In this document: one piece after another, positions 1-64,000 of the stretch | How the letters are laid out: every line of letters begins with the position of its first letter | How positions within the stretch are numbered: position 1 is the stretch's first letter | Source: a virus | Lineage: Duplodnaviria; Caudoviricetes | Reading direction: 5' to 3' (one strand) | Virus record (IMG/VR): IMGVR_UViG_3300022602_000025 | Length of the DNA stretch: 64,000 nt | The notes under the pieces: model-generated | What the model saw: only the letters and a program-made list of their open reading frames with translations | Told to the model about the DNA's origin: nothing | Databases searched by the model: none | Made by a program: the position numbers and the translations under genes

Positions 1-23
1 CTGATATAATGCGTTAAAGTACT

Positions 24-239
24 TCAATCGTGTAGACCTCCAAGTTCGTAGTTAGTGGACTCTACCGGTGGACATGTGTCTGCAAAGCGTAGTGCAAACT
101 CCGTATACGCTAGTGAGTGAGGATCAATCCAAAAGCGAGTACGATTAGCGTGTATTTCACACGTAAGCCCGTAAGACTTAATAAAGCCAAATACATCGGC
201 TAAGTGGGGATCACGATTTAATATGTAGTACTGCAGCAT
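24..239 (-). CDS. hypothetical phage protein (71 aa)
   Basis: ORF track; plausible composition; no recognisable motif. Confidence 0.55.
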   Translation of the reverse strand: MLQYYILNRDPHLADVFGFIKSYGLTCEIHANRTRFWIDPHSLAYTEFALRFADTCPPVESTNYELGGLHD

Positions 240-539
240 ATAGTGAGAAGGCTATTGCGCCAGTAGATACTGTATATAAGCTAGATATTCTTCTAGCGTG
301 TAGTCAGGGTGGGGAATGGGAACATACATAAGGCTTGTATTTACAGACCGGTCTATAGTGCGGGTAAAAATTTGGGCTACAGTAAAAAAAGGGAGTGGAG
401 AACCTAACCCCTGGTGATTTTAATCTAACTGGTGGTGTTTTTAAGGAATAATTTGCATGCCAACTTTTGCAAGCGCAAGCAAGCGGGCGGGAGCACCCCC
501 TGGTGCCCCCATCTGACCACCACCACCTCTATGGTCAAC

Positions 540-857
540 CTACGCTAGAGCCTCATCAATAGGTTTCAGATCAAAGTCGTAACCTTCACCTTCTAGCTCT
601 GAGACTGCTTCGTTGAACAGGCTTTCCCACTCACGCACAGTCGCGGCCCGCTTGATATCCTTGGCTCGCTTGCGCAGTGCTGTGCCCTTTTGATACATCT
701 TAGGATAATGCTCTGCACAGTATACACTGCTTCCCACTAAGCTCTTACAGCCACAGTAGGGTGTAGGCTGTGTACGACTGTGTAGATCGCGTGGGTCATA
801 GTCTGGGCCTAGGTATTGACAGCCTAGGCTGCGTACTATGTATAAGTCCTTGTCCAT
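540..857 (-). CDS. hypothetical protein with Cys/His cluster (possible Zn-binding)
   Basis: YCGC...YCAEH; SD-like GGAG upstream; co-directional with the ATPase. Confidence 0.65.
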   Translation of the reverse strand: MDKDLYIVRSLGCQYLGPDYDPRDLHSRTQPTPYCGCKSLVGSSVYCAEHYPKMYQKGTALRKRAKDIKRAATVREWESLFNEAVSELEGEGYDFDLKPIDEALA

Positions 858-867
858 AAGTATCTCC

Positions 868-1734
868 TTAAGTGCGACGCATACAAGTTGTCTTGGCCAT
901 AGCTTGCCAGTTAAGCGGAAAGCTCTTACGCAAGTCTGCTACCTTGAGTACCATACGCAGGGATAGCTCACGCAGCTTGCTCTTGTTACTATCAATGAAT
1001 GCGATCAGCTCATCCTTGACCACAGGTTCAAACTCATAGTGATCCAGCATGCCACCATCGTTGACTACCTGCTTGATACGCAAGATCTTCTCGCGATCAG
1101 TATCCATCTGTAGATCGATATAGTGACAGCGTGACTCTAGTGCGTCCAAGTGATCACGCAAGCGTTTGCTCTTCACGTGCTCAAACTTGATGTTAGTGAT
1201 AAAGATCGCTGCGCCCTTGAACTCGAATGAGTTAGGCACTCCTTCTGAACGTAGTAGACGGCTGTCAGTGTTCCAAGCGATAGTACGCTTCTTGCTAGAG
1301 TCTAGTGCGCCCTTTAGGATGTTCAGGGAGAGGTCTTCCATAAGGATCGAGTCACAGTCATCAAACACCAGCACGTGGTTTTTGTCTGAGAACTCGTAGA
1401 GCTTTGAGTAGAGTCCAATAGCTGACATAGCACCCTTGACGATCTCATACTTGGGCTTACGCTCGCCTAGTGTATCAAACAGGCCGTCTTTAGATAGCAC
1501 AGCTTCAACACCGTGTGATTTACCTACACCTGGAGGACCTGATACGATCATAGCACGGACATCACCTGACTTCACAGCGCGGGTCATGTCAGTGAGGATA
1601 TCAAAACGCTCTTTGAGACGAGCAAGGATCTCTTCGTCTGACTCTTTGGCTACTTCACGCTCTCTGAGTGCGATAGCTTCTTTGTCAAATTCCAGCACAG
1701 TTACTGCTTTTGATGCTTTTGCTTTAGTTGCCAT
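868..1734 (-). CDS. P-loop NTPase (AAA+-like)
   Basis: Walker A GPPGVGKS, Walker B VLVFDDCD, IFITN sensor-like strand; own sigma70 promoter. Confidence 0.85.
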   Translation of the reverse strand: MATKAKASKAVTVLEFDKEAIALREREVAKESDEEILARLKERFDILTDMTRAVKSGDVRAMIVSGPPGVGKSHGVEAVLSKDGLFDTLGERKPKYEIVKGAMSAIGLYSKLYEFSDKNHVLVFDDCDSILMEDLSLNILKGALDSSKKRTIAWNTDSRLLRSEGVPNSFEFKGAAIFITNIKFEHVKSKRLRDHLDALESRCHYIDLQMDTDREKILRIKQVVNDGGMLDHYEFEPVVKDELIAFIDSNKSKLRELSLRMVLKVADLRKSFPLNWQAMAKTTCMRRT

Positions 1735-1770
1735 TTAGTTGCTTCCTGTAGTGTTTAAATGTGTATTATA

Positions 1771-1995
1771 CTATCGTTTTCGTATGTTGTCAATCAGTTC
1801 TAGGGTTGATTCTTCCACATGATCGCAACCGTCTAGGGTCACAGCTACCATCATGTTGAGCACCACACGGGCATCAGCACGTGATCCCTCGTTGAGGGTT
1901 TCAACGAATCTCAAGACCTGATCACGGCCTTCCATCATCCACAGAACGTCTGCGATCGCACGTTGCCTGCGGGTGAGTCCTTCAATCTTGATCAT
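1771..1995 (-). CDS. hypothetical protein
   Basis: ORF 1771..2007; start moved to MIKIEG just after the upstream stop. Confidence 0.6.
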   Translation of the reverse strand: MIKIEGLTRRQRAIADVLWMMEGRDQVLRFVETLNEGSRADARVVLNMMVAVTLDGCDHVEESTLELIDNIRKR

Positions 1996-1996
1996 A

Positions 1997-2383
1997 TTAT
2001 GCCCCATAGTATACAGCGTCCTGATCAGCAGCTGAGTCTGCGTAGGTGTTCAGTTCAATCATACGCAGATCCAAGTAGTCAAACTCGGGTTCTGCGTAGG
2101 TGATCTCACCCTCATACTCCTGCTGTGATCTTTCAAACTCTGAGAGCCATCCATTGTCTTCCACGTGGACTCCTAGGATGTATTCGCGGCAGTAGTCGTT
2201 TGATCTTTCGATATCACCGCGGACCATATCAACGATCACTTCAGTGTCCACGTTGCGAGGAACATTGGTGATCTTGTAACAGGAGCCGCCCTTCATCTTC
2301 CAGTGCTGAGGGCACTCACCCTCGCCATCCCACGCATGGGCGCCATAGTTCTCCATGTACTGCGTGTCAATTACTAGAATCAT
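1997..2383 (-). CDS. hypothetical phage protein
   Basis: 128 aa, SD AGGAG, promoter directly upstream; TQYMENYGAH..W motif. Confidence 0.7.
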   Translation of the reverse strand: MILVIDTQYMENYGAHAWDGEGECPQHWKMKGGSCYKITNVPRNVDTEVIVDMVRGDIERSNDYCREYILGVHVEDNGWLSEFERSQQEYEGEITYAEPEFDYLDLRMIELNTYADSAADQDAVYYGA

Positions 2384-2430
2384 TCGAGCTCCTGTTTTGT
2401 TAGTGTATGTGTAGTATTATACTACAGGTT

Positions 2431-2751
2431 TTACCGTTTGTCAATACGGATGATTACACCCTGTGGCGTAGAAACAACACCATACCCGTTAGCCTCAAAC
2501 AAGCAGATCACCTGTTTAGCCATAGCATCCTTAGCACGAGCTCCCTCTGCTTTGATAGCGATGAACTTCTTGCGGTAGTTGATGTAGAGTTTTGAGTAAG
2601 AGAACGCTGTGTCTAACAGATCGCGGGCTGTGATAGCCTTACGCTGTTGTTCAATTGAATATGTGCTGCGATTGTTTGAGTTGCGACGCTGTGCATCCAT
2701 AGCTGCTGCAAATGCAAATCCGCCTGCTTCTTTAGTGTCTAGTTCTTTCAT
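2431..2751 (-). CDS. hypothetical protein
   Basis: 106 aa, SD and promoter upstream; ends IDKR* inside the next promoter. Confidence 0.7.
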   Translation of the reverse strand: MKELDTKEAGGFAFAAAMDAQRRNSNNRSTYSIEQQRKAITARDLLDTAFSYSKLYINYRKKFIAIKAEGARAKDAMAKQVICLFEANGYGVVSTPQGVIIRIDKR

Positions 2752-2790
2752 TTCTCGCTCCTGTAGTGTTAGTGTATGTGTAGTATAGCA

Positions 2791-2976
2791 TCAATCTATC
2801 TGTATGTCAACGATTTTACCATCTCTAAAGATGAAATATTCGTTGATAGCACCGTAGTAGGCCCAGATACAGTCGTTGCCCTGGGAGAGTGTGTAATGCT
2901 CTACTCCCCGCTCTTCGTAGTGAGCTGCTACCAGCATGACCTCTAAGGGGTTCAACGTGGGTGCTATCCTGATCAT
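2791..2976 (-). CDS. hypothetical protein
   Basis: ATGA overlap with the upstream stop. Confidence 0.6.
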   Translation of the reverse strand: MIRIAPTLNPLEVMLVAAHYEERGVEHYTLSQGNDCIWAYYGAINEYFIFRDGKIVDIQID

Positions 2977-3230
2977 CCCCAATCCTTCTTATCACCGTAC
3001 TGTTCATTGTAACGGTAACCAGCCATGTACTCAGCCACTGATTCTTCGTCAGTAACCGCTACACGATCCCCTGAATCGCCACCAACACCGCCATAGTGTG
3101 GGTTAGGGCTGCGATCATAGTAACTGTCTGCTGAGCCACGATCATACAAGCTGCCGTGACGATCGCGTACGAACTGGGGTCCCTTCAGGGCGCGGATGAT
3201 CCGCTCTTGTTTTGTGAGTTGTGGATACAT
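2973..3230 (-). CDS. hypothetical phage protein (RGxADSYY motif)
   Basis: start moved to MYPQ after a GGAGG SD; HGSLYDRGSADSYY motif typical of T4-like phage hypotheticals. Confidence 0.7.
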   Translation of the reverse strand: MYPQLTKQERIIRALKGPQFVRDRHGSLYDRGSADSYYDRSPNPHYGGVGGDSGDRVAVTDEESVAEYMAGYRYNEQYGDKKDWG

Positions 3231-3231
3231 A

Positions 3232-3372
3232 TTAACCTCCAAATGCCAACATACCAACGATAAAACCCAACGCAAAGATGCAGGTGTAGCCTACTAGCTT
3301 GTCGCCCTGTTCAGGGGTTGGGACCGGGATTGCTTCAATTAGTTGCTCTAGTTTACGACCGATTAATTCCAT
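3232..3372 (-). CDS. small membrane protein (46 aa)
   Basis: not in ORF track; translated by hand MELIGRK...FALGFIVGMLAFGG; SD AGGAGC and promoter upstream. Confidence 0.65.
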   Translation of the reverse strand: MELIGRKLEQLIEAIPVPTPEQGDKLVGYTCIFALGFIVGMLAFGG

Positions 3373-3431
3373 TTCTGCTCCTAGTGTTTCAGTGTATGTG
3401 TAGTATAGCACAGGTTTTACCGTTTGTCAAC

Positions 3432-3626
3432 CTAAATTAGCATGAAGGGCTGGATCTCTGGGATACCTTCCATGCTTTCGCCCATCTCTTCCGGTGTGTT
3501 GAATGAAGTACTGAACACTGGCATAGCGTCATCTACATCGCCGGCATAGACCATAGCGGGCAGGGCCAACTGCTCAGGTGTTAAGGTTTCAATGAATGCT
3601 TTGAGTTCTTGGTAGGTAATCTGCAT
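3432..3626 (-). CDS. hypothetical acidic protein
   Basis: 64 aa; SD AAGGAGC. Confidence 0.65.
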   Translation of the reverse strand: MQITYQELKAFIETLTPEQLALPAMVYAGDVDDAMPVFSTSFNTPEEMGESMEGIPEIQPFMLI

Positions 3627-3709
3627 ATCTGCTCCTTAGAGTTTAGTGATAATCCAGCATTTGATTGCAAATAGGGCTAGGACTGCGAATGTTGCTCTTT
3701 GGAATTGGA

Positions 3710-3793
3710 TTATTTGCCACGCATAACCTCCATGATATAGTTGACTACAATGAAAAGTACCACGCCAAGCAAAAAGTAATATAAGTGTTCCAT
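3710..3793 (-). CDS. small hydrophobic peptide (27 aa)
   Basis: MEHLYYFLLGVVLFIVVNYIMEVMRGK; SD AGGAGC and promoter upstream. Confidence 0.5.
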   Translation of the reverse strand: MEHLYYFLLGVVLFIVVNYIMEVMRGK

Positions 3794-3883
3794 TTCGTTT
3801 GCTCCTACGTTTTGTTAGTGTAAGTGTAGTATAGCATCAAAGGTAAAACCTGTCAACCCCTAGAGTGTTGTATTTGTGCCACA

Positions 3884-3924
3884 AAAGGTGAACCCCGGAA
3901 TATCTTGCGATAGACCGGGGTTCA
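3884..3924 (-). terminator. intrinsic terminator-like hairpin
   Basis: 10-bp stem TGAACCCCGG/CCGGGGTTCA with inner TATC-GCAA-GATA, followed by CCTTTTGT on the minus strand. Confidence 0.65.
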
Positions 3925-3967
3925 GGGGTTTGCCTGGGACACTACCCCCAGGACTTGGAGCGACTGT

Positions 3968-4240
3968 TTAGAGTGTGATGCCCATTGCGGCAGCTTTGTA
4001 ACCTAAAGCTACGATCTGACGGCTTGGACGACCCAACTCATATTCTGTAACGGTAACGCCATTGCCAGCTTTGCGGCTGTTAGCGTAGACTGCGTAACCA
4101 GCTGCACGAAGACGGCTTGCTTCTGCGCTCAAGTTGCCTACGCCAAAACGCTTCTTAGCTTCTGAAGCTGTTAGCTTCTCACCAGCTTGAAGAGCTGTAA
4201 ATACCTTACCAGTTTTAGTTTCTAAATTGATACGTTTCAT
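3968..4240 (-). CDS. putative winged-helix DNA-binding protein
   Basis: basic 90 aa; LQAGEKLTASEAKKRFGVGNLSAEASRLRAAGYAV has a wHTH-like pattern. Confidence 0.55.
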   Translation of the reverse strand: MKRINLETKTGKVFTALQAGEKLTASEAKKRFGVGNLSAEASRLRAAGYAVYANSRKAGNGVTVTEYELGRPSRQIVALGYKAAAMGITL

Positions 4241-4310
4241 TATTGTTATTTCCTCTATTAGTATTGATGTGTACTCACATCGTAGAACTATTGTAACACA
4301 ATCCTATACC

Positions 4311-4751
4311 CTATGCAAGACCTTTTCTTGCCATTTCTAACTGATGCTGTTTAGCCATGTCCCAAGCACGGTTCAGATTAGGTCCGCCTGAGAGTTTATC
4401 AACTAGGTAATTCCAAATAGGGCTAGACCCTACTACTTCTTCTGCGGGTTCCCACCAGTTGTAATCGATCTTAGGTCCTTCATTGATCGTTCCCGTTTGG
4501 CGTAATCCCGTTTCCTTTAGTCTTACAGCGTGTTTCCACTTGCGTAAGATGATCTGCTCATTGAGGCGCCACTTGGTTAGTGCCCAGTGATCCTCGGGCT
4601 TTTCCCACGATTCTAACCGCTTGATCGCCTCACGAGTTGCATCTAGACGAGCGCCTAGACGCTCTATTTCATACGATGCGTTACCCCAGTCCTTGTAGAA
4701 CTCAGGGGTAATGTACTCAGTTCTTTTCTTTTTTGATCGAAACATTAGCAC
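4311..4751 (-). CDS. hypothetical protein
   Basis: 146 aa ORF; start uncertain. Confidence 0.6.
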   Translation of the reverse strand: MLMFRSKKKRTEYITPEFYKDWGNASYEIERLGARLDATREAIKRLESWEKPEDHWALTKWRLNEQIILRKWKHAVRLKETGLRQTGTINEGPKIDYNWWEPAEEVVGSSPIWNYLVDKLSGGPNLNRAWDMAKQHQLEMARKGLA

Positions 4752-4917
4752 GGAAGAACGCTCCTAGAATAACAACAGCCAACCAAGTGTCGAAGCTGTA
4801 TGCGATTGTATATCCTGTGAACAGGGTGTTCCAGGCCCAGATAGTTGCCAGTGGACCGATCACGATCAACAGCACAACGAAAGCGATGAGACCCAAGATA
4901 GCAATAAGTGATTTCAT
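4717..4917 (-). CDS. small membrane protein
   Basis: two hydrophobic segments; SD AAGGA. Confidence 0.65.
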   Translation of the reverse strand: MKSLIAILGLIAFVVLLIVIGPLATIWAWNTLFTGYTIAYSFDTWLAVVILGAFFRANVSIKKEKN

Positions 4918-4928
4918 AATTTGTTCCT

Positions 4929-4953
4929 TAAAATTGGGGGAACTAGTCCCCCA
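4929..4953 (-). terminator. intrinsic terminator-like hairpin
   Basis: TGGGGGA-CTAGT-TCCCCCA then ATTTT on the minus strand. Confidence 0.5.
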
Positions 4954-4957
4954 GTGA

Positions 4958-5365
4958 TCACATCAACGCTGAACCAACAGCTGCTTCTGCCTTGGCGATC
5001 GCCTCAGCTTCAGTCTGTACAGCTGCTTTCACAGTTGCTTGACCAGTTGCTGTCTTAGCTTTGGCCTGTGGCTTTTCTGCAACAGTCTTTGCCTTAGCTA
5101 CGGGCTTGGCCTTAACAACAGTTACCCCGCGTTTATCAGCGGCAGCTTCCAGTGCGGCTTGTACTTCTTTGTTACCGTTTGCGAAGTCAATGCTCATCAA
5201 ATAGGCAACAGCAGCTTCTTTGGTCATTGGCTCACGAAGCTCAACGATATCGATATCCTTGTGACCATTCTTAGCAAGTACTTTGACACGTAGCGCATCA
5301 TTGCAAAAACGTACCTTGAACTCGCCATTCTGACGTGAAACACCTGCATGTGTAAAAACTGACAT
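4958..5365 (-). CDS. hypothetical protein with Lys/Ala-rich (histone H1-like) C-terminal tail
   Basis: KAKPVAKAKTVAEKPQAKAKTA tail; SD and promoter upstream. Confidence 0.7.
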   Translation of the reverse strand: MSVFTHAGVSRQNGEFKVRFCNDALRVKVLAKNGHKDIDIVELREPMTKEAAVAYLMSIDFANGNKEVQAALEAAADKRGVTVVKAKPVAKAKTVAEKPQAKAKTATGQATVKAAVQTEAEAIAKAEAAVGSALM

Positions 5366-5446
5366 AACTAACTCCTTCTGTGTGTGTAAAAAATCTGTTA
5401 GAAACTTCTCTAACTGTTAATAGTATACTACCAAACTGCTCAAATG

Positions 5447-5605
5447 TCAAGCTGTTTGTTGTGGCTTTTCTGCCACAGTCAATCTAACCCAACCATCGAC
5501 GATCGCTCCCAAAGGTGCGGTGTCAACTCCTTCCCAATCGAGCTCATCGTCTGATAACTCGACTTCGTACTCGGGGTCCTCATAAACAACAGCGAATCTA
5601 CTCAT
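5447..5605 (-). CDS. hypothetical acidic protein (52 aa)
   Basis: not in track; MSRFAVVYEDPEYEVELSDDELDWEG...; stop TGA lies inside a promoter TTGACA. Confidence 0.55.
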   Translation of the reverse strand: MSRFAVVYEDPEYEVELSDDELDWEGVDTAPLGAIVDGWVRLTVAEKPQQTA

Positions 5606-5813
5606 CGTATGCTTCCTCTCCCATTTCAGTTACTTTCTCTTCCACAACGCCAAGATCGACGATGCGGGCTGTCTGCTCTTCATTGCTCACACCCTGGAAG
5701 GCTGTGCGGAATGACTGATTCTCAGCGAGGAAATCAAACACATCCTCACGCTCCCAGTTGTCAGGAACTTCGAGCTCTTGTGTTAAGAGTGTTTCAACTC
5801 GTACTGTTTTCAT
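5598..5813 (-). CDS. hypothetical acidic protein
   Basis: 71 aa; translational coupling with neighbours. Confidence 0.6.
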   Translation of the reverse strand: MKTVRVETLLTQELEVPDNWEREDVFDFLAENQSFRTAFQGVSNEEQTARIVDLGVVEEKVTEMGEEAYDE

Positions 5814-6292
5814 ACAGTCTCCTCCACGTTAACTGTCTTGAGAGCCTCTGTGAGAGGTACAAGACCTTCCTTAATTACGCCAGCTGTTTCATATACAGCG
5901 CCAGCGTACCATACTTCATCCTTCATGATATAGTAGTACTCAGCGCCACAGTTGTGAACCTGATCAAGGAACTCTTCAAATGTGTGTGCTACCTTCCAGC
6001 TAGTGTTTTCTTCGCCACGATCTCGACCGTAGAATGTGCAGGAGTCGCCGTGTTCCGTCTCAAATGCTGCCGCTTGATCTTCTGGGATATCCAGCTTGCT
6101 GAATGCGTGTTCGACCCCAATGTTAGCTCGCAGGCTACTCAAGTCTCCCAGCGCGACCAAGTTGTTGGCCTTTGTGCTATCGTAGTGCTCTTGCAGGATA
6201 GCGCCATTGTGTTCAAGATAGCCGTCCCAGTGACAGTATACAGACTTGACCTTGTCACCGTGCATAACGCCAATTCGTGATCTAGTTCCCAT
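5810..6292 (-). CDS. conserved phage hypothetical protein (MGTRS...YCHWDGY family)
   Basis: start moved to MGTRS after an AGGAGC SD; SVYCHWDGY...G..L..HY and EYYY motifs. Confidence 0.75.
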   Translation of the reverse strand: MGTRSRIGVMHGDKVKSVYCHWDGYLEHNGAILQEHYDSTKANNLVALGDLSSLRANIGVEHAFSKLDIPEDQAAAFETEHGDSCTFYGRDRGEENTSWKVAHTFEEFLDQVHNCGAEYYYIMKDEVWYAGAVYETAGVIKEGLVPLTEALKTVNVEETV

Positions 6293-6368
6293 TTCAGCTC
6301 CTAGTTGTTCAGTGTATGTGTAGTATAACACAAGGGGGCCTAAATGTCAAGCCCCCTGTGTTGCGTTA

Positions 6369-6728
6369 TTACAACGCCTCGTAGTTAGCCAATGCTTCGC
6401 TTGCAGTTGCGTCCAGCATTACCGCATCCAATGCTTTTTGGCGCTCTGCTTTTAGCGTTGCTTTGTAAGCGTCCAACTCTGCTTTCTTTGCTTCCATAGC
6501 AGGCCATACAACATCGTTCGGAGTTAAGTAAGCGTTAGTATTGTCCTCCGTGCCCTCTTTAAGCGTAATCTCGCCTGCTTTAATCGCCGCAAATACTGTG
6601 CCCCATGTAGGGCTCTCAGGGCGTCCAGCAGGGCCATAAAGCTCAGTTGCCTTTGCTTTAATTTTGTCAGCAGTAATCTCGTCCAAACGACGGATAAAGT
6701 AGTTGCGTTGTTCAGTTGTCATTTCCAT
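6369..6728 (-). CDS. hypothetical protein
   Basis: 119 aa; SD and promoter upstream. Confidence 0.7.
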   Translation of the reverse strand: MEMTTEQRNYFIRRLDEITADKIKAKATELYGPAGRPESPTWGTVFAAIKAGEITLKEGTEDNTNAYLTPNDVVWPAMEAKKAELDAYKATLKAERQKALDAVMLDATASEALANYEAL

Positions 6729-6787
6729 TTAAAGCTCCTTTGTGTTAAGTGTTTAAGTGCATAGTATAGCACAGGATTTACCAGTTG

Positions 6788-7003
6788 TCAAGCTCTAATT
6801 AATAACCCTACAAGGTAAATGGTTAATAGTGCACCGTTAATCACTATCAGATTCAGCTCGCGTATACGTACGGCCCATATCAAGTACAACAACGCCCCGA
6901 GATTCAGCAGCACAACGTTTGCTGGATCCAGTTTGAGAGCTGTACATAGAGCCCCTGCTAGTGTAACAGCACAAGCTGTCCACTTTAAAATATTATCTAA
7001 CAA
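6788..7003 (-). CDS. small multi-pass membrane protein
   Basis: three hydrophobic segments; SD GAGGAG; own promoter. Confidence 0.65.
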   Translation of the reverse strand: MLDNILKWTACAVTLAGALCTALKLDPANVVLLNLGALLYLIWAVRIRELNLIVINGALLTIYLVGLLIRA

Positions 7004-7055
7004 GGTACCACTCCTCTCACTGTAGCATATAGTATAGCACAGGTTTTACCAAATG

Positions 7056-7601
7056 TCAAGCCTTTGCGTAAAAAATGTGCTGCCCAATCCGTTGTATTTT
7101 CACAACACTCTTGGCCCAGACTGGCTCTTTGATGTAGTCAGCGTGGTAAAGGATGCTGTCCTTCAGGTTAGCCACGCGATAACCATCGGCTAGCACACTC
7201 CTGGCCACCTCACGGCTCTGAGTCCACAGCGGACCCTTAGGCTGGGCATAACGCTGTTTCTTGTAAAGAGTCCATGAGAACTGACTAGGGGCATACACGA
7301 CCTTACAGATGTTATGACCCCACCGTCCATCGCGCAGCCTATTCAGGGTGACCTGAGCAACAGCGAACTTACCTAGGGTTGGTTCAACTCCTGCTTCGTG
7401 ATAGATGTTCTTGGCCAAGCAGTCTTCATCAGCCTTCGTGTAACTGATACGATCGTTCGTCTTGATGATGTAGGCCTTGATATCCTGAACATCCTCATGG
7501 ACAGACTCGATCTCCATCTGCTGGAAACCAAGAACCGCCACAGCGACGGTTCCGGTTATGATCGTAGTGAGTTTACTCACTGTCGGCCTCCATAGACTCA
7601 T
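7056..7601 (-). CDS. cell wall hydrolase, SleB/Hydrolase_2 family, with N-terminal hydrophobic anchor
   Basis: CLAKNIYHEA, AVAQVTLNR, VVYAPSQFSW, YHADYI, IGQHIFY; start at 7601 or GTG at 7580. Confidence 0.88.
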   Translation of the reverse strand: MSLWRPTVSKLTTIITGTVAVAVLGFQQMEIESVHEDVQDIKAYIIKTNDRISYTKADEDCLAKNIYHEAGVEPTLGKFAVAQVTLNRLRDGRWGHNICKVVYAPSQFSWTLYKKQRYAQPKGPLWTQSREVARSVLADGYRVANLKDSILYHADYIKEPVWAKSVVKIQRIGQHIFYAKA

Positions 7602-8151
7602 ACTCAGCCATAGTCTCTGAAATGCCAAACATCTCGTCAAGCACAGCAGGGATCTCATCAACAACAGCATCACTTGAACCTGGCAACTCGTAGAACTCAT
7701 CGTTACCGTTGTCCCAGATGCCTGCAAAGTTCATGCCTGGCTCGTAGTAATAAGCACGGACCTCAAAGCCTTGCTCAACCAATGCTTCATACACACCAAT
7801 AGGTGGACTCCACGCACTATCAAAGCACAGGGTCGTATTGTCCTGGCCTTCTTCAAGCTCGATCTGATCACCGTCACCACCACAGTCCCACTTGGTGCCC
7901 CACTCATTAACGCAGAAGTCATACCAAGTCTTGTAACCGTGTGTCTCAAGATTACGCTTCTCTTGTGCTTCAAGCTCGATCTGTTTAGGATCATTGTCAT
8001 CACCTACGCGACCAGCCACGATATGAAGATCTGAAGGCACTGGAATAGCATAGGAACAGAACTTACCATCATTGTAAGCCTCAACGAGGGCCTTGAGTTT
8101 AGCAGGATCTTTGTGTGCGATCTCTACTGTGTTATTGCACCAATTTGGCAT
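7573..8151 (-). CDS. DUF1281/YubB (Api92-like) ferredoxin-fold protein
   Basis: MPNWCNN, WYDFCVNEWGTKWD, FDSAWSPP, YYEPGMNFAG. Confidence 0.75.
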   Translation of the reverse strand: MPNWCNNTVEIAHKDPAKLKALVEAYNDGKFCSYAIPVPSDLHIVAGRVGDDNDPKQIELEAQEKRNLETHGYKTWYDFCVNEWGTKWDCGGDGDQIELEEGQDNTTLCFDSAWSPPIGVYEALVEQGFEVRAYYYEPGMNFAGIWDNGNDEFYELPGSSDAVVDEIPAVLDEMFGISETMAEYESMEADSE

Positions 8152-8160
8152 ATCGTCTCC

Positions 8161-8364
8161 TTAAGCAAATACGGGTTTAGAAAGAATCTCGTCCTCTACC
8201 AACTGGTAACAGGCGTTGAGAGTCAGTTGCATGATCAAGTAGGCCTGGGCCTTCTCTTTGGCATTCATTGACTCAACATACTCCTGCAACTCTGGAAGAG
8301 TCTTAGTTGCGAACAATCCACTGCGTGGGATTGGGTTTTGGACTGCATCATAGATACCGCTCAT
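8161..8364 (-). CDS. hypothetical protein
   Basis: 67 aa; SD and promoter upstream. Confidence 0.65.
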   Translation of the reverse strand: MSGIYDAVQNPIPRSGLFATKTLPELQEYVESMNAKEKAQAYLIMQLTLNACYQLVEDEILSKPVFA

Positions 8365-8649
8365 TTTCTGCTCCTTTTCGTTTAGTGTATGTGTATATTA
8401 TAGCACAGGTTTTACCATTTGTCAACCGTGGGTGACTTCAGTGTTTTTCAGGGCCTCGTGACGCATGACGTAGAAGCGGAACAACAAGTTAGGATCTACA
8501 CGGATATCACCATCCTCGCTATTGTCGTCTAGATCTGCCCCTAGAAGGATTTCAATGGCCAACTCGCCGAGTTCTTGTCTAGTCATTTTCTGCTCCTTTT
8601 CGTTTAGTGTATGTGTATATTATAGCACAGGTTTTACCACTTGTCAACC
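8361..8649. repeat. 67-bp direct repeat (1 mismatch) covering promoter, leader, SD and ATG, flanking one small gene
   Basis: 8361-8427 vs 8583-8649 differ at one position (T/C). Confidence 0.95.
8422..8586 (-). CDS. hypothetical protein (54 aa)
   Basis: not in track; MTRQELGELAIEILLGADLDD...; SD AGGAGC; stop TGA inside TTGACA. Confidence 0.65.
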   Translation of the reverse strand: MTRQELGELAIEILLGADLDDNSEDGDIRVDPNLLFRFYVMRHEALKNTEVTHG

Positions 8650-8982
8650 AATAGTTGCCAGCTGTTGCGTTTCTGCCACATGCTTACAAGTGCCTCGGAA
8701 CTTGAATCCCGGGCATGTGCAGGTCTGAGCTGCTGTATCCACCTCGTAGACTTCGCCCTTAGAACCGGTCACCGTCTTTGTGCTCGCTGCAGCGACTGGG
8801 GCGAACTCTTTGACCTTAACAAATGTTCTCCTACGCAGATCGAACCTCAATGGCTTGGCAAAGACCTTGTGTTCGTTAGATCCAGCCATCACATAGGCAT
8901 GACAGTTGTCACCTTCCATCAAGTAGAGATGGTTGGGTGTGGCTTCATCCCACACCGTAGTTTCACGCATCCACTTCATCAC
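8644..8982 (-). CDS. SWIM zinc-finger protein
   Basis: YEV...CTCPGFKFRGTCKH. Confidence 0.8.
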   Translation of the reverse strand: MMKWMRETTVWDEATPNHLYLMEGDNCHAYVMAGSNEHKVFAKPLRFDLRRRTFVKVKEFAPVAAASTKTVTGSKGEVYEVDTAAQTCTCPGFKFRGTCKHVAETQQLATIG

Positions 8983-9242
8983 ATGCTCCAGTAGGCTTCT
9001 GAACTAGGCGAACAATAGCGAGGAGTATCATAGCGTTCCTGATACTCTGCTCCGCCCATCAAGTTGGTGCGGGTCACATAGGTCTCGTAGATCTCAAAGC
9101 GGTAACCTTTGCTGGCAGGATACTTCTTAGCATAGACCTCTGCGATAGCTGCGCGGTCTGCTGTGGAATGATCTACCTTGCGATCCAATCGTTCTCCCGT
9201 CTTCTTGCGGGCATCCTTTTTGTAAAGTTCTACTGTATACAT
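8979..9242 (-). CDS. conserved phage hypothetical protein
   Basis: start moved to MYTVEL; ERYDTPRYCSPSSEAYWSM C-terminus. Confidence 0.7.
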   Translation of the reverse strand: MYTVELYKKDARKKTGERLDRKVDHSTADRAAIAEVYAKKYPASKGYRFEIYETYVTRTNLMGGAEYQERYDTPRYCSPSSEAYWSM

Positions 9243-9299
9243 CTTGCTCTCCTTAGTGTCTAGTGTATAGTATAACACAGGTTTTACCAAAGGTCAACC

Positions 9300-9333
9300 A
9301 AAAAAACGGGGTGTTGCATATAAACAACACCCC
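9300..9333 (-). terminator. intrinsic terminator
   Basis: 9-bp stem GGGGTGTTG/CAACACCCC then a run of 7 T on the minus strand. Confidence 0.8.
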
Positions 9334-9437
9334 ACAAAGGCCAACGTTGCGTTGACCGGAGCAATTAATCAAACCAACCCTCCCTGGGATGCTACAAGGT
9401 AGCTTATCATCGTTTGACCCAGGGTGGGCGGTATCCT

Positions 9438-9758
9438 TTAGTCCAGTCTACTACCAGCATAGGCCTTCAAGCCCAACTTGGTTAGGTACTCTGCGTAGGC
9501 ATAGGCGCCTGCTTCTTTGACTGAAATGCTCTGTGTAGGGATGCCTGCTGGGTCCCACATGCTAAGGCATTTGGGTTTGTAGTCCTTGCGGAAGCCTGCG
9601 GCCAATAACTCCTTAGCCTGCTTTGAATTGGTGCGATCCACATAGACCTCAACCCAACCAAAACCACATGCATCACGCTCGCCGACTTTCGCGTACATTG
9701 CCTGGCCAGCTTGCTCGGCAAAAACCTTACCTGCTTTGATGAATTCTGCTGTAACCAT
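9438..9758 (-). CDS. conserved phage hypothetical protein
   Basis: start MVTAEF; DACGFGWV...QSISVKEAGAYAYA...GSRLD. Confidence 0.7.
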   Translation of the reverse strand: MVTAEFIKAGKVFAEQAGQAMYAKVGERDACGFGWVEVYVDRTNSKQAKELLAAGFRKDYKPKCLSMWDPAGIPTQSISVKEAGAYAYAEYLTKLGLKAYAGSRLD

Positions 9759-9801
9759 TTTCAACTCCTTTAGTGTATAAGTGTATAGTATAGCACAGGT
9801 T

Positions 9802-10494
9802 TTACCGCTTGTCAACCACTGAATGAATACGGATTACGAATCCAGTGGTGTCCTTCTTAGCACGGCCCTTGGCCTTCAAGCCAATGATGCCCACTTTGGG
9901 ATCTAAGAAGCGTAGGTCCGTCTCGTCCGCTGAGAACACTCCCTCTGGGATCTCATCGTAGACCACTGCCACGTTCATGCCCTGAGCAACAGCCTTAGGC
10001 ACGTCTGCTGCGTTACCATCAGCGCGGCTGAACGTGAGATGATAGTTCTTTAAGTGGGCGACCTTGCGTCCTAGTACTTTAGTATAGTCATAGAACTGTA
10101 CTTCAGGAAACTTTTGGATGATACCGTACTTTTCCCACGCAAGATCACTCGTACCATTCAGACGAAACACTGGCTTCAATCCCTGCTTTTCAGCGAACTT
10201 GATGCCCTTGCGGATGTCAGCCTCTAGATCACGTAAGAACCCCTCGCGATCATTAAAGAAGTATTCAGTCTTACGTATACGAGCCTTTTGGATAGCATTC
10301 GTATTCTCACCCTTCTTAAACATGCCTCCACGTCCGGCGGTATTGAGGCAAGCGGCAGTGCAGCCAGCTGTACGTTTGGGGCATACTTCTCGACCGCTTA
10401 GATCAGCGGGCGCCAAATGCAGGATGAATGACAAGTAACCTAGCTTAGTACCCTTTTGGATCTTAGGGTTCGCAGTGCTTAATAGTTTGAACAT
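9802..10494 (-). CDS. GP88-like (gene product 88) protein
   Basis: HLAPA, VCP..TAGCTAACLNTAGRG, RLNGTSD, QFYDYTK, NYHLTFS, DETDLRFLDP. Confidence 0.75.
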   Translation of the reverse strand: MFKLLSTANPKIQKGTKLGYLSFILHLAPADLSGREVCPKRTAGCTAACLNTAGRGGMFKKGENTNAIQKARIRKTEYFFNDREGFLRDLEADIRKGIKFAEKQGLKPVFRLNGTSDLAWEKYGIIQKFPEVQFYDYTKVLGRKVAHLKNYHLTFSRADGNAADVPKAVAQGMNVAVVYDEIPEGVFSADETDLRFLDPKVGIIGLKAKGRAKKDTTGFVIRIHSVVDKR

Positions 10495-10554
10495 CGTTGC
10501 TCCTTTTTAGTGTATGTGTACATTGTAGCATAGGTTTTACCACTTGTCAACCCC

Positions 10555-10728
10555 TTATGCTGTACAAATGCCTCTCTCGATAAGATCACGTGCTGTACGG
10601 CCGAACCATCCCTGGAGGCTCCAAGCCATGCCAGTGTCAATCAAGTGCTGCCAAGCAGCTATGATCTGATCTTCTGATTCAGCTTCAACGAAGCCCTCTG
10701 CTATGCCTACTGCTGTATATGAGTCCAT
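10555..10728 (-). CDS. conserved phage hypothetical protein (57 aa)
   Basis: not in track; AWQHLIDTGMAWSLQGWFGRTA; SD and promoter upstream. Confidence 0.7.
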   Translation of the reverse strand: MDSYTAVGIAEGFVEAESEDQIIAAWQHLIDTGMAWSLQGWFGRTARDLIERGICTA

Positions 10729-10798
10729 TGTCGCTCCTTTCAGTTAACTAGCCATAACTATAGCACAGGTTTTACCAGTTGTCAACCGAAAACATCCT

Positions 10799-10849
10799 TG
10801 CGCAAAATATTGCGCAAAACCCTGTAAAATGCGCAAAATATTGCGCAAA
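10799..10849. repeat. two 20-bp direct repeats TGCGCAAAATATTGCGCAAA (four TGCGCA palindromes)
   Basis: 10799-10818 and 10830-10849 are identical. Confidence 0.9.
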
Positions 10850-10889
10850 TAACAGGATAAAAAATGGGCACCCAAAGAGTGCCCTAGGG

Positions 10890-11093
10890 TTATCTCAAAC
10901 GGACCCAGCCGCAGAAGTTCTCGTAGTCGTATACAACATTGTCGCTATAGACTATGAGCCCGCCTATGTCCTCGCCGTCTGCTACATGAAACTCCCGTTC
11001 AAAACGCTCTGTAAGCGTCTCAATTGGGTCCTCAATGCCCTCGTAAGCATAGCGAACGCTGGGATGTGTATCGTTAATCCAATCTATATTCAT
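10890..11093 (-). CDS. hypothetical acidic protein
   Basis: 67 aa; SD GGAGC; promoter upstream. Confidence 0.65.
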   Translation of the reverse strand: MNIDWINDTHPSVRYAYEGIEDPIETLTERFEREFHVADGEDIGGLIVYSDNVVYDYENFCGWVRLR

Positions 11094-11281
11094 ATAAGCT
11101 CCCTGTAGTGTTTAAAGAACGCAGTAATAACTTCTTACTGTATGTGTACATTGTAGCATAGGTTTTACCAGTTGTCAACCACTTCATGAAAATGACCCTA
11201 TGCAGCAGTCGGGTATTAAAAAAGCAGTTGACATTTTGGACAAGTGACAGTATACTACACATACACTAAAGGAGCGACACT

Positions 11282-11479
11282 ATGCTAACAACTAAACAAT
11301 TTAAACAGCTGCAAGCCCGCATCCTAGCAGATGCAAAACAATTAACTAATGTAGCTAACGACAATGACAACGAGCAGCGTATGCTTGCTATTATAATGGA
11401 CGTGTGCGAGCTAGCGCAAAGTTTCGATTATAATGTACGGGACATGCTAGAGACAGCCGAAGACATCGGAATGTACTAG
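11282..11479 (+). CDS. hypothetical protein (divergent early gene)
   Basis: 65 aa; promoter 11228-11256, SD AAGGAGC, terminator after. Confidence 0.7.
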   Translation: MLTTKQFKQLQARILADAKQLTNVANDNDNEQRMLAIIMDVCELAQSFDYNVRDMLETAEDIGMY

Positions 11480-11484
11480 CACTG

Positions 11485-11543
11485 GGGGTGGGTCCCCTGA
11501 CTCTGCCAGCTCAGGTCAGGGACCGCTCGCCACTCCTCTTTTT
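11485..11543 (+). terminator. long hairpin/terminator after the divergent gene
   Basis: GGTCCC(C)TGAC/GTCAGGGACC stem, outer GGGGTG/CACTCC, then TCTTTTT. Confidence 0.55.
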
Positions 11544-11580
11544 CTGAGAGTATGGAACCGCTGACGACGGTAGGCAATTC

Positions 11581-11696
11581 ACAGTGATTACGCAATGATA
11601 TCTCACGATATGGCTAGGACTAGGTCCCGGGCTTAGGTTGACAGAGCTAGATCCTGACGTCAGTTCTCACCTAGAATCCTCAACTTCGATCACTGT
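11581..11696 (-). ncRNA. candidate structured non-coding RNA (unknown class)
   Basis: closing stem ACAGTGAT/ATCACTGT, inner GTTGA/TCAAC, palindrome CTGACGTCAG, ATATC-GTGA-GATAT GNRA hairpin on the minus strand; 10 nt downstream of the tRNA. Confidence 0.35.
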
Positions 11697-11706
11697 TACG
11701 GCTAAC

Positions 11707-11785
11707 TGGTGGGCCTCCCGTGAGTCGAACACGGCACCCAACGATTATGAGTCGTTTGCTCTAACCAGACATGAGCTAGAGGCCC
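11707..11785 (-). tRNA. tRNA with CAU anticodon, Ile2-type (lysidine) more likely than Met
   Basis: GGGCCTC acceptor stem, GCTC/GAGC D stem, AACGA-CTCATAA-TCGTT anticodon arm, CCGTG-TTCGACT-CACGG T arm, encoded ACCA; resembles proteobacterial ileX. Confidence 0.93.
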
Positions 11786-11804
11786 TATACTATATATTAT
11801 ACAC

Positions 11805-12680
11805 TCATTTCTTCACAGCGTACATGAAGTTTTGGGGAATTTGCCCGCCGGCTTGGAAAGGTGCGTGTGAGCTCATGCCCGCTGACTGACCCCTCATTTT
11901 AAGCGTTTGCTGTGCAGGATTCACCCTTTGTGGATCAGTCGTAGGTAGATCCGCGGGCACCCAAGTCCATTGACTGTGCTGTACGGGCGTTAGATCCCAT
12001 CCGCTCCTACGTATCCAGTAGAGATCAGGTCCTTCTATCCCCATTTGATCAATGATGTTAGCGTATACAGAGTCCACACATACTACAGCGGCAGCTGCTT
12101 CGATGGCACTGATCCAGTCCCAGATATTGTCAGTACGTGCTCGGATCTCTATGATCTCTGCAGCGGGGTATTGCTCACTTAGCCACCCTAGATCTATATC
12201 GGCCCTGTGTGTGCTGCCCTCTAGGTGTACTAGCACATATTCTCCCTTGACTCCCAGCGATTCAGTCAGCTGACTCTCACGAGCAGGATCACGTGTGATG
12301 CACTCTGACAACCGCCACTTACGACCAAAGGGCACTCCCGCGATCGCATACTTGTACTGATCAAACTTTAACAAACTGAAGAACTCTGGATCAGTTAGAT
12401 CTGGACGGGTGTTTAAGTACTGATATAAGTATAGGTTCTCGTTGGGATCACAGCCCGCTTTCATCAACTCCTGCAGCGGGGTCTCTAGGAAGAACTTACC
12501 AGCAGCGTCCGTCTCTATAGGAATCCAAGAGACCCACGGTGCAGAGTCTTTAAACGACTCATAGAACTCTACACATATGGGCCACACGATCTCATCACCT
12601 TGATCCGCATAATACTTCGCGATTGGTAATGCTATTACTATATCCCCTAGACCTCTCGACTGTATAATACCTCTCTTCAT
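11805..12680 (-). CDS. GT9-like (heptosyltransferase-family) glycosyltransferase
   Basis: QSRGLGDIVIALP, VLVHLEGS, W..AIEAAAAVVCVDS..AN. Confidence 0.75.
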   Translation of the reverse strand: MKRGIIQSRGLGDIVIALPIAKYYADQGDEIVWPICVEFYESFKDSAPWVSWIPIETDAAGKFFLETPLQELMKAGCDPNENLYLYQYLNTRPDLTDPEFFSLLKFDQYKYAIAGVPFGRKWRLSECITRDPARESQLTESLGVKGEYVLVHLEGSTHRADIDLGWLSEQYPAAEIIEIRARTDNIWDWISAIEAAAAVVCVDSVYANIIDQMGIEGPDLYWIRRSGWDLTPVQHSQWTWVPADLPTTDPQRVNPAQQTLKMRGQSAGMSSHAPFQAGGQIPQNFMYAVKK

Positions 12681-12826
12681 TCATATATCCTTGTATAATT
12701 GAGCACATTACCTGCGCCATACTGTGCTTCACCTAGCTGTTTAGCATGATAGTCTGAATCAGCGAATACTACTGTGTTAGCAGTCTGCAGCTGATTGATA
12801 CGCACCCACAATTGATATTTGTACAT
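12677..12826 (-). CDS. small conserved phage protein (49 aa)
   Basis: not in track; MYKYQLWVRINQLQTANTVVFADSDYHAKQLGEAQYGAGNVLNYTRIYE; ATGA overlap with the GT9 gene. Confidence 0.65.
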   Translation of the reverse strand: MYKYQLWVRINQLQTANTVVFADSDYHAKQLGEAQYGAGNVLNYTRIYE

Positions 12827-12966
12827 ACTAGTGAACCTTTCTTAGTTATAGTGCAGCGGGGTCTTGTATATAGTATACTGATCCTACTGTGTATACGCAA
12901 TATTATACTGGAATTACCGTAGAAAGTCAACGGAAATGTTGTGGAGATCGGTGAACCACTGTAGGA

Positions 12967-13041
12967 AATCTGGTCCAGAATGAGTCAAATCTGGCTCAGA
13001 ATAGGCTCAAATTGGCGCCGTTTTGGTTCAGAATCTGGTAA
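12967..13041. repeat. seven imperfect 10-11 bp tandem units (consensus close to RAATCTGGYTCA) next to an AT-rich tract
   Basis: aatctggtcca gaatgagtca aatctggctca gaataggctca aattggcgccg ttttggttca gaatctggtaa. Confidence 0.6.
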
Positions 13042-13336
13042 AAATACTAGGAATTTAAGGTAAAAAAATTTTTGGAGAGTGTGGTCGTGACAGACTATGC
13101 TAAATGGTTCCAACCATTTTTCCCATTCTTTCCCCCGGGCGCCGCCAGCCCTGACTCACCCTATCAACTATCTTCTATTAGTGAGAGAGTATCGTAGATA
13201 CGATCCTTTGCAGCGGGGTCTTGCACACTAGACTATCGAGACTGTATAATAGTCACACACATATACATATACATCAAGTTAGAGTCACTGTGCGTAGCGA
13301 AATTAAAGCACGTATACACAGAGATAATTACTGTAT

Positions 13337-13537
13337 ATGTTATATCACTGTTATCGTAGTTACTTGCCATTACAAGAAGGCGATGCTCTATCACTAGCTG
13401 TACAGCGAGCGGGTGGTTGGATGCACATACGCAGTCTAGACTGTGTGGATTATCTAGTGCCCGAGACTCGTTCTTCACTAGTATATTTGTATGACTCTAG
13501 GGCGGAAAGAATACCTAAATTAGACTACATACAGTAA
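13337..13537 (+). CDS. hypothetical protein
   Basis: 66 aa; promoter-like TTGCAC-N18-TATAAT at 13221-13250. Confidence 0.55.
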   Translation: MLYHCYRSYLPLQEGDALSLAVQRAGGWMHIRSLDCVDYLVPETRSSLVYLYDSRAERIPKLDYIQ

Positions 13538-13545
13538 ATATCTGT

Positions 13546-13803
13546 ATGCGTTACTTGGTTGATCATCCTGTACAACCTTACTTTCCACATATAGCACTAG
13601 CTCCGTGGCCCATATCATATCGTGAACAACAAAGCGATTGGATTGAAACTATAGGCGTATTAGAAGAGTGGTTGAAGTCACATGTAGGCAGTCACTATAC
13701 CGCTTGGATCTACGCTACAACTAGTGAGCAGGAATCGTGGCAGGCCTGCATAGCTTTCAGTCAAGCCAAATACAAATCCTTATTCTTATTACGTTGGGCT
13801 TAA
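13546..13803 (+). CDS. hypothetical protein
   Basis: 85 aa, Trp-rich; TAAATA-N5-ATG. Confidence 0.65.
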   Translation: MRYLVDHPVQPYFPHIALAPWPISYREQQSDWIETIGVLEEWLKSHVGSHYTAWIYATTSEQESWQACIAFSQAKYKSLFLLRWA

Positions 13804-14015
13804 CTTTGTTTGTATATCAAATATACTAGAGCTAGTTCTGCTGCGCCTAGTATCAATAAGCTAATCCACATTACGATTCTCACGCGAGTTTCTGAGTTCA
13901 TACTAGTATATAGCTCTTTTGCCTGCTGAGGGCAAAATTTTGCGCTCTGCGCTGCCACTTCGTGGGAAATCTTTGTTGGACTCTCGGCTCTGAGGTTTTA
14001 CCATTAAATAGGCAT

Positions 14016-14192
14016 ATGACTCGTTCAATCAAGTGTTATGCTTATTATCCCGTGCGGTTGACATCGGGGGCTTGTGTATGTGATTGTGTTTATTGGATCG
14101 TGGGACTGGATCAGCATTGGGTCGCTACTCATCATACACAGCTACTATCAGAACGGGAATATGTTCTGCACCTGCTGACTGTTACTGTATAA
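14016..14192 (+). CDS. hypothetical protein (58 aa)
   Basis: start moved to the ATG 5 nt after TAAATA. Confidence 0.5.
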   Translation: MTRSIKCYAYYPVRLTSGACVCDCVYWIVGLDQHWVATHHTQLLSEREYVLHLLTVTV

Positions 14193-14445
14193 GTGGACGG
14201 TCGGGGTCGTCTGAACCAATAGCTGGGCGTGGGGGAGTTGGTGCAGGTGCTACTTCAAAGGCTGCGATACGACTCTTATACGCTTCTATGTTCTTAGTCA
14301 CGCGAGCTAGGGCACGTTCTATGTCTGCGATGCGTCTAGGATTGGGTACAACTTCGCCCTGTTGTTCTTTTAAGTAGCGAGTCAACTTCATCTGCTCAAA
14401 CTCTAGCATCTTGATATGACCACGGATTTTGTTTAAGTTATACAT
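14182..14445 (-). CDS. hypothetical coiled-coil protein
   Basis: 87 aa; TAAATA-N5-ATG. Confidence 0.65.
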   Translation of the reverse strand: MYNLNKIRGHIKMLEFEQMKLTRYLKEQQGEVVPNPRRIADIERALARVTKNIEAYKSRIAAFEVAPAPTPPRPAIGSDDPDRPLIQ

Positions 14446-14534
14446 ATGACTATTTAGGTCGAGTCAGCAGTTAGGTCTGTGGTTCTGGTTCTTAGATAAT
14501 TAAGTGTACAGATATTTTACATTAAAGGAATCCA

Positions 14535-14729
14535 ATGTTAAAACCAACAGCAAACTTCAAGATGCCCAAAGAATACAAACGCTGGGCCGCTACTTACGTA
14601 GATAAAGCTGCTCGCCGCAGTTTCCTAAACGATATGGTACAGGCCGTGCTACAAAGCCAAATCGCTCCACCACGCAAAGAAAAGCGAGCATCTGCACCTA
14701 ACCCTACAGCTACAACTTCAGAAGAGTAA
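14535..14729 (+). CDS. small basic hypothetical protein
   Basis: 64 aa; SD AAGGA. Confidence 0.6.
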   Translation: MLKPTANFKMPKEYKRWAATYVDKAARRSFLNDMVQAVLQSQIAPPRKEKRASAPNPTATTSEE

Positions 14730-15256
14730 TGAGTCTACACTGGGCTGGCACTATCAAACACCGTGATGTCGTATGGGCTGAGCAATTAGCACAGCTAGGT
14801 CAGGGCCAGCAGGGCACGATTGATCCTGAGCAATCTGAACAGTGGACTGAATGGGGGCATGACCCTAGTACAGTTGAATGGCTAGAGTGGGACTACGCAG
14901 CCCTATACCCCCAGACCCTAGCCCTCATAGCTAAATGGACTAACCTTATACCCAGGTTCGCTACCCTAACTTGTTTGAAACCCGGGGGTATGGTACCCTT
15001 CCGCAGTCTACGGATAACCCGAGCACAAGAATGGACTAGGGTACCCGGACAGCTGATCAAACGCTATACCATATGGGTCAACCCTAAGACGCCTGGGCAA
15101 GTATGGATGCTGGATGCACTGGGTCAGCAGACCCTGAGCCAGATACCCGAGGGTGACTGTTGGCTATGGGAAGATTGGACCAAGCCCTGGGCCCAGATAA
15201 ATCTAAGCGATCAGGACTTTTGGCTACTAGACTTTGTGGGTACTACTAGACTATGA
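14729..15256 (+). CDS. degenerate 2OG-Fe(II)/cupin oxygenase paralog (Fe ligands absent)
   Basis: aligns by eye with 25275 and 40826 (LKPGGMVP, RYTIW, PGQV, W.W, IN) but HxD and the distal His are replaced. Confidence 0.55.
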   Translation: MSLHWAGTIKHRDVVWAEQLAQLGQGQQGTIDPEQSEQWTEWGHDPSTVEWLEWDYAALYPQTLALIAKWTNLIPRFATLTCLKPGGMVPFRSLRITRAQEWTRVPGQLIKRYTIWVNPKTPGQVWMLDALGQQTLSQIPEGDCWLWEDWTKPWAQINLSDQDFWLLDFVGTTRL

Positions 15257-15654
15257 TCAACTTTCACGGCAACTATAACTTTATTGATTGGAATTGGCTA
15301 ATTGATCAGTTAAAGGATCAGCAGGCTCAAGATAATCAGTATGAGCTAGGGGGTATACTAACCCCCGAGCAACAGCGGGCTTATGCTGACTATTGTGGCA
15401 TCAGTGACTACTCACGCTGTTGGGTTATTAGGATTGACCCAGGGCAGACATACACAGACTCAGGTGCTATGGGTAAGGGTCCTAGGGCTCATACACACAT
15501 GGCTCCTTGTGATCCCGGACACGTATGGTTCGCTGACGGGTTTAACTTTTACAACAAGTTCCAGGGCGATACGTTCAAATGGTCCAAAGCTGATTTGCCC
15601 CTACGTGCGGGCAACTGTGGGCGTATACCCATGTGGATTATGAATGTGGCCTAG
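15253..15654 (+). CDS. degenerate 2OG-Fe(II)/cupin oxygenase paralog
   Basis: IDW N-terminus, WVIRIDPGQ, PGHV, GDTFKW, AGNCG; no HxD...H. Confidence 0.5.
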   Translation: MINFHGNYNFIDWNWLIDQLKDQQAQDNQYELGGILTPEQQRAYADYCGISDYSRCWVIRIDPGQTYTDSGAMGKGPRAHTHMAPCDPGHVWFADGFNFYNKFQGDTFKWSKADLPLRAGNCGRIPMWIMNVA

Positions 15655-16087
15655 ACTGTAGCCACTTATCTAAAAGCCAACTGCTAGAATTAGCTTTTGT
15701 AGTACCCCCAACACCAAACTCAAATCTTAGCCTAGGATCCACTAGGGTCATTTCTGGCACATTGTCTGCACCACGATCGCCCCCGTTGGCAAATATGATC
15801 TGATCGTTAGGGTATAAGGCTAGCACGTTGCGTATGGCTTCTATGGCTGTGTCATCGTTGTCATTGAATAGGATAACTCCATCTACAGCTCTAAGGTTTT
15901 CTAAGATTATCACACGCTCCGGGATGGGCAAGAATGCGGCACCCTTTTTACGAGTTAACCACGCATCTGAATTGACACCTACTATTAGTCTATCACCCAG
16001 GGCCCTAGCAGAGTTTAGTAACGCAATATGGCCCGAATGTATAGGGTCAAAGCCGCCTGTTACTAGAACTGTAGTTGATGTGTGCAT
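15638..16087 (-). CDS. cytidylyltransferase-family nucleotidyltransferase (RfaE/TagD/RibL-like)
   Basis: TGGFDPIHSGH, LIVGVNSD, R..ILENL..VD, FANGGDR. Confidence 0.88.
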   Translation of the reverse strand: MHTSTTVLVTGGFDPIHSGHIALLNSARALGDRLIVGVNSDAWLTRKKGAAFLPIPERVIILENLRAVDGVILFNDNDDTAIEAIRNVLALYPNDQIIFANGGDRGADNVPEMTLVDPRLRFEFGVGGTTKANSSSWLLDKWLQSRPHS

Positions 16088-16144
16088 GTGCGTATTTAAA
16101 GTCAGAACTGGCCCTAGTAAAATTTGTGGCTGATATATACTAAT

Positions 16145-16924
16145 ATGACCGAAAGAATACTAATAATGGGTTTACCAGGTGCAGGTAAAACTACCCTAGC
16201 AAAAGCACTAGCAGAGAAAATAGACGCCGTACAGTTCAATGCAGATGATGTTCGTAAACATTACAACGATTGGGATTTCAGTTATGAAGGACGCATACGT
16301 CAAAGTAAACGTATGCGTGATCTAGCAGATGAAAGTGGTGATAGATTCGTAATCTGTGATTTTGTTGCGCCCTTAGTGGAAATGCGTAATAACTTTAAAG
16401 CTGATTGGACTATCTGGGTAGACACTATCCGTGAAAGCAGATACGCTGATACTAACGCTATGTTCCAAGAGCCCGAGTACTATGACTTCCGTATCACAGA
16501 ACAGGACGCTAACAAGTGGGCAGACTTTATAGCTGATCATATCCTAGACCGCCGCCGTCGCCCTACATTTGATTGGCGGAAGGAAACTGTACAGATGCTG
16601 GGCCGTTGGCAACCTTGGCATGATGGACATCGTGCTCTATTTGAACGTGCTATCGCTAAAACAGGGCAGGTAGTAATACAGATACGTGACTGCCAAGGAT
16701 GGCAAGGATCAAATCCTTTTGAAATTGAAAAAGTTAAGAGTTTTATCCGCCGTGATCTGGATCCCCTATATCAAGGACAGTATCTAATACAGGTTGTACC
16801 AAATATAGTAAACATTACCTACGGACGTGATGTAGGATATCGTATTGAACAAGAATCATTTGATGAAGCTGTAACCCAAATCAGTGCTACTAAGATAAGA
16901 CGTAGCATGGGCATTGACAAATAA
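16145..16924 (+). CDS. adenylylsulfate (APS) kinase-like domain fused to an HxGH nucleotidyltransferase-like domain
   Basis: GLPGAGKTT, FNADDVR, DFSYEGRIRQ, DFVAP; second domain LGRWQPWHDGH. Confidence 0.8.
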   Translation: MTERILIMGLPGAGKTTLAKALAEKIDAVQFNADDVRKHYNDWDFSYEGRIRQSKRMRDLADESGDRFVICDFVAPLVEMRNNFKADWTIWVDTIRESRYADTNAMFQEPEYYDFRITEQDANKWADFIADHILDRRRRPTFDWRKETVQMLGRWQPWHDGHRALFERAIAKTGQVVIQIRDCQGWQGSNPFEIEKVKSFIRRDLDPLYQGQYLIQVVPNIVNITYGRDVGYRIEQESFDEAVTQISATKIRRSMGIDK

Positions 16925-16942
16925 GTTAAATGCGTATATAAT
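16914..16942 (+). promoter_or_regulatory. sigma70 promoter TTGACA-N17-TATAAT
   Basis: perfect consensus overlapping the upstream gene end (IDK*). Confidence 0.8.
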
Positions 16943-17010
16943 GTATTAAACGGGCCATTTTGAGCCTATTTTAGTCCTGTATATGGTCATTTGAAGTAAT
17001 TATATACACG

Positions 17011-17040
17011 GCCACTACATTTGTTAGTGGCTTTTTGTTT
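17011..17040 (+). terminator. intrinsic terminator inside the leader of the SleB-like gene
   Basis: GCCACTA-N7-TAGTGGC followed by TTTTTGTTT. Confidence 0.65.
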
Positions 17041-17084
17041 TAAACACACACAGAGAGGAATTAACAACAAAGGAGGACAACGAT

Positions 17085-17783
17085 ATGTCTATAATACGCA
17101 AAGCAGTTTGTGCGCTAGTAGTATTATCGGTTCTGGCTTTCCAAAGTGTCAGTCATGCCGAGACCCCGCAAGTGACAGAAGAGGGTCAACCCAATCTAGC
17201 TGGGTATGTAGTAGCAGATGCTAGAGATAGGATTGGATCGTTCGTAACTGCGATTTCAACTCCCGTAGTCAATATGAAAGAGTTACAATGCCTAGCCCGT
17301 AACATATTCTTCGAAGCGGCCAATGAGCCGGAAGAGGGTAAGGTAGCAGTAGGCCTAGTTACACTGAACCGTGTCCAAGATGGACGTTTCGGTCGTTCAG
17401 TATGTAACGTGGTCGACCAAAAGACGATCTTTAATGTTCCCAAACATATTGTCGTGGAAAAGCGTCAGTTTTTCCGTACAGTTGAGGAAACTCAAACTGT
17501 CTACGTCAATCGTGCTGTGTGTCAATTCTCATGGCGCTGTGTGTTTGTCAAGACTCCAAAAGGAGAAGACGAACGTTGGGTAGAAAGTCAACAAATTGCT
17601 CGAGAGTTATTGTCTAGTGACGATACTTACAGTGATTGGCGCAACAAGTATGACGGTGCATTGTACTTTCATGCTACGAATGTCAGACCGCCCTGGGCTC
17701 ATCAAAAGACAGCCATTGGACGTGTCGGAGGACATTGGTTTTATCAAGACAAAGAAGCAACACAACGAGTTGTCTATAGATAA
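17085..17783 (+). CDS. cell wall hydrolase, SleB/Hydrolase_2 family, with signal peptide
   Basis: CLARNIFFEA, AVGLVTLNRV, CQFSW, ALYFHA, VGGHWFY; strong SD AGGAGG. Confidence 0.9.
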   Translation: MSIIRKAVCALVVLSVLAFQSVSHAETPQVTEEGQPNLAGYVVADARDRIGSFVTAISTPVVNMKELQCLARNIFFEAANEPEEGKVAVGLVTLNRVQDGRFGRSVCNVVDQKTIFNVPKHIVVEKRQFFRTVEETQTVYVNRAVCQFSWRCVFVKTPKGEDERWVESQQIARELLSSDDTYSDWRNKYDGALYFHATNVRPPWAHQKTAIGRVGGHWFYQDKEATQRVVYR

Positions 17784-17791
17784 ATATTGTT

Positions 17792-18007
17792 ATGAGAGCC
17801 CATGAATTTATAACAGAAAAAACCAGCGCAGCACTTTGCCATTCAGGTCGCCGTCTAGGACGTAGCGATTATGCTAGTTGTGTGAGCCAAGGGCTCCGAG
17901 CTCACACTTCTAAAGGCAAAGGTCATACAGATGGCAAAGGCCACTACTTAAAAGGCAAGAAGAAAAAGTCTACTAAGTACGGTGGCGATGTTCCAGATTA
18001 CAGCTAA
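17792..18007 (+). CDS. small basic protein with capsid-targeting-like N-terminus
   Basis: MRAHEFITE followed by a K/G/H-rich tail; TAAATA-N5-ATG. Confidence 0.65.
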   Translation: MRAHEFITEKTSAALCHSGRRLGRSDYASCVSQGLRAHTSKGKGHTDGKGHYLKGKKKKSTKYGGDVPDYS

Positions 18008-18034
18008 TCAACAGGTGCGTATTTTAAATACGCT

Positions 18035-19327
18035 ATGTTCGATAAACTACCCTGGCTAACCACAGCCAAACCAATAACATTTCAAACAACAGCAACTAAT
18101 AGAGAACAAAGTCTCTGTGTAGTCCCATGGATACATCTTAACATCGAACCTGATGGTAGAATGACTCCTTGCTGTCTTACCAGTACTAAGGTTAAGAATC
18201 TAGGCAACATCAACGAAACCTCTATAGAAGAAGTGTGGAACAGTGAAGTTCTACGTACAATGCGTACACAAATGTTAAACGGAAAGCGTCCAGAAATTTG
18301 TAGCCGTTGTTGGAAGCAAGAAGAAGTCACCGGAGAAAGCAGCAGGATCCATCGCAATAGAGAATTTGGGCATGTTGTTGAACGTATTCCAGATATGACT
18401 GAGCCTGATGGTACAGTCAAAGACATGAAGTTGTTGTATTGGGACTTCCGCTTTAGCAATATATGTAACCTTAAATGTCGTTCATGTGGCCCGCAATATA
18501 GTAGTGCATGGAAACCAGATGCTGAAGCATTGGGTTGGATCAAACCTAATGAGATAGGTAAAGTTATTCAAGTAGACTCTGTAAGTGATAAAACTAACTT
18601 TGACTTTATAGTGGAACAATCGAAGTATGTTGAACGCATTTACTTTGCTGGAGGTGAGCCGTTGCTCATGGATGAGCATTGGCAAATACTAGACTTACTT
18701 GAACAACAGGATCGATTTGATGTTACAATTACATATAACACTAATTGTAGTAGCCTTACGCACAAAGGTAAGAATGTATTAGACTACTGGCGCAAGTGGA
18801 AGAAAGGACATATTGAAATATGGCCTAGCATTGATGAGATTGGACCACGTGCTGAACTTATTCGTAGTGGGTCCGATTGGAATAAGATTGAGCGTAATCT
18901 TATCGCAATGAGTGAATTAGATAACTTAATCGTTCGCCCTAATATTACAGTTGGTGCATTGAACGCACATCGTATTCCGGAGATTGTCGAGCATCTGACT
19001 AGTATTGGAGTTATTAACTCTAAGCAACACTATCACAATTGGTACATTAATCTTATTTTAGAACCTGATAACTTGCATGTTAGTATTTGGAATGAAACAT
19101 TTAGAATGCAAACTATTGATAAGTTAACAGCATGGGCCGCCGAATACGAAAAGAAGTATCGTACTATGCGTATCTTACCTAAGTTAAATCAAATTATACA
19201 TGAGCTTCGCCAACCTACTAATCAAGGTGCTAAGAATCGCTTTTTGCAACTGACTAAACAAATGGATGTGCTACGCCAAGAAGATACGTATGCTACAATT
19301 CCAGAATTAGTTGAAGCACTTAAATGA
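18035..19327 (+). CDS. radical SAM protein with N-terminal SPASM/twitch-like domain
   Basis: CVVPWIHL...PCC, CSRC, CNLKCRSC, YFAGGEP, YNTN. Confidence 0.92.
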   Translation: MFDKLPWLTTAKPITFQTTATNREQSLCVVPWIHLNIEPDGRMTPCCLTSTKVKNLGNINETSIEEVWNSEVLRTMRTQMLNGKRPEICSRCWKQEEVTGESSRIHRNREFGHVVERIPDMTEPDGTVKDMKLLYWDFRFSNICNLKCRSCGPQYSSAWKPDAEALGWIKPNEIGKVIQVDSVSDKTNFDFIVEQSKYVERIYFAGGEPLLMDEHWQILDLLEQQDRFDVTITYNTNCSSLTHKGKNVLDYWRKWKKGHIEIWPSIDEIGPRAELIRSGSDWNKIERNLIAMSELDNLIVRPNITVGALNAHRIPEIVEHLTSIGVINSKQHYHNWYINLILEPDNLHVSIWNETFRMQTIDKLTAWAAEYEKKYRTMRILPKLNQIIHELRQPTNQGAKNRFLQLTKQMDVLRQEDTYATIPELVEALK

Positions 19328-20250
19328 AACAACTGATAGAGATTAAACAACTTGAACCTGTGTTATATTTAACATGGATTATCAATAATATTTGTACAAA
19401 CAAATGTAGCTATTGTCCGCCTATAACACATAATGGAACTAATCATCATTACGAATGGAGTCATGCCGAACAATTTATTAAATTACTGTTAACCAAGTAC
19501 CCTCGTATAAATGTAGCGATAAGCGGTGGCGAGCCCACAGTAAGCCCCTGGTTCCGTGATTTAGTTAAACTGTTCTTTGATAACGGACATGCTGTTGGAA
19601 TGACCACTAATGGTGCAAGAAGTGTTAGATACTTTGATGACATAGCACAGTATATGAGTTACATTGTATTCAGCTATCATCCTAGCTTTGAAGATCCAAC
19701 ACTAATAGACAAAGCTCTAGTTTCTGCAAAGCACACACCTACTTGCATATCAGTTATGATGGACAGTAGACACTTTGATAAAAGTGTCGAAATGTATCAC
19801 AAATTATGTGAATACGAACAGTTAACAGTTGAGCCTGTGCGTATTACTCCTTGGATTAAAAGTACAGTAGGTTGTGATTATACAGAAGAACAAATCAAAA
19901 TACTAACTTCGTTGCAATCAAAAAAAGCTACAAAAGGAGTTAGTCCAAAGATTAAAAGTCGCATAGGTGGAACATTCTACTATGAAGACGGAACAGTAGA
20001 TGAGCGAGGAGATGCTCAAGATATTATTAATAAGAAATTAACTAATTTTCAAGGATGGCAATGTAACATAGGACTTGAAAGTTTATTTGTTTATTTTAAT
20101 GGTATTATTAGAACAGGAAATTGTAATAGTAGTTTAAGAATCGGTAGCTTACTCGATATAGACAATATACAATGGCCTAGTGAAGCTGTAACATGCCCTC
20201 AGACATTTTGTCATTGTACTACGGATGTATATGTATCAAAAAGAAAATAA
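19324..20250 (+). CDS. radical SAM protein with C-terminal Cys-rich domain
   Basis: CTNKCSYC, SGGEP, TTNG, GWQCNIG...C...CHCTTD. Confidence 0.92.
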   Translation: MKQLIEIKQLEPVLYLTWIINNICTNKCSYCPPITHNGTNHHYEWSHAEQFIKLLLTKYPRINVAISGGEPTVSPWFRDLVKLFFDNGHAVGMTTNGARSVRYFDDIAQYMSYIVFSYHPSFEDPTLIDKALVSAKHTPTCISVMMDSRHFDKSVEMYHKLCEYEQLTVEPVRITPWIKSTVGCDYTEEQIKILTSLQSKKATKGVSPKIKSRIGGTFYYEDGTVDERGDAQDIINKKLTNFQGWQCNIGLESLFVYFNGIIRTGNCNSSLRIGSLLDIDNIQWPSEAVTCPQTFCHCTTDVYVSKRK

Positions 20251-21214
20251 TATACCTTGGCAATCAATAACACACTTTGGACAGCAGACTATGCTGGACC
20301 AAGACTTGTTTAACGTAAGTTGGATATTAGGACGCTTTTGTAATTACAAGTGTAGCTATTGCTGGCCGTATGCACGAAGTGATGTATTAGATCATCAGCC
20401 CTTATCTGTGTATATGAATACAGTAGATGAGATTAAACGACAAGCAAGAGAAAATGGATTTACTCGTTTTCATTGGAGCTTCAGTGGCGGTGAACCTACT
20501 GCCTACAAACACTTTCTCGAACTAATTAAACATTTGGATGATGGCCCTAAAGGTAGTGCATACCAAAGTATACATATGACTACTAATCTTAGTCCAGGAA
20601 GCAAGTGGTGGAAGAGTTGGTGTGATGCAACAGCTATGTTACAACGCCGTAGTATCACAGCCAGCTATCACGATGAGTTTGCTAAAGAGCAGGAGTTTGG
20701 GGACAAGTGTTTACAGTTGATGTACGAAACTGTTCATGTAACAGTTAACCAAGTAATGGTTCCTGAGAAGTTTGATGAGCTGTACGAACGATGCTTACGT
20801 TTACGCAAGCGTGGTATCAACGTAACACTAAAGCCGCAGAGCAATGAAACAGCCAGTGCTATTGTTAGTGGATATACAGAAGAGCAAATAAAGATAATGC
20901 AAAATGATTTCCAACAAGAATCATTAGGTGTGCCTGTGTACCAAATTAGATTAACAGATGGTAAAGACAATTACTATATAGATCAAGCAGAACGATTTAA
21001 TGCTTTTGGTTTTAATCAGTTTAAGGATTGGACTTGCAATAGCGGGTACCAAAGTGTTATAATACGTAGTAATGAAGTCAAGCGTGGCTACAGTTGCCAC
21101 GATGATATCCTAGGCACACTAACAGATGGATTTGATTTATTCAAACAACCACAGAAGTGTATTACTCCTAGCTGTGTTAGCTCGGCAGACTCAAAGATAC
21201 CTAAATGCAAATAG
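20225..21214 (+). CDS. radical SAM protein with C-terminal Cys-rich domain
   Basis: CNYKCSYC, FSGGEP, TTNLS, WTCNSG...SC...CVSSAD. Confidence 0.92.
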   Translation: MYMYQKENNIPWQSITHFGQQTMLDQDLFNVSWILGRFCNYKCSYCWPYARSDVLDHQPLSVYMNTVDEIKRQARENGFTRFHWSFSGGEPTAYKHFLELIKHLDDGPKGSAYQSIHMTTNLSPGSKWWKSWCDATAMLQRRSITASYHDEFAKEQEFGDKCLQLMYETVHVTVNQVMVPEKFDELYERCLRLRKRGINVTLKPQSNETASAIVSGYTEEQIKIMQNDFQQESLGVPVYQIRLTDGKDNYYIDQAERFNAFGFNQFKDWTCNSGYQSVIIRSNEVKRGYSCHDDILGTLTDGFDLFKQPQKCITPSCVSSADSKIPKCK

Positions 21215-21795
21215 ATACTGATCACTTACATTATTGGATGTGTGCTATCCGTGAAAGCAAAGATCCTATGCGGACTCTTGATGCGTTCTGGAGTGGGCAG
21301 ATACAAAGTAAAGAGTGGTTAATCAGAGAACTTCGTAAGCACGTTAAGAAAGTTGTTAGCATAGATATATACGGCGGATGGGTAGGAGTTCTTGCCAGCA
21401 TGTTATTCCAATCAGATATCTACTGTGGTAAAATACGCAGTATCGATATAGATCCAGAATGTGAATCTGTTGCTAACATGATGAACAAAGCAGAAGAAAT
21501 GGTAGGCAAGTTCCGTGCTATTACAGCAGACATGTGTACCATACGAAGTGATGCAGATGTTGTAATCAATACCAGCTGTGAACATATTACACAAGATCAG
21601 TATGACTTATGGTTAAGCGGAATGCCTCACAACAGTCTGTTGGTACTACAGAGTAATAACTACAATATAGCAGAGCATATTAGGATCGCTAATAGCCTAG
21701 ATGAATTTAAACAACAATGTCATATTAATACGTTGTGGGCAGGTGAGCTACAGTTACCTAACTACACTAGATATATGATAATAGGACGACAATGA
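21205..21795 (+). CDS. class I SAM-dependent methyltransferase-like protein
   Basis: DIYGGWVG (motif I-like), SIDID, ADM, VINTSCEH. Confidence 0.7.
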   Translation: MQIDTDHLHYWMCAIRESKDPMRTLDAFWSGQIQSKEWLIRELRKHVKKVVSIDIYGGWVGVLASMLFQSDIYCGKIRSIDIDPECESVANMMNKAEEMVGKFRAITADMCTIRSDADVVINTSCEHITQDQYDLWLSGMPHNSLLVLQSNNYNIAEHIRIANSLDEFKQQCHINTLWAGELQLPNYTRYMIIGRQ

Positions 21796-22715
21796 AAATA
21801 TTAATGACAGGAAGCTCGGGCTTCATAGGATCGCATTTAGGTCCGTTAATTGAACAAGAACACGAAGTACATCATTTGGTTAGCGACTTAACTGATCACA
21901 AGTCTGTGACTCAAGAAGTTTTAGCATTTGCTCCGGACATCATAGTACATTTGGCTGCACGTACAGAAGTTGAAAAAAGCTTCTATGAACAATTAACTTT
22001 TAGTGAAGTAAACTATGTAGGATCTGTTAACCTAATTGAAACGGCTGCACGTATTCCTAACTTTAAAAACTTTGTGTTTGCTAGCACGATGGAAGTATAC
22101 GGTTGGCAACCAATCAGTGATGAAGTAGAACAAAACGGAATACCAAATGAGTTTGTAGCGTTTGATGAAAACACAGTTCCTTATCCTAATGCTCCTTACT
22201 CTGTTGCTAAGTTTGGTGTAGAGAAATACTTAGAATACATGCACCGTACCTGCGACTTTCCATTTGCCGCTATTAGACAAACTAATTCGTATGGACGTAA
22301 AGACAATGAGTTCTTTGTAACAGAACAGATCATCTGGCAGATGCTGACTAACTCTCGTGAGATACGTTTAGGATATGCAGAACCATATCGTAACTTTATC
22401 TACATTGATGACCTGCTTGATGCGTGGATGGCTGTGATTAGTAATCCAGACAAAGTGCAAGGTAAGATATTCACGATAGGTCCTAACAATCCAATTAAGA
22501 TACGCGACTATGCTAACCTTATCGCTCGTAAGCTAGGATGGGATGGAGAGATCCGTTGGGATATGAAACCTAAGCGTCAAGGGGAGATATATTGGCTAAA
22601 CAGCAATCACAATCTAATTACACAAACATTAGGTTGGGAACCAAAAGTATCATTAAGCGATGGCTTAGATAGAACTATAGAAATTTGGAAACAAAAACTG
22701 AATGTACAAGTATAA
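21792..22715 (+). CDS. NAD-dependent epimerase/dehydratase (extended SDR, NDP-sugar)
   Basis: MTGSSGFIG, HLAA, YSVAK, NSYG, RNFIYIDD. Confidence 0.92.
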   Translation: MKILMTGSSGFIGSHLGPLIEQEHEVHHLVSDLTDHKSVTQEVLAFAPDIIVHLAARTEVEKSFYEQLTFSEVNYVGSVNLIETAARIPNFKNFVFASTMEVYGWQPISDEVEQNGIPNEFVAFDENTVPYPNAPYSVAKFGVEKYLEYMHRTCDFPFAAIRQTNSYGRKDNEFFVTEQIIWQMLTNSREIRLGYAEPYRNFIYIDDLLDAWMAVISNPDKVQGKIFTIGPNNPIKIRDYANLIARKLGWDGEIRWDMKPKRQGEIYWLNSNHNLITQTLGWEPKVSLSDGLDRTIEIWKQKLNVQV

Positions 22716-23793
22716 CGAACTACAACAAGTACACTTAGAGATATCTTCTCTATGTCAAGCCAGTTGCCCTATGTGTGCAAGGAATAACCACGGCGGGTTA
22801 CCCAATCCTAACTTACCAGAAAAGAATCTCAGTCTAGACTTTTATAAAAAGATACTACCGCCTGAACTACTAAAGCAATTAGTATCTATATCTATGTGTG
22901 GTAACTTTGGCGATCCTATCATGAACAATGATTTGATTGACATGATTAGACATACAGCAGAACATAATCCAAACATTGATATTCATGTGCATACAAATGG
23001 TAGTGCTAGAACAAAGCAATGGTGGATTGATCTAGCACAAGCATTACCTAAGAATCATCTAGTGCTATTTGGTATTGACGGCTTAGAAGATACACACAGT
23101 TTGTATCGTGTTGGTACTAACTGGAAAAAGATTATAGAAAATGCAAAAGCATTTATAGGTGCAGGTGGTAAAGCTCGTTGGAACTTTATTACATTTAGAC
23201 ACAACGAACATCAGTTAGAAGCATGTCGTCAAATGAGTAAAGACTTAGGGTTTGACAGCTTCCAAGAAAAGCAAACAAGTCGCTTTATTGGTAATCCATA
23301 CTTTGAAGTATATGATAAACTAGGTAATGTTACACACAAGTTAGAACAGCCTAATGAACAGAAGTTAGTGTTTATTGATCGCAAAACTGTAGAGAACTAC
23401 AAAGAAGTATTTTCTAAAGCAACAGTTAAGTGTGAAGTAGAACAATGGCCTAGCGTATATGTAGATGCACAAGGACACTTATATCCTTGTTGTTTCTTAG
23501 GTAGTGTTCCTTATCAGTATTCAACTCCAGATAGACTAGTGTGGAACTTTATGCAAGAAAGCACAGGCGGTCTGTTAAAGAAACTAGAAGCCTTTGGTGG
23601 ACTAGACGGATTAGATCTTAACAAGCATGATATGAAAGATATCATTGATAGCGAAGTGTGGCAGACTATGTGGGATAAGAGTTTTGATAACAACGAAATC
23701 CTTATGTGTGCTAGAGTCTGTGGCAAGTTTCCAGAACCTGTGATCAGTCAGTGCAGAGATCAATTCTTAGACTTAGATACCTTTATGAGTTAA
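22702..23793 (+). CDS. radical SAM protein with C-terminal SPASM/twitch-like domain
   Basis: CQASCPMC, CGNFGDP, HTNGS, C...VYVDAQGHLYPCC, CARVCG. Confidence 0.9.
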   Translation: MYKYNELQQVHLEISSLCQASCPMCARNNHGGLPNPNLPEKNLSLDFYKKILPPELLKQLVSISMCGNFGDPIMNNDLIDMIRHTAEHNPNIDIHVHTNGSARTKQWWIDLAQALPKNHLVLFGIDGLEDTHSLYRVGTNWKKIIENAKAFIGAGGKARWNFITFRHNEHQLEACRQMSKDLGFDSFQEKQTSRFIGNPYFEVYDKLGNVTHKLEQPNEQKLVFIDRKTVENYKEVFSKATVKCEVEQWPSVYVDAQGHLYPCCFLGSVPYQYSTPDRLVWNFMQESTGGLLKKLEAFGGLDGLDLNKHDMKDIIDSEVWQTMWDKSFDNNEILMCARVCGKFPEPVISQCRDQFLDLDTFMS

Positions 23794-23794
23794 C

Positions 23795-24592
23795 ATGGAA
23801 TACGGCACAGTTAAATGGTACAACGATAGCAAAGCACAAGGAGTCATTAATGCGCTTGTCAGTGGCTATTCTGTGTATGTGTCTGCTGAGGATATAGTTG
23901 ATGCACAATATCTGTGCGAACATCAATTCGTATCTTTCTATACAGACACTGATAGCATGGGCACACGTATTGCTAGAAATGTAAAGATCATTCCTGTTAA
24001 AGAAACAGTACTATGCGAAGTACCTCGTATCAGTGTATTTGAAAATGTTATTCCTCCTGAATACTGTAAGTCTCTTGTGAACTATTACAATCAAGCAGGT
24101 ATGAATCCTAACTCGGGATATGTTAGCCGTGAGCAAGCAAGCGGACAAGTAACTGAACTAGTTGAGCAACGTGGAATCAGTAATGGCATGTTGCCCGTCC
24201 ATGTAAACTATCTTGCAGATCTAATACACAATACAATACGTTTGCCATATAGTCATATAGAAGCTATTGATATCTACAATTATGAAGTAGGGCAATACTT
24301 AGATCTACATCACGACTATCCTTATGATCCTACACTCATACCTTATTATAAGAACGGCGGAGATCGAGTAGGCACAGGCATCTTTTGGCTGAACACAGAC
24401 TACGAAGGTGGCGATACATACTTCCCACAACTAGATGTTAATGTAAAACCTACACTAGGCGGATTCCTATACTTTGAACAAGGATACGATGAAGCAACCA
24501 ATTGGAAAACAATACACGAAAGCACTTTGATTACTAAAGGAACTAAATGGATATCAGCTTGTTTCTTTGCTAATCAACCTAGAGTAAAATGA
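23795..24592 (+). CDS. cold-shock domain fused to prolyl-4-hydroxylase-type 2OG-Fe(II) oxygenase
   Basis: GTVKWYNDSKAQG...QFVSF...ARNV; YEVGQYLDLHHDY, GGDTYFP, HES..ITKGTKW. Confidence 0.85.
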   Translation: MEYGTVKWYNDSKAQGVINALVSGYSVYVSAEDIVDAQYLCEHQFVSFYTDTDSMGTRIARNVKIIPVKETVLCEVPRISVFENVIPPEYCKSLVNYYNQAGMNPNSGYVSREQASGQVTELVEQRGISNGMLPVHVNYLADLIHNTIRLPYSHIEAIDIYNYEVGQYLDLHHDYPYDPTLIPYYKNGGDRVGTGIFWLNTDYEGGDTYFPQLDVNVKPTLGGFLYFEQGYDEATNWKTIHESTLITKGTKWISACFFANQPRVK

Positions 24593-25278
24593 TATTAGAT
24601 AACTGGACACCTTTCTGGAAAATAGATAGCGAGGATCATACACGTTGTATGGCACAGCAAACCTACGAACCTTTAATCAATCCAGAACGTACAGTATTCT
24701 GTGCAAACTACGATTGGGCTAACAAATATCAACGACACGAAGATCCTGTTAGAGAAAAGTATACACAAGAAGTTGTTGATTGGTTTTGGGAAAATGAATT
24801 ATATCATATTCTTAAGTACCAAGACAAAGAGTATATGCCTAAGGTAATAGACGTTGATCACGATAAGCGTAGAATATTCTTTAGATGGCAAGGTGAGACC
24901 TGTAATGAAATTATATATTCTGGTCGTAACCTAGATGATTACTGTCCTACATGGCGAGAGCAAATTAAGCATATCTTTGTTGACCTGCATAACGAAGGAA
25001 CTTATAAATTAACAATGTATCCTCACTGTCATTACATAGAAGATGGACAGATTAAAGCGATTGATTGGTATGGATGTATTCCTGTAACTAATCCTTTAGT
25101 TGATGCAAAGTACATGGATGGCATAGTACATGAAACAGCTAAGTTCCGTTTAGCTGAAACAGGCGCACTAATAGATAACAAGTATAATCTAGAAACAATG
25201 TTTAAGCGTTCTATGAGCGAACATGTTACTTGGGGCAACCAATCTATGATGTATATCTATAACGAGATATTCAAATGA
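24589..25278 (+). CDS. protein-kinase-like fold protein (atypical)
   Basis: ENE..., MPKVIDVD, MYPHCHYIEDGQIKAIDW; paralog of 34457. Confidence 0.55.
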   Translation: MILDNWTPFWKIDSEDHTRCMAQQTYEPLINPERTVFCANYDWANKYQRHEDPVREKYTQEVVDWFWENELYHILKYQDKEYMPKVIDVDHDKRRIFFRWQGETCNEIIYSGRNLDDYCPTWREQIKHIFVDLHNEGTYKLTMYPHCHYIEDGQIKAIDWYGCIPVTNPLVDAKYMDGIVHETAKFRLAETGALIDNKYNLETMFKRSMSEHVTWGNQSMMYIYNEIFK

Positions 25279-25850
25279 AGTTTATAGCAAACACAGATAA
25301 TCTTATCAATTGGAATAACGTAATTGAGTTATGCCAATCAAGCACTACGGGTGATAAGAATACAGTTAGTTCTGTTGTAGATAGAAGCGAAGCAGAAGCT
25401 GTAGGCAATCGCGGATTATTAGATTCATATAGAAAAGTAATAGGCACATGGCAACAAGCAGGATACGACCTAAATCAGATAGAATGGTATGATTACTATC
25501 CTGGAGAACATTTTGATATCAGTGTACAAGATACGTTTGCTAAACTAATAGGTGCAGAACCGTTGCGTGTGTTTGTTAGTGAAGTATATCCAGGAGTTAC
25601 TATTCCTTATCATTGGGACGTAGAAGATAAAGAAGAAGAATGGTTAGCTGAGTACGGTATGCTATATCGATATGTATGTTGTATGGATGTACCTAAACCC
25701 GCTAGCGTACTAATGTTCGATACTGAAGCACTTACATTAAACACACAAGGCGATATCTACGAATGGAATCATTATAAAGATTTCCATAGTGCTGTTAACG
25801 GTAGCGACAGCCCACAATACTATTTTCATTTCTTAGGATATAAAAAATGA
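25275..25850 (+). CDS. 2OG-Fe(II) oxygenase (AspH-like cupin)
   Basis: VYPGVTIPYHWD...FHSAVN. Confidence 0.8.
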   Translation: MKFIANTDNLINWNNVIELCQSSTTGDKNTVSSVVDRSEAEAVGNRGLLDSYRKVIGTWQQAGYDLNQIEWYDYYPGEHFDISVQDTFAKLIGAEPLRVFVSEVYPGVTIPYHWDVEDKEEEWLAEYGMLYRYVCCMDVPKPASVLMFDTEALTLNTQGDIYEWNHYKDFHSAVNGSDSPQYYFHFLGYKK

Positions 25851-26362
25851 AATACTTAGGTATATGCGATATAATAGATTGGGATAGTGTAATCAAATCA
25901 CTAGAACATCAAACACCTACATACATTGGACCTAGCCACAAGTTAGGAGATCCTATTCCCGGACTAAGCGAAGTAACAGATATATGGCAACGTGCTAAGT
26001 TTGGAGCCAATGCTGAATGGGATATGTTTATATCTGGTGATGCTTTTGATATATCTATCGCAGAACAGTTTATGGACTATGTGGGCATAGACAATTATAA
26101 TACCTGTTGGATCAGTAGAATACGTCCAGGTAAGATGGCACCCTGGCATTGGGATGTAAATGATAATGAAGCAGAGCTAGGAGAGTTCCGTAGGTTCCAT
26201 TGTCATATTGGTAAACCTGTACATGGACATGTATTAGTAGTAGATGATAAATGTTTATACAATCAGCCGCAGGGATCTACTTACGAGTGGAATAGTAGAA
26301 AGTCTTGGCATGCAGGAATGAATGCAGGACTTACTCCTAAATATCTTTTTAACATTTGGTAA
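25847..26362 (+). CDS. 2OG-Fe(II) oxygenase (AspH-like cupin)
   Basis: IRPGKMAPWHWD...WHAGMN. Confidence 0.8.
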   Translation: MKYLGICDIIDWDSVIKSLEHQTPTYIGPSHKLGDPIPGLSEVTDIWQRAKFGANAEWDMFISGDAFDISIAEQFMDYVGIDNYNTCWISRIRPGKMAPWHWDVNDNEAELGEFRRFHCHIGKPVHGHVLVVDDKCLYNQPQGSTYEWNSRKSWHAGMNAGLTPKYLFNIW

Positions 26363-26365
26363 ATT

Positions 26366-26539
26366 ATGACACCGATTACAGATACATTTTATATTGAAAA
26401 GTTTATGGAAATACAACAGCAGAATGTTGTTATGTATAAACTATTGCTTAAGATAAACGAGTCGCCTAAATTAAAGGAACAAGTTGAATTGGAATTGGGC
26501 GTTAACATCTCTGATGTGATTAAGAATTGCCCTGCGTAA
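26366..26539 (+). CDS. possible small protein (57 aa)
   Basis: not in track; MTPITDTFYIEKF...; overlaps the sulfotransferase 3' end convergently. Confidence 0.35.
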   Translation: MTPITDTFYIEKFMEIQQQNVVMYKLLLKINESPKLKEQVELELGVNISDVIKNCPA

Positions 26540-27058
26540 TTCGTCTAAGTTTGTAGGCTGATGTGTTTTAGGGCCTAGTTCTTCAAAGTATCCAAGCTGT
26601 TCGTATGTTGTATCTAAATCAAACTTCACTGTAGATTCTGCTAATAACTTATCGTTATAACGAATAGTACGAACTGCGTTATCTAATATAGCTGTATCAA
26701 TATCTACTTCATAATCCTCTACAACAACATCTGGATCAGTATGCCATCTATCTGTGTATGATGCGATATAAAAACTAGCAATCTGATCTATCTTATTTTC
26801 TCTAGTCAGTCTAATCTTATAACAATCGCTAGCTAGTATCTTTTGATATATAGGATAGTCGGCAATTTGATCTGGCATAAACTTTACAACATAATTTGAT
26901 GTTTGCCAATCTTGTTTTAGTTTTGATAACTTATCTATATCGTAGTGCGGTTCCGAATATCTTTCTAATCCGTACTTGATTGCAAGTGCAGACAATAAAG
27001 GAGAACTACCTGTTCTATAGTTTGCGTAGATCAGTATAGGAAACTTATTGATTTGCAT
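26471..27058 (-). CDS. sulfotransferase-like protein (Stf0-type P-loop)
   Basis: ANYRTGSS (5'-PSB-like), RLTRENKIDQIASFYIA (3'-PB-like), TYEQL. Confidence 0.65.
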   Translation of the reverse strand: MQINKFPILIYANYRTGSSPLLSALAIKYGLERYSEPHYDIDKLSKLKQDWQTSNYVVKFMPDQIADYPIYQKILASDCYKIRLTRENKIDQIASFYIASYTDRWHTDPDVVVEDYEVDIDTAILDNAVRTIRYNDKLLAESTVKFDLDTTYEQLGYFEELGPKTHQPTNLDELRRAILNHIRDVNAQFQFNLFL

Positions 27059-27935
27059 GTTTAGTTAATGGAATGTCTGCCGCGCAGGTACAGAAATTAC
27101 GATCGCAAACTACTGGTTCGCTAGGTACGACAAATGTGCCTTCGTAAATGTTACCAAGGCTTCCTCCAACTCTACAAGTTGCCCTGTGTACGTCTCCGTC
27201 CCAATTTATCATTAGGCTTTCTATACCTGCGTTGCAAGTCCAACCTTTGTATTTGTTAAGATGTAGTTTGATTACATCATTAGCATGTATTATTGTTGTA
27301 TCATCTATGACAGTATTACCTTGTACTGTAGATTCTTGTTTCTTAATCCATTTTAAATCATCTGGATGATATCGCATATCGTCAAATAGATCGTGATCAC
27401 CTTCAGTCCATCTTATTCGTCTTAGTGTACAAGATATCTGATCAGTTAAGCATCTAGCAAACAATGTATATGCAGATGGCATATGATCGTGATGGCACAT
27501 AATCTGTGCAATCAATCTTACTTTAGAATCTTCTTTTAATTTACTTAACGTGCTATAAACTCGTTGCCAATCGTATTCTAAATGTAGACTAAACACATAT
27601 TGATCAACATTAAGGCTTTGATAAAATTCATAAGGTAATGTTCCGTTAGTTGTTACACTGATCCAACTAACTCCTACATGTTTACAGTATTGGATAAGTT
27701 CTTTGAACTTAGGATGTACAGTAGGCTCTCCACCTGTAAAACTTAAACGGATAGGTTTACCTAGTAGTACTAGATTATCCACAGCACCTTTAAGTATTTC
27801 TATATCAGTATGCGGGCTTGAGTTGTCGTGTATGCTAGCTGGACAATAACTACAGTCGTAGTTGCATCTTTTACCTAAGTTCCATTCTACCTTAATAGAA
27901 TCCTGATGCGGCCAACGACTGGTTACCTTAAACAT
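27045..27935 (-). CDS. radical SAM protein with C-terminal Cys-rich domain
   Basis: CNYDCSYC, FTGGEP, TTNG, GWTCNAG...C...CTCAAD. Confidence 0.92.
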   Translation of the reverse strand: MFKVTSRWPHQDSIKVEWNLGKRCNYDCSYCPASIHDNSSPHTDIEILKGAVDNLVLLGKPIRLSFTGGEPTVHPKFKELIQYCKHVGVSWISVTTNGTLPYEFYQSLNVDQYVFSLHLEYDWQRVYSTLSKLKEDSKVRLIAQIMCHHDHMPSAYTLFARCLTDQISCTLRRIRWTEGDHDLFDDMRYHPDDLKWIKKQESTVQGNTVIDDTTIIHANDVIKLHLNKYKGWTCNAGIESLMINWDGDVHRATCRVGGSLGNIYEGTFVVPSEPVVCDRNFCTCAADIPLTKHANQ

Positions 27936-29235
27936 ACTTTACAAACTCCGGATTAACCATTTCAAATGTTTTGCTAAGTCGTGAACGATCTAATCGTCTG
28001 TTAAACATAATACAGTCTTGCCATAGCTCGCTTTGATCACGTGCTTGTAGATAGTTAATGTTGTCTTGTATTTGTCCAAGTGTGTATTCTAATACTTCTG
28101 GATTATCCTTGCACATCTTAAAGTCTTTGACACGTAGGCTTACAGCTTGTAATCTTTCAACAGCTAGCTCACGTAACTCTTTAGGTAATACTTGTGCTGA
28201 CAACAGCTTAGGATATTCTACACGATGTGTATGGAATATAATACCTAAGTCGTTTAAGAAGTACTCTATCATCTTATCTAAGGTTAGTACGTTGCTTACT
28301 TGTACAGTAACGGCTCCGACGATTCTACGGACATTCGGGATCGTTTGTATCTCTTTAATATTCTGTACAACCTGAGTCCAGTCAGCGTTACCACGTATGT
28401 AGTCGTAAACAGACCCAATGCCATCAAGGCTGACGTTAACGGCAACTGATCTAAAAGCTGGCCAATATTCATGTATAGTTCTTCCTTTTGAAATTCCTAA
28501 TGTTGTGCCATTAGTCGCATACTTTAATTCTATTTGATGCCCGTAAGGTTTAAGCATATCTAATATACGATAGTGCTGTGGATCCATTAAAGGCTCGCCG
28601 CCCGCAAACTCTACTCGTCTAAAATAGGGCAATAGTTTTTCTAAACTCGCCCACCATTCTGGGCTGTCTTGAAACTTATCAAGAAATGGTTTTTCTTCTA
28701 AGTTATGTTGTTCTACGATAGCATACATGATGTTACCTTCACGTCTATAGAACTCTTTAACTTCACTCCAGTCGTTCCAGCTTGTGCTATCCATAGGATG
28801 ACACATTCGACATTTAAGATTACACAGGTTGTTTAGTTTAAGTTCCATTGTAGGAATCTCAAACGGCATTGAGTAATCTTCTTTTAGTTTATCTAATGCG
28901 TTAGGATATAAGTTAATACGTGCTTCTGGAATTTTACCTGCGATGTGTCGCATTCGTAAACTCTCTACACCCTGATCCTCTAAACTAAAACAAGGTTCAC
29001 ACTCTGGAGGACGCTCGTTGTTAAGCACTTGTTTACGAATACGCTTCATTGTAGTGTTATTCCAAATACCTTCTAAAGTATCATCTTGTATAAAGCCAAT
29101 AGGATGGCTACGACAGCAAGCACATATGGCGCCGTCTTCTCTAGTTGCTAACCCCGTGAATGGGTGCATACAAAATGTTTTACTTGTTTTGTTCAATCGC
29201 CCACTCTCGTTCTTTACACCAGAAACATTCTCCAC
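27928..29235 (-). CDS. radical SAM protein with N-terminal SPASM/twitch-like domain
   Basis: FCMHPF...ACC, CEPC, CNLKCRMC, FAGGEP, YATNG. Confidence 0.92.
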   Translation of the reverse strand: MENVSGVKNESGRLNKTSKTFCMHPFTGLATREDGAICACCRSHPIGFIQDDTLEGIWNNTTMKRIRKQVLNNERPPECEPCFSLEDQGVESLRMRHIAGKIPEARINLYPNALDKLKEDYSMPFEIPTMELKLNNLCNLKCRMCHPMDSTSWNDWSEVKEFYRREGNIMYAIVEQHNLEEKPFLDKFQDSPEWWASLEKLLPYFRRVEFAGGEPLMDPQHYRILDMLKPYGHQIELKYATNGTTLGISKGRTIHEYWPAFRSVAVNVSLDGIGSVYDYIRGNADWTQVVQNIKEIQTIPNVRRIVGAVTVQVSNVLTLDKMIEYFLNDLGIIFHTHRVEYPKLLSAQVLPKELRELAVERLQAVSLRVKDFKMCKDNPEVLEYTLGQIQDNINYLQARDQSELWQDCIMFNRRLDRSRLSKTFEMVNPEFVKYV

Positions 29236-29911
29236 ATGTTGGAACTACTTGTCCTGGCTTGTATGTTTTATAATCTAATCCTTCAAACTCACCTTCACAA
29301 CTGCGAGTTATATCAAACAACTCCATGATATCTAATCTCTTATATTGTGCAACTATCCATGACTTATCAATAAAACGGAAAGGATGACTAGCAACAATAT
29401 CCATGTGTATCATGTACTCTAGATGTTCAGTGTCGGCATTACGTTCAACATTACGTTCCGTCATACCTCCTAGGTCTATATCTCTAGGATTGTGTGTTAC
29501 AGCATTGTAATAGGCTTTGACATTGTACTTGTGACAAAGCCATTCTGCGTATGCTCTTTGTTGTATATTATCTCCGCTGACAAATTTATTGTATTCATCA
29601 GGAATACTAGGACCTATGTTACCGTACTCTATATCTGGTGCAATGAAATTAACATGCCGTATCATTTTTATTTTTGGAAATCTTACAGACAACCAATTAA
29701 AAACTCTCTTGCTATCTTCCTGTTGCCACGGGCGAGTCTTCCACATCCTAGTATGGCTAATAACGTGTACTAACATATCGTTTGGTATTAGGCTACACAA
29801 TAGGTAGGCTAGCAAGGCACTATCAGCACCTCCACTTAAACTTATAGCAATACTATTCCAGTCTTTATTAAATGGAATACGCACACCGTCTATATCATGA
29901 AACATCTGCAT
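29180..29911 (-). CDS. QueC-like / PP-loop adenine-nucleotide alpha-hydrolase
   Basis: SLSGGADS, HPF, TRSCE...TCGECFWCKER. Confidence 0.75.
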   Translation of the reverse strand: MQMFHDIDGVRIPFNKDWNSIAISLSGGADSALLAYLLCSLIPNDMLVHVISHTRMWKTRPWQQEDSKRVFNWLSVRFPKIKMIRHVNFIAPDIEYGNIGPSIPDEYNKFVSGDNIQQRAYAEWLCHKYNVKAYYNAVTHNPRDIDLGGMTERNVERNADTEHLEYMIHMDIVASHPFRFIDKSWIVAQYKRLDIMELFDITRSCEGEFEGLDYKTYKPGQVVPTCGECFWCKEREWAIEQNK

Positions 29912-30758
29912 TTTCTAAATACCTTATTAACGGACTTACTCCTACAGGCTGTCCATCACGTAGTGCTAGATAGATACTGTTAGTTGGCATGAGATTAAAG
30001 TCATAACAAACTTTATAGTAACTACGGCTGTGCGTTGTCCATAGGTAATCTACAGGAAACTTTCTAATAAAGTGTAACCCAATCATTGCAGGTGCCCGTA
30101 GATTCATACGAAAGTCGTTCATGATAGTAATTGAATCAGCTTCAGTATCTCTAGTCCAGCGCAGCCCTATACGATTCCAGCCAAGCCCAAGACCTTTGGA
30201 AAGACTAATTCCAAACGAACGTATAGCTGGGTGATTGAAATCAAACTCAATATCACGGCAACAGCTAATCCAAGCCCCATCAATGTGTACAGCAATCTGT
30301 TTATCCAAACACTCATCTAATATATCCTTCATTTGTATATGCGGCGCTCCTGTGCTTGGGAACGGCATAGCAATTATTAATGGTAATCCTTTACGCAAGT
30401 ATCCTGGGATACTATAAACTAAATTTGGATTTAGCCTGCTGTGATATCTATAATCACCTTTTAGTGTTTGTACAGGACCTTTCATATACAAACTATCAAT
30501 AAACTGTGTACACCCGTTGATAATGTCTACACGATTGAATTGATCAAATCCAGATATAGTATTAATTTTACTATCTTTTAACCAATCTGTCATTTCTTTT
30601 TTAAAATTGGTGTAGACTGTGTCTGTAATATCACGATCCATTTTACCAGAAAGTACATCTTGTATTGTTGACTCGATAAGATTGTCAGAAAGTGGTTGAG
30701 GTCTTTCAACTTCTAGATATTCTGCAGAGTATGATGGAGCGATCTTATAGCGTGTCAT
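29895..30758 (-). CDS. PLP-dependent enzyme, fold type I (aminotransferase/decarboxylase-like)
   Basis: HIDGAW, SLSKG (Schiff-base Lys), RIGLR; start moved to 30758. Confidence 0.75.
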   Translation of the reverse strand: MTRYKIAPSYSAEYLEVERPQPLSDNLIESTIQDVLSGKMDRDITDTVYTNFKKEMTDWLKDSKINTISGFDQFNRVDIINGCTQFIDSLYMKGPVQTLKGDYRYHSRLNPNLVYSIPGYLRKGLPLIIAMPFPSTGAPHIQMKDILDECLDKQIAVHIDGAWISCCRDIEFDFNHPAIRSFGISLSKGLGLGWNRIGLRWTRDTEADSITIMNDFRMNLRAPAMIGLHFIRKFPVDYLWTTHSRSYYKVCYDFNLMPTNSIYLALRDGQPVGVSPLIRYLENADVS

Positions 30759-30802
30759 GCGAATATTTATGGTCATTATAGTAGCATATAAATATTCGCA
30801 TG
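30756..30802. repeat. perfect 15-bp inverted repeat forming divergent late promoter/ATG units
   Basis: CATGCGAATATTTAT-N17-ATAAATATTCGCATG. Confidence 0.92.
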
Positions 30803-32227
30803 AATGACACAGCAAAGGTTTTTTGGTTACAGCCTGAAGACACACAACTTGGTAAATGGCAAAAACAATTAGCCGATGTTACAGGATCTCAATCGCTGTG
30901 TGTCCTACCATGGATACACTTAGCAACTCGCCCAAATGGTGATATGCGTATATGCTGTGTTGCTAATGCCAGTGGCGCAGACAGTGGTGACTATACTGTT
31001 GGCCTAGTTAAAATGGAAGATGGTAAACCTGCTAACTTTGCACAGGATTTACCAACAGAAGCATTTAACAATGACTACATGAAAAGTGTACGTAAGACAA
31101 TGCTTGCTGGAGAAGTTCCCGCCAGCTGTTTAAAATGCTATGAAGAAGAAGCCAAAGGTATTGTAAGCAAACGTGTTTGGGAAACAGGTACATGGCATCT
31201 AGAAGAACAGCTAGACATTAAAGAACTTATTGCAGAAACTGAAGCAGACGGAACTGTTCCTTATAAGTTACAATACTTAGACTTACGCTTAGGACACACC
31301 TGTAACTTAAAATGTATTATGTGTAGTCCACATGATAGTAGCATGTGGGTTCCTGAACATAAGAAAGTCTATCCTATATTCCAAAGTCCGTTAATTAAAA
31401 AACAAATGGATTGGACCGCTGATGACTTTAATAACAAGTGGCATGAGAATCCTGCGTTCTGGGAACAGATATACGATCAAATTCCTAACATCAAACAGTT
31501 ATATTTTGCTGGCGGTGAGCCCTTGCTGATCAAAGAACACAAGATGTTCCTAGAAGAAATAATCCGTCGTGGATTTGCAAACCAAATTAGCCTACGTTAC
31601 AATACTAATGGTCTTCTACTTAATGAAGAAATCATTGAGATATGGACACAGTTTAAAAAAGTTAAAGTTGGATTTAGTTTAGATGGTATGGGCGAGCGCA
31701 ATCATTACATCCGTTATCCTAGCGACTGGGCTACTATAGAACAGAACTTGCGTAGATTAGATAACACACCCGACAACATACAAACTAACATAGCACTTGC
31801 TGTACAGATCTTAAACATCAAACATATTCCAGAGTTTATCAAATGGAAAGTTAAGAGCGACTTTAAAAAGATTAACATGGATACAAACGCATCTGGTCAG
31901 ATAATGGGCGGCGGACTTGTAGGAGTACACCTGCTATGGATCCCTACGTGGTTAAGTCTACGTGTATTGCCTAAAGAAGATAAAGCAGAAGTGCGTAAAC
32001 TATTTGCAGAGTTGCAGGATTGGTTATGGAAACACTATACACAGGATAAGGAATTCTGGGAAGTTAATCCGTACGGATGGAAACGCTGGGAAAGTATATT
32101 AGATTGGATGGATGCTGAGGATCATACAAACTTGCTTCCTGACTTTAAAGAATATGTAACAACTATGGATGCACAACGTAAGACCAACTTCAAAGAAACA
32201 TTTCCAGAGCTAGGGCATCTAATATGA
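30800..32227 (+). CDS. radical SAM protein with N-terminal SPASM/twitch-like domain
   Basis: CVLPWIHL...ICC, CLKC, CNLKCIMC, YFAGGEP, YNTNG. Confidence 0.92.
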   Translation: MNDTAKVFWLQPEDTQLGKWQKQLADVTGSQSLCVLPWIHLATRPNGDMRICCVANASGADSGDYTVGLVKMEDGKPANFAQDLPTEAFNNDYMKSVRKTMLAGEVPASCLKCYEEEAKGIVSKRVWETGTWHLEEQLDIKELIAETEADGTVPYKLQYLDLRLGHTCNLKCIMCSPHDSSMWVPEHKKVYPIFQSPLIKKQMDWTADDFNNKWHENPAFWEQIYDQIPNIKQLYFAGGEPLLIKEHKMFLEEIIRRGFANQISLRYNTNGLLLNEEIIEIWTQFKKVKVGFSLDGMGERNHYIRYPSDWATIEQNLRRLDNTPDNIQTNIALAVQILNIKHIPEFIKWKVKSDFKKINMDTNASGQIMGGGLVGVHLLWIPTWLSLRVLPKEDKAEVRKLFAELQDWLWKHYTQDKEFWEVNPYGWKRWESILDWMDAEDHTNLLPDFKEYVTTMDAQRKTNFKETFPELGHLI

Positions 32228-32892
32228 TCAACGCAACAATATGGCAATGTCCTCCTGGACTTATAGAACAAGCATTAGCAGAACATCCAATCACAGGTAA
32301 TCGTATTGTATTGAATAAGCCAACAGGCGATTTCTTTTACGACCCTTGGATCATTAGCGATGAGTTTAAAGGAACAGTATGGGAACAAGTATTAGATACA
32401 TTACCTTATAGTATAGGTGAAGCTCGTATTATTACTTTAGAGCCCGGAGCGAGTTATATGGCACATGCTGATATTGATAATCGTTGGCATTTAAATTTAA
32501 CAGGCGAACATTCTTATCTAATTGATTTAGATAAAAAAGAAATGTATAAACAACTACAGGATAATCGTTGGAGATATATGTTTGCTAATAGAATACATAC
32601 AGCCAGTAACTATGGTAGTGTGCCACGCAGACAATTAGTAGTGCGTGAGCCTTTAAAACATAGCCATCACACTGACCTAGTAGCTGTTGAAATAACTCCA
32701 ACGTATGATCAGTTTGATTATCGCTATCAGTTTGACAATCAAATAAGTCCTTGGCTTAATCGTAAGAACCAAGAAGGCACATTAGATAATTTTGTCTACA
32801 AAGATACGTTTGTATCGTTTAGTATAGCAGAACATGTAAAAGATGAATTGTCTGCTTTCGACAGCAAAAGGTTTGATATCAAATATGTCTAA
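32224..32892 (+). CDS. 2OG-Fe(II) oxygenase (AspH-like cupin)
   Basis: LEPGASYMAHAD...IHTASN...R. Confidence 0.78.
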   Translation: MINATIWQCPPGLIEQALAEHPITGNRIVLNKPTGDFFYDPWIISDEFKGTVWEQVLDTLPYSIGEARIITLEPGASYMAHADIDNRWHLNLTGEHSYLIDLDKKEMYKQLQDNRWRYMFANRIHTASNYGSVPRRQLVVREPLKHSHHTDLVAVEITPTYDQFDYRYQFDNQISPWLNRKNQEGTLDNFVYKDTFVSFSIAEHVKDELSAFDSKRFDIKYV

Positions 32893-33349
32893 GGTTTGTA
32901 TAACAGGAACAACACGCGGCATTGGTAAATCTCTAGCTGAACACTTTAATCAATTAGGGTGGGAAGTTGTAGAGCTTAATCGTGGAGATAAGATAATTGA
33001 ATCTGCTGTAGGTTGCGACTTGTTTATCAACAACGCATACATAACAGGACTTCAAATAGATATCTTTAACCAACTGTACGCTAGCGTTGCTAAGATGGTT
33101 GTAATGGGCAGCATAGCTTCCGATTATCCAGATCCTGAAATGCCCTTGTACAGCATACATAAGAAAGAACTAAAAGAACGTGTGTTAGAAGTTGCTAACA
33201 GTTCTGCTACCAAAGCAGACATCTTGTTACTACAGCTGACAGGTGAAAGCCACAACAATCCTAAATTGATAACAGACACAATAGACTTTTGGTTAGCCAA
33301 TCCTACAGTAAACTGTGTAGCATTTAATCCCGGAGAACCTAATAGATGA
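32885..33349 (+). CDS. minimal short-chain dehydrogenase/reductase
   Basis: ITGTTRGIG, FINNA, MGS, YSIHK; start moved to 32885. Confidence 0.8.
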   Translation: MSKVCITGTTRGIGKSLAEHFNQLGWEVVELNRGDKIIESAVGCDLFINNAYITGLQIDIFNQLYASVAKMVVMGSIASDYPDPEMPLYSIHKKELKERVLEVANSSATKADILLLQLTGESHNNPKLITDTIDFWLANPTVNCVAFNPGEPNR

Positions 33350-33939
33350 AAGTTGTAATCACAGGACATACTAGTGGCATTGGTAAATCTATATACGAAT
33401 ACTTCCAATCGTTAGGTAACTGGGAAGTTGAAGGGCTTAGTCGTAGCAACGGATACGATATTGAAACAGACTTTGACAAGGTAGTAGAAGCTGCAAGTGG
33501 CTGTGCATTGTTTATCAATAACGCATATCGTGATCAGCAACAGTTAAAGTTACTTAATGCCTTAAAAGATAATGTAAAGAAGATGGTAGTTATGGGTAGT
33601 GTTAGTCGCTTCTATCCTGAGATTATTCCAACTCAATATGTACACGACAAACAAGAATTAGCAGAAGCCTGCAGACTTGCTAGTATAGATCCTAAGTCTA
33701 TTCCAATCCTGCATTTAGATTTAAGTTTTATAGAAGGCACTACTATAGAAGAAAAAGATGAATCAGCGTTTGTTAGCGACAATACAACTAGTCATAAAGA
33801 CATCGTTGATACTATTGCGTTTTGGTTGAATCATCCTTCTATTAGGCAAGCTGAGTTTAGATGGAAACTAACACCTTTTGTCTACAGCGAATTTAAACGC
33901 ATCAATCCCGGATTAGATCCATCTAGGATAACGTTCTAG
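33346..33939 (+). CDS. minimal short-chain dehydrogenase/reductase
   Basis: ITGHTSGIG, FINNA, MGS, YVHDK. Confidence 0.8.
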   Translation: MKVVITGHTSGIGKSIYEYFQSLGNWEVEGLSRSNGYDIETDFDKVVEAASGCALFINNAYRDQQQLKLLNALKDNVKKMVVMGSVSRFYPEIIPTQYVHDKQELAEACRLASIDPKSIPILHLDLSFIEGTTIEEKDESAFVSDNTTSHKDIVDTIAFWLNHPSIRQAEFRWKLTPFVYSEFKRINPGLDPSRITF

Positions 33940-34509
33940 GTTCTCAAGGAACTTGTCTGGATAGATGCGCCAGACAGTTTGATCTGTGTTACGATAATTC
34001 ATTTCGCATACTCTTTCTGCGATACCTAACTTGGCCAGTGTAGGAAAATAATGTCTGTGTACTAGACGTTGACTGGCAACTGTGCTTTCGTTGCTGGTAG
34101 CATACAATTCTCCTTTGGCCCACTCAATACACGTTGGTAACAAGAATTGATCTGTTAAGTTCTGATGTTCAGCAATTAGTTTCTTAGTAGTAATAAGTCC
34201 GCCGTTAGGTCTTGCATCTCCAAACGTACATGTACGTGCAAGCACACGATAAGCATTAGGACCCATCTCTGGAAATGAATGTGCCGCGACAGATCCTACA
34301 GCACGATCATCTTGATACAAAATCCAAACAGCCCACTCACGTTCATTCTTAAAACAATCTATCATTGCCTTTTGACTAGAGTTATTAGCAAAGCCTCTAC
34401 GTTCTGCTTCTGCATAAAACTCCGTTAAGCGTAACGGCTGTGTCCACTGTATGACTTTATACATAGATCTCTTTGGCACGCTCGATAAACTCTTTAGGAT
34501 AGTCTGCAC
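33913..34509 (-). CDS. GNAT-like acyltransferase fold protein
   Basis: AVWILYQDDRAVGSVAAH...YRVLART...LYATSN pattern. Confidence 0.5.
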   Translation of the reverse strand: MQTILKSLSSVPKRSMYKVIQWTQPLRLTEFYAEAERRGFANNSSQKAMIDCFKNEREWAVWILYQDDRAVGSVAAHSFPEMGPNAYRVLARTCTFGDARPNGGLITTKKLIAEHQNLTDQFLLPTCIEWAKGELYATSNESTVASQRLVHRHYFPTLAKLGIAERVCEMNYRNTDQTVWRIYPDKFLENLERYPRWI

Positions 34510-35149
34510 TAAAACTATTAAAGGCCAGCATCTGTATATCTTTAATAGGTGCAGGCTTATCCCAATCTATGCCCATAGCATCAGAATGTTTCTTAAGTTC
34601 TATCCTGCGGCCTTCGCTAATATGACTAAGGAAACTGTTTACTGTAATAGGTGCTTCTTTATCATCATAGGTAAAGAAGTAGTTGATGCTCTTTAACTTT
34701 CCGTCTACAATAAAATAACTGTTAGGATGTAGACTAATCTTATACCATCCCAAGTCTTTGTGTGCTTGTAAGATAGCCAGCATCTGTTCTTGCCAATCTG
34801 GTAATACCGCATCAAAGTCGCAAGCTCTGTTCAAGCTACGTTGCCATAGATCAGGTCCATCTATTTCTAAATAGATCTTACGTTCTGGAACATTTACTTC
34901 GCGGATCTTAGGAACCATATCTGGATTGTGCCATGCCATGTTAGATAAGAAGTGCATCTCACGTTGCCATTTATCTTTCATTAGTGCAGGATCTACTTGG
35001 TTCATACCTTTGTGATATTCGCTATCATTATTAAACCATTGACAAAATACTGTTTTGTCTTTGTTTACCAAACTGGTATAAACTAAGTTGTTTCTCCAGG
35101 GCTCGCCCCCAGGTATTTGATTGTAGTAGTATTCAAAGTTGTCTTGCAT
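34457..35149 (-). CDS. protein-kinase-like fold protein (atypical)
   Basis: WQREM, VPKIREVN, KIYLEIDG, SLHPNSYFIVDGKLKSINY; paralog of 24589. Confidence 0.55.
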   Translation of the reverse strand: MQDNFEYYYNQIPGGEPWRNNLVYTSLVNKDKTVFCQWFNNDSEYHKGMNQVDPALMKDKWQREMHFLSNMAWHNPDMVPKIREVNVPERKIYLEIDGPDLWQRSLNRACDFDAVLPDWQEQMLAILQAHKDLGWYKISLHPNSYFIVDGKLKSINYFFTYDDKEAPITVNSFLSHISEGRRIELKKHSDAMGIDWDKPAPIKDIQMLAFNSFSADYPKEFIERAKEIYV

Positions 35150-35176
35150 ACCCTTAATTATAGCATAAGTACGTGC

Positions 35177-35992
35177 ATGATACGCGGAATTGGCGGAAAG
35201 CCCTACATCAGTTTAGACGAACATCTTGATATACAAGGATTTGTAGATCTGCATCCAGAAATATGCAGAGGCTTTGCGTTGGCCAGAGATTATGCTAAAG
35301 AAGGCACATGGATGAAACCTGGCTTTGATTGGAAAGACGCTAGCTATACAGTCAATTGGAAACCTATCTATAAAGCTGTTGAAGAATATCTGGCATTACC
35401 TACTGAACATCCTATTCGTAAGAATGGTGATGACTTATACTTTACTGACCTAAGTGATTTTAAGAATCGCAATACATTTACCAGATATCTAAAAAGCGTA
35501 CTAGGTGCAAGCGATCCTTACATATACTATTTCTTATGGGAACAGGGCGATTGGAATCAGCGTAATGCTGTCCGTGAACCTACTGAAGAAAGCAAATACT
35601 TTCCAGGTGTTGTCCGTTGGGTAAACAGCCTAGTAGAACAAAACATTATTAGCCAAATTGGACGTGTGATATTCTTTCATTGCGATCATAACGGACTAGC
35701 ATTTGAGCATAGAGATTTAGATGCAGACAATGGTGTGTTAGATAAAGATTCATATACTGATCATCGTAACGAGTTTATACACATCCGTTATAGAACCAAG
35801 CGTGGATTCTACATTTGGGATCCTGATACACAAAACAAATACTATATCAATTCACATGCAGGCTTTTGGAATGACGAAGACTGGCACGGTGGAGATACTA
35901 GTAACGAACAAGAGTATGCACTACGAATAGATTGCGTGTTCACTGATGAGTTCCGCAAGAAACTAGGCATAGATCATTTAGATACTTACTAA
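35177..35992 (+). CDS. 2OG-Fe(II) oxygenase-like cupin
   Basis: GRVIFF...FEHRD...WHGG...ALRID; start moved to 35177. Confidence 0.65.
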   Translation: MIRGIGGKPYISLDEHLDIQGFVDLHPEICRGFALARDYAKEGTWMKPGFDWKDASYTVNWKPIYKAVEEYLALPTEHPIRKNGDDLYFTDLSDFKNRNTFTRYLKSVLGASDPYIYYFLWEQGDWNQRNAVREPTEESKYFPGVVRWVNSLVEQNIISQIGRVIFFHCDHNGLAFEHRDLDADNGVLDKDSYTDHRNEFIHIRYRTKRGFYIWDPDTQNKYYINSHAGFWNDEDWHGGDTSNEQEYALRIDCVFTDEFRKKLGIDHLDTY

Positions 35993-36486
35993 TGGAATAC
36001 ATAGGCAACTACAGTAGTTGGGTTGAACCTTTATGGGAACATAAGGTATTAACAACTGACGGACAAGCTCGCCCTCGTGACTGGCCTCCTGCTACGGCAG
36101 TCGAGTCTGCAGAGTACGACCGGTATCAAACAGCAGGATATGATTTAACTACTGTTAACTGGTGGGTGTATGAAGAACAAGATCTAAACGTACAAATAAA
36201 ACCTACATGGACTACAGGTAAAGTACATTGGTGGTTCACTAAACTACTACCTGGACAGTATATGCCTGTACACACAGATCCACATGCACACGATGCACCC
36301 TGCAATCGTTATTGGATGCCCATGCAAGACTATGCTCCTGGCCATGTATTCATATACGAAGATCAAATGATATCTAACTACAAGATGGGCGACTTGTACA
36401 AGTTTACAGATTCAACAGCACTACACGGTGCTGCCAACATTGGGCATACTCCTAGAGTCATGCTAATGATTACTGAATATCTATGA
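35992..36486 (+). CDS. 2OG-Fe(II) oxygenase (AspH-like cupin)
   Basis: LLPGQYMPVHTD...LHGAAN..HTPR. Confidence 0.8.
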   Translation: MEYIGNYSSWVEPLWEHKVLTTDGQARPRDWPPATAVESAEYDRYQTAGYDLTTVNWWVYEEQDLNVQIKPTWTTGKVHWWFTKLLPGQYMPVHTDPHAHDAPCNRYWMPMQDYAPGHVFIYEDQMISNYKMGDLYKFTDSTALHGAANIGHTPRVMLMITEYL

Positions 36487-37637
36487 TACCAAAAACCTAT
36501 TGCATCTATCCATTTGCATCAGCTAGCTTACAAGCAGACAATACAGTATTGCCGTGTGGACAGTTTATGAAGTCTTCTCTGTTTAAAAAAGTAATTCCTA
36601 TCAACGAAGTGCGTACAGGTCCTGTGATGGAAGAGATGCGCCGTAAGATGTTAAACGGAGAACTAGTTGAAGGTTGTCAATGCTATGCAGAAGAAGCGGC
36701 AGGCATGGGCTCGATGCGTCAAGATGGCATCGCACGATTTGGATTCCAAACAGATTTAAAACTACGCAAGTTAGAATTAGTATTTGATAATGTATGCAAC
36801 ATTAAATGTCGTAGTTGCGGAAGTGTTAACAGTCATCTATGGTATGAAGATGAACTAGCACTTTACGGTGAAACATTATTAGATAAAAAGTATTCTAAGA
36901 ATACCCTATACACAGACTTAGACTTAACCTACTTAGAAGAGATTGAAGTGTTAGGTGGAGAGCCTACAGTTAGTCCAGGTACAGCAGACTTCTTTAAAAT
37001 GATACGTGAACAGGATCGAGCTCGACAGTTACGCATACAGTTAAGCACTAACGGAGTTGAACAAGCATCAGGTGATTTGTTAGATGCTATGCTAAACTGT
37101 AGATACTTACATCTTAATGTAAGTGTTGATGCGTTTGGATCTTTTAATGAATATGTGCGTGGTGGTGCTAAGTTTGAAGCGATAGACAATAGTTTACAAT
37201 TCTACAATACACTTTATGAAAAGCGTCCTGTTGGTACTACTAACATTGTTGTCCATACTGTGGTCAGTATCTACAATGCTAATAAACTAGACTTACTTGA
37301 GAATTGGGTAAGAGAACACTTTCCTAACTTTCAGTTAAGTTATCAAGTGGCACAGTTTCCTGTATTCCTATCAATTAAAAATACACCACAGTCTTATAAA
37401 GATGCCGTTAGGAAATATATTACTAATCAAGAGATAATAAATTATCTTGATTCTCCAGGAGAGGATTACTTCGCTCACTTTATTAACTTTACTGAACAAT
37501 TAGATTCTATTCGTAGCGAACATATACACAGCTACAACGGATTCTTATCTAGCTTTATGAATCTATATCCTAACAGAGTAGAGTTATCTGAAAGCCAACA
37601 GTTCTTTAAACAGGCAATAGTTAAACTAAAGACTTAA
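36483..37637 (+). CDS. radical SAM protein with N-terminal SPASM/twitch-like domain
   Basis: YCIYPF...PCG, GCQC, CNIKCRSC, LGGEP, STNG. Confidence 0.9.
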   Translation: MIPKTYCIYPFASASLQADNTVLPCGQFMKSSLFKKVIPINEVRTGPVMEEMRRKMLNGELVEGCQCYAEEAAGMGSMRQDGIARFGFQTDLKLRKLELVFDNVCNIKCRSCGSVNSHLWYEDELALYGETLLDKKYSKNTLYTDLDLTYLEEIEVLGGEPTVSPGTADFFKMIREQDRARQLRIQLSTNGVEQASGDLLDAMLNCRYLHLNVSVDAFGSFNEYVRGGAKFEAIDNSLQFYNTLYEKRPVGTTNIVVHTVVSIYNANKLDLLENWVREHFPNFQLSYQVAQFPVFLSIKNTPQSYKDAVRKYITNQEIINYLDSPGEDYFAHFINFTEQLDSIRSEHIHSYNGFLSSFMNLYPNRVELSESQQFFKQAIVKLKT

Positions 37638-38857
37638 CACCAGTCCTGATTAATATGCCATGTTGGTTTTATTAGTTGTTTAATATCAGTAACAGTGAAC
37701 TCACGTACTCGTCCTATCATACGCAACTCTGTAAACCCACTTGCGGCTCGCATAGTAAAGTTAAGTTGTGCATCAGGTATGTGTGCTATTAGTTGTTCAA
37801 GTATTTGATTTTCTTTGTATACTCGATGTGTTAGCGGACTTAACATAGTTGTACCTTCGTAACAAAATATGTTAGACAAGTTAATCATAGTAGGTAATGT
37901 ATTATCAAAGTACTGTGTAATATCTTGATCTTCACCTAGCAAATCTAAATGCACAAACTTGTAAGTTACATTATCTAACTTAGGTGCATGATTGCGCCAG
38001 TAGTCTAATGCTCTTAGATTGTAGTCGTAGAATATAACTGTGTTATCCGTGTTTGGATTTAGTAATTCAAAATAAACAGTTCCGCTTGCAGGTATGAACA
38101 GTTGTTGTACATCGCCCTCTGCGGCATTAGCCCATTCGTTGTTCTGTGTATGTACAAAGCGAGTAGCACATACTCGTTCTCTGTGATAGATCCAGGGTAA
38201 ATGTTTTTGCCAATCCTTTTTAGATTCTGGATAATGATGTCGCTTGTTATCTCTAATAGAATCTGTAAACACTTCTACAGTTTCGTTATTGGCAAATGCT
38301 ACTGACAGTATATTCCAGCCGTGTGCTTTATGAGAATATAGTTTATCATCCCAACCTTTGTCAACCCATGTTGGAGTATAGTCATCGTGTATATTGTGTG
38401 TACTACGTATAGGTTCGACCTGTGTATGACTAGCGCCTAGTTCTTGCTGGCCAATTATTGGACAGTTAAATTCTTTATAAGCACTTAGATTAACAATATA
38501 ACATTGTTGGTGCAATTCATAATACGCATCGCCTCTGTCTAATACATGTCCTGCAATAAAGAACTGCTGTTTGCACAATTCGTCTATCGCATCAAAGAAC
38601 TGCATACCATTAATAAATTCTGTGCCTGTACTAAACACAACGGCATGTGTATAAATCTGTTTACTTACGGCCTGCAACAATGTATCTTCATCTAGTCCTT
38701 GATATACATCGTAACCTTTGATGTGTAGATTAGAAATAGTAAAGTCGCTTTGATTCTTAATTAGTTCTTTGGAAAAACCATCACAAGCAGAATCAGTTCT
38801 GTCAACAAAACAAAACACTATCTTAGATGATCCGCCTGGGAATTTTATTATATTCAT
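37634..38857 (-). CDS. hypothetical protein (407 aa), possibly glycosyltransferase/transferase-like
   Basis: long ORF; GHVLDRGDAYYELHQQC, HDDYTPTW, INLSNIFCYEG; family not resolved. Confidence 0.6.
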   Translation of the reverse strand: MNIIKFPGGSSKIVFCFVDRTDSACDGFSKELIKNQSDFTISNLHIKGYDVYQGLDEDTLLQAVSKQIYTHAVVFSTGTEFINGMQFFDAIDELCKQQFFIAGHVLDRGDAYYELHQQCYIVNLSAYKEFNCPIIGQQELGASHTQVEPIRSTHNIHDDYTPTWVDKGWDDKLYSHKAHGWNILSVAFANNETVEVFTDSIRDNKRHHYPESKKDWQKHLPWIYHRERVCATRFVHTQNNEWANAAEGDVQQLFIPASGTVYFELLNPNTDNTVIFYDYNLRALDYWRNHAPKLDNVTYKFVHLDLLGEDQDITQYFDNTLPTMINLSNIFCYEGTTMLSPLTHRVYKENQILEQLIAHIPDAQLNFTMRAASGFTELRMIGRVREFTVTDIKQLIKPTWHINQDWC

Positions 38858-38886
38858 TATAGTAGTACTTATCTATAAATATCGGC

Positions 38887-40050
38887 ATGAGAGAAACTTA
38901 TTGTGCCTTAGGTTGGACAGGCTTAAACATTACTCCAAGAAGTGCGTCTGTTTGTTGCTGGTCAAGCGAACGCATTCCCTATAGCCAAGTCAATCAGTCT
39001 AACGCAATAGAGTCGCCGATACTGTTTGTTACTCGAGATAAGATGTTAAAGAACGAGCTAGTGGCCGGATGCTCACAATGTTATCACAACGAAGACATAG
39101 GCATATGGTCTAGGCGACAGCACGCTAACGAAAGAATTGGTAGAGTTGAGGAAGTTAAGTTACGTACATTAGATATTAGTTTTGATAATATTTGTAATTT
39201 AAAATGTCGCGGATGTATTAGTGCTGCTAGTCATTTGTGGAGAGACGATGAGGAAGCAATATATGGTCGGACGTTCTTTGATAAGAAATATGACAAATCA
39301 AACTTATGGGAATCTATAGATTACAGCGGACTTGATAAAATTATTGTATCTGGTGGAGAACCATTCCTTAGCCCTAATGCAGAAGCATTCTTTGCCAAAC
39401 TAGATAATATTGAAAACATTGATTTAACTGTATCAACTAACGGAACGGTTTTGCCTGGCCCTGCATTTTACAATGCCCTGTTAAATTGTAAATCGCTTGA
39501 CTTATCTATAAGTTTAGAAGGGTACGGGTCAGTAACAGAATACTTTAGAAGTCTTTCAAACTTCGATACAGTGATCGCTAATCTAAGAGAATTAGAAAAA
39601 CTTATTGATCTACGTAAGACAAAGACATTGATACAAATTACAACAGTGGTCAGCATATACAACGCTACTAAGTTATCAGACTTAGGAGATTTCCTTAAAA
39701 AAGAATTTCCAAGAGTTGCATGGTTGACTAAAGTATTGAGTTGGCCTCCACAGTTATCCTTAAGCAACATGCCCGAGGATCTAAAAGATATAATGCGTCC
39801 TGTAATAGAAAGTTATGGACCTAGCCAACAGCACATACTTAATCATTTAAACATGCCCGGAGATAATCTGTTTGAGCATTTTTTAAACTTTCATAATAAG
39901 TTAGATGAGCTACGTAATGAAAACTTAAGAAACTGTAATGAATTATTAGCAGACTATGTTGATGCGTATCAAACACAAAATCCTGTTAGGGTTGACAGCA
40001 AAGAATTTCTTAATACACAAATGTTAAACTTATTGAGCAATCTTGGCTAG
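38887..40050 (+). CDS. radical SAM protein with N-terminal SPASM/twitch-like domain
   Basis: YCALGW...VCC, CSQC, CNLKCRGC, SGGEP, STNG. Confidence 0.9.
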   Translation: MRETYCALGWTGLNITPRSASVCCWSSERIPYSQVNQSNAIESPILFVTRDKMLKNELVAGCSQCYHNEDIGIWSRRQHANERIGRVEEVKLRTLDISFDNICNLKCRGCISAASHLWRDDEEAIYGRTFFDKKYDKSNLWESIDYSGLDKIIVSGGEPFLSPNAEAFFAKLDNIENIDLTVSTNGTVLPGPAFYNALLNCKSLDLSISLEGYGSVTEYFRSLSNFDTVIANLRELEKLIDLRKTKTLIQITTVVSIYNATKLSDLGDFLKKEFPRVAWLTKVLSWPPQLSLSNMPEDLKDIMRPVIESYGPSQQHILNHLNMPGDNLFEHFLNFHNKLDELRNENLRNCNELLADYVDAYQTQNPVRVDSKEFLNTQMLNLLSNLG

Positions 40051-40788
40051 ATTATAACTTCTAACTACTAATTCTGCAAATTCTTCTAGCCTTTCTCCGT
40101 ACCCGTAACTGTGACCAATAACGTGCATACGCGGTTCGTCTGATTGATTTATTACAGCATGGGTATGTCTAATGTTTACGATAAAGGCTTTGCCTTCTTT
40201 AAAAGGCACAACACCTTTGCCTTCTAATACCATATAACAGTTGTCTGGTTGTATAACAGCAATATTGATTGGAATCCCAAATGCAAGTGCATCAAAGTTT
40301 TCTTCTCCAGGAAGTCTACCAGGCATATCGCTATGTGGATTAATTGCACAATCAGGTTCTAGTTCCATAAATCTAATTCTGCGATACTTGTCTGTAGGAA
40401 ACTGTGTTTCCCAGAATCGTCTAATAGTAGGTGCTCTATACGATAATGAGGTCCAATGATATGGTACTGTCTTTTCTTCAGTGTATCCATAGTTTGTCCA
40501 AGCACCTGTGGACGCAATATCAATACCATGTAAGCAAGCACTATTCCAACCTGTGTTTTCATCTTCCCTATGCGGAACTAACCAAGGTGCAGACATAAGT
40601 GATTCTAGTTGCCATCCTCCAATATCTATATTAATATCGAGTTCAAGCCATCCAAAGTCTGTTTGATTTAATAGCCAGCTGGCTATTTCTATATTCGTAG
40701 TAAGATTGCTAGGGACATCTGGCAATGTCCAAGAACAGTCTTTGTTCTTTTGGTAAAATTCTAAGGTGCTCATATCTATCATGTACAT
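40030..40788 (-). CDS. aspartyl/asparaginyl beta-hydroxylase-like 2OG-Fe(II) oxygenase
   Basis: RIRFMELEPDCAINPHSD...THAVIN.SDEPR.H. Confidence 0.85.
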   Translation of the reverse strand: MYMIDMSTLEFYQKNKDCSWTLPDVPSNLTTNIEIASWLLNQTDFGWLELDINIDIGGWQLESLMSAPWLVPHREDENTGWNSACLHGIDIASTGAWTNYGYTEEKTVPYHWTSLSYRAPTIRRFWETQFPTDKYRRIRFMELEPDCAINPHSDMPGRLPGEENFDALAFGIPINIAVIQPDNCYMVLEGKGVVPFKEGKAFIVNIRHTHAVINQSDEPRMHVIGHSYGYGERLEEFAELVVRSYNLAKIAQ

Positions 40789-40825
40789 AGTTATCCGTGC
40801 ATTAAATACAGGATAGGAGACATGG

Positions 40826-41464
40826 ATGCCCAGCTATTTTGGTAATACCGAAGATTTAATTGATTGGAAGTCAGTACTTGAATCAATTAAAGATAAGAAA
40901 GGGATATACGACATATATAACCCTGAGCTAGAGTATGACGATTCGAAACCTGCAGAAGAAACAGCCGCAGAAAAACTAGAAGTAGACATGCAAAGAATGC
41001 TCGAAGAAAACAAGGACAAGGATTACTTTGGGGATATCGTTAAGACTGCTCGCAAAGTACTAGGTGCATGGTGGGACGTTGGTTATAAGAAATCTGAAGT
41101 ATACTGGGAAGATTTTTACGCAGGTGAGCATTTTGATATCGCTGTGCAAGATGCGTTTATTAAACTAACAGGAGAAACTCCTATACGTGTATTCATAACA
41201 CGATTACTTCCTGGTAAAGTTGCACCAATGCACTTTGATGTATTTCCTGATCTAACTCCGTATCAAGCCTTAGGTGAAGTGTCTAGATATACTTGCTTTG
41301 TACAAGAACCGCAATGGGGACATGTTCTTGCATTTAAAGATGCTTGCTATCAAAATCAGCCCGTTGGTAAAATTTACAAATGGAACCATGTTCACGAATG
41401 GCATGCGGCTGCAAACATGGGCCTAACTCCATATTACATATTTCATTTCATAGGTTATAAATGA
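40826..41464 (+). CDS. 2OG-Fe(II) oxygenase (AspH-like cupin)
   Basis: LLPGKVAPMHFD...WHAAAN; paralog of 25275. Confidence 0.8.
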   Translation: MPSYFGNTEDLIDWKSVLESIKDKKGIYDIYNPELEYDDSKPAEETAAEKLEVDMQRMLEENKDKDYFGDIVKTARKVLGAWWDVGYKKSEVYWEDFYAGEHFDIAVQDAFIKLTGETPIRVFITRLLPGKVAPMHFDVFPDLTPYQALGEVSRYTCFVQEPQWGHVLAFKDACYQNQPVGKIYKWNHVHEWHAAANMGLTPYYIFHFIGYK

Positions 41465-42366
41465 CACGCTTACCACATGACAAACGTCATCTGCCCTTTG
41501 GAAATTCTGCTGCTATAATGGATGACGATACGTTGTCTGTATTAGATCAAGTGGACTTATCATCTGCTCTAGCAAGAGATACAGTTGCTGAATACTGTGC
41601 TACCTATAGAGATTGGATACTATCATCTAAGGGTAATACTATAACAGGGCTAGAGCAGTTTCCGTATGCTTGCTATTCTAATGGAACAACAGAATCCTTT
41701 GATAAGTTTTATATCAAAAATCGCACTAGACGTTTTCGTTGTTTCCGCGGCGAGTATATGTATCATCAGCTGATGTGGCGCAACAGCTGGCCGGATTGGT
41801 TCTGGTTAGATGATGCTTGCTTAGATCCTAACGATGCTGTAGTAATCAGTTTACCGTTTAGTGACACGGGCAAAGAACATCATTTGCATCAAGCTCTATT
41901 AGATGGATGTGATGAACTTGGAATTCCTGTGTTAGTGGATTGTGCGTACTTTGGTATATGTTCAGATATTAACTTTGACTTCACGCACAAGTGTATCACT
42001 GATGTGGTGTTTAGTTTAAGTAAGACATTCCCAATAGCACATGCAAGAGCCGGCATTCGTTTTACTAGAACAGATGACGATGATAGTTTATTCGTATGTA
42101 ATAAAGCAGGCTACGTAAACAGAATTGGCTGTGCTATTGGACTAGCATACATGAAACAATTCTCTCCAGATTATATAGTTGACAAGTATAAACAAACTCA
42201 ACTTACATTGTGTAACAAACTATCGGTAGAAGTTAGTAATACTGTATTGTTTGGTATTGGCGGAGAAAAGTGGCAGGAATATAATCGCGGGTGTGCTACT
42301 AACAGACTTAGTTTCCACAAAATGCTACACTTAACTCCTGAGCAGATTAATGACCTACACTGGTAA
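41461..42366 (+). CDS. PLP-dependent enzyme, fold type I
   Basis: NGTTESF, LVDCAYFG, SLSKT, RAGIR; paralog of 29895. Confidence 0.75.
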   Translation: MTRLPHDKRHLPFGNSAAIMDDDTLSVLDQVDLSSALARDTVAEYCATYRDWILSSKGNTITGLEQFPYACYSNGTTESFDKFYIKNRTRRFRCFRGEYMYHQLMWRNSWPDWFWLDDACLDPNDAVVISLPFSDTGKEHHLHQALLDGCDELGIPVLVDCAYFGICSDINFDFTHKCITDVVFSLSKTFPIAHARAGIRFTRTDDDDSLFVCNKAGYVNRIGCAIGLAYMKQFSPDYIVDKYKQTQLTLCNKLSVEVSNTVLFGIGGEKWQEYNRGCATNRLSFHKMLHLTPEQINDLHW

Positions 42367-43492
42367 AATAATTAACTTTGAACTACTGTATGCAGATGAT
42401 CCTATAAAAGACCTGCACAAGCGTATTCTTGTTGACATTGATCAAGCGGCCGAAGAAGGTTGCGATGCAATCGTTGGGCTGATGCTGGTCGATGGATTCT
42501 TATATAAAAATAATGAAGAATTTTATGCAATATTAAATGCTGTCCAAGATTATGCAACAGCCAAAGGTATTAAAAAGAAAATACTAGTACTAGGAATGGC
42601 AGAGCAATATCAACACAAACTAGATGCTAGAGGACTAGACTATGAAATAGTATTTTGGGACTTTAATGTTAATCTAGTATATCAATCATACAAAGATAAA
42701 TCAACAGCACAATGGAATAGCTCTGCAGATAAGTTTTTATTCTTAGGCGGAGTTCCTAGTCGTCCTAATCGCATATCGCTATTGTACAATTATTACATTT
42801 CTGGTTTATTAGAAAATAGTGTTTGGAGTTTCTTTCCTCCATGGACTGACAATGATAAAATAGAATGTAGACAATTATTAAAAGACGTGCCTGCTAACAT
42901 ATACGATAAATTTTTAGTAGACTGTACTAGCTCGATTGATACGCTATATGATGAAGCAAAGGACTATTCAAGATTGTCCAATACAGAAATTAAACAGTCC
43001 AATATACATAATACCCAATGGTGCCAGGATCCATCTTATATAGATCCTAAGGTATTTGAAAGTACAGCATTTAGCGTAGTATCAGAAGGTAACGTGTATG
43101 CTCCGGGCAATGACTATAGATTTTTAACTGAAAAAACTTGGCGAGCTGTTATTAATCGACATCCGTTTATATTTGCTGGAGAACCCGAACAGTTTGCACA
43201 TTTAGAATCTTTGGGCCTACGTTCGTTTACAGATTATCTAACGATTAAAGACTATCCTTACATAACATCAATTCAAAATAGATTCAATGCTATTGTAGAT
43301 AATACCAAACATTTATTAGAAACATTTAAAGAACACTCTGCTCAAATACAAGCAGATGTAGATGCGAACTATAATGTATTTTTACAAATAGTAGAGCAGA
43401 ACAAGCAAACACTTGATAAGCTACAACAACAGTATTCGCTAACTGATATAGATTATTGGTTTGGTCAAAAGAGTTTTACACATTTGGTATAA
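42350..43492 (+). CDS. putative glycosyltransferase (GT10-like C-terminal motif)
   Basis: FSVVSE...FLTEKTWR...HPF...G....LESLGLRSF. Confidence 0.55.
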   Translation: MTYTGKIINFELLYADDPIKDLHKRILVDIDQAAEEGCDAIVGLMLVDGFLYKNNEEFYAILNAVQDYATAKGIKKKILVLGMAEQYQHKLDARGLDYEIVFWDFNVNLVYQSYKDKSTAQWNSSADKFLFLGGVPSRPNRISLLYNYYISGLLENSVWSFFPPWTDNDKIECRQLLKDVPANIYDKFLVDCTSSIDTLYDEAKDYSRLSNTEIKQSNIHNTQWCQDPSYIDPKVFESTAFSVVSEGNVYAPGNDYRFLTEKTWRAVINRHPFIFAGEPEQFAHLESLGLRSFTDYLTIKDYPYITSIQNRFNAIVDNTKHLLETFKEHSAQIQADVDANYNVFLQIVEQNKQTLDKLQQQYSLTDIDYWFGQKSFTHLV

Positions 43493-43493
43493 T

Positions 43494-44057
43494 ATGGACA
43501 TAAGAAATTACCAGGGCGACCTTACAGAAATTACAGCAAAACTGCATGAAGTCTTTGAATACGATGCTATTGCTGAATATCTCAAAACAGCGTATAATGT
43601 AGGAGCAGACAATAACGATATCGATCTTTACGGCAAGCCCGTTAAGGATTACGACAATGTAGATACACACTATCTTTCTTTATACAGTTTAGAAAAGGGT
43701 GATGTTTGTACTGTAGACAGCTTTAAAGAGTTAGTGTCAATTGGTAAAGCATTGCCAGGAGTGAACAAGATACAAATGGTATTCATTGGTCCTAACTCTT
43801 TAGTGCCGTGGCACAAAGATGGGATGCACATGACAGATGAAGAACGCGAAAGAATAAGCAAGTGCAACATCTTAATTCCTGCATGTGTTCCTAAAGGTAC
43901 AACAGAACTAGTTGGAGTTCAACTAGAAGATACAATACTAGATGTACAAGATACAATAGTATTTGAAAGTAAACATCCACACTATGCTTGGAATAAATCT
44001 AGCGAGTGGTGGGTTATATTAATTTGTTACACACAAAGAGGATTTATAAACGAATGA
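43494..44057 (+). CDS. 2OG-Fe(II) oxygenase (AspH-like cupin)
   Basis: IGPNSLVPWHKD...PHYAWN; start moved to 43494. Confidence 0.75.
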   Translation: MDIRNYQGDLTEITAKLHEVFEYDAIAEYLKTAYNVGADNNDIDLYGKPVKDYDNVDTHYLSLYSLEKGDVCTVDSFKELVSIGKALPGVNKIQMVFIGPNSLVPWHKDGMHMTDEERERISKCNILIPACVPKGTTELVGVQLEDTILDVQDTIVFESKHPHYAWNKSSEWWVILICYTQRGFINE

Positions 44058-45109
44058 AGATATCAACACACAACCATTGGGATCCACTAGAAGAAATTAT
44101 AGTAGGCATCGCAGATCACGCTCGTGTGCCTACAGTAGATCGTAGCACTATGAGTATGAGCTACACTAACCATCCTATTGAAAAGATTAAACCTTTAGAA
44201 GGAGCATATCCTCAAGCGTTAATTGACGAAGCAAATGAAGACATGCAAGGACTTGCAGACATACTTAGCAAGCTAGGTGTTATTGTACATCGTCCTAAAG
44301 CAATTGATCATAGCGTAGAGTTTAGTACTCCTGAATGGAAAACTACTGGTTGGTATACTTGGTGTCCTCGTGATTTGTTATTGCCATTAAACAATCTAAT
44401 AATCGAAACTCCTAGTAGCTGTCGTGCTAGATACTTTGAAACTCGTGCGTACCGTGACGTAATGCTATCTGCTATCAAAGATGGCGTCGAGTGGATCGCG
44501 GCTCCTAAGCCTATCCTACCCGATGAAAGCTATCAGTTTGAAGACATTGATCGCAAGCCAAGCCTAACAAACTTAGAGCCAGTGTTTGATGCGCCTAACT
44601 GTGTGCGTATGGGCAAAGACATTATGTTCCAAATTAGTAACACAGGTAATCACTGGGGACTACAATGGTTGCGTAATACACTAGAGCCACGTGGTTATCG
44701 TATTCATCCTGCTGAACACATTTACAGTTACGGACACTTTGACAGTACGATCATTCCCTTACGTCCTGGACTAGTGCTACTAAACAGTAGCCGTGTTACT
44801 CCAGACAACTGTCCTAAACTGTTTGAGAAGTGGGACAAGATATGGTTCGAAGATTGTGTTGTGCAAGGTAGCAAAGTACCTGGGGGTGTTGCTCCGTGTA
44901 GTCCGTACATCGGTATGAACATCCTTAGTGTTAATCCTAACACGATTATTTGCGACAGCACACAAGAGCCACTAATGCGTGAACTAGACAAGTATGGTAT
45001 CGACAGTATTCCTGTACAGTTCCGTCATGCTATGACACTAAGCGGTGGCATACATTGTGCTACACTAGACCTACGCCGTACAGGCACATTAGAAGATTAC
45101 TTTTCATGA
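44054..45109 (+). CDS. amidinotransferase (glycine/inosamine-phosphate amidinotransferase family)
   Basis: WDPLEEIIVG, CPRD, FDAPN, GHFDST, GGIHCATLDL. Confidence 0.92.
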   Translation: MKISTHNHWDPLEEIIVGIADHARVPTVDRSTMSMSYTNHPIEKIKPLEGAYPQALIDEANEDMQGLADILSKLGVIVHRPKAIDHSVEFSTPEWKTTGWYTWCPRDLLLPLNNLIIETPSSCRARYFETRAYRDVMLSAIKDGVEWIAAPKPILPDESYQFEDIDRKPSLTNLEPVFDAPNCVRMGKDIMFQISNTGNHWGLQWLRNTLEPRGYRIHPAEHIYSYGHFDSTIIPLRPGLVLLNSSRVTPDNCPKLFEKWDKIWFEDCVVQGSKVPGGVAPCSPYIGMNILSVNPNTIICDSTQEPLMRELDKYGIDSIPVQFRHAMTLSGGIHCATLDLRRTGTLEDYFS

Positions 45110-45588
45110 TAGAATACGTTACCCGCATTGAGGACTTTTGGACAAGTGATTTACAATCGTTTGTATTTCCGCATCTAAGTCCTACCGGGCAACGTGATAG
45201 CTTTCATACAAATTACAGTAAAGCAAATAATGATTTACCGCAAGCATTTGATAGCGAAATACCTAACTACGAAAAGTTTCCTACAGCACTTGGATTAGAT
45301 AATGTTGCTGTTAGCTGGACCTGTATAGAACCCGGACAGGCTATTCCTATACATCAAGATGCTTTTTATAAACTAAGACAGAAACATTCTGTAGATATAG
45401 AACAATGTGTTAGGTATCTAGTATTCCTACAAGATTGGGAACTCGGCCACTTTGTTGAGTTTGAAAATTTTGAATTAACCAAATGGCATAAGGGTGATGT
45501 TTACAAGTTTGATTATCAAGCTACCCATTGTGCAGCTAATGCTAGTAACTCTAGATTTGTTACTTGCCAAGTAAACAGTCTTAAATAG
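45106..45588 (+). CDS. 2OG-Fe(II) oxygenase (AspH-like cupin)
   Basis: IEPGQAIPIHQD...THCAAN. Confidence 0.78.
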   Translation: MIEYVTRIEDFWTSDLQSFVFPHLSPTGQRDSFHTNYSKANNDLPQAFDSEIPNYEKFPTALGLDNVAVSWTCIEPGQAIPIHQDAFYKLRQKHSVDIEQCVRYLVFLQDWELGHFVEFENFELTKWHKGDVYKFDYQATHCAANASNSRFVTCQVNSLK

Positions 45589-45606
45589 ACTTATATAGAG
45601 GACGAT

Positions 45607-46728
45607 ATGCTTACATCACTACAAACACACTGGGACAATAAAACACTCGACTACGACTTAAAAAAATATAACTGGCCTGCATGGGCATTAAGCGTTATCC
45701 AAGAAGTCGCTCCGCAAATTAAAGAGCTAGAAACAATGCACTTGTATCTAACTCCTGCTGAAATCGTTAAAGTTGGCAATCACGTACAAAATGCGTGTAG
45801 TCGCAGAGACTTTATGGAACGCTTTGATGAGTTCGCTATGAGTGTAGTTCCTCAGCGTATTGATGGTAAGCGTTTTATGATACAGCGTCAAGGTACTCTG
45901 CGTGTTGTTATTCCTAATCAAGCAAAAGTAGGTCGCAGACTTGCTTTCCATCAAGGTATCTTTGTGGGCAACGGACGCGGCTGTAGAACTATTTGGACTC
46001 CGTTTACCAAAGCAGAAAAGACTAACACCATGTGGATGTTAGACTTAGACATTAGTCGTGTGATTACTAAGCGTGTTCTTGCTGAAAAATGGACTATGGA
46101 ACAGTTTGAGGACGAGTGTTTAAAACATGCTTGGCCAGTAACCTTACAACCTGGACAAAGTCATCTGTTCTTCCAAGAACATATTCACGGCAACGTAAAC
46201 AATGATGAAGGGTATACTCGTGTTAGTATGGATATGCGTATTCTTATTGAAGGCGAGGAATGGGGACGTAGACTTCCTGGCGGCTTTATGCGATTACCGG
46301 GCGACTATGAAGTAACACAAACTGGTGACTATACTGGTAAGAGCTTTATTACCTATGCAGGATGGAACAGTACATTTAGTAAAAACATTCCTTTGCCGAT
46401 GCAACGTGCTATTATTGAGCCGTATTGTGTTAAAAACAAGATTAGTTACAACAGCTACGAATTTGAAAATGAACACATGGATTGGCAACCAGGACTAGAA
46501 TATTATATTAAAGAACGTCCAGATGGCATCGTGCTATCTAGCATGTATGCACTTACTGACGATGTTGTTCGTAGAAGTGAATTGCTACAACTAGCATTAG
46601 ACAACGGCGTAGAATTGCATTTTGCTAACGAATTATGTGCGTTGAAAACTGTAGATGATCTAGAAAAGATTGAAACTTACTTGAATTTCGCTGTTCCGAA
46701 AAAGGGTCCGTACGTCTGGGAGGAGTAA
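45607..46728 (+). CDS. StrG/PhyH-like cupin oxygenase with extra C-terminal domain
   Basis: AFHQG, TIWTPFT, HIHGNVNN...TRVSMDMR; HxG in place of HxD. Confidence 0.6.
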   Translation: MLTSLQTHWDNKTLDYDLKKYNWPAWALSVIQEVAPQIKELETMHLYLTPAEIVKVGNHVQNACSRRDFMERFDEFAMSVVPQRIDGKRFMIQRQGTLRVVIPNQAKVGRRLAFHQGIFVGNGRGCRTIWTPFTKAEKTNTMWMLDLDISRVITKRVLAEKWTMEQFEDECLKHAWPVTLQPGQSHLFFQEHIHGNVNNDEGYTRVSMDMRILIEGEEWGRRLPGGFMRLPGDYEVTQTGDYTGKSFITYAGWNSTFSKNIPLPMQRAIIEPYCVKNKISYNSYEFENEHMDWQPGLEYYIKERPDGIVLSSMYALTDDVVRRSELLQLALDNGVELHFANELCALKTVDDLEKIETYLNFAVPKKGPYVWEE

Positions 46729-46743
46729 ACTAAATAGTAAGTT

Positions 46744-47505
46744 ATGAAACAATTCTTACTAGACAAATTTAATTCTCTTACTAAAGATACTTTAATAGCG
46801 TTTACAAATGCTGTTACTAAAAGTATGCCTGTGTTCAAGAGCGGGTTTACAGGGCTACCGATATGGGGATATACAGATACCGGGTTTTGGACAGTACACC
46901 CTATAAATACCTGCCCTGAGCTACGTTTTTACGGAAATGACGGCTCAGTACATTTACTAGGTATGAGACACGATCAAACATATTTTGATTTATATCAGCG
47001 TATCTATAATGATTTTCAAAATACCGGTTATCGTTGCTTAACTCCTGTGTCGATTGAAGAAGTTAGCATTGTTCCTCATACAGATCTTTATTTTAATCTA
47101 GATAATCAAAGTCAGGTTAGAACACTTTATTACACTCAGTTTACTTCACCAACAGGCGGAATAATAACTCCTGCTTTGTTCTTTGGAGAAGGGTTTGAAA
47201 ACACAACTACTTTGCCTGTATTAACAGAACTAGTAGATCAGTCTTGCAAACTTTTATCTACATTCAAAGAAGTAAGTATACCATTTCCTAGACTAAGTTT
47301 AAGTTACGAGTACATGGGAATTGATAATCAAGGACTGTTCCATACTATATTTCCTACACCGGCCGCAACAGCTGAACAAGGACTTGCTGTTCAGCAAGAA
47401 GCAATGGATGTTGTTACAAACTACGCATTAACAAACATGTCTAGTGATGAACAACAAACACTACAAACATTAATGAGCGAAAAATGGCAACCGTTAACGA
47501 TTTAA
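46744..47505 (+). CDS. hypothetical protein
   Basis: 253 aa ORF after a TAAATA element. Confidence 0.65.
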   Translation: MKQFLLDKFNSLTKDTLIAFTNAVTKSMPVFKSGFTGLPIWGYTDTGFWTVHPINTCPELRFYGNDGSVHLLGMRHDQTYFDLYQRIYNDFQNTGYRCLTPVSIEEVSIVPHTDLYFNLDNQSQVRTLYYTQFTSPTGGIITPALFFGEGFENTTTLPVLTELVDQSCKLLSTFKEVSIPFPRLSLSYEYMGIDNQGLFHTIFPTPAATAEQGLAVQQEAMDVVTNYALTNMSSDEQQTLQTLMSEKWQPLTI

Positions 47506-47738
47506 ACTTTCAAGTAACTCTTTGGAAAGACGACACTAAGATGGTTAGAGCCGATGGCAATTTCCTAATTCCAAATGCCTTAATTACTATATTGAATTAT
47601 TTCCTAGTAGACAAGCAAGACTTTTACACACATATTGAATTACGATATAAAAATCAAGTTGTTTTGTTTGCTGAAGTTGCAGACTTCACGTCAACGCTGA
47701 ATTGGCTGACTCCAAAAACTTTGATCGAAGCCATTTAA
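47484..47738 (+). CDS. hypothetical protein
   Basis: 84 aa ORF coupled to the upstream gene. Confidence 0.5.
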   Translation: MATVNDLNFQVTLWKDDTKMVRADGNFLIPNALITILNYFLVDKQDFYTHIELRYKNQVVLFAEVADFTSTLNWLTPKTLIEAI

Positions 47739-48378
47739 AGTCGTTTATCTTTTGTAGTTCTTCTGGTTTATCTTTATTCAACTCGCCGTAAGCTCTACCT
47801 AACTGTGCTCCTTCAATCGCATTAATTCCGTATTGAACTCCTGCACCCTTAGTACACCAAACATTTAATCTTTCTTCAGTTTCTGCATCAACTTGTCCGT
47901 TGATAACCTTTGAACTTAATTTAACACATTCTCTAAAAGCACTACGCCATGCGTTAAATGGATCTGTGTTAAAATATGTAGCTGATGCGACTTCTGGTAC
48001 AGCAGTAAAGTGCTTAACAATAGAAGTAGTCATGTCTACGCTGTTAGTATCCATGTTCATAGTTGCTACTCTCGGCAATAGCTTAACTCCACCGTTACCG
48101 TAACTTAATCCATTGACAGGGTTTAGAGCTTTATAAACATACACACTTTCAATCCATACACCGTCTGGATCTTTAAATGTAAATGTATCTGCAATTTGAC
48201 TATCGCCATCTACTACCCAAAACATTGAAGTGCGTGATTTCCTTGCCGCAAGTATGTGAGCATTATGTATTCCTTCAACTCCATGCACCCGTCTAGCAAA
48301 TGGAAATCGTGATTTTAACTTTTCCCAATTAGCATCTGCGTTCGGCTCATTATAAGATATAAATGTAATATCAAACAT
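47686..48378 (-). CDS. GT-A fold glycosyltransferase-like protein
   Basis: FISYNEPNAD, HGVEGIHNAH, WVVDGD (DxD), NGLSYGNGGVKL, WRSAFRE. Confidence 0.75.
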   Translation of the reverse strand: MFDITFISYNEPNADANWEKLKSRFPFARRVHGVEGIHNAHILAARKSRTSMFWVVDGDSQIADTFTFKDPDGVWIESVYVYKALNPVNGLSYGNGGVKLLPRVATMNMDTNSVDMTTSIVKHFTAVPEVASATYFNTDPFNAWRSAFRECVKLSSKVINGQVDAETEERLNVWCTKGAGVQYGINAIEGAQLGRAYGELNKDKPEELQKINDFKWLRSKFLESANSALT

Positions 48379-49264
48379 TTCTTTTAGTAACCCACATAAC
48401 TTGTTCTACGGCCTGTTGATACTGTTCTGCAAATGTTCCTACTACAAACTCGCTGATAGTAAGATCTGCTAATACAGTCTTTAGATTGAACTCATTAGCA
48501 AGTCCGCGACCATAACGTTCTATTTCTGTTAATGGATCAGACGATGCAACTTCTTGCCAAATAGTCTTAAGGCAATCAAAGTCACGCACATCAACCCAAT
48601 TCCAATCTTCGCAGGTTGCTTTGTAAGCACCGTGACGAGCACCAAGGATAGCCCATAAGCCATTGTCTACGTGTGCGCCAATGCTCATCCATACTTTAAG
48701 TCTATGTAGATTGTGCCAGTGCATTTCATCAATACTCTTAGCAACTTTAGATCCATTAATCAAACACATCTTAACACCTTCACGGAATCCTGCTCTCCAT
48801 GCTTGGAAAGGAGTTGCGTTAGGATATGTAACAGAGTAACTGTCTACCATAGGACGATAACCGTCTTCCCAACAAAAGTCTACTTGCCCTTTATCGTCTG
48901 TTGCGGCTTCGTGCGATCGCATGTTTAAGATAAAATCTTTGCGCCATACTTTAAGACTACCGTTGCCGTATCGTAAGCCATTAACAACGTTAACTCCGGG
49001 CCAGCTAAATGCTTGAGCTCCAGAAGGTATATCTATTACTTGATCAAAGAACTTAGTATCTACAATGTTGTCTGCATCTACAGTTATAAGCCATTCAGTA
49101 TCGCTTTGCCGTGCGGCTTCTTTGTGGCATTCGTCACTGCCTTTAACTCCGTGAACACGTTTAGCCCACATACACTTATCAAGTAAGTCAGCCCAATTCT
49201 GTTCAGCATTAGGTTCATCGTAACTGATAAAGATACAGTCTAATTCTGCTATATTAAGTTTCAT
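48371..49264 (-). CDS. GT-A fold glycosyltransferase-like protein (paralog of 47686)
   Basis: FISYDEPNAE, HGVKGSDECH, TVDADN, NGLRYGNG, WRAGFRE. Confidence 0.75.
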   Translation of the reverse strand: MKLNIAELDCIFISYDEPNAEQNWADLLDKCMWAKRVHGVKGSDECHKEAARQSDTEWLITVDADNIVDTKFFDQVIDIPSGAQAFSWPGVNVVNGLRYGNGSLKVWRKDFILNMRSHEAATDDKGQVDFCWEDGYRPMVDSYSVTYPNATPFQAWRAGFREGVKMCLINGSKVAKSIDEMHWHNLHRLKVWMSIGAHVDNGLWAILGARHGAYKATCEDWNWVDVRDFDCLKTIWQEVASSDPLTEIERYGRGLANEFNLKTVLADLTISEFVVGTFAEQYQQAVEQVMWVTKRNV

Positions 49265-49812
49265 ATTTGTCTCGCCCAAACACTAACTGTATTATCAAAA
49301 TCTACATTAGTCTGGAATGTTTTATCTTTGCTTAATTGATGTAAGTCTAAATTAAACTTACATAATAATTTAGTTGGATCTTGATAGGCCGTTACATAAA
49401 ACGTTGACAGTCTATTCTTTTCAGTAACTTTATCTTTAAACGTTTGTTGAGCATCTTCTTCTAGGCTATCTAAATCTAAATCAAGTGTAAGTGTTGAATC
49501 AGCAAAACTAACTTTAATGTTAAAATGATCAAAGAACATGATACGATAATCTAAGTCACGAACTATGTTATTTGAAATAACATCTCTTCTACTTAATAAA
49601 GTAGATAGTTTGTTTTTTAGAGTTCCGTGTCCGTTTTCAATACTTAGAAAATGATCGTGCATCCTGCGTTGATGTGAAAGTAAACTTTCTGCATCCTGTT
49701 GACTTAGTGTGCAAGTATCAAACCCTTCTGGAATTTCTACGAACGGAACTCCACCAATAGATACAGGATTCAATGTTTTGATTTCATAAAGTGCATAAAA
49801 GATATGACTCAT
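49261..49812 (-). CDS. hypothetical protein
   Basis: 183 aa in the GT operon. Confidence 0.65.
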   Translation of the reverse strand: MSHIFYALYEIKTLNPVSIGGVPFVEIPEGFDTCTLSQQDAESLLSHQRRMHDHFLSIENGHGTLKNKLSTLLSRRDVISNNIVRDLDYRIMFFDHFNIKVSFADSTLTLDLDLDSLEEDAQQTFKDKVTEKNRLSTFYVTAYQDPTKLLCKFNLDLHQLSKDKTFQTNVDFDNTVSVWARQI

Positions 49813-50621
49813 AGTGCGTCCTTTAATGTATCAATTATTTCATCTGTAATTAATTCTTTCTTTACATAGTGCAGGAGTTCTGTTTGTTGCCATACACCAA
49901 TTTTAATCTGCCCTTTAGTATCTAAACTAAATCTTAATTTTTCGTTCCAGTCTGATATGTAACTGTCCCAAAGTTGTACAGCAGGCTTCATGTGTGTGAT
50001 TCTTGGAAATTGCCAATCTGGATTTGTTGCGTCATCTACAATATCTAATATGATTAGTGCTAGTGCAAACGCTTCATCTGTAGGAATAGTATTCAGCCCA
50101 CATCCGGGAATGATAGCGTCAATAAACTCTGCAGGATTATCAGTTATAGTTTTAACCAGACTAAAGAATTGATTGCTAATATCAGCTTTACGGAAGTAAG
50201 TCCACGCATTATACACATTAGGCCATTTGTTTTCAGCAAACAACTTTCTATAGTGTCCGTAGTTTGTTATTAGTTTACTCTTGTAAGTTTGTGGTGCTGT
50301 AGTTACAAACAGATCTTTGCTGTCTACCAAACTCCAGTAGTGCGACATGTCCTTAAGGAATAGCATGTCTGCATCTAATAATATAGTTTCGTCAAACGGA
50401 GTATAATCATAGGCTCTACTTCTAGCATCCATGCCTAGCGGACCTATATACGGAATTACAATATCAAATGCAGACTCGTCTACAGGAGTATTTGTAACAA
50501 GTGCTACCTTGTTATATCCATCTGGCTGTGTAATTTTTATACTTAACGCACAAGCATGAGCTAACTTAACATAATCTGTAGAATCTGTGTTTAATGCGAA
50601 TAGCAAGTAACCTCGGCTCAT
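49809..50621 (-). CDS. GT8-like glycosyltransferase
   Basis: LAHACALSIK, TPFDETILLDADMLF (DxD), THMK. Confidence 0.78.
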   Translation of the reverse strand: MSRGYLLFALNTDSTDYVKLAHACALSIKITQPDGYNKVALVTNTPVDESAFDIVIPYIGPLGMDARSRAYDYTPFDETILLDADMLFLKDMSHYWSLVDSKDLFVTTAPQTYKSKLITNYGHYRKLFAENKWPNVYNAWTYFRKADISNQFFSLVKTITDNPAEFIDAIIPGCGLNTIPTDEAFALALIILDIVDDATNPDWQFPRITHMKPAVQLWDSYISDWNEKLRFSLDTKGQIKIGVWQQTELLHYVKKELITDEIIDTLKDAL

Positions 50622-51472
50622 ACTAACTCCATTAGCGATTGTATGTTAGCAAGGATACTAAATTTGTTTAATACATGAACGTCTTGATTTTTACAGCGAG
50701 ACAAGAAATAGTTGTTTGGGCTGTGCTGATCCTTTGATACAAAGGTTAATTGATCGGATCTAATATTTGCAAGTTCGCTATTGTCATCGTAAAGCACAGG
50801 AACGGGTAATTCGCCGTGCCATTGATTTGTTCCGTGCCCACTCATGATGTGGCAAGCTACGCTAAACGCAAAGTCGTTTCTATACTTGTCTGGTGAAAAT
50901 TCATACAGTCCAGCATAGTAAACATATTCTTCTCTGATGTGTTCTACTAAATCAAATACTAGTTTAACTTCTGGAGTCTTACTAAACATTATGTTAGTAG
51001 CCCATAACATATTAATGCTTGAGGGGTTTAGGATATATTCTGTAGGACGATATTGTTCTTCAAAAGGATTGTACATACCAGGAGTGATTAAGAAATCATT
51101 TGTATCTTCCCAGTATTGATTTAGCACATCACTAAAGATTAAAAAGTCGCTGTCAATAACCAACGTCCGATCATATGGTGTTAGATCGTATGCACTATTT
51201 CTATTGCTGTTATTAAATTCAATTAGATGCTTTTGGCTTGTAACCCCATCTGTTAGATATCTGTAGTTTGTTACAGAGGGCTTATTAATAATAATAATCT
51301 GATCAAACGGCAGAGAATCAAATTTAGACTTTATGTCATCTACTGTCGCTATATCACTGACTAAACTTACAGGAACTCCTAGATGTTTAGAGGCTAGGCC
51401 GGCCGCAAGCACAGCCTGACTACCGTAGTCGATAGTACCGTTGTGAGCAAATATCAAACAGCCCTTAGTCAT
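50618..51472 (-). CDS. GT8-like glycosyltransferase
   Basis: TPYDRTLVIDSDF (DxD), RNDFAFS, HVLNK. Confidence 0.78.
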   Translation of the reverse strand: MTKGCLIFAHNGTIDYGSQAVLAAGLASKHLGVPVSLVSDIATVDDIKSKFDSLPFDQIIIINKPSVTNYRYLTDGVTSQKHLIEFNNSNRNSAYDLTPYDRTLVIDSDFLIFSDVLNQYWEDTNDFLITPGMYNPFEEQYRPTEYILNPSSINMLWATNIMFSKTPEVKLVFDLVEHIREEYVYYAGLYEFSPDKYRNDFAFSVACHIMSGHGTNQWHGELPVPVLYDDNSELANIRSDQLTFVSKDQHSPNNYFLSRCKNQDVHVLNKFSILANIQSLMELV

Positions 51473-51819
51473 AGATCGACTACGGCTCCTACTGATCGTT
51501 TCTTTTTTAGTGCTTCGATATCGATGTAGTATTGATTAACAGTACGGAAGTATCTATCCCAGCATACTCGTCTAAACTCTACAATATCCTGGATAAGGAT
51601 AGGATCAAGTTTGTCATCTAACACAACAAGAGTGTCAGTACCATCATCTGGAATAAGCGTATTAATAAATGCTAGGAAATTTTTATCAAGAAAGAACCGC
51701 CCACCATTGTATGCAAGCGTAAGATCTACTTTAACTTTTTCTCTTAGACGTTGTTTTTCTAAATGCTGAGTATGTCTAAAATTGGAAAAATCAAGTGCCT
51801 TTTGTAACCTTTCGTCCAT
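51469..51819 (-). CDS. hypothetical protein (possible tail-assembly chaperone)
   Basis: 116 aa; MDERLQKALDFSN...YNGGRF; lies between the virion gene and the GTs. Confidence 0.6.
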   Translation of the reverse strand: MDERLQKALDFSNFRHTQHLEKQRLREKVKVDLTLAYNGGRFFLDKNFLAFINTLIPDDGTDTLVVLDDKLDPILIQDIVEFRRVCWDRYFRTVNQYYIDIEALKKKRSVGAVVDL

Positions 51820-51883
51820 AAAAAATCCCTATGATATAGTATTGTAATTATACTATCTTACCATAGGGATTGTAAAGACTAGA

Positions 51884-53026
51884 TTAAGTTGATGCGACTG
51901 TCCATGTAGTAGTTGTGATGCTTGACGGAACTATTCCTCCGAACGCACCAGCCGCTACGTTTTGATAAATGGCAAAACCAATACCGCCACTAACTGAATC
52001 TGGACCTAGTGTTGGGCTTCCTGTTGCTGTGTGATAGTCAATGTATCTAACATTAATTGAAACTGTTGTAGTATTCAATGCAGGTAATCCCCAAACTTCT
52101 ACTTTGTTTTTTGAGTACGCACTAGTAGCTAGCGGATCTGATAATTGTAGCAATAAAGTTGATGATGTTGCTGTAAACAAGATATCATATTGTGGTGCAT
52201 TTAGAACATAGGTAAAGCTGTTCATGAATGTTAGCCAGTTTTGATCTTGTGCAGATCCAGAAGCTGTTGGGAAAATACCTTGGAACGATACGTTACCGCC
52301 CTGATTAAAGAAGTAGGTAGTTGCGTTTGTTGAACTAAACGAAATATTAGTTGTACTTTGTGTACCACTGTTCGAGCTTCCGTTAGGACCACCCCATGAA
52401 CCGCTGTTTGTGCTAGAACCAATTAATGTTTGTACTAATTGACTAGCAGCTACAGTTGTACGATTTGCGATAGCTGTAGTCATGTAACTGTCAATCGTAG
52501 CCAAGTTTGCGTAGGTAATTTTACCTACTAGCTGTGCGTAACCTGTGTATGTATTACCAGTTTGATGGATCCAAACTTTGTTAGTATCATTAGCTAAATT
52601 TTGCCAATGTGCGTGTGTAATCGTAGCAGATGAAGCAACAGAAGTAGAGCTAGTGATCTGATTATAACCAAAGTCTGGATAGTATGTGATAAGTCCGACA
52701 GCATATTGATTAACTGTTGTTGCACCTGATTGAGTAGTTTCAAACGCACCTCTATAATATGTGTTTTTGCTTACAGAATCATAATAGGTCGTAGTAGTGC
52801 CGATGCCTGCGAAAAATACAGTTCCGTATGGATTGTATGTAATAGTGGTTTGTAAAGTGTTTTGATCTTCTGCCCAATTATATTGTGGAGGCAACAGGCT
52901 GTACTGAGTAGGAGTATACACTACGTATTTTGGCCCGTAAGGATAGCCATCTCCTAATACTTGATTAACCTTAGTTTGTACGGTGTTATAGTCTGCACCG
53001 TAGATAATTGTTCCTGTACTAGCCAT
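51884..53026 (-). CDS. putative virion structural / tail-associated protein
   Basis: Thr/Ser/Gly-rich 380 aa; ADYNTVQTKVNQVLG, YFFNQGG; TAAATA and SD upstream. Confidence 0.65.
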   Translation of the reverse strand: MASTGTIIYGADYNTVQTKVNQVLGDGYPYGPKYVVYTPTQYSLLPPQYNWAEDQNTLQTTITYNPYGTVFFAGIGTTTTYYDSVSKNTYYRGAFETTQSGATTVNQYAVGLITYYPDFGYNQITSSTSVASSATITHAHWQNLANDTNKVWIHQTGNTYTGYAQLVGKITYANLATIDSYMTTAIANRTTVAASQLVQTLIGSSTNSGSWGGPNGSSNSGTQSTTNISFSSTNATTYFFNQGGNVSFQGIFPTASGSAQDQNWLTFMNSFTYVLNAPQYDILFTATSSTLLLQLSDPLATSAYSKNKVEVWGLPALNTTTVSINVRYIDYHTATGSPTLGPDSVSGGIGFAIYQNVAAGAFGGIVPSSITTTTWTVAST

Positions 53027-53153
53027 TCGTGATCTCCATTAACCTATATTTATTACGTTTTTAAAAAGGCTGATTGCTCTTTATTTTGTTCTGTGCTACT
53101 ATTTACACTATAAATAGCTCGTAGAATGCTTTTTTGATGTATTGAGAATTTAT

Positions 53154-53546
53154 ATGGCATATTCGGACAAAGTAATAGATCACTATGAAAATCCACGTAA
53201 TGTGGGCAGTTTGGACAAAAACAGTCCAGATGTAGGTACGGGTATGGTTGGTGCTCCTGCCTGCGGTGATGTAATGAAACTTCAGATTGAAGTACATGAC
53301 GGAGTGATTACTGATGCAAAGTTTAAAACATACGGATGCGGAAGTGCAATCGCCAGTAGCAGTCTCGTTACAGAATGGGTTAAGGGCCGCTCGCTTGATG
53401 ATGCTCAAAAAATTAAGAACAGTGACATCGCGGAAGAACTTGCTTTGCCTCCGGTTAAGATCCACTGTTCAATCTTAGCTGAAGATGCTATCAGAGAAGC
53501 CATAAAAAACTATAGAGAAAAACATGGAACCAATAACAATAACTGA
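53154..53546 (+). CDS. iscU: Fe-S cluster scaffold protein IscU
   Basis: [54 protein letters not shown]; TATAAATA at 53109. Confidence 0.97.
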
Positions 53547-53853
53547 GTCAGCTACTGCCAAAATAGTTGATATACTAGCAGAAGAAAACAATCCTGCTGT
53601 TTCCCTGCGTGTGTTTGTGCAAGGTGGCGGTTGTTCAGGTTTTAGTTATGGCTTTACCTTAGATGAAGAACAGGCAGATGATGATTTTGAAATAAGCAAG
53701 CCTGGATTTAAACTTTTGGTAGATTCTATGAGCTATCAATATCTTGTAGGCGCTACAATAGACTATAAAGAAGAACTAATGGGCAGTAGCTTTACTATCC
53801 AAAATCCAAACGCCCAAACTACATGCGGTTGCGGTTCATCGTTTTCAGTATAA
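53524..53853 (+). CDS. erpA: A-type Fe-S carrier ErpA/IscA
   Basis: [37 protein letters not shown]. Confidence 0.93.
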
Positions 53854-54101
53854 TGCTATACAAATCTCTTAAACATCACAACATACAACTAGAGCCCAAA
53901 GCCAAAGTAGAATTTGACGCAGGCGATGGTGTAATTCTAGTTCCTCCTACAGAATCCAAAATCTTTATACATTGGCTTAACGACAAGGGCCAACTTCGTA
54001 ATACTTTTACTATGACATTTGATACCCAAATTACAGGAAAAGTACGCTTAATCAACGGTTTAGATAAACCCGCAACAATACATGTTATCCAAATCTCTTG
54101 A
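53853..54101 (+). CDS. hypothetical protein
   Basis: start moved to 53853; stop TGA inside the ligase promoter. Confidence 0.5.
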   Translation: MLYKSLKHHNIQLEPKAKVEFDAGDGVILVPPTESKIFIHWLNDKGQLRNTFTMTFDTQITGKVRLINGLDKPATIHVIQIS

Positions 54102-54126
54102 CAACTGTGGTATTACCTGTTATACT
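54098..54126 (+). promoter_or_regulatory. sigma70 promoter of the early-array type (TTGACA-actgtGGTATTACCtgt-TATACT)
   Basis: 17-nt spacer with the GGT-WWW-ACC dyad. Confidence 0.82.
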
Positions 54127-54157
54127 ATATAAACACAGTTAGAAAAGGACATCCTTA

Positions 54158-55447
54158 ATGTACAGCATTATCCAAGAACTTGAAGCAGATAATTCACGTC
54201 TCGCCAAAGAAGCAATTATTGAGCGTGAAAAAGACAACGTAGAATTATTTGAAGGTTTTGAATTATCCCTTAGCCCCTATATCACATTCGGAGTTAAGAA
54301 GGTTCCTAAGCATGGGGGGCCTGATGGACAGGGACTGCCCTGGGCGGCATTTAAAGAATTGTGCCACTTGTTAAGCACTCGCAAACTTACGGGCGATGAT
54401 GCTAAAAATGCGATTGAACTAGCACTTTCTGCAAGCACACAAGTACAGTGGAATGACTGGTATCGCCGTATTCTAATCAAAGACTTACGTTGCGGTGTTA
54501 GCGAAAAGACCGTAAATAAGGTTAAGAAGAACGCTGTGCCTGTATTTGAATGTATGTTGGCACACGATGGAGCCAATCATGAAAAGAAAATTAACGGTGT
54601 ACGACTCCTTGAGCCAAAGTTGGACGGAGTACGATGCATCACCGTCGTTGACTTTGAAGCTCGTACCGTTGTACAGTACACAAGAAATGGCAAAGTATTG
54701 GAAAACTTTAGCCACATATCAGATAGCCTTTTGGCTAATATCGATGACTTGGGCAGATCGTATGTTCTTGACGGAGAAGTAGTTTCCAAATCATTCCAAG
54801 ATCTAATGAAACAGGTACATCGCAAAGATGATGTACAAGCAGGCGATGCTCGCTTGATGCTGTTTGACATCCTTCCACTAAGCGAATTCAAGAAAGGCAA
54901 AAGTGTTATGGGCCAAAAGCGCCGTAGTACTTTGCTAAGAACTCTTAAGCCCATATTTGACAAGTGCGGCCATATTGATATTATTCCACAAAAAGAAATC
55001 GACCTAGACGGTTATGTAGGCGAGCTTGAGTTTAAGCAATTTAACAAAGACGCTATTGACGCCGGCTACGAAGGTATCATGATCAAAGTGCCAGATGCTC
55101 CTTATGAATGTAAGCGTAGCACCAGCTGGCTCAAACAAAAACCATTTATTGAAGTATCACTAACTGTTACAGCCGTAGAAGAAGGTACAGGCCGTAATGA
55201 GGGTAAACTAGGTGCATTAGTATGCGAGGGTGTAGATGACGGCAAACGAATTGTTGTTAATGTTGGTTCCGGCTTTAGTGACGCTGATCGCGATGAGTTT
55301 TGGACAGATAAGGAAGCAGTGGTGGGCCAGGTGGTCGAAGTCAGAGCGGATGCGGCTACTAGGAGCCAAGATAGTGAAGACATCTACTCGCTACGGTTCC
55401 CTCGCTTTTTACGGTTCCGCGGGTTTAGACAAGGTGAAAAAATATAA
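54158..55447 (+). CDS. ATP-dependent DNA ligase
   Basis: EPKLDGVR (KxDG), LDGEVV, FDIL, EGIMIK, WLKQK, LRFPRF. Confidence 0.96.
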   Translation: MYSIIQELEADNSRLAKEAIIEREKDNVELFEGFELSLSPYITFGVKKVPKHGGPDGQGLPWAAFKELCHLLSTRKLTGDDAKNAIELALSASTQVQWNDWYRRILIKDLRCGVSEKTVNKVKKNAVPVFECMLAHDGANHEKKINGVRLLEPKLDGVRCITVVDFEARTVVQYTRNGKVLENFSHISDSLLANIDDLGRSYVLDGEVVSKSFQDLMKQVHRKDDVQAGDARLMLFDILPLSEFKKGKSVMGQKRRSTLLRTLKPIFDKCGHIDIIPQKEIDLDGYVGELEFKQFNKDAIDAGYEGIMIKVPDAPYECKRSTSWLKQKPFIEVSLTVTAVEEGTGRNEGKLGALVCEGVDDGKRIVVNVGSGFSDADRDEFWTDKEAVVGQVVEVRADAATRSQDSEDIYSLRFPRFLRFRGFRQGEKI

Positions 55448-55448
55448 A

Positions 55449-55691
55449 ATGGATAGACGGGCTGTTAAAGAATTAATGTACGGCGGCATCGCGGAGTTAA
55501 TGCGTAACAGCCACTATTTTTATCGTAGCACAGTAGGTGCACAATACTGTCATTGGACTGAAGAAGGGCAAAAGGCCCTAGCAGAGTATATGACCATTAT
55601 AGGTTATAAAATGATAGAAGCAGAAGAAGCAGATCTTGATAGACGAGCTAAAGATATTGTCTTAAGAACTTTGAAAGGAGATGTAAAGTAA
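55449..55691 (+). CDS. hypothetical protein
   Basis: start moved to MDRRAVK after the ligase stop. Confidence 0.6.
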   Translation: MDRRAVKELMYGGIAELMRNSHYFYRSTVGAQYCHWTEEGQKALAEYMTIIGYKMIEAEEADLDRRAKDIVLRTLKGDVK

Positions 55692-55694
55692 AAA

Positions 55695-55913
55695 ATGGCA
55701 AAAGATGATCTACTTGAATTTGACGGCGAGGTAGAAGAGGTTCTACCCAATGCGATGTTCCGTGTTCGAGTTAACGAAAACTATTCACCACTATGTGTGA
55801 TATCAGGCAGAATGCGCCAAAACAGGATTCAAATCCTGCTTGGCGACAAAGTAAAATTAGAAGTTAGTACTTACGATTTGACCAGAGGTCGAGTCACTTA
55901 TAGATATAAATGA
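55695..55913 (+). CDS. infA: translation initiation factor IF-1
   Basis: MAKDDLLEFDGEVEEVLPNAMFRV...ISGRMRQNRIQILLGDKV...YDLTRGRVTYR. Confidence 0.95.
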   Translation: MAKDDLLEFDGEVEEVLPNAMFRVRVNENYSPLCVISGRMRQNRIQILLGDKVKLEVSTYDLTRGRVTYRYK

Positions 55914-56423
55914 TTACAAGTACATAGCCCAGCTAGGGTGGCGTAGGTCAAACTTCATTCTCTTACGCTTTTCAACTAATTCCCAATATGTAGGCTTATA
56001 AGGCATACGCTTAGGCTTAATCTTTTTGTTGTTGCCCTTGGCACTATTACATTTAGAGCAAGCGCAAGAGCTGTTTTCCCAAGTTGACTTACCACCATGG
56101 CTTACAGGGTGTACGTGGTCAAGTGTAGCTGTGCGGCGATTTACTTCGCAACCACAGTACTGACATTTAAAATCATCTCGCAAGAACACATTCATCTTAC
56201 TGTAACGAATATACCCTTTCTTTTTGGTAAATTCTTTCAACATGATAATAGCAGGAACACGAGTTTCCCATTTTGCGGAACGCACAATCCAATCATCGTG
56301 CCACTCTAACACGGAAACCTTGTCAAGGACCATGTAACGAATAGCTTCTTGCCAATCGATAACACTCAATGGCAAATATGAAACTGGACTTGCGTCTGAA
56401 TTTAAAAGTAGAACGTCTGACAT
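55914..56423 (-). CDS. HNH endonuclease
   Basis: FLRDDFKCQYCG, TLDHVHP...GG...W.N...ACSKCNSAKG; start moved to 56423. Confidence 0.9.
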   Translation of the reverse strand: MSDVLLLNSDASPVSYLPLSVIDWQEAIRYMVLDKVSVLEWHDDWIVRSAKWETRVPAIIMLKEFTKKKGYIRYSKMNVFLRDDFKCQYCGCEVNRRTATLDHVHPVSHGGKSTWENSSCACSKCNSAKGNNKKIKPKRMPYKPTYWELVEKRKRMKFDLRHPSWAMYL

Positions 56424-56480
56424 AATCACATATTTATAAGTGCGTGGATAACAGTGATAATTATAACACAAGGACGCTAA

Positions 56481-57302
56481 ATGAACAAGGTTTTAATTAC
56501 AGGACACCGCGGTTGGATTGGTAGCAATTTTACCAAATTATTAGACAGTCTTGGAATGTTTTGGGTCGGAATTGATCGTTTAGACGGCGAGGATCTGCTC
56601 AAAGATATAACTCCGTTTCAAGAGAAATTAGCGGATTGTGATATTGTAGTACACTTAGCCGCCACTCCTAGAATACCCGCAAGCTGGGCAAATGCAGATC
56701 ACTACAGAGATAATAACATAGGTGTTACAGATCAAATCGCTCGTATTTGTGCAGAACAACATAAACACTTAATTTTTGCTAGCTCTAGTTCAGTATATGG
56801 CAACGGTGACGGCCCCCTAAATCCCTACAGTTGGACAAAGTATGCTGGCGAGCAAAGCATACAGATGTACAGTCGTAGCCGTAATCTAGAATACACTATC
56901 CTGCGTATCTTTACAAACTACGGAGAAGATGATCCTAGCGGACTGGTTATCAGTCGTTGGCTAGATCAGTACAAAAAAGGCGAACCGTTATTGTTAAGAG
57001 GCACGGGAAATCAAAGCAGAGATTTTATCCATGTTAAAGATACTTGCCGTGCTATACTAGCCTGTTGTTTAGAAAAGCCCTTGAATCGAGTATTAGATAT
57101 TGGCACAGGAGTAAATGTAAAACTAATAGATATTGTCAAAGCATTTAATTGCGAATATACGACAGAACCTGAGCTACCTGGATATGCATCGTCAACAAGA
57201 GCTAACGCATACAATACTCGAAAATTTATTAACTGGACACCAGAATATCAACTGCTAGATTGGATCAAAGAGAATCTAGCCCTTGATCAAGGTCGACAGT
57301 AG
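56481..57302 (+). CDS. NAD-dependent epimerase/dehydratase
   Basis: ITGHRGWIG, HLAA, ASSSSVYG, YSWTK, RDFIHVKD. Confidence 0.92.
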   Translation: MNKVLITGHRGWIGSNFTKLLDSLGMFWVGIDRLDGEDLLKDITPFQEKLADCDIVVHLAATPRIPASWANADHYRDNNIGVTDQIARICAEQHKHLIFASSSSVYGNGDGPLNPYSWTKYAGEQSIQMYSRSRNLEYTILRIFTNYGEDDPSGLVISRWLDQYKKGEPLLLRGTGNQSRDFIHVKDTCRAILACCLEKPLNRVLDIGTGVNVKLIDIVKAFNCEYTTEPELPGYASSTRANAYNTRKFINWTPEYQLLDWIKENLALDQGRQ

Positions 57303-57552
57303 TATTCCAGAATCTTCTACTCTCAATTCCTTTAGTTTGTGCGAACCGTTTGCTAGGACAACTAGGGCATACATGTACATGCTCGTTAGTTAGTCGTCTT
57401 GGATCCATCTGACTGACTCTCCTTTCAAATTCCCTACCGCAACAATCACACTTCAGTAATGCTACATTGTGGCTTCTAACATAGGAATGTAGCTTTCCGT
57501 TTTTGCTAGGCCGTGAATGCTCTTGTGTTATTTGAAATATTTGTAATAGCAT
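57265..57552 (-). CDS. Zn-ribbon hypothetical protein
   Basis: CDCC...CPSC. Confidence 0.6.
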   Translation of the reverse strand: MLLQIFQITQEHSRPSKNGKLHSYVRSHNVALLKCDCCGREFERRVSQMDPRRLTNEHVHVCPSCPSKRFAQTKGIESRRFWNTTVDLDQGLDSL

Positions 57553-57597
57553 CGGGTATTTACATTCGGAGTATAAAACGGCAAACTAAATAGCAGT

Positions 57598-57894
57598 ATG
57601 AACCCGACTAAACGATCTCTACAGGAAGTTGCATCAAGTGCATCTGCGCTGAAACAGGCCAGATCCGAACCTATCCAACAAGAAAATCTTAATAAACCGT
57701 CTGGATTTTTAAAAAGTTTAATCGCACCTGTTCAACAAGGAATGAATATTGAACAGATGTTAGAAGCACAACTAGAAGCAGAAGCTCGCAAGTTAGAGCC
57801 TAAAGACCCTATTATTGAAATAGAGGAACCTATAACGGTTAACGCTCAACAAGACACTTTAACTGACATCAAAAGATTAGCAGGAATTAGATAA
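57598..57894 (+). CDS. hypothetical protein
   Basis: 98 aa; TAAATA-N5-ATG; ends DIKRLAGIR. Confidence 0.6.
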   Translation: MNPTKRSLQEVASSASALKQARSEPIQQENLNKPSGFLKSLIAPVQQGMNIEQMLEAQLEAEARKLEPKDPIIEIEEPITVNAQQDTLTDIKRLAGIR

Positions 57895-60800
57895 TGACCA
57901 TTTTATACATCAACACAGGCTCTAGCCCAAACAAAGGTGACGGCGATACCCTACGCACAGCATTTACCAAAATTAATGCAAACTTTGGGTTTCTGAGCAC
58001 ATCAAGCGGTGGTGTTAACACTATTATCGCTGGGTCAGGGATCCACATTAGCACATCAACTGGCAATGTTATTATATCAGCGACTGGGTCAGGATCAGGA
58101 AACGGAAACATTATCCAAAGTGCAACTGCTCCAATTCCTGCAAGCACTACAACCTTATGGTATGATACAGTAGGCGGACGCACTTATACATATTTTGAAG
58201 GTGTATGGGTCGATACAAATCCGGCCAACCTCTCTATTCCTATCGCCAGCACAACTGAATTAGGCGGAGTCAAAGTTGACGGAACCACTATCACCATTAA
58301 CTCAACTACAGGTGTGATCAGTGCAAACAACACAGCAACTGGCGGTGGAAGCGCAGCCAATGGTTGGGAATTAACAAGCGGCACAGCAGTCGTAAATCTA
58401 TCAGCTGATGGGGTTGTGTCATTTCCGCAATACAGATTTCCTGCTACACACGGTCAGCTAGGACAAGTATTGGTAGACAACGGCGCAGGTATACTGACAT
58501 GGTCTGATACTAATACTTTAGTAAATGGATCATACTCGCTTAACCTAGCTAATAACGGTAATATTAGCCTTCCAACCAGTTATACCAATAACTCACTATT
58601 ACAATCAGCGAGTCCTATAACACTCGATGCAGGCGGTAGTTATGCGGCATGGACTTTTGATACTTCGGGTAATTTAACATTACCCACACCTCCTGCTTTT
58701 GGTCCAAAGATCCAAGCATTTGGTACAGGAATGATTTTAGAAGTAACTGGTACCGCAGGTTCATATAATTTTCCTACAGGAACTACGACTACAAACTATG
58801 TTACAATGAGTCCTGGTGTTACATTCGGCACAGGAGCATTTACAATCGAAGGTTGGGTTTATTTTGACAACTTCTTAGCACCACAACCAGCACTTGGAAC
58901 CACAACCAGTAGCGGCGGACTGAGCTTGGTATTTGCAAACAACGATACCATAGTTGTTGACTGTGCAGGTGTAGGACAGAAATCATTTACTATAGGCGCA
59001 GCGACCAGCGGCGGATGGCATCATTTTGCTGTGGCCCGTGATAACAGTGGAAATGAAATGGCATGGTTGGATGGCAATCCATCGACTAGCGGAGTACAAG
59101 TTGATTCGTTCAACTATAGCGGAGTAACTTCTCTAATAGGTAAGACTTATAATTCGCTATTCTTTGGTCAACTAAGTGCTATAAGAATCGTTCAAAATGC
59201 AATTTACACTCCCGCAGCATCGACCATCACAGTACCTACATTATTTCCAGTAAGTCAGCAACAACAGGTAGCAGGCACGGTGTTGTCGTTACCGATGATC
59301 AATCCGCAATATGCGTTTGTTGATCGTACTAATTTTCCAAATTCTCCTGTACAAACAATAACAGTAGTAAATGAAGTTGACTATGAAGTCAATGGTAATC
59401 CTAATATTGCATTAGGAACACAGGGTCCTATACAGACATTTACATTCCATAAGTATGGTGCTATAAGATTCCCAGACTATACTGAGCAATTCACAGCGTT
59501 CACAGGAACTGTTGCATGGAGCAACATCACAGGTATTCCAGATCTAGCCGCTGTATCAACTGCTAGCATCAATAACGGTGTTTACTCAATTTCAATTGGA
59601 CCAGACGGATATCTAAACCTTCCTAACGGATTAGATGGTCAAGGAGCACTGATCCAAAGTACAAACCCAATAAGAATTAACAGCCAGGGTAACTTCTGGA
59701 CTTTTAATAATGACGGCACAATAGTATTCCCTGATAGTACTGTACAACCAACAGCATTTAATCCCTACAGACATACTGTATTCTACGGACAAGTTACATT
59801 TAACAGCACCGTAACTAACAACTATGCGGCCAACGCTACAACTACAACTAATATATTAGAGCTACATCAGCCAACTGGCGGACATTGGACTTTTGATGAT
59901 GCTAAAGATATCGGCATCCAGTTCGATTATTACAACAACACAGTTAATTCAAATGCTACAGCTACTATCATATTAGCACACGATACACAGTGGTTTGAAT
60001 TTTATAGTAACGGCGGATTTGATGGTTCACAAAGTCAATTCCACGGAACACAATATGCTACGATTAAAGCAGGCACACTTGTTCTAGCAAACTCAACAGC
60101 AAGTATTACATTTGCCGATGGTAGCTTACAAACTACAGCATGGACAGGAACGGTTGCATCGTTAACTAATGATGGTCAGGCTGTAACATTACATGTTGGC
60201 GGACGAACAACGTTACCTGGAGATTCAGTTGGTACAAACTTCTTTAACTTTAACGTTGATGGCGATGGCTCAATACATTTTCCAGACGGAACTATACAGC
60301 ATACCGCGTATGAAGGTCAAACAGGTACAAACTCTATAGACCTATCTGCGATTGATCGCGACATCATTCCCAACTTAGATTCAACTTACGATCTAGGCAG
60401 TCCAAGCCATCAATGGAAGAGCTTGTATGTAAGTACAAACACAATCTATGTTGGCAATGTTCCATTAACAGTTGACACAGCTACAAACACATTATTAGTT
60501 AACGGTTCACAAGTCTCAGGCAGTGGTGGTTCTGCTACTACATCAACACTGGTCAACAACAGTTATGCAGTTTCACTAGATAGTTCTGGAAACTTATATA
60601 TCCCCTCATATATTTCAAATACCAATACAGGTAGTTATGGATTAGAACTTGTAGCTGGTTATCCCGGACAAGGAGTATCGATAGCTAATAATTCCGGATA
60701 CCAGGTAGTGTTTGTACAAGATGATGGTGCCTATGTTCAAACTAGTGCGAACAACAGCGGAACAGTTTTCCATACATGGACATTTGGCTTAGATGGTAGC

Positions 60801-61823
60801 ACAACATTCCCTAACGGTAGTAAGTTGGATGTTGGAACACCTTACAAATTTGCTACTGACAACAGCGTAACGCAATACATTGACCTGCGTGATGCAAGCG
60901 GTCGTGGTTTTTATACTGATAGTAATGGTTATACTTTAAGAAGCAATAACGGCAATAATTGGATATTTAGAACTAGTGGTGTCCTAGCATTGCCATATGA
61001 TAGCTATTTAGAAACCACAGATACTAATCTAAAAGTAGGATCGCATGGACAGGTGGTTATCAGATCAAATGCTGCCACTGATGTAGGAACTAAGGCTTGG
61101 ACCTTTGGCGCAGATGGTAGTCTAACATTCCCAGACAGTTCAGTTCAGACAACAGCGTATCCTGGAACTAAAATTGGTGGTGCTATCAACATTGGTACAA
61201 CAAGCAGTAATATCTTTATACCAAACACAAACTACCAAGCACTAGGATTAATAAACAGTCTAGCTGGTGTTTATATCGAAGCAGGAACTCCTCAACAAGT
61301 TTGGCAATTTAACACAGATGGTACCCTAACACTACCTGGAAGTTTAACTGGTGATTCTGTATCTATACAAGGTGCTCCTGTTACTATAACTATCACAGAC
61401 ACTGGCGGTGTTTGGGGAGGCGCCCCTGGTACATATACGAGATTAAATGGTATAACACCTCCTAAGTGGGCACCTGCTAACTATAATCCCAGCAGTGATT
61501 CTTCTATCACATACGATGGCGGCTGGCAACTCAATAATCCAAACTTTGGGCATCCTGTGTATGTAAACACAGGTACACTATTCAACCCGTCAGCTACATG
61601 GGACCCTGATGTACAATTTGGTCTCGGATCCGGCAACCCAGCAGGTGCCTATACCTATAATAATTGGACATTTAATAGCACTGGTAGTTTAACATTCCCA
61701 GATACTACAGTTCAGACAACAGCGTTTACAGCATCATCGTATATCAGCAAAGCAACGCTACAATCGATAATTTCAACATGCACAAGTTTTACAGAGTTCA
61801 AGAACGCAATACTTGGACTTTAA
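57894..61823 (+). CDS. long tail fibre / baseplate-associated protein with LamG-like domain
   Basis: N-terminal NTGSSPNKGDGDTLRTAFTKINANF (T4 gp9/10-like), FTIEGWVYF...WHHFAVAR...IRI, repeated WTFxxDGxLTFPD modules. Confidence 0.85.
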   Translation: MTILYINTGSSPNKGDGDTLRTAFTKINANFGFLSTSSGGVNTIIAGSGIHISTSTGNVIISATGSGSGNGNIIQSATAPIPASTTTLWYDTVGGRTYTYFEGVWVDTNPANLSIPIASTTELGGVKVDGTTITINSTTGVISANNTATGGGSAANGWELTSGTAVVNLSADGVVSFPQYRFPATHGQLGQVLVDNGAGILTWSDTNTLVNGSYSLNLANNGNISLPTSYTNNSLLQSASPITLDAGGSYAAWTFDTSGNLTLPTPPAFGPKIQAFGTGMILEVTGTAGSYNFPTGTTTTNYVTMSPGVTFGTGAFTIEGWVYFDNFLAPQPALGTTTSSGGLSLVFANNDTIVVDCAGVGQKSFTIGAATSGGWHHFAVARDNSGNEMAWLDGNPSTSGVQVDSFNYSGVTSLIGKTYNSLFFGQLSAIRIVQNAIYTPAASTITVPTLFPVSQQQQVAGTVLSLPMINPQYAFVDRTNFPNSPVQTITVVNEVDYEVNGNPNIALGTQGPIQTFTFHKYGAIRFPDYTEQFTAFTGTVAWSNITGIPDLAAVSTASINNGVYSISIGPDGYLNLPNGLDGQGALIQSTNPIRINSQGNFWTFNNDGTIVFPDSTVQPTAFNPYRHTVFYGQVTFNSTVTNNYAANATTTTNILELHQPTGGHWTFDDAKDIGIQFDYYNNTVNSNATATIILAHDTQWFEFYSNGGFDGSQSQFHGTQYATIKAGTLVLANSTASITFADGSLQTTAWTGTVASLTNDGQAVTLHVGGRTTLPGDSVGTNFFNFNVDGDGSIHFPDGTIQHTAYEGQTGTNSIDLSAIDRDIIPNLDSTYDLGSPSHQWKSLYVSTNTIYVGNVPLTVDTATNTLLVNGSQVSGSGGSATTSTLVNNSYAVSLDSSGNLYIPSYISNTNTGSYGLELVAGYPGQGVSIANNSGYQVVFVQDDGAYVQTSANNSGTVFHTWTFGLDGSTTFPNGSKLDVGTPYKFATDNSVTQYIDLRDASGRGFYTDSNGYTLRSNNGNNWIFRTSGVLALPYDSYLETTDTNLKVGSHGQVVIRSNAATDVGTKAWTFGADGSLTFPDSSVQTTAYPGTKIGGAINIGTTSSNIFIPNTNYQALGLINSLAGVYIEAGTPQQVWQFNTDGTLTLPGSLTGDSVSIQGAPVTITITDTGGVWGGAPGTYTRLNGITPPKWAPANYNPSSDSSITYDGGWQLNNPNFGHPVYVNTGTLFNPSATWDPDVQFGLGSGNPAGAYTYNNWTFNSTGSLTFPDTTVQTTAFTASSYISKATLQSIISTCTSFTEFKNAILGL

Positions 61824-61851
61824 TTAAATATGATAAACAGGATCAAATAAG

Positions 61852-64000
61852 ATGGCACAATTAAACTTTCCAAACACTAGACAAGATGGTAGCCCGTTAC
61901 AGGCAAATGATCAGTATACAGGCGATAATGGAGTTACTTATATCTATGACGGAGCCAAGTGGATAGGACATGCTGTCGCACAGCCAGCAGGCACCAACTC
62001 TATTACCAATAATGGACACACCGTACAGATTGATTCAACAGGTAATCTTGTTATACCCAACAATGCCACTATCGTATATGCCAGCGGTGCTCCTGTTGTT
62101 ACATCAAATACATCAACACGCTGGGATGCTGGTAATGTAGAAGGTTGCCCAGTCTTTGCGTCTTTAACTACAGACCAGTTTCACTCATATACACAGAAAA
62201 GCCATTTAGAAATAAACGGCGACGGTAGTTGGAACATTGGCAGTAACTTTAATAGCACAGGTTTATTCAGTAACGATAATACTGCTACACTATATTCAAA
62301 TCTTGGTGATGTCATTATTCGTGTAAATGATAGTCAAACTAATTTTACATTTGGTCAAGATGGCTACCTAACTATGGAAAGCCTACAATTAGAAGGTTTC
62401 CTAAAAGGTGTAGATGGTAGCACAGGTTCTACAGGACAAGTCCTAACACGTCAAAGCAATGGCGGCGTTGCTTGGGCAGATGCTACAGGTGGATCAGGTG
62501 GTCCAGTATTTCAACTAACATCAGGCACCGCAGTAGTAAGCCTGAATACCAGCGGCGCACTGACATTACCGCTAGGTTCACAACTGCTAGAGCAGACTTG
62601 GTCCACTACAGTAACTGCCATTACTACAGGCACACGAACATTTGTAACTTTTGCCGCTAATGAATTTGTCTATCCTGAACAAGGGCAAATAACTATTTCA
62701 GGAGTTGATACGCCTAATGATGTTAACAGCACTTGGTACTATCAGGCTTCTGATCCTAATCAAGTGGAACTACATTATGGAGAAGATTTCGCTTCGCCAG
62801 TAGACAGCACAGCATGGTCAGCATACACCAGCGGTGGTACTGTGACTTTAATCACACAACTACAACTAAACAGCAACGGCAACATCTGGAAGTTCATGGC
62901 AGACGGCAGTACCATAGTTCCTAATGGACAGCGAGTTATCTTTGGTGAGCAAAATGGTGGCGCATACATTCAAGCAGGTATGGGATTCCATATCAACAGC
63001 ACCGAAGGCATAAGTCTAGAAGCAGTTGACCTAACCAACCCAGCCGCTCCTGTAAGTCATGGGTGGTATTTTAGTCCATACGGCACACTAACAGTTCCAG
63101 GTGGTGTTACTCTTAACACAGAAAACGGCCTAGTTGCTCCAGAAGGTGGCTACAGCGAATTGGCTGACTACAACCTAAACAACTTCATGTGGGTCGACCC
63201 TAATGCGGCCTATATTGCTACAAATTACAATAACTCTGCCAACATATGGACATTTGATCAAGACGGTTTCTTAACCCTGCCATTGTCAACTAAAATTAAC
63301 TCAGGCGGCATTGACACTACTAACTCAGTAGAATTTGGTACAGTAGTAGCTACCGACCCATTCCCCCCTAACCAAGGTGTGGCTAACATAACCAACAGTG
63401 AAATCTACATGAGTGGTGGTAGTGCTGAGGCTCGCATCATCACAGACGCGGCTACAGGCAGTTTGATCTACACTGGCGTAGAGCATGTTGAAGTTCCAGC
63501 ATTCGCAGGTATGGTGGCTGTGGATCCAGATGTTACCAGCCAGTACAGCATTGATGTAGATCCCGATGGTAGGATAGTTATAGGTGCCACGCAAGAAGAA
63601 GGAACATTGACCACCACTGATTACACAGTAGGTATTGGCGCTCTTAATTCAAGTTATACTATAAACGGATTATTGGCCAACCCGGGCGGTACTTTCATAA
63701 CAGGGTTGTATGGAATCTCAATGAATACCGAACGAGGCCAGGTGCTATTTGGCGGACAGCCAGAAGAGTGTGCTCCAGGACTGGTTAGCCATTTCCACAT
63801 AATGAAAGGCAATAACTATACTGTAAGTACAGATCTGTTCTTTGGTGATGATTATAACTATGTCAAACTACCTGGAGCAGATTACATAGGTAGCCCCGAT
63901 AATCCTTATAATCCTCTAGATGACAACCGGAACTTTGGTGTAGAAATAGCCACTGTGGATCTAGCGGCAGTAGATTTCCAACAGTATATATGGCGCTTTG
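61852..64000 (+). CDS. second tail-fibre-like protein (runs off the window end)
   Basis: not in track (no stop); MAQLNFPNT...TYIYDGAKW; spot checks at 62461 and 63961 are in frame; shares LTSGTAVV and WxFxxDG repeats. Confidence 0.8.
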   Translation, partial: MAQLNFPNTRQDGSPLQANDQYTGDNGVTYIYDGAKWIGHAVAQPAGTNSITNNGHTVQIDSTGNLVIPNNATIVYASGAPVVTSNTSTRWDAGNVEGCPVFASLTTDQFHSYTQKSHLEINGDGSWNIGSNFNSTGLFSNDNTATLYSNLGDVIIRVNDSQTNFTFGQDGYLTMESLQLEGFLKGVDGSTGSTGQVLTRQSNGGVAWADATGGSGGPVFQLTSGTAVVSLNTSGALTLPLGSQLLEQTWSTTVTAITTGTRTFVTFAANEFVYPEQGQITISGVDTPNDVNSTWYYQASDPNQVELHYGEDFASPVDSTAWSAYTSGGTVTLITQLQLNSNGNIWKFMADGSTIVPNGQRVIFGEQNGGAYIQAGMGFHINSTEGISLEAVDLTNPAAPVSHGWYFSPYGTLTVPGGVTLNTENGLVAPEGGYSELADYNLNNFMWVDPNAAYIATNYNNSANIWTFDQDGFLTLPLSTKINSGGIDTTNSVEFGTVVATDPFPPNQGVANITNSEIYMSGGSAEARIITDAATGSLIYTGVEHVEVPAFAGMVAVDPDVTSQYSIDVDPDGRIVIGATQEEGTLTTTDYTVGIGALNSSYTINGLLANPGGTFITGLYGISMNTERGQVLFGGQPEECAPGLVSHFHIMKGNNYTVSTDLFFGDDYNYVKLPGADYIGSPDNPYNPLDDNRNFGVEIATVDLAAVDFQQYIWRF

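Follow-up and report, generated by a model that had tools for sequence, protein, structure and literature searches.

T4 is the textbook model of phage late expression, and its late mRNAs carry ordinary leaders. The T4 late promoter has the box TATAAATA at -13 to -6, which is read by the sigma factor gp55 with gp33 and the gp45 clamp (PMC1524935, PMC2988020), and an AT-rich segment lies downstream of the box (PMC2988020). An ATAAATA late motif has been described in the Rak2-, CBB- and GAP32-like jumbo phages and in PA5oct (PMC5259590, PMC7318152), and gp33 and gp45 were undetected in CBB (PMC5259590). A different layout is found in the Thermus phages phiYS40 and Lalka27a, where middle and late transcripts are reported to start mostly at the initiator codon (PMC3594737; bioRxiv 10.64898/2026.04.20.719267). 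Their hosts belong to Deinococcus-Thermus, for which a -10 box adjoining the ORF is the norm (PMC12340547), and neither their promoters (e.g. TAGGGT) nor their factors have any relation to gp55. The 5' ends of these Thermus phages were mapped, whereas those of the clade described here are predicted from sequence.

The DNA analysed here (the window) is the whole stretch of 64,000 nucleotides, and it was compared with related IMG/VR contigs of 3.4 Mb in total (the relatives). A megablast of 12 kb of the window against cultured phages gave no match. No exact copy of a 43-mer from the window was found in viral_contigs or metagenome_contigs, and a JGI contig that carries an identical ligase is 50 kb long. 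The sequencing runs listed as containing this DNA included no RNA run.

Results

Fused boxes in the window

The window contains TAAATA exactly five nucleotides before an ATG (TAAATA-N5-ATG) at nine places on the two strands, with two cases at N4 and two at N7. All of these sites, as well as the variants TAAGTA and TAATTA at N5, had been noted in a preliminary description of the sequence and were recovered, its minus-strand coordinates for TAAATA-N5-ATG lying a few bases off the same sites. TAAATA itself is about 3-fold under-represented in the window (29 observed vs 85 expected, both strands), and an ATG stands at N5 for 9 of the 29 copies vs ~0.53 expected (binomial P = 1.7e-9). The excess over a shuffled control was likewise present, dinucleotide shuffles of the window giving a mean of 1.59 such sites vs the nine observed.

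Without exception, the fused ATGs of the window open ORFs, of 58-475 codons. When the sites of the window and of two relatives' genomes were pooled, the fused ATG was the first in-frame ATG at 57 of 61 and had a pyrimidine at -1 at 50 of 61. The start codons at 4-5 nt from TAAATA were 246 ATG, 4 GTG and 2 TTG, with GTG and TTG at noise level; the corresponding SD-led comparison (AGGAG-N5-9) is noisy, non-start codons being as common there as GTG or TTG. Longest-ORF calling extended two window genes past the fused ATG to an upstream GTG or TTG. Box variants at N4-7 gave few first-ATG starts (16145, 35149, 35177 and 13337), and one-mismatch boxes at these spacings are plausible but statistically inseparable from background.

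Table 1. Late-type boxes, the starts that follow them and the IF1 gene in the window (SD, Shine-Dalgarno).
Coordinates	Strand	Element	Gene or ORF	Remarks
13535..13548	+	TAAATA-N5-ATG	starts 85-aa ORF 13546-13803	TAA of box is stop codon of upstream ORF 13337-13537
14005..14018	+	TAAATA-N5-ATG	starts 58-aa ORF 14016-14192	
14443..14456	-	TAAATA-N5-ATG	starts 87-aa ORF 14182-14445	
16085..16098	-	TAAATA-N5-ATG	starts 149-aa cytidylyltransferase-like gene 15638-16087	
16145 (start)		TATATA-N5	kinase-like gene	divergent from cytidylyltransferase-like gene 15638-16087
17781..17794	+	TAAATA-N5-ATG	starts 71-aa ORF 17792-18007	TAA of box is stop codon of endolysin-like gene 17085-17783
18025..18037	+	TAAATA-N4-ATG	starts first radical SAM/SPASM gene of the island, 18035-19327	
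30756..30802	both	divergent pair, TAAATA-N5-ATG	29895-30758 (-); 30800-32227 (+, radical SAM)	start codons 41 nt apart; outer 15 nt per side form a perfect inverted repeat
35147..35179	both	divergent pair, one-mismatch boxes		start codons 27 nt apart
35160-35147	-	TAATTA-N5-ATG	gene 34457-35149	
35166	+	TAAGTA-N5-ATG	gene 35177-35992	
38876..38889	+	TATAAATA box, N5 to ATG	radical SAM gene 38887-40050	divergent from gene 37634-38857; starts 29 nt apart
40803..40828	+	TAAATA, 17-nt leader, AGGAG SD	island gene 40826-41464	
45582..45609	+	TAAATA, 19-nt leader, GAGGA SD	island gene 45607-46728	
46731..46746	+	TAAATA-N7-ATG	starts 253-aa ORF 46744-47505	
53024..53052	-	TAAATA, 20-nt leader, GGAG SD	gene 51884-53026	function unassigned
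55695..55913	+		translation initiation factor IF1, 72 aa	strong SD; downstream of DNA ligase gene
56421..56436	-	TAAATA-N7-ATG	starts 169-aa HNH endonuclease 55914-56423	same start in public gene call on identical contig
57550..57600	both	divergent pair, fused boxes		start codons 45 nt apart
57562	-	TAAATA-N4-ATG	95-aa ORF 57265-57552	
57587	+	TAAATA-N5-ATG	98-aa ORF 57598-57894	followed by 1309-aa Laminin_G_3 protein
61825..61854	+	TAAATA, 21-nt leader, AGGA SD	ORF starting 61852	

As the preliminary description had it, the fused genes lack a Shine-Dalgarno: none is found at any N4, N5 or N7 start of the window, the N4-N5 spacers measure only 4-5 nt, and the predicted anti-SD duplex is ~0 kcal/mol (-1.7 to +1.6). 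Early genes in the left arm of the window have anti-SD duplexes of -6 to -10 kcal/mol, and each of the ~17 early promoters of the window is followed by a long conserved leader that includes a strong AAGGAG SD, so the host reads SD-led mRNAs well. SD-led TAAATA boxes also occur (Table 1), including the two examples described earlier, at 53052 (-) and 61825 (+); no relatives of the 380-aa protein encoded behind the former were found in phage records or viral_contigs. The earlier proposal that leaderless starts belong to the island and SD-led starts to structural genes did not stand, because two island operons of the window (40826 and 45607) have SD leaders and several structural-type genes of the relatives are fused.

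The same layout in the relatives

Throughout the 3.4 Mb of the relatives, an ORF-start ATG follows at 4-5 nt for ~18-19% of the distinct TAAATA boxes, vs ~0.5% for control hexamers. For 2.2 Mb of this sequence the share was 7.6% at 4 nt and 10.1% at 5 nt, and nine control hexamers were flat except for shifted sub-motifs of the TAAATA box; the extra 1.2 Mb, taken at loci with unseen contexts, had 127 of 666 boxes at these two distances. The peak was still present at 54-60% ligase identity. TAAATA is under-represented in the relatives too (observed/expected 0.33-0.45), and its distance to the start is bimodal, with a second peak at 17-30 nt accompanied by SD leaders. Of the late promoters close to a gene, about half are fused to the ATG and the rest have SD leaders of 17-30 nt, whereas T4 boxes lie 23-29 nt before starts with SD leaders; in the T4 control, 0 of 32 TATAAATA boxes were at N4-5 and the peak was at N23-29. 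No N4-5 peak was seen in PA5oct and PBECO4, both being flat, and the box peak of PBECO4 was at 25-36 nt; in S-PM2 and Syn9, TAAATA at N4-5 was at background.

The flanks of the box were then compared between classes. An A directly precedes TAAATA in 42-48% of gene-proximal boxes vs 18% of other copies. At the two bases after the box, T amounts to 49-61% and G to 4-10% in both gene-proximal classes, and to 37-40% and 11-13%, respectively, after other copies, so that the sequence begins T-rich and poor in G after fused and leadered boxes alike, which sets them apart from other TAAATA. The 8 nt upstream of the box showed no conservation, TAAATA itself being invariant by construction. The clade resembles T4 in the core box, the AT-rich segment after it, the unconserved 8 nt before it and the position before structural genes, and differs in that the TA with which the T4 8-mer begins is unconserved.

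In the relatives the fused layout was found at the large terminase gene (gp17), at a baseplate gene of gp25 type and at the genes that follow gp23 and gp18. Boxes are placed ahead of gp17, gp18 and the gp25-like gene, and also come after the terminators of gp23 and gp18. Of 19 replication-type genes tested in the relatives, nrdA alone has a box no more than 70 nt away, and this one lies 50 nt upstream. At nine distinct sites of the relatives a GC hairpin with a T-run ends 3-7 nt before the box, and such a terminator-box junction occurs at the gp17 terminase gene in both relatives' genomes.

These junctions bear on the possibility that the late promoters are real but the proteins come mainly from read-through RNAs, by coupling or SD-independent internal initiation, transcripts starting at the ATG being minor or poorly translated. 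The boxes at 13535 and 17781, which supply the stop TAA of a co-directional upstream gene, fit such an explanation, and coupling from longer transcripts could serve the genes behind them. Coupling is clearly used in the phage, since most genes inside the 18-51 kb island overlap their neighbours and have a weak SD or none. However, most fused sites of the window stand at the head of divergent units and have no gene of the same direction before them, the start codons of the divergent fused pairs being 27-45 nt apart; in the relatives terminators stand directly before the box at essential genes, e.g. terminase; and a sharp optimum at N5 (N6 for sigma70) would have no rationale if the start point were irrelevant. 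We regard predominant read-through as quite unlikely. A simple stop-codon artefact, in which the TAA is a stop 8 nt before the next ATG, was rejected, as it fits just 2 of the 9 N5 sites of the window.

Host-type promoters as a second ruler

The sequence TTGACA-N17-TATAAT before ATG was counted in the relatives and gave 69 sites at N6, 13 at N5 and 22 at N7. For sigma70 promoters N6 is the distance to +1; with TAAATA at N5 and TATAAT at N6, the +1 to be expected of either promoter type thus falls on the A of the ATG. The sigma70 promoters fused in this way include those of an IF1 gene and a gp47-like gene, so the fused layout is not purely a late-gene class.

The spacing of TAAATA resembles that between an SD and a start codon, and the phage encodes IF1 and one relative bS21, all of which would suit a translation signal, i.e. 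an AU-rich SD substitute for S1 or a phage-modified ribosome instead of a promoter. The same box with the same flanks is nevertheless found 17-30 nt upstream of genes with a normal intervening SD, is depleted genome-wide as a promoter would be, agrees with the late box of T4 in gp55-carrying phages, and has an unrelated counterpart, TATAAT with a consensus -35, that peaks one base further off. A translation signal is very improbable on these grounds.

Routine leaderless initiation is known in Deinococcus-Thermus, actinobacteria and Caulobacter, and the layout could mirror a host of this kind, early and late genes alike, with no phage-specific late class. The sigma70 promoters fused to ATGs in the relatives agree with this, as does the excess in HTVC008M, a cultured T4-like Pelagibacter (SAR11) myophage, with 14 TAAATA-N5-ATG vs 4 in the reversed control (bare pattern counts); a literature search found no description of HTVC008M promoters or 5' ends. 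On the other side, the only sigma70-type fused promoter of the window is TATAAT-N7 at 35149, which coincides with the TAATTA-N5 site, and the early promoters of the window are all SD-led. A host-wide habit is conceivable, if somewhat unlikely; it is compatible with leaderless mRNAs and differs in meaning only.

A candidate reading factor

A gp55-like late sigma ORF, a further likeness to T4, was found in all 4 of the large related contigs examined; the search, suggested earlier for the genome itself, was run on the relatives. One such ORF was scanned and matched phrog_12791 at 4e-80 and phrog_234 at 7e-24. The closest cultured holders of this long gp55-like sigma are the Rak2-, CBB- and GAP32-like phages and PA5oct (40-49% identity), which have the same late box and in which gp33 and gp45 are likewise undetectable. 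Homologues of gp33 and gp45 gave no match above threshold in the relatives, and the T4 activation mechanism, hence the exact start distance, may accordingly differ. The gp33 and gp45 proteins diverge fast.

Discussion

In this uncultured freshwater T4-like giant phage and its many relatives, the mRNAs of fused promoters probably begin at or next to the start codon and would then be leaderless. TAAATA would be the core of the late promoter, corresponding to the final six positions of the TATAAATA box of T4 type, and since the box lies at -13 to -6 in T4 (PMC1524935), N5 would set +1 on the A of the ATG. RNA polymerase starting there from a box at N5 (or N4) would produce an mRNA with neither 5' leader nor Shine-Dalgarno, which could be translated only by a 70S ribosome with fMet-tRNA binding the 5'-terminal AUG; with boxes at N6-N8 the leader would be 1-3 nt long, functionally equal to leaderless. 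For an SD-less ATG to be read well, the transcript would probably have to begin at that ATG, so that translation would be tied to the firing of the late promoter, and the overlapping, SD-poor downstream genes of the island operons would follow by coupled re-initiation. The close divergent starts, the terminators abutting the box and the N6 peak of sigma70 argue in favour of true leaderless starts. We infer the reading factor in this genome, the mode of translation and, from T4 geometry alone, the RNA 5' ends, and we assume efficient leaderless translation in the host of the phage. The leaderless reading of the preliminary description thus held at its core in every sequence test run, and its division into gene classes was given up.

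The IF1 of the phage is a candidate for assisting initiation of the leaderless or 70S type. In one relative (G002) the IF1 gene itself has the leaderless layout behind a consensus sigma70 promoter. Sinorhizobium phage Phosso has IF1 and no excess of the TAAATA-ATG pattern, so IF1 is no strict marker of the fused layout, and an IF3 domain was not found in the relatives. As a speculation, which we hold to be unlikely, the phage might re-tune initiation: IF1 made before the late phase would promote 70S-type initiation and re-initiation, the late fused-promoter mRNAs and the SD-less downstream genes of the radical-SAM island would outcompete SD-led host messages, and the position of the ATG at +1 would lock translation, leaving these genes silent on any early read-through RNA. 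The bS21 and the initiator-like tRNA(CAT) with a C1-A72 mismatch of some relatives may add to such re-tuning. phiYS40 is reported to shift host IF2 up and IF3 down (PMC3594737; bioRxiv 10.64898/2026.04.20.719267), and to that extent IF1 carriage by this phage is conceptually alike.

What emerges is a large branch of T4-like giant phages, abundant in the environment, in which about half of the late units seem to start on the AUG, those of essential genes such as terminase included. If this is true, gene callers that expect an SD would mis-start fused genes, the timing of expression could be readable from sequence alone, and the role of IF1 and other translation factors encoded by phages would have to be reinterpreted.

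Fixed spacing between TAAATA and start codons

The window has a G+C content of 41% and carries 29 copies of the hexamer TAAATA (the box) on its two strands, compared with about 85 predicted from base composition. An ATG followed the box after exactly 5 nt (N5) in nine of the 29 copies, after 4 nt (N4) in two (18025+ and 57562-) and after 7 nt (N7) in two (46731+ and 56436-); four boxes (40803, 45582, 53052- and 61825) were found 17-21 nt 5' of an ATG with a Shine-Dalgarno (SD) sequence in between. The ORFs opened by these box-linked ATGs all have 58-475 codons. ATG has a frequency of 0.018 at each position, which by chance would give 0.53 N5 matches among 29 boxes (binomial P = 1.7e-9 for nine), and dinucleotide shuffles of the window gave a mean of 1.59 TAAATA-N5-ATG. 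The preliminary description had claimed nine such sites and our search recovered exactly those nine, together with its one-mismatch boxes, TAAGTA at 35166 and TAATTA at 35160-35147. The observation that TAAATA stands at a fixed distance from ATG is confirmed. Boxes 4-5 nt before ATG are called fused, and those followed by a 17-30 nt leader with an SD leadered.

No close cultured relative of the phage was found. The window encodes an ATP-dependent DNA ligase, a Laminin_G_3 protein of 1309 residues and an island of radical SAM/SPASM genes at 18-51 kb. IMG/VR contained 119 contigs related via the 30800 radical SAM gene, at 60-86% identity, and at least 598 related via the ligase. Two large relatives, G001 (354,680 bp, CheckV 100% complete) and G002 (269,730 bp), were taken whole; both hold the T4 core genes gp23, gp20, gp18, gp17, gp21, gp4, gp43, gp41, gp46, gp47, uvsX and uvsW.

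The fused spacing is shared across the clade. In 2.2 Mb of related loci, with each sequence context counted once, 1347 boxes were present, and a box was counted as gene-linked if its ATG opens at least 50 codons. Such an ATG followed after 4 nt in 7.6% and after 5 nt in 10.1% of boxes, and after 6, 7 and 8 nt in 2.5%, 2.3% and 1.8%, on a background of about 0.1-0.8% at other distances. Nine control hexamers were flat, except for frame-shifted sub-motifs of the box. An additional 1.2 Mb reached via the initiation factor IF1 gene, restricted to unseen contexts, gave 39 N4 and 88 N5 sites among 666 boxes. G001 carries 30 N4/N5 sites and G002 20, and the peak was kept in relatives with ligase identity as low as 54-60%. 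Orthologues of the 30800 gene have TAAATA-N4/5-ATG when heading a divergent unit and no box when inside an operon. The distances fell into two groups: besides the fused peak there was a wider one at 17-30 nt, made up of boxes followed by an SD.

TAAATA as a putative late promoter

The bases around the box are alike in the fused and leadered classes and differ from those at other TAAATA: an A immediately precedes it, and the segment immediately after it is rich in T and poor in G, which matches the AT-rich segment that follows the T4 late box (PMC2988020). TAAATA is depleted 2-3 fold genome-wide. In relatives it stands ahead of gp17, gp18 and a gp25-like gene; among 19 replication-type genes only nrdA has it within 70 nt (50 nt upstream). 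Because of these flanks, depletion and positions, we read TAAATA as the late promoter of this phage group. An ORF resembling gp55, the T4 late sigma factor, was present in all four large related contigs tested; that of G002 matches PHROG 12791 "sigma factor for late transcription" (4e-80) and the T4 gp55 family phrog_234 (7e-24), with its nearest cultured homologues in PA5oct (49%) and in Rak2-, PBECO4- and CBB-like jumbo phages (40%). Neither gp33 nor gp45 was detected in the relatives, as likewise in CBB; an ATAAATA late motif is published for CBB and GAP32 (PMC5259590).

Predicted transcription starts

The T4 late box occupies -13 to -6 (PMC1524935), which would set TAAATA at -11 to -6 and, at N5, +1 on the A of ATG. 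A polymerase engaging TAAATA with T4 geometry would start on this A. RNA polymerase cannot initiate upstream of its own -10-like element, so if the box is the gene's promoter the leader would be about 5 nt at most. Other promoters are hard to place at the divergent pairs of the window, since their start codons are 41 nt (30758/30800), 45 nt (57552/57598), 27 nt (35149/35177) and 29 nt (38857/38887) apart. At nine distinct sites in relatives, including the large terminase gene of G001 and G002 and genes after gp23 and gp18, a GC-rich hairpin with a T-run ends 3-7 nt before the box. Upstream transcription would stop there, and an essential gene would restart 5 nt before its ATG.

A consensus sigma70 promoter (TTGACA-N17-TATAAT) also adjoins ATG in relatives, most often at N6 (69 sites, versus 13 at N5 and 22 at N7), the sigma70 distance from -10 hexamer to +1. 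Two unrelated promoter types each set ATG where their RNA would be expected to start. A translation signal acting at fixed distance would not give N5 for TAAATA and N6 for TATAAT. For these relatives we predict leaderless early mRNAs from the N6 sigma70 promoters. The consensus stands exactly 6 nt before ATG in the related loci L089, L093, L101, L119 and L152 and in G001 and G002; among the genes concerned are IF1 in G002 (starting at 2980) and one resembling gp47 (starting at 153647).

The interpretation first proposed is partly supported: statistical and comparative analysis of the sequences gives good backing to its core, that fused TAAATA sites probably yield leaderless mRNAs. The accompanying division into a fused island and SD-led structural genes did not hold: the terminase gene, the gp25-like gene and genes after gp23 and gp18 are also fused in relatives, where some host-type promoters are fused too, and in the window SD leaders precede two island operons (40826 and 45607). 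The early promoters of the window itself all keep a long SD leader.

The divergent promoter-start units of the 30758/30800 pair form a perfect 15-nt inverted repeat that includes the spacer TTCGC, which has no evident part in promoter function. A spacer common to both arms, TTTC or TATCA, is likewise seen in relatives. The arms may evolve in concert, or the repeat may have another task, such as serving as an operator or folding into a hairpin in read-through RNA. The N4 box of the first radical SAM gene is centred in a palindrome with 8-bp arms (GCGTATTT T AAATACGC).

Coordinates of features in the window and in other phages
Feature	Sequence	Position	Strand	Match
tRNA-Met(CAT)	window	11707-11785	-	ARAGORN
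Palindrome around N4 box	window	18009-18037
Inverted repeat	window	30756-30802
NifU_N and Fe-S_biosyn ORFs	window	53142-53853	+	calls on identical public contig
Translation initiation factor IF1, 72 aa	window	55695-55913	+	PF01176, 9e-20
HNH endonuclease gene	window	55914-56423	-
tRNA(CAT)	G002	2144-2217
Ribosomal protein bS21	G001	347482-347634		PF01165, 43 bits
Seven tandem paralogous units	PBECO4 (NC_027364)	157.8-167.7 kb

Initiation signals and translation factors

The fused ATG was the first in-frame ATG of its ORF in 57 of 61 sites (window and the two relatives' genomes), and a pyrimidine directly preceded it in 50 of the 61, the usual -1/+1 preference. Predicted anti-SD pairing was about 0 at fused starts, in agreement with the SD absence noted previously, and -6 to -10 kcal/mol at the left-arm early genes of the window, where a TTGACA-N17-TATAAT promoter is followed by a conserved leader with an AAGGAG SD. 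Fused sites start with ATG in 246 cases and with GTG or TTG in 6, a bias that fits the need of leaderless initiation for a 5'-terminal AUG (cited in PMC5312081 and PMC9031893).

The window IF1 (70.5 bits, cut-off 30.2) has a strong SD and directly follows the ligase gene, an adjacency conserved in many relatives. IF1 was present in at least 103 related contigs, in three of four large ones and in Phosso, and was not found in T4, PA5oct, PBECO4 or XaC1. About 0.8 kb upstream of the sigma70-fused IF1 gene of G002, a tRNA(CAT) has a C1-A72 mismatch at the top of the acceptor stem, an initiator tRNA hallmark, and is without the three anticodon-stem G-C pairs of the canonical initiator. The bS21 of G001 was not found in three partial large related contigs. 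According to a review (PMC9031893), IF1 and IF2 stimulate leaderless translation in vitro. The same source credits IF1 with strong stimulation of 70S scanning and describes a strong advantage for leaderless mRNAs when extra initiator tRNA is present. We consider it rather unlikely, as a hypothesis, that phage IF1, with the relatives' tRNA(CAT) and bS21, helps translate leaderless mRNAs.

The HNH endonuclease gene, possibly a mobile insertion, sits behind a TAAATA-N7 box, flanked by IF1 and by a gene resembling nucleotide-sugar epimerases. The Fe-S cluster assembly genes lie beside the radical SAM island. Judged by its anticodon arm, the window tRNA may instead be a tRNA-Ile2 of the lysidine type.

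Comparison with other phages

In T4, by contrast, none of 32 TATAAATA boxes stands at N4-5 and the peak is at N23-29. The N4-5 peak was absent in PA5oct and PBECO4, the N2-10 pattern was not above the reversed control in PA5oct, PBECO4, XaC1, Phosso and T4, and cyanophages S-PM2 and Syn9 were at background. Each of the tandem units of Escherichia phage PBECO4 joins TAAATA to ATG at N7 in the pattern TAAATAT(A/G)(G/T/A)TATAATG, a local fused-promoter-like layout. Pelagibacter phage HTVC008M gave 14 matches versus 4 in the control and is a possible cultured test system for the fused layout.

No paper that connects T4-type late promoters with leaderless mRNAs came up in our literature search. Leaderless later transcripts, with IF2 up and IF3 down, are described for Thermus phage phiYS40 (PMC3594737), and Lalka27a has a programme of such transcripts (bioRxiv 10.64898/2026.04.20.719267); in the host phylum of both, a -10 box adjoining the ORF is the normal arrangement (PMC12340547). 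Late promoters of the T4 kind and leaderless mRNAs in phages are each known; this phage group would combine them through a T4-type late box fused to the ATG.

Follow-up and report, generated by a model that had tools for sequence, protein, structure and literature searches.

The window (the whole 64,000-nucleotide stretch of viral DNA that was analysed) carries a gene whose product is built of a true cold-shock domain (CSD) fold and an intact prolyl-4-hydroxylase (P4H)-type Fe(II)/2OG hydroxylase, and which lies in a phage-specific gene module; this description is well supported. Our preferred reading, to which we give a probability of roughly 45%, is that the CSD-P4H protein is an active P4H-type hydroxylase acting on a protein or peptide within the module, and that its CSD is an ancestral nucleic-acid tether which has become degenerate in the window copy. 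The gene and its parts are as follows.

23795–24592, plus strand: CSD-P4H fusion gene (P0001), 265 aa (ORF list, Pfam, AF2).
23795–23992, plus strand: cold-shock domain, residues 1–66, with the fold kept and RNP1 and RNP2 degenerate (Pfam, CspB match, superposition).
24023–24589, plus strand: P4H-type Fe(II)/2OG double-stranded beta-helix domain, residues 77–265 (family profile, Foldseek, VIA).
24308–24316, plus strand: HxD iron-ligand codons H172-H173-D174, invariant in 86 sequences and aligned with H-Y-D of the B. anthracis P4H (BaP4H).
24515–24547, plus strand: codons H241 (distal iron ligand) to K251 (2OG-binding Lys), aligned with “tlHgg...GeKW” of BaP4H.

In the ORF list, the reading frame ends with its stop codon at 24592 and has exactly the coordinates at which the earlier note had placed it. 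The TAA of an upstream radical SAM gene (23791–23793) is separated from the CSD-P4H ATG at 23795 by one base, and the CSD-P4H stop codon shares bases with the start of K1, which follows at 24589. Scans for sigma-70 promoters and terminators around the operon gave no more than the shuffled expectation, and the T4 late-promoter word TATAAATA was not enriched. The proposal in the earlier note that this ORF joins a CSD to a P4H-type dioxygenase was confirmed by Pfam, by the family profile and by superposition of an AF2 model (mean pLDDT 89.3, pTM 0.84), which was built on an alignment of 86 family members (A2).

The P4H-type domain was matched by Pfam 2OG-FeII_Oxy_3 (PF13640) at residues 160–258 (E 5.5e-7; 30.9 bits against a cut-off of 27), and PHROGs gave the same two assignments, CSD and P4H-type, with PHROG 61 (“2OG-Fe(II) oxygenase”) at E 7.7e-14. 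A profile of the 86-member family matched BaP4H with E 4.6e-27 over positions 71–266. In the profile alignment, H172-x-D174, H241 and K251 coincided with the HxD, the distal His and the Lys of BaP4H; K251 lies ten residues past H241, at the 2OG-binding Lys position of P4Hs, and all four residues were invariant in the 86 aligned family sequences. The complete HxD...H...K P4H-like domain that had been noticed earlier was thus borne out. Foldseek with the AF2 model returned BaP4H (5v7y/5hv0) at E 5e-14, and VIA comparison of the predicted model gave Z 20.0 for Chlamydomonas P4H (2jij), 19.0 for BaP4H (5iax), 18.2 for PBCV-1 vCPH (5c5t) and 18.0 for human C-P4H-II. Since the Pfam match lies above its cut-off, the ligands are invariant and aligned with those of BaP4H, and the Foldseek and VIA matches agree, the best explanation is that CSD-P4H is a predicted catalytically competent Fe(II)/2OG hydroxylase of the P4H type.

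BaP4H (3itq, 5hv0, 5iax, 5v7y) was the best match to the phage family both by sequence (25–29% identity) and by Foldseek. The two enzymes have the HxD...H...K ligands and the ten-residue distal His–Lys spacing in common, whereas BaP4H is a cellular enzyme without a CSD and differs from the phage family in the invariant segment MNPNSG..SR.E....VTE.VE.RGIS. The substrates of BaP4H are collagen-like peptides and EF-Tu; the phage enzyme resembles it in sequence and predicted fold. Chlamydomonas Cr-P4H-1 (2jig/3gze; Z 20.0) and PBCV-1 vCPH, which is likewise virus-encoded, stood at the top of the structural scores and are alike in fold and ligands. Unlike the phage protein, these algal and viral P4Hs have no nucleic-acid-binding domain; they act on proline-rich repeats, and a search of the window for collagen-like (GXY)n or proline-rich ORFs found none. 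In the predicted model, the fold was also common to PPHD-EF-Tu (4iw3, Z 15.8), OGFOD1 (Z 14.8) and Tpa1 (Z 13.3).

The genes downstream of CSD-P4H form a module with it. Gene context was examined in 80 IMG/VR loci by tblastn of the window neighbours, which in the window are the following.

24589–25278, plus strand: K1, protein-kinase-like fold (AF2 and Foldseek), in 76 of 80 loci.
25275–25850, plus strand: X1, an HxD...H protein and paralogue of X2 (hhalign), in 71 of 80 loci.
25847–26362, plus strand: X2, an HxD...H protein, tentatively Asp/Asn beta-hydroxylase-like, in 71 of 80 loci.
26366–26539, plus strand: “tail” ORF of 57 aa; CSD-P4H relatives of about 343 aa carry a homologous C-terminal extension.

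The hydroxylase, K1, X1, X2 and the 57-aa ORF travel together as a five-gene module. Two gene orders were observed: P4H-K1-X1-X2-tail, the window type, in 44 loci, and K1-X1-X2-P4H in 31 loci, where the tail adjoins the hydroxylase or is fused to its C-terminus (about 343 aa). The homology of the tail ORF to the C-termini of P0066, P0092, P0105 and others was detected by blastp (E 1e-17 to 7e-8). Gene order conserved between related phages is in part a product of common descent, but the hydroxylase keeps to one flank or the other of K1-X1-X2 despite rearrangement, so that a functional link is better supported than it would be by shared ancestry alone. The protein-modifying nature of the partners is suggested by weak leads. 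The K1 model (pLDDT 92.8) matched protein kinases in Foldseek (E 2e-5, TM 0.4–0.55) and weakly resembled the archaeal RNA kinase Ark1 (TMt 0.55); K1 had no match in Pfam or in 50,697 phage records. Profiles of K1, X1 and X2 gave nothing significant against PDB sequences and Pfam. X1 and X2 were aligned to each other by hhalign with a probability of 100% (E 1e-47), and have in common an invariant H-W-D motif followed by a later His. PF05118 was present in 11–21% of the members of the X2 Atlas neighbours, and a weak PDB match of X2 was annotated “Beta-hydroxylase” (7v4f, E 1.1); the link of X1 and X2 to Asp/Asn beta-hydroxylases is only a lead. As far as can be told, the module partners have protein-modifying-type folds.

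Around the module is an island that is strongly conserved and holds radical SAM genes, a methyltransferase-like gene, an epimerase, and PP-loop and PLP genes. The products of neighbouring genes include many radical SAM enzymes, an APS-kinase-like and a sulfotransferase-like protein, and an NDP-sugar epimerase/dehydratase. An island of this content raises the alternative that the hydroxylase acts on a small molecule or on a glycan intermediate which the island itself produces (a sugar nucleotide, or an LPS-type or nucleoside-type compound), with the CSD as a leftover or regulatory part. The epimerase/dehydratase, APS-kinase-like, sulfotransferase-like and numerous radical SAM neighbours are consistent with such a pathway, as is the Kdo/WaaP kinase family found in 20% of the members of one bacterial cluster among the K1 Atlas neighbours. 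Small-molecule enzymes of the P4H fold from nucleoside-antibiotic pathways were also among the structural matches (PolD, Z 15.8; PasI, Z 13.7). Peptidyl-prolyl hydroxylases were nevertheless the best matches by a clear margin, and the epimerase, APS-kinase-like and extra radical SAM genes beside the module vary between loci, whereas the P4H is constant with K1-X1-X2. We therefore regard a small-molecule substrate as quite unlikely.

At the other end of the protein, Pfam matched the CSD family (PF00313) at residues 3–64, covering profile positions 2–64 of 66 (E 1.2e-3). The score of the window CSD, 19.2 bits, is below the Pfam cut-off of 27; homologues of the window protein scored 38–42 bits, above it. 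When residues 1–68 alone were compared with PDB sequences, 19 of the 20 matches listed were cold-shock proteins, the best of those listed being CspB (5jx4, E 0.005). The 86-member family profile matched solved CSDs over positions 1–65 with E 6e-12 to 1e-8. The window CSD was modelled with strands at residues 2–10, 15–20, 26–30, 45–52 and 58–65 (pLDDT about 95), and residues 2–68 of the model were superposed on M. tuberculosis CspB (9xw3) with Z 11.9 and an rmsd of 1.4 Å over 65 residues, and on an Unr CSD with Z 11.7. In the model, the N-terminal 66 residues fold as a five-stranded antiparallel OB-barrel CSD. The earlier note had named the scoring and folding of the N-terminus as a CSD as the point on which its assignment would stand or fall; a CspB-like fold and a profile match at E 6e-12 were found. 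Bacterial cold-shock proteins CspA and CspB (PF00313) have the same five-strand OB barrel, and their W8 and RNP1 are kept in the phage relatives. The RNP2 motif differs, being V-F-V-H-F in the bacterial proteins and I-I-A-E-K-W in the phage family consensus.

Alignment with CspB showed that RNP1 of the window protein is K13-A-Q-G-V-I18, where CspB has K-G-Y-G-F-I, and that RNP2 is V27-Y-V-S-A31, where CspB has V-F-V-H-F. The earlier reading that the RNP1 and RNP2 aromatics are partly lost (KAQGV, VYVSA) was right. In the family as a whole the motif is K-G-[YF]-G-F-[IV]: W8 is present in 85 and K13 in all of the 86 sequences, and an aromatic residue occupies position 15 in 85/86 and position 17 in 83/86. 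The window protein is the sole member with Q15, and V17 also replaces an aromatic, so that both RNP1 aromatics are lost in the window copy only. In addition, the family residues K31, W32 and R50 are A31, E32 and T50 in this copy. Compared with the other sequences, the window CSD was 34% identical and the window P4H domain 62%; pairwise identities within the family were 48% for the CSD and 72% for the P4H domain. In the P4H tree a long branch leads to the window protein, which groups with good support with P0002, P0003 and P0005, the last of which lacks a CSD. Judged from these substitutions, the nucleic-acid-binding face of the CSD is decayed in the window copy. With the RNP1 aromatics and three conserved surface residues gone, the window CSD is probably a structural N-terminal domain only, and as a tether it is probably non-functional in the canonical sense. 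The RNP1 face conserved elsewhere in the family argues that the CSD of the ancestor was ligand-binding, the ligand being single-stranded nucleic acid.

A conserved RNP1 face is also what one would expect if the nucleic acid itself were hydroxylated, at a base or ribose of phage DNA, tRNA or mRNA, with the CSD holding the single strand and the island serving as a hypermodification pathway. The analogy is with RRM-AlkB (ALKBH8) or TET/JBP enzymes. PP-loop ATPase, PLP and radical SAM genes such as those of the island also occur in nucleoside-modification pathways, the K1 model is weakly Ark1-like, and the double-stranded beta-helix fold is common to AlkB and TET. However, the AlkB, ALKBH and TET entries listed had structural Z scores of 12.3–14.1 on the predicted model, against 18–20 for P4Hs, and neither the AlkB nor the TET_JBP Pfam family matched the CSD-P4H protein at E up to 0.01. 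Together with the profile match to BaP4H, these comparisons of sequence and model place the P4H domain clearly closer to the protein prolyl hydroxylases than to AlkB/TET enzymes. The RNP1 aromatics are, moreover, missing from the window protein, and several relatives have no CSD while their P4H is unchanged. Hydroxylation of nucleic acid appears quite unlikely, although the shared fold is compatible with such chemistry.

The association of the CSD with the hydroxylase was surveyed with a family-specific CSD profile on six-frame translations of all 80 loci. The CSD was fused to P4H in 58 loci and to glutathione peroxidase (GSHPx) in 14, and was absent from eight; a stand-alone CSD gene was found in none of the 80. 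In the 14 loci, the CSD forms the N-terminus of a separate protein of 240–257 aa, encoded directly upstream of a stand-alone P4H. The CSD of these proteins scored up to 42 bits, and the remainder matched Pfam GSHPx with E 1e-29 to 1e-33. What looked like a CSD remnant at the beginning of P4H genes from the GSHPx loci proved to be a tblastn artefact; these genes begin cleanly with “MKE...”. The CSD-GSHPx proteins are mutually 43–56% identical and occur alongside hydroxylases drawn from four separate parts of the P4H tree, which indicates that the arrangement is old and has been maintained. The eight loci without a CSD (L070–L077) also lacked the tail ORF wherever the locus extended far enough, and CSD-less forms occurred at four or more separate places in the P4H tree. 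Given this repeated loss, the transfer to GSHPx and the decay in the window copy, the CSD is modular and the tether is dispensable in the family.

This modularity bears on a further alternative, in which the CSD would be a Csp-type RNA chaperone belonging to the phage and independent of the hydroxylase, merely read in one frame with whatever gene comes next in a very compact genome, while the hydroxylase would serve the pathway of the island and would not be targeted to nucleic acid. Exactly one CSD, always at the P4H locus, was found in each of the three large genomes searched, as would suit a chaperone; RNP1 is intact in relatives whether the CSD is joined to P4H or to GSHPx, several lineages keep the P4H without it, and the CSD changes more quickly than the P4H domain. 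An independent chaperone would not, on the other hand, account readily for a CSD that is never free-standing in the 80 loci, as bacterial CspA and CspB are, nor for the age of both fusions, which is reflected in the low mutual identity of the CSD-GSHPx proteins. The AF2 model, too, shows the CSD and P4H domains as one confident body, with pLDDT above 90 across the linker and a pTM of 0.84. On balance we consider the chaperone explanation somewhat unlikely. The 14 loci in which the CSD is on GSHPx beside a stand-alone P4H do make it possible that the CSD has a function of its own, which may be unrelated to targeting the hydroxylase. Repurposing of the CSD for protein binding, suggested in the earlier note, is likewise possible.

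A more far-reaching version of targeting would make the CSD a shared nucleic-acid docking module that delivers either P4H or GSHPx to single-stranded RNA or DNA or to the ribosome, where the P4H would hydroxylate a protein that is nascent or bound to the ribosome, or even a nucleotide. We judge this improbable. If it were true, the family would represent a new class of RNA-tethered hydroxylase of T4-like jumbo phages, which the phages would use to rewrite host translation or, with the radical SAM island, to make a hypermodified product.

The reading that we prefer, a protein or peptide hydroxylase with an ancestral tether, is favoured for its substrate by the P4H-like catalytic domain, by the link of BaP4H to EF-Tu and by the protein-modifying-type folds of the module partners. 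The title of PDB entry 5v7y describes BaP4H, the closest solved relative, as an enzyme modifying EF-Tu. For bacterial EF-Tu prolyl hydroxylases, PMC6437050 cites Scotti 2014 and Schnicker 2017. In the mechanism that we propose, the hydroxylase would act jointly with the other enzymes of the module and hydroxylate a residue of a protein or peptide, most likely a proline. The ancestral CSD would have been a single-stranded RNA/DNA tether, placing the hydroxylase (and in some phages GSHPx) on RNA-associated targets, for example a translation factor or a ribosome engaged in translation; in the window copy this tether would have decayed, leaving the CSD as a structural domain. On the idea of nucleic-acid or ribosome targeting, raised in the earlier note, the evidence points both ways. 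On its side are the W8, K13 and RNP1 aromatics kept in the family and the BaP4H–EF-Tu deposit; against it are Q15 and V17 and the loss of K31, W32 and R50 in the window copy, and the loss or relocation of the CSD while the P4H stays.

ALKBH8 (RRM-AlkB), OGFOD1/Tpa1 and Pseudomonas PPHD are 2OG oxygenases directed at RNA or the translation machinery. The likeness would be one of function only: their domain types are different (an RRM in place of a CSD, and an AlkB-type fold in ALKBH8), and none is close to the phage protein in sequence.

The fusion recurs in more than 100 metagenomic protein clusters. In a large protein collection, 142 homologues with 47–69% identity were found, most of them with both PF00313 and PF13640, and some family members came from Tara ocean samples. 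A search of 1.84 billion representatives at 50% identity brought up only about ten proteins reaching E 1e-30, and both domains were present only in the family representative and in a divergent relative (P0166). The 80 IMG/VR loci related to the window gene include large contigs, and the T4 major capsid gene gp23 was detected on four of the five that were tested; one of the gp23-bearing contigs, at 364 kb, is a genome rated 100% complete. Up to 12 radical SAM genes have been reported in T4-like marine environmental genomes (PMC5332604). A tblastn search of 50,697 records of cultured phages found no fusion and no match to the CSD part; the matches were weak, confined to the P4H domain and 24–35% identical (Erwinia Yoloswag, Syn9). 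No relative of CSD-P4H was found in a pattern-based scan of 185,579 prokaryotic species genomes. From the 80 loci, the gp23 contigs and the lack of matches in cultured phages and prokaryotes, we therefore conclude that the fusion recurs, but only within a single lineage of uncultured T4-like jumbo phages. The architecture had not been recognised as a described one in the earlier note, and full-text searches of the literature found no paper describing a CSD-P4H fusion; it is rare in the 1.84-billion library and, apart from automatic annotation, undescribed.

P4H-type oxygenases are common yet unexplained auxiliary genes of aquatic T4-like phages. In the CSD-P4H family, a recognisable targeting domain and fixed partner genes make the substrate experimentally approachable, and members with intact RNP1, with decayed RNP1 (the window protein), with the CSD on GSHPx and with no CSD form a natural comparison series for the role of the domain. 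If the tether reading is true, CSD-P4H would provide the first case in phages of a hydroxylase that is guided to targets bound to RNA.

The window is a single phage contig with a sharp compositional step between positions 1–16000 (G+C 44–48%, short ORFs) and the radical-SAM-rich island at 18000–52000 (G+C 35–41%). When the first 16 kb was compared with cultured phages by megablast, nothing was matched except one tRNA gene, in which some 85 bases were about 85% identical to a tRNA region of jumbo phages infecting Escherichia coli and Salmonella (PBECO4, SD-2_S15):

11707–11785, minus strand, tRNA-Met (CAT) gene

At least nine radical SAM genes, some with SPASM domains, were found within 22 kb (18035–40050), at 18035, 19324, 20225, 22702, 27045 (minus strand), 27928 (minus strand), 30800, 36483 and 38887. 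Seven of these were searched for in the 80 related loci, and all seven were kept. The T4 late-promoter word TATAAATA, which was not enriched over the whole window, was located 13 bases 5′ of the start codon of two of the radical SAM genes:

30787–30794, plus strand, TATAAATA before the gene at 30800
38874–38881, plus strand, TATAAATA before the gene at 38887

Within the island, the gene encoding the cold-shock domain (CSD) and prolyl-4-hydroxylase (P4H) is accompanied by three genes:

24589–25278, K1, minimal protein-kinase-like fold in the model
25275–25850, X1, tandem paralogue of X2
25847–26362, X2, tandem paralogue of X1

The K1 sequence had no family matches; its model showed a minimal protein-kinase-like fold (pLDDT 92.8), and the structural matches included the archaeal RNA kinase Ark1 (8yv5; TM 0.55 by target). 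Many related loci contained a second, weaker K1-like match on the minus strand (21–28% identity). X1 and X2 aligned to each other with an hhalign probability of 100%, and in both of them an H-W-D motif and a His further along the sequence were invariant. Neither matched Pfam or PDB sequences, and Asp_Arg_Hydrox (PF05118) was present in 11–21% of the members of neighbouring Atlas clusters. X1 and X2 may be additional Fe/2OG or cupin-type hydroxylases.

In 14 related loci, the CSD of this family was joined to a glutathione peroxidase (GPx; Pfam GSHPx, E about 1e-30, with the motifs VVNTAS.CGLT and WNFHKYLI), and a CSD-less P4H was located directly downstream. We know of no description of this architecture, examples of which are as follows:

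L037:9366–10088, CSD-GPx gene
L040:8387–9115, CSD-GPx gene
L039:2384–3109, CSD-GPx gene
L069:9294–10013, CSD-GPx gene

In CSD-P4H relatives of ~343 aa, the last 60 residues were homologous to a separate 57-aa ORF of the window (E 1e-17 to 7e-8):

26366–26539, plus strand, 57-aa tail ORF, after X2
L050–L068, around 10825–11029, counterpart of the tail ORF

Of the two gene orders, one has this small helical unit as a gene of its own and the other has it joined to the hydroxylase; a role as partner or substrate is conceivable. In loci L070–L077, where the P4H was more divergent (about 55% identity), the CSD and the tail ORF were both absent. This joint absence may point to a connection between the two, but a single evolutionary event could also account for it.

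What the first reader, a model, noticed from the sequence alone, without database searches (positions are those of the whole stretch)
40826..46728. Operon pairing an amidinotransferase with a StrG-like oxygenase, a PLP enzyme, a GT-like protein and three more oxygenases
Seen: one coupled plus-strand unit: oxygenase, PLP enzyme, GT10-like protein, oxygenase, amidinotransferase (CPRD/HFD/GGIHC), oxygenase, StrG-like protein. Known: streptomycin biosynthesis uses PLP aminotransferases plus the amidinotransferase StrB1 to add guanidino groups to a cyclitol. Inference: oxidise, transaminate, amidinate chemistry giving a guanidino-sugar or guanidinated residue for transfer onto a virion or host surface.
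Basis: partly seen in the sequence, partly recalled or inferred. Interest (0 to 1): 0.65.

Follow-up and report, generated by a model that had tools for sequence, protein, structure and literature searches.

The report
Phage guanidino-sugar tailoring operon
An uncultured freshwater giant phage carries a tightly packed operon built around a genuine streptomycin-type enzyme that makes guanidino groups, next to sugar-transferase-like, vitamin-B6 and oxygen-dependent enzymes. It probably makes a positively charged, hydroxylated sugar-type unit, but the product and its target are unknown.

Summary
Bases 40826-46728 carry seven co-oriented genes with overlaps or gaps of at most 18 nt, and every gene call was confirmed.

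- **O5:** a StrB1-type amidinotransferase (E 7.5e-98 to PDB 1bwd, catalytic residues invariant).
- **O2:** a fold-type-I PLP enzyme, nearest to HisC/CobD.
- **O3:** a GT-B-fold protein with no family assignment, so not specifically GT10.
- **O1, O4, O6:** small AspH-type (PF05118) cupins.
- **O7:** a true homologue of streptomycin StrG (hhalign 99.4%) fused to a LIC12192-type domain. Its iron site reads H-Q-G...Q-x3-H instead of H-x-D.

The enzyme is linked to its neighbours. The divergent AspH gene, O2, O3, the amidinotransferase and O6 recur in about 30 related phage contigs. The amidinotransferase/O6-type cupin pair also occurs in Synechococcus phage S-SCSM2R.

The phage amidinotransferases form their own clade outside Streptomyces StrB1. 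No other streptidine-pathway enzyme is shared.

The most likely function is a guanidino-bearing sugar-type unit. The product, the order of steps and the target are inferred, not shown.

This scan has already found the same cassette on other phage DNA, with similar readings. The literature only notes amidinotransferase plus radical-SAM modules in phages, without a function.

The parts
40030..40788 (-). Divergently transcribed AspH-family (PF05118) 2OG/Fe hydroxylase. It is a conserved partner of the cassette.
   Evidence: Pfam Asp_Arg_Hydrox E 5e-9, above the cut-off. Orthologues at 55-68% identity hold the same divergent position in nearly all related loci.
40801..40819 (+). Possible late-type promoter element ATTAAATA (7 of 8 of TATAAATA) and an AGGAG ribosome site, in the 37-bp gap before O1.
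   Evidence: Read directly from the sequence. Exact TATAAATA boxes precede other operons of the island at 30787, 38874 and 53109. This is weak evidence, a motif only.
40826..41464 (+). O1, 212 aa: AspH-type cupin oxygenase (H-F-D ... H).
   Evidence: hhalign gives 98.3% to the O6 family and 97.9% to the g35992 family; the window's g35992 protein passes PF05118. Orthologues occur only in L007 (60%) and L040 (37%). Other relatives hold a radical SAM, another AspH cupin or an NDP-sugar dehydratase in this slot.
41461..42366 (+). O2, 301 aa: shortened fold-type-I PLP enzyme, HisC/CobD-like.
   Evidence: AlphaFold pLDDT 82.6. Foldseek finds HisC, CobD and class I/II aminotransferases at E 5e-9 to 1e-7, prob 1.0. 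D160, Y163, S185-L-S-K188 and R196 are invariant in 16 orthologues. Pfam is only E 0.13.
42350..43492 (+). O3, 380 aa: GT-B-fold glycosyltransferase-like protein of a phage-specific family.
   Evidence: pLDDT 92.7. VIA Z 11.8-10 to GT4-type enzymes and to T4 alpha- and beta-glucosyltransferases, and all 50 listed rows but one (7tgh, a respiratory supercomplex chain) are glycosyltransferases or GT-fold proteins. Foldseek is weak. Atlas neighbours are all viral, and some are fused to a methyltransferase or an NDP-sugar epimerase/dehydratase. No Pfam or PDB sequence hit.
43494..44057 (+). O4, 187 aa: AspH-type cupin oxygenase (H-K-D ... H).
   Evidence: The Atlas structure match to a PF05118 viral cluster has TM 0.80/0.82 and feature score 0.95. 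Pfam is weak: Cupin_2 E 0.0076, AspH E 0.068. Relatives have a radical SAM, with or without this cupin, in this slot.
44054..45109 (+). O5, 351 aa: StrB1-type L-arginine amidinotransferase.
   Evidence: phmmer against PDB: StrB1 1bwd E 7.5e-98 (331 bits, full length), HsvA 2e-65, SxtG 5e-60, AGAT 1e-59. D107, R126, D179, H228, D230, H334 and C335 are invariant, even in the cyanophage and Campylobacter-phage homologues. 2665 relatives at E below 1e-5. The phage clade is monophyletic (SH-aLRT 100).
45106..45588 (+). O6, 160 aa: AspH-type cupin oxygenase (H-Q-D ... H), the most constant neighbour of the amidinotransferase.
   Evidence: hhalign 98.6% to the g35992 PF05118 family. Present beside the amidinotransferase in about 27 loci. 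Its family also matches the oxygenase directly upstream of the amidinotransferase of Synechococcus phage S-SCSM2R, E 1.8e-20.
45607..46728 (+). O7, 373 aa: StrG/PhyH-like 2OG/Fe domain (about residues 9-225) fused to a LIC12192-type domain (about 259-359). The iron site is H115-Q-G117 ... Q190-x3-H194, with R205.
   Evidence: TIGR04324 E 7e-19 and TIGR04323 E 7e-10, both below the curated cut-offs. hhalign to a 24-member StrG family gives 99.4%, E 5e-21, with G117 opposite StrG's invariant Asp. HQG, H194 and R205 are invariant in 10 orthologues. Across cluster representatives, 22 of 22 H-x-G/A proteins have Gln at -4 of the distal His, against 1 of 68 H-x-D/E proteins.
46744..47738 (+). O8 (253 aa) and O9 (84 aa): co-oriented trailing ORFs of unknown function. 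They are probably not part of the conserved cassette.
   Evidence: No Pfam, NCBIfam or PHROG hit and no homologue in 41 related loci. A TATAAATA lies inside O8 at 46902.

Best explanation
This is a phage biosynthetic cassette, probably expressed late, that installs a guanidino group on a small sugar-type intermediate (an NDP-activated or phosphorylated sugar or polyol) and tailors it oxidatively.

Proposed steps:
1. The PLP enzyme O2 creates a primary amine on the precursor.
2. The StrB1-type amidinotransferase O5 takes the amidino group of L-arginine onto Cys335, releasing ornithine, and passes it to that amine.
3. The AspH-type cupins O1, O4, O6 and the divergent 40030-40788 gene, together with the StrG-like O7, hydroxylate or otherwise oxidise C-H bonds of the unit.
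4. The GT-B protein O3 forms or transfers a glycosidic link.

Shown here: the identity and intact catalytic residues of the enzymes, their translational coupling, and the conserved linkage across many phages. Inferred: the substrate class, the order of steps, the product, and whether it ends up on a glycan, on the virion or as a soluble compound.
For: - The amidinotransferase is full-length and StrB1-like, with all catalytic residues.
- Its neighbours are fixed. The AspH gene, O2, O3, the amidinotransferase and O6 are syntenic in about 30 phage contigs from IMG/VR, JGI and NCBI. The amidinotransferase/O6-type cupin adjacency also occurs in marine cyanophage S-SCSM2R at 36% amidinotransferase identity.
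- O2 has the PLP fold and the lysine, aspartate and arginine motifs.
- O3 has a GT-B fold.
- Sugar context: an NDP-sugar dehydratase/epimerase sits directly before O2 in L038. O3-fold proteins are fused to such enzymes in other phages. An epimerase gene lies at 56481-57302 in the window. O7-family members are annotated as 'sporadic carbohydrate cluster' proteins and sit beside GT2, DegT, UDP-glucose dehydrogenase and epimerase genes.
- StrB1 and StrG families are linked both in streptomycin-type clusters and here.
Against: - No product or activity has been shown.
- O2 resembles HisC/CobD rather than the DegT/StsC class that aminates keto-sugars and inososes.
- O3 matches no glycosyltransferase sequence family.
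- AspH-family enzymes are best known for acting on proteins and lipid A (my own knowledge).
- The surrounding island is rich in radical SAM/SPASM enzymes, which are typical of peptide maturation.
- No sugar-activating nucleotidyltransferase, dehydrogenase or kinase lies inside the operon.
- The phage amidinotransferase clade sits on a long branch outside all bacterial clades, so its acceptor may differ from any known one.
Confidence: 0.5

Rival explanations
1. The amidinated unit is a small phospho-amine side group, not a sugar. A HisC/CobD-like PLP enzyme makes an amino-alcohol phosphate (of the ethanolamine-phosphate, serinol-phosphate or aminopropanol-phosphate type). O5 converts it to a guanidino-alcohol phosphate. 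That group then decorates a glycan or another acceptor.
For: O2's closest folds are HisC (histidinol-phosphate aminotransferase) and CobD (threonine-phosphate decarboxylase), both of which act on phosphorylated small substrates. StrB1's own substrates are phosphorylated amines (my own knowledge). The amidinotransferase aligns with StrB1 almost without gaps.
Against: O2 is very divergent (15-18% identity), so its nearest fold says little about its substrate. NDP-sugar enzymes recur in or beside the cassette. No ligase for attaching such a group was identified in the operon.
Confidence: 0.15
2. The cassette modifies a protein or a ribosomal peptide, for example a virion protein. AspH-type enzymes hydroxylate side chains, radical SAM enzymes cross-link, and the amidinotransferase converts lysine- or ornithine-type amines to guanidines.
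For: PF05118 is the Asp/Asn beta-hydroxylase family. The neighbouring island holds many radical SAM/SPASM genes. In S-SCSM2R, another amidinotransferase and a prolyl dihydroxylase were detected in purified virions (PMC12801897). Some relatives add an AMP-binding enzyme and a small 79-aa protein next to the amidinotransferase.
Against: The closest characterised amidinotransferases listed (StrB1, HsvA, SxtG, AGAT) are, from my own knowledge, small-molecule enzymes. No precursor peptide is conserved in the operon. The GT-B protein, the NDP-sugar enzymes and the carbohydrate-cluster O7 family point to sugars.
Confidence: 0.13
3. The cassette contributes to a DNA hypermodification, for example a sugar or amine on a modified base that is then guanidinylated.
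For: O3's fold matches include the T4 DNA alpha- and beta-glucosyltransferases at Z 11.6 and 10.9. According to unchecked earlier notes, the same genome has a 7-deazaguanine/DpdA island. A minimal module (GT2-like, O7-like, unknown, amidinotransferase) sits directly upstream of DNA polymerase B in one phage group. An O7 homologue lies among FolE/PTPS deazaguanine genes and sugar-nucleotide genes in L128. Campylobacter phages carrying amidinotransferase homologues have, from my own knowledge, replaced dG.
Against: The T4 enzymes score no better than many ordinary GT-B enzymes. The cassette lies about 133 kb from the DpdA island. No thymidylate-synthase-type hydroxymethylase was found in a complete 364-kb relative. 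No DNA-binding feature is known in any of the proteins. No guanidino base is known.
Confidence: 0.07
4. O5 is an ordinary arginine:glycine amidinotransferase or a deiminase acquired alone, with no functional tie to its neighbours.
For: Pfam alone gives only a weak ADI hit (E 0.006). Several metagenome annotations call homologues 'glycine amidinotransferase' or 'dimethylarginine dimethylaminohydrolase'.
Against: The StrB1 score (331 bits) far exceeds the AGAT score (about 205 bits). Start and stop codons overlap with both neighbours. Synteny is conserved over about 30 contigs and into a cyanophage.
Confidence: 0.02

Closest known systems
StrB1, L-arginine:inosamine-phosphate amidinotransferase of Streptomyces griseus (PDB 1bwd)
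   Same: Full-length alignment (residues 3-349 against 4-346), E 7.5e-98, about 45% identity to the orthologues in streptomycin-type loci. It shares the catalytic Asp, His, Asp and Cys and the arginine-binding residues.
   Different: The phage proteins form a separate clade on a long stem and are not nested in the actinomycete StrB1 clade. The rest of the streptidine pathway is absent. The acceptor is unknown.
StrG of the streptomycin and bluensomycin clusters (PhyH-like 2OG/Fe protein, function unproven)
   Same: The O7 N-terminal domain aligns over almost all of StrG (hhalign 99.4%, E 5e-21). The proximal and distal His and the 2OG-binding R-x-S are shared. Both genes lie one or two genes downstream of a StrB1-type gene.
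   Different: O7 has Gly where StrG has its invariant iron-binding Asp, plus a coupled Gln four residues before the distal His. O7 also carries an extra LIC12192-type C-terminal domain.
TIGR04324 / TIGR04323 'sporadic carbohydrate cluster' 2OG oxygenase and LIC12192-family protein
   Same: Both halves of O7 hit these models (E 7e-19 and 7e-10), and homologues carry these names in JGI/NCBI annotation.
   Different: Scores are below the curated cut-offs (68 against 150, and 39 against 55). In O7 the two proteins are fused and the iron site is altered. The family has no known function.
HygX-type orthoester synthases (hygromycin B) and Fe/2OG halogenases (SyrB2, WelO5, BesD)
   Same: The proximal motif is H-x-G. 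HygX is a sugar-tailoring enzyme with H-x-G ... E-x3-H (PMC13374393). O7 has H-x-G ... Q-x3-H at the same spacing.
   Different: O7 has Gln where HygX has the relocated Glu, so it fits neither type cleanly. There is no significant sequence match to any solved halogenase or to HygX; the only PDB hit is PtlH at E 0.58.
Amidinotransferase plus radical-SAM modules of Campylobacter phages CP220/CPt10, and the 'antibiotic synthesis genes' of Synechococcus phage S-SCSM2R
   Same: These are phage-borne amidinotransferase homologues (30% and 36% identity) beside radical SAM, glycosyltransferase-like and 2OG oxygenase genes. They are reported in PMC2853527 and PMC12801897.
   Different: Only the amidinotransferase, and in S-SCSM2R the O6-type cupin, are detectably homologous. 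O2, O3 and O7 are not found there. Neither paper assigns a function.

Membership tests
StrB1-type amidinotransferase (amidinotransferase family, pentein fold) | Full-length sequence similarity to a characterised member | tested here: met
   1bwd E 7.5e-98, 331 bits, residues 3-349 of 351.
StrB1-type amidinotransferase (amidinotransferase family, pentein fold) | Catalytic Cys nucleophile with His and Asp partners, and the Asp/Arg residues that hold the guanidino substrate | tested here: met
   D107, R126, D179, H228, D230, H334 and C335 are invariant in 8 phage homologues and align with the CPRD, FDA, H-x-D and GG-x-HC motifs of StrB1.
StrB1-type amidinotransferase (amidinotransferase family, pentein fold) | Orthology with Streptomyces StrB1 (same clade) | tested here: not met
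   The phage clade (32 rows, SH-aLRT 100) is separate from the actinomycete clade that contains the six StrG-linked StrB1 genes. The tree was made by a quick search and is unrooted.
StrB1-type amidinotransferase (amidinotransferase family, pentein fold) | Acceptor is scyllo-inosamine 4-phosphate or N-amidinostreptamine 6-phosphate | not testable with these tools
   This needs an enzyme assay.
Streptidine (streptomycin-type) pathway | Presence of the other pathway enzymes (inositol dehydrogenase, StsC-type aminotransferase, kinase, phosphatase, StrF, StrH) | tested here: not met
   Profiles of O1-O4 and O6 found nothing in six streptomycin-type loci. Only the StrB1 and StrG families are shared. 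A StrF profile found nothing in 2117 phage ORFs.
Fold-type I PLP-dependent enzyme (O2) | Fold, Schiff-base lysine, pyridine-N aspartate, phosphate-binding arginine | tested here: met
   Foldseek prob 1.0 to HisC, CobD and aminotransferases. K188, D160 and R196 are invariant. The Pfam score is below the cut-off (E 0.13).
Sugar aminotransferase class (DegT/DnrJ/EryC1, StsC) | Closest similarity to that subfamily | tested here: inconclusive
   None appears among the listed best Foldseek matches, which are class I/II enzymes. O2 is too divergent for this to exclude a sugar substrate.
GT-B glycosyltransferase (O3) | Two-Rossmann-domain GT-B fold | tested here: met
   VIA Z 11.8-8.7 over residues 1-365. 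Of the 50 listed rows, all but one (7tgh, a respiratory supercomplex chain) are glycosyltransferases or GT-fold proteins.
   A plant fucosyltransferase appears only at rank 39 (Z 9.1), below many GT4 enzymes. No sequence-family hit.
PF05118 Asp/Asn beta-hydroxylase-type 2OG oxygenases (O1, O4, O6) | Cupin fold with H-x-D ... H and family-level similarity | tested here: met
   H-F-D, H-K-D and H-Q-D plus a distal His are present in the sequences. O1 and O6 score 98% by hhalign to the family of a paralogue that passes Pfam. O4 has TM 0.80 to PF05118 clusters. Their own Pfam scores are below the cut-off.
StrG / TIGR04324 2OG-Fe(II) oxygenase (O7 N-domain) | Homology over the whole catalytic domain | tested here: met
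   hhalign 99.4%, 175 columns, against proteins that NCBI names StrG.
StrG / TIGR04324 2OG-Fe(II) oxygenase (O7 N-domain) | Canonical H-x-D/E ... H iron triad and the curated family score | tested here: not met
   H115-Q-G117 is invariant, where StrG has an invariant Asp. TIGR04324 scores 68 bits against a cut-off of 150.
Fe(II)/2OG halogenase | Carboxylate ligand replaced by Gly/Ala with no substitute ligand | tested here: inconclusive
   Gly is present. However, an invariant Gln sits at the position where HygX has its relocated Glu, in 22 of 22 H-x-G/A relatives.

The most novel reading that the evidence does not exclude
The cassette makes a guanidinylated sugar that the phage attaches to its own virion proteins or DNA, which would be a kind of cationic macromolecule decoration not described for any virus. 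In addition, O7, with its carboxylate-less H-x-G ... Q-x3-H iron site, performs non-hydroxylating chemistry (halogenation or oxidative cyclisation) on that sugar.
Probability: 0.12. Interest if true: 0.85.

Novelty: new variant of a known kind. Interest (0 to 1): 0.55.

Why it matters
Guanidino sugars and cyclitols are known from bacterial antibiotics, not from viruses. This StrB1-type enzyme is locked into a conserved cassette found on about 40 phage contigs examined here, from lakes and seas; the enzyme itself has 2665 relatives in metagenome protein collections. Large phages may therefore routinely make a cationic, hydroxylated sugar-type compound during infection.

If that compound coats virions or DNA, it could affect adsorption, stability or evasion of host defences. 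If it is soluble, it would be a phage-made metabolite.

The cassette also links two streptomycin-cluster families, StrB1 and the still unexplained StrG, in a second and very different setting. This gives a new handle on what StrG-type enzymes do. It also exposes a coupled Asp-to-Gly / Gln iron-site variant that can be tested.

Tried and rejected
- **Family libraries:** Pfam, NCBIfam and PHROGs gave nothing significant for O1-O4, O6, O8 and O9.
- **PDB profile searches:** searches with O2, O3 and O7 orthologue alignments gave nothing significant. The best were an aspartate aminotransferase at E 0.057, nothing for O3, and PtlH at E 0.58.
- **Nucleotide search:** the operon has no DNA-level match in 50,697 phage records.
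- **Shared neighbours in bacteria:** only three phage-like contigs binned into MAGs (L042-L044) share O2, O3 or O6. No bacterial cluster does.
- **A conserved trio of amidinotransferase, StrF and StrG:** rejected at the sequence level, because a StrF profile finds no phage ORF at E up to 1. Phages only have unrelated GT-A-like genes nearby.
- **The 366-401 aa protein** between the O7-like and amidinotransferase genes of the L024-L032 phage group is unrelated to O2, O3 and the others.
- **Whole-genome search:** not possible, because no genome is held for this window.
- **Hydroxymethylase:** a thymidylate-synthase/hydroxymethylase search in a complete 364-kb relative found none.
- **Promoter and terminator scans:** at or below chance.

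Full report
**Setting.** The window has the look of a large T4-like phage: many small ORFs, one tRNA, an ATP-dependent DNA ligase and a 1309-aa lectin-domain protein. G+C drops to about 38% between roughly 16 and 53 kb, against 47% on the left. Earlier notes of this scan describe the genome as an uncultured freshwater jumbo phage with a radical-SAM tailoring island. I did not re-test that, beyond seeing three radical SAM genes and two AspH-type genes just upstream.

**Observation.**
- Nine plus-strand ORFs run from 40826 to 47738.
- The ATGA overlaps fix the likely starts of the amidinotransferase at 44054 and of the next gene at 45106. O4 most likely starts at 43494.
- The upstream gene (40030-40788) is divergent, with only 37 bp between the two start codons. 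That gap holds ATTAAATA, a 7-of-8 match to the late box TATAAATA that precedes other operons of the island, and an AGGAG. This is a motif only.
- Generic promoter and terminator scans are at chance level.

**The amidinotransferase (O5).**
- Against all PDB sequences, the best match by far is StrB1 (1bwd): E 7.5e-98, 331 bits, residues 3-349 against 4-346. HsvA, SxtG and AGAT follow at 224-198 bits.
- The catalytic and substrate-holding residues (D107, R126, D179, H228, D230, H334, C335) are invariant in eight phage homologues. These include the 36% relative of Synechococcus phage S-SCSM2R and the 30% relative of Campylobacter phage CP220.
- The family is large: 2665 proteins at E below 1e-5, and the best 120 are 68-100% identical.
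- In a tree of 111 sequences, the 32 phage-type proteins form one clade (SH-aLRT 100) on a long stem. Three of them come from contigs binned into bacterial MAGs.
- The six actinomycete genes that sit in streptomycin-type loci form another clade (SH-aLRT 99), inside a wholly actinomycete group.
- O5 is therefore a new clade of StrB1-like enzymes, not a recent copy of StrB1.

**Linkage to neighbours.**
- I compared the window's genes with 41 related loci.
- The constant set is: the divergent AspH gene, O2, O3, the amidinotransferase and O6. O7 follows in about half of the loci.
- O6-family profiles also hit, at E 1.8e-20, the '2OG-Fe(II) oxygenase' that directly precedes the amidinotransferase in S-SCSM2R.
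The enzyme is not a stand-alone Arg:Gly amidinotransferase.

Two slots in the cassette vary between relatives:

| Slot | Window | Relatives |
|---|---|---|
| Before O2 | AspH cupin O1 | One or two radical SAM enzymes; another AspH cupin; in L038 an NDP-sugar 4,6-dehydratase/epimerase (PF01370 E 4e-39, GDP_Man_Dehyd 2e-34) |
| Between O3 and the amidinotransferase | Cupin O4 alone | A radical SAM/SPASM enzyme, with or without an O4-like cupin |

**The other proteins.**
- **O2** folds confidently (pLDDT 82.6). It matches class I/II fold-type-I PLP enzymes, first HisC and CobD, with E 5e-9 and prob 1.0. The Asp, the S-x-S-K lysine and the Arg are invariant.
- **O3** folds very confidently (pLDDT 92.7) into a GT-B fold, with Z up to 11.8. 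It has no sequence family. All but one of the fifty listed matches are glycosyltransferases or GT-fold proteins, so 'GT-like' holds and 'GT10' does not stand out. Its nearest Atlas clusters are all viral, and two are fusions, one to a methyltransferase and one to an NDP-sugar epimerase/dehydratase.
- **O1 and O6** are paralogues of the PF05118 protein at 35992-36486 (hhalign 98%).
- **O4** matches PF05118 clusters by predicted structure (TM 0.80). O1, O4 and O6 all keep H-x-D ... H.

**O7 and StrG.**
- O7 hits TIGR04324 (residues 31-212) and TIGR04323 (residues 259-359), both below the curated cut-offs.
- In six actinomycete loci, the gene two places downstream of the StrB1 orthologue encodes 199 or 248 aa and is weakly hit by O7. 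Its close relatives are named 'streptomycin biosynthesis protein StrG' by NCBI.
- A 24-member StrG alignment matches the O7 alignment with 99.4% probability over 175 columns. 'StrG-like' is therefore correct.
- The same alignment puts O7's invariant G117 opposite StrG's invariant iron-binding Asp.
- I compared cluster representatives from a profile search of 1.84 billion proteins. All 22 that read H-x-G/A have Gln four residues before the distal His. Only 1 of 68 H-x-D/E proteins has it.
A review confirms that HygX has H-x-G ... E-x3-H with the acidic ligand relocated (PMC13374393).
- O7 has the same spacing but an amide instead of the acid. Neither 'halogenase' nor 'HygX type' fits cleanly, and only an assay or a structure can decide.

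**What it makes.** Evidence for a sugar-type substrate:
- the GT-B protein;
- the NDP-sugar dehydratase in the L038 slot;
- the fusions of the O3 fold to NDP-sugar enzymes;
- the epimerase gene 10 kb downstream;
- the carbohydrate contexts of O7 relatives, which lie beside GT2 and PhyH genes, or beside DegT, UDP-glucose dehydrogenase and epimerase genes.

Evidence against a streptidine-like route:
- none of the other streptomycin enzymes is shared;
- O2 is not of the StsC/DegT type.

The alternatives cannot be excluded in silico. They are a small phospho-amine side group, a protein or peptide target, and DNA. They are listed with their evidence under the rival explanations.

**Literature and earlier findings.**
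- Timms et al. 2010 noted that CP220 and CPt10 each carry an exchangeable module of five radical SAM genes plus a putative amidinotransferase, function unknown (PMC2853527).
- The 2025 S-SCSM2R paper lists 'inosamine amidinotransferase', an AHBA-synthase-like PLP enzyme and a radical SAM enzyme as 'antibiotic synthesis genes'. It also reports another amidinotransferase and a prolyl dihydroxylase in purified virions (PMC12801897).
- I found no paper that assigns a product.
- This scan has already reported the same cassette on several other phage genomes, with the same closest relative (StrB1) and similar conclusions. It has also reported the O7-type H-Q-G enzyme.

**Verdict.** The feature is real, conserved and widespread, and its chemistry is unknown.

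Noticed in passing
window 40826-41464 and 43494-44057; L003:6105-6989, L009:2526-3380, L011:2625-4419, L018:1671-2504, L008:6508-7440, L038:5108-6034: At two fixed positions of the cassette, relatives carry radical SAM enzymes where this phage has AspH-type cupins. One relative has an NDP-sugar dehydratase/epimerase instead. This looks like slot-wise exchange between oxygen-independent and oxygen-dependent C-H-activating enzymes.
   Followed up: partly
window 45607-46728 (residues H115-Q-G117, Q190, H194): The loss of the iron-binding Asp is strictly coupled to a Gln four residues before the distal His (22 of 22, against 1 of 68). This is the position of the relocated Glu in HygX. It is a distinct iron-site variant found mostly in phage and metagenome proteins.
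   Followed up: partly
L028:2175-9472 and L029:3-6366: A separate phage group (amidinotransferase 67-68% identical) has a minimal module directly upstream of a family B DNA polymerase: a GT2-like gene, an O7-like gene, an unknown 366-401 aa protein, the amidinotransferase and an 85-aa ORF. It has no O2, O3 or O6.
   Followed up: partly
L005:11056-13214; also L014, L015, L019, L041: In several relatives, an AMP-binding (adenylating) enzyme and a 79-86 aa DUF6356 protein are inserted next to the amidinotransferase. This hints at activation of a carboxylate in some versions of the pathway.
   Followed up: no
L042, L043, L044: Contigs carrying the phage cassette are filed in public MAGs of a Verrucomicrobiales bacterium and a Puniceispirillum sp., and in the Synechococcus lacustris Tous assembly. 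They are probably phage contigs that were binned or co-assembled with bacteria. The last may hint at a picocyanobacterial host for that lineage.
   Followed up: no
L128:1-15035: An H-T-G O7 homologue in a 130-kb phage contig lies among DegT-like, UDP-glucose dehydrogenase, epimerase and B12-radical SAM genes, GTP cyclohydrolase I, PTPS (QueD-like), a phosphoribosyltransferase and SAM synthetase. Sugar-nucleotide and deazapurine-precursor genes therefore sit together there.
   Followed up: no
window 46744-47738: Two co-oriented ORFs (253 and 84 aa) after O7 have no family hit and no homologue in any related locus. An exact TATAAATA lies inside the first at 46902. The second overlaps the convergent gene 47686-48378 by 53 nt.
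   Followed up: no
L045:7827-10588 (Nocardia sp.): A Nocardia genome has the same StrB1 - StrF-like (Glyco_tranf_2_5) - StrG order as the Streptomyces streptomycin-type loci.
   Followed up: no
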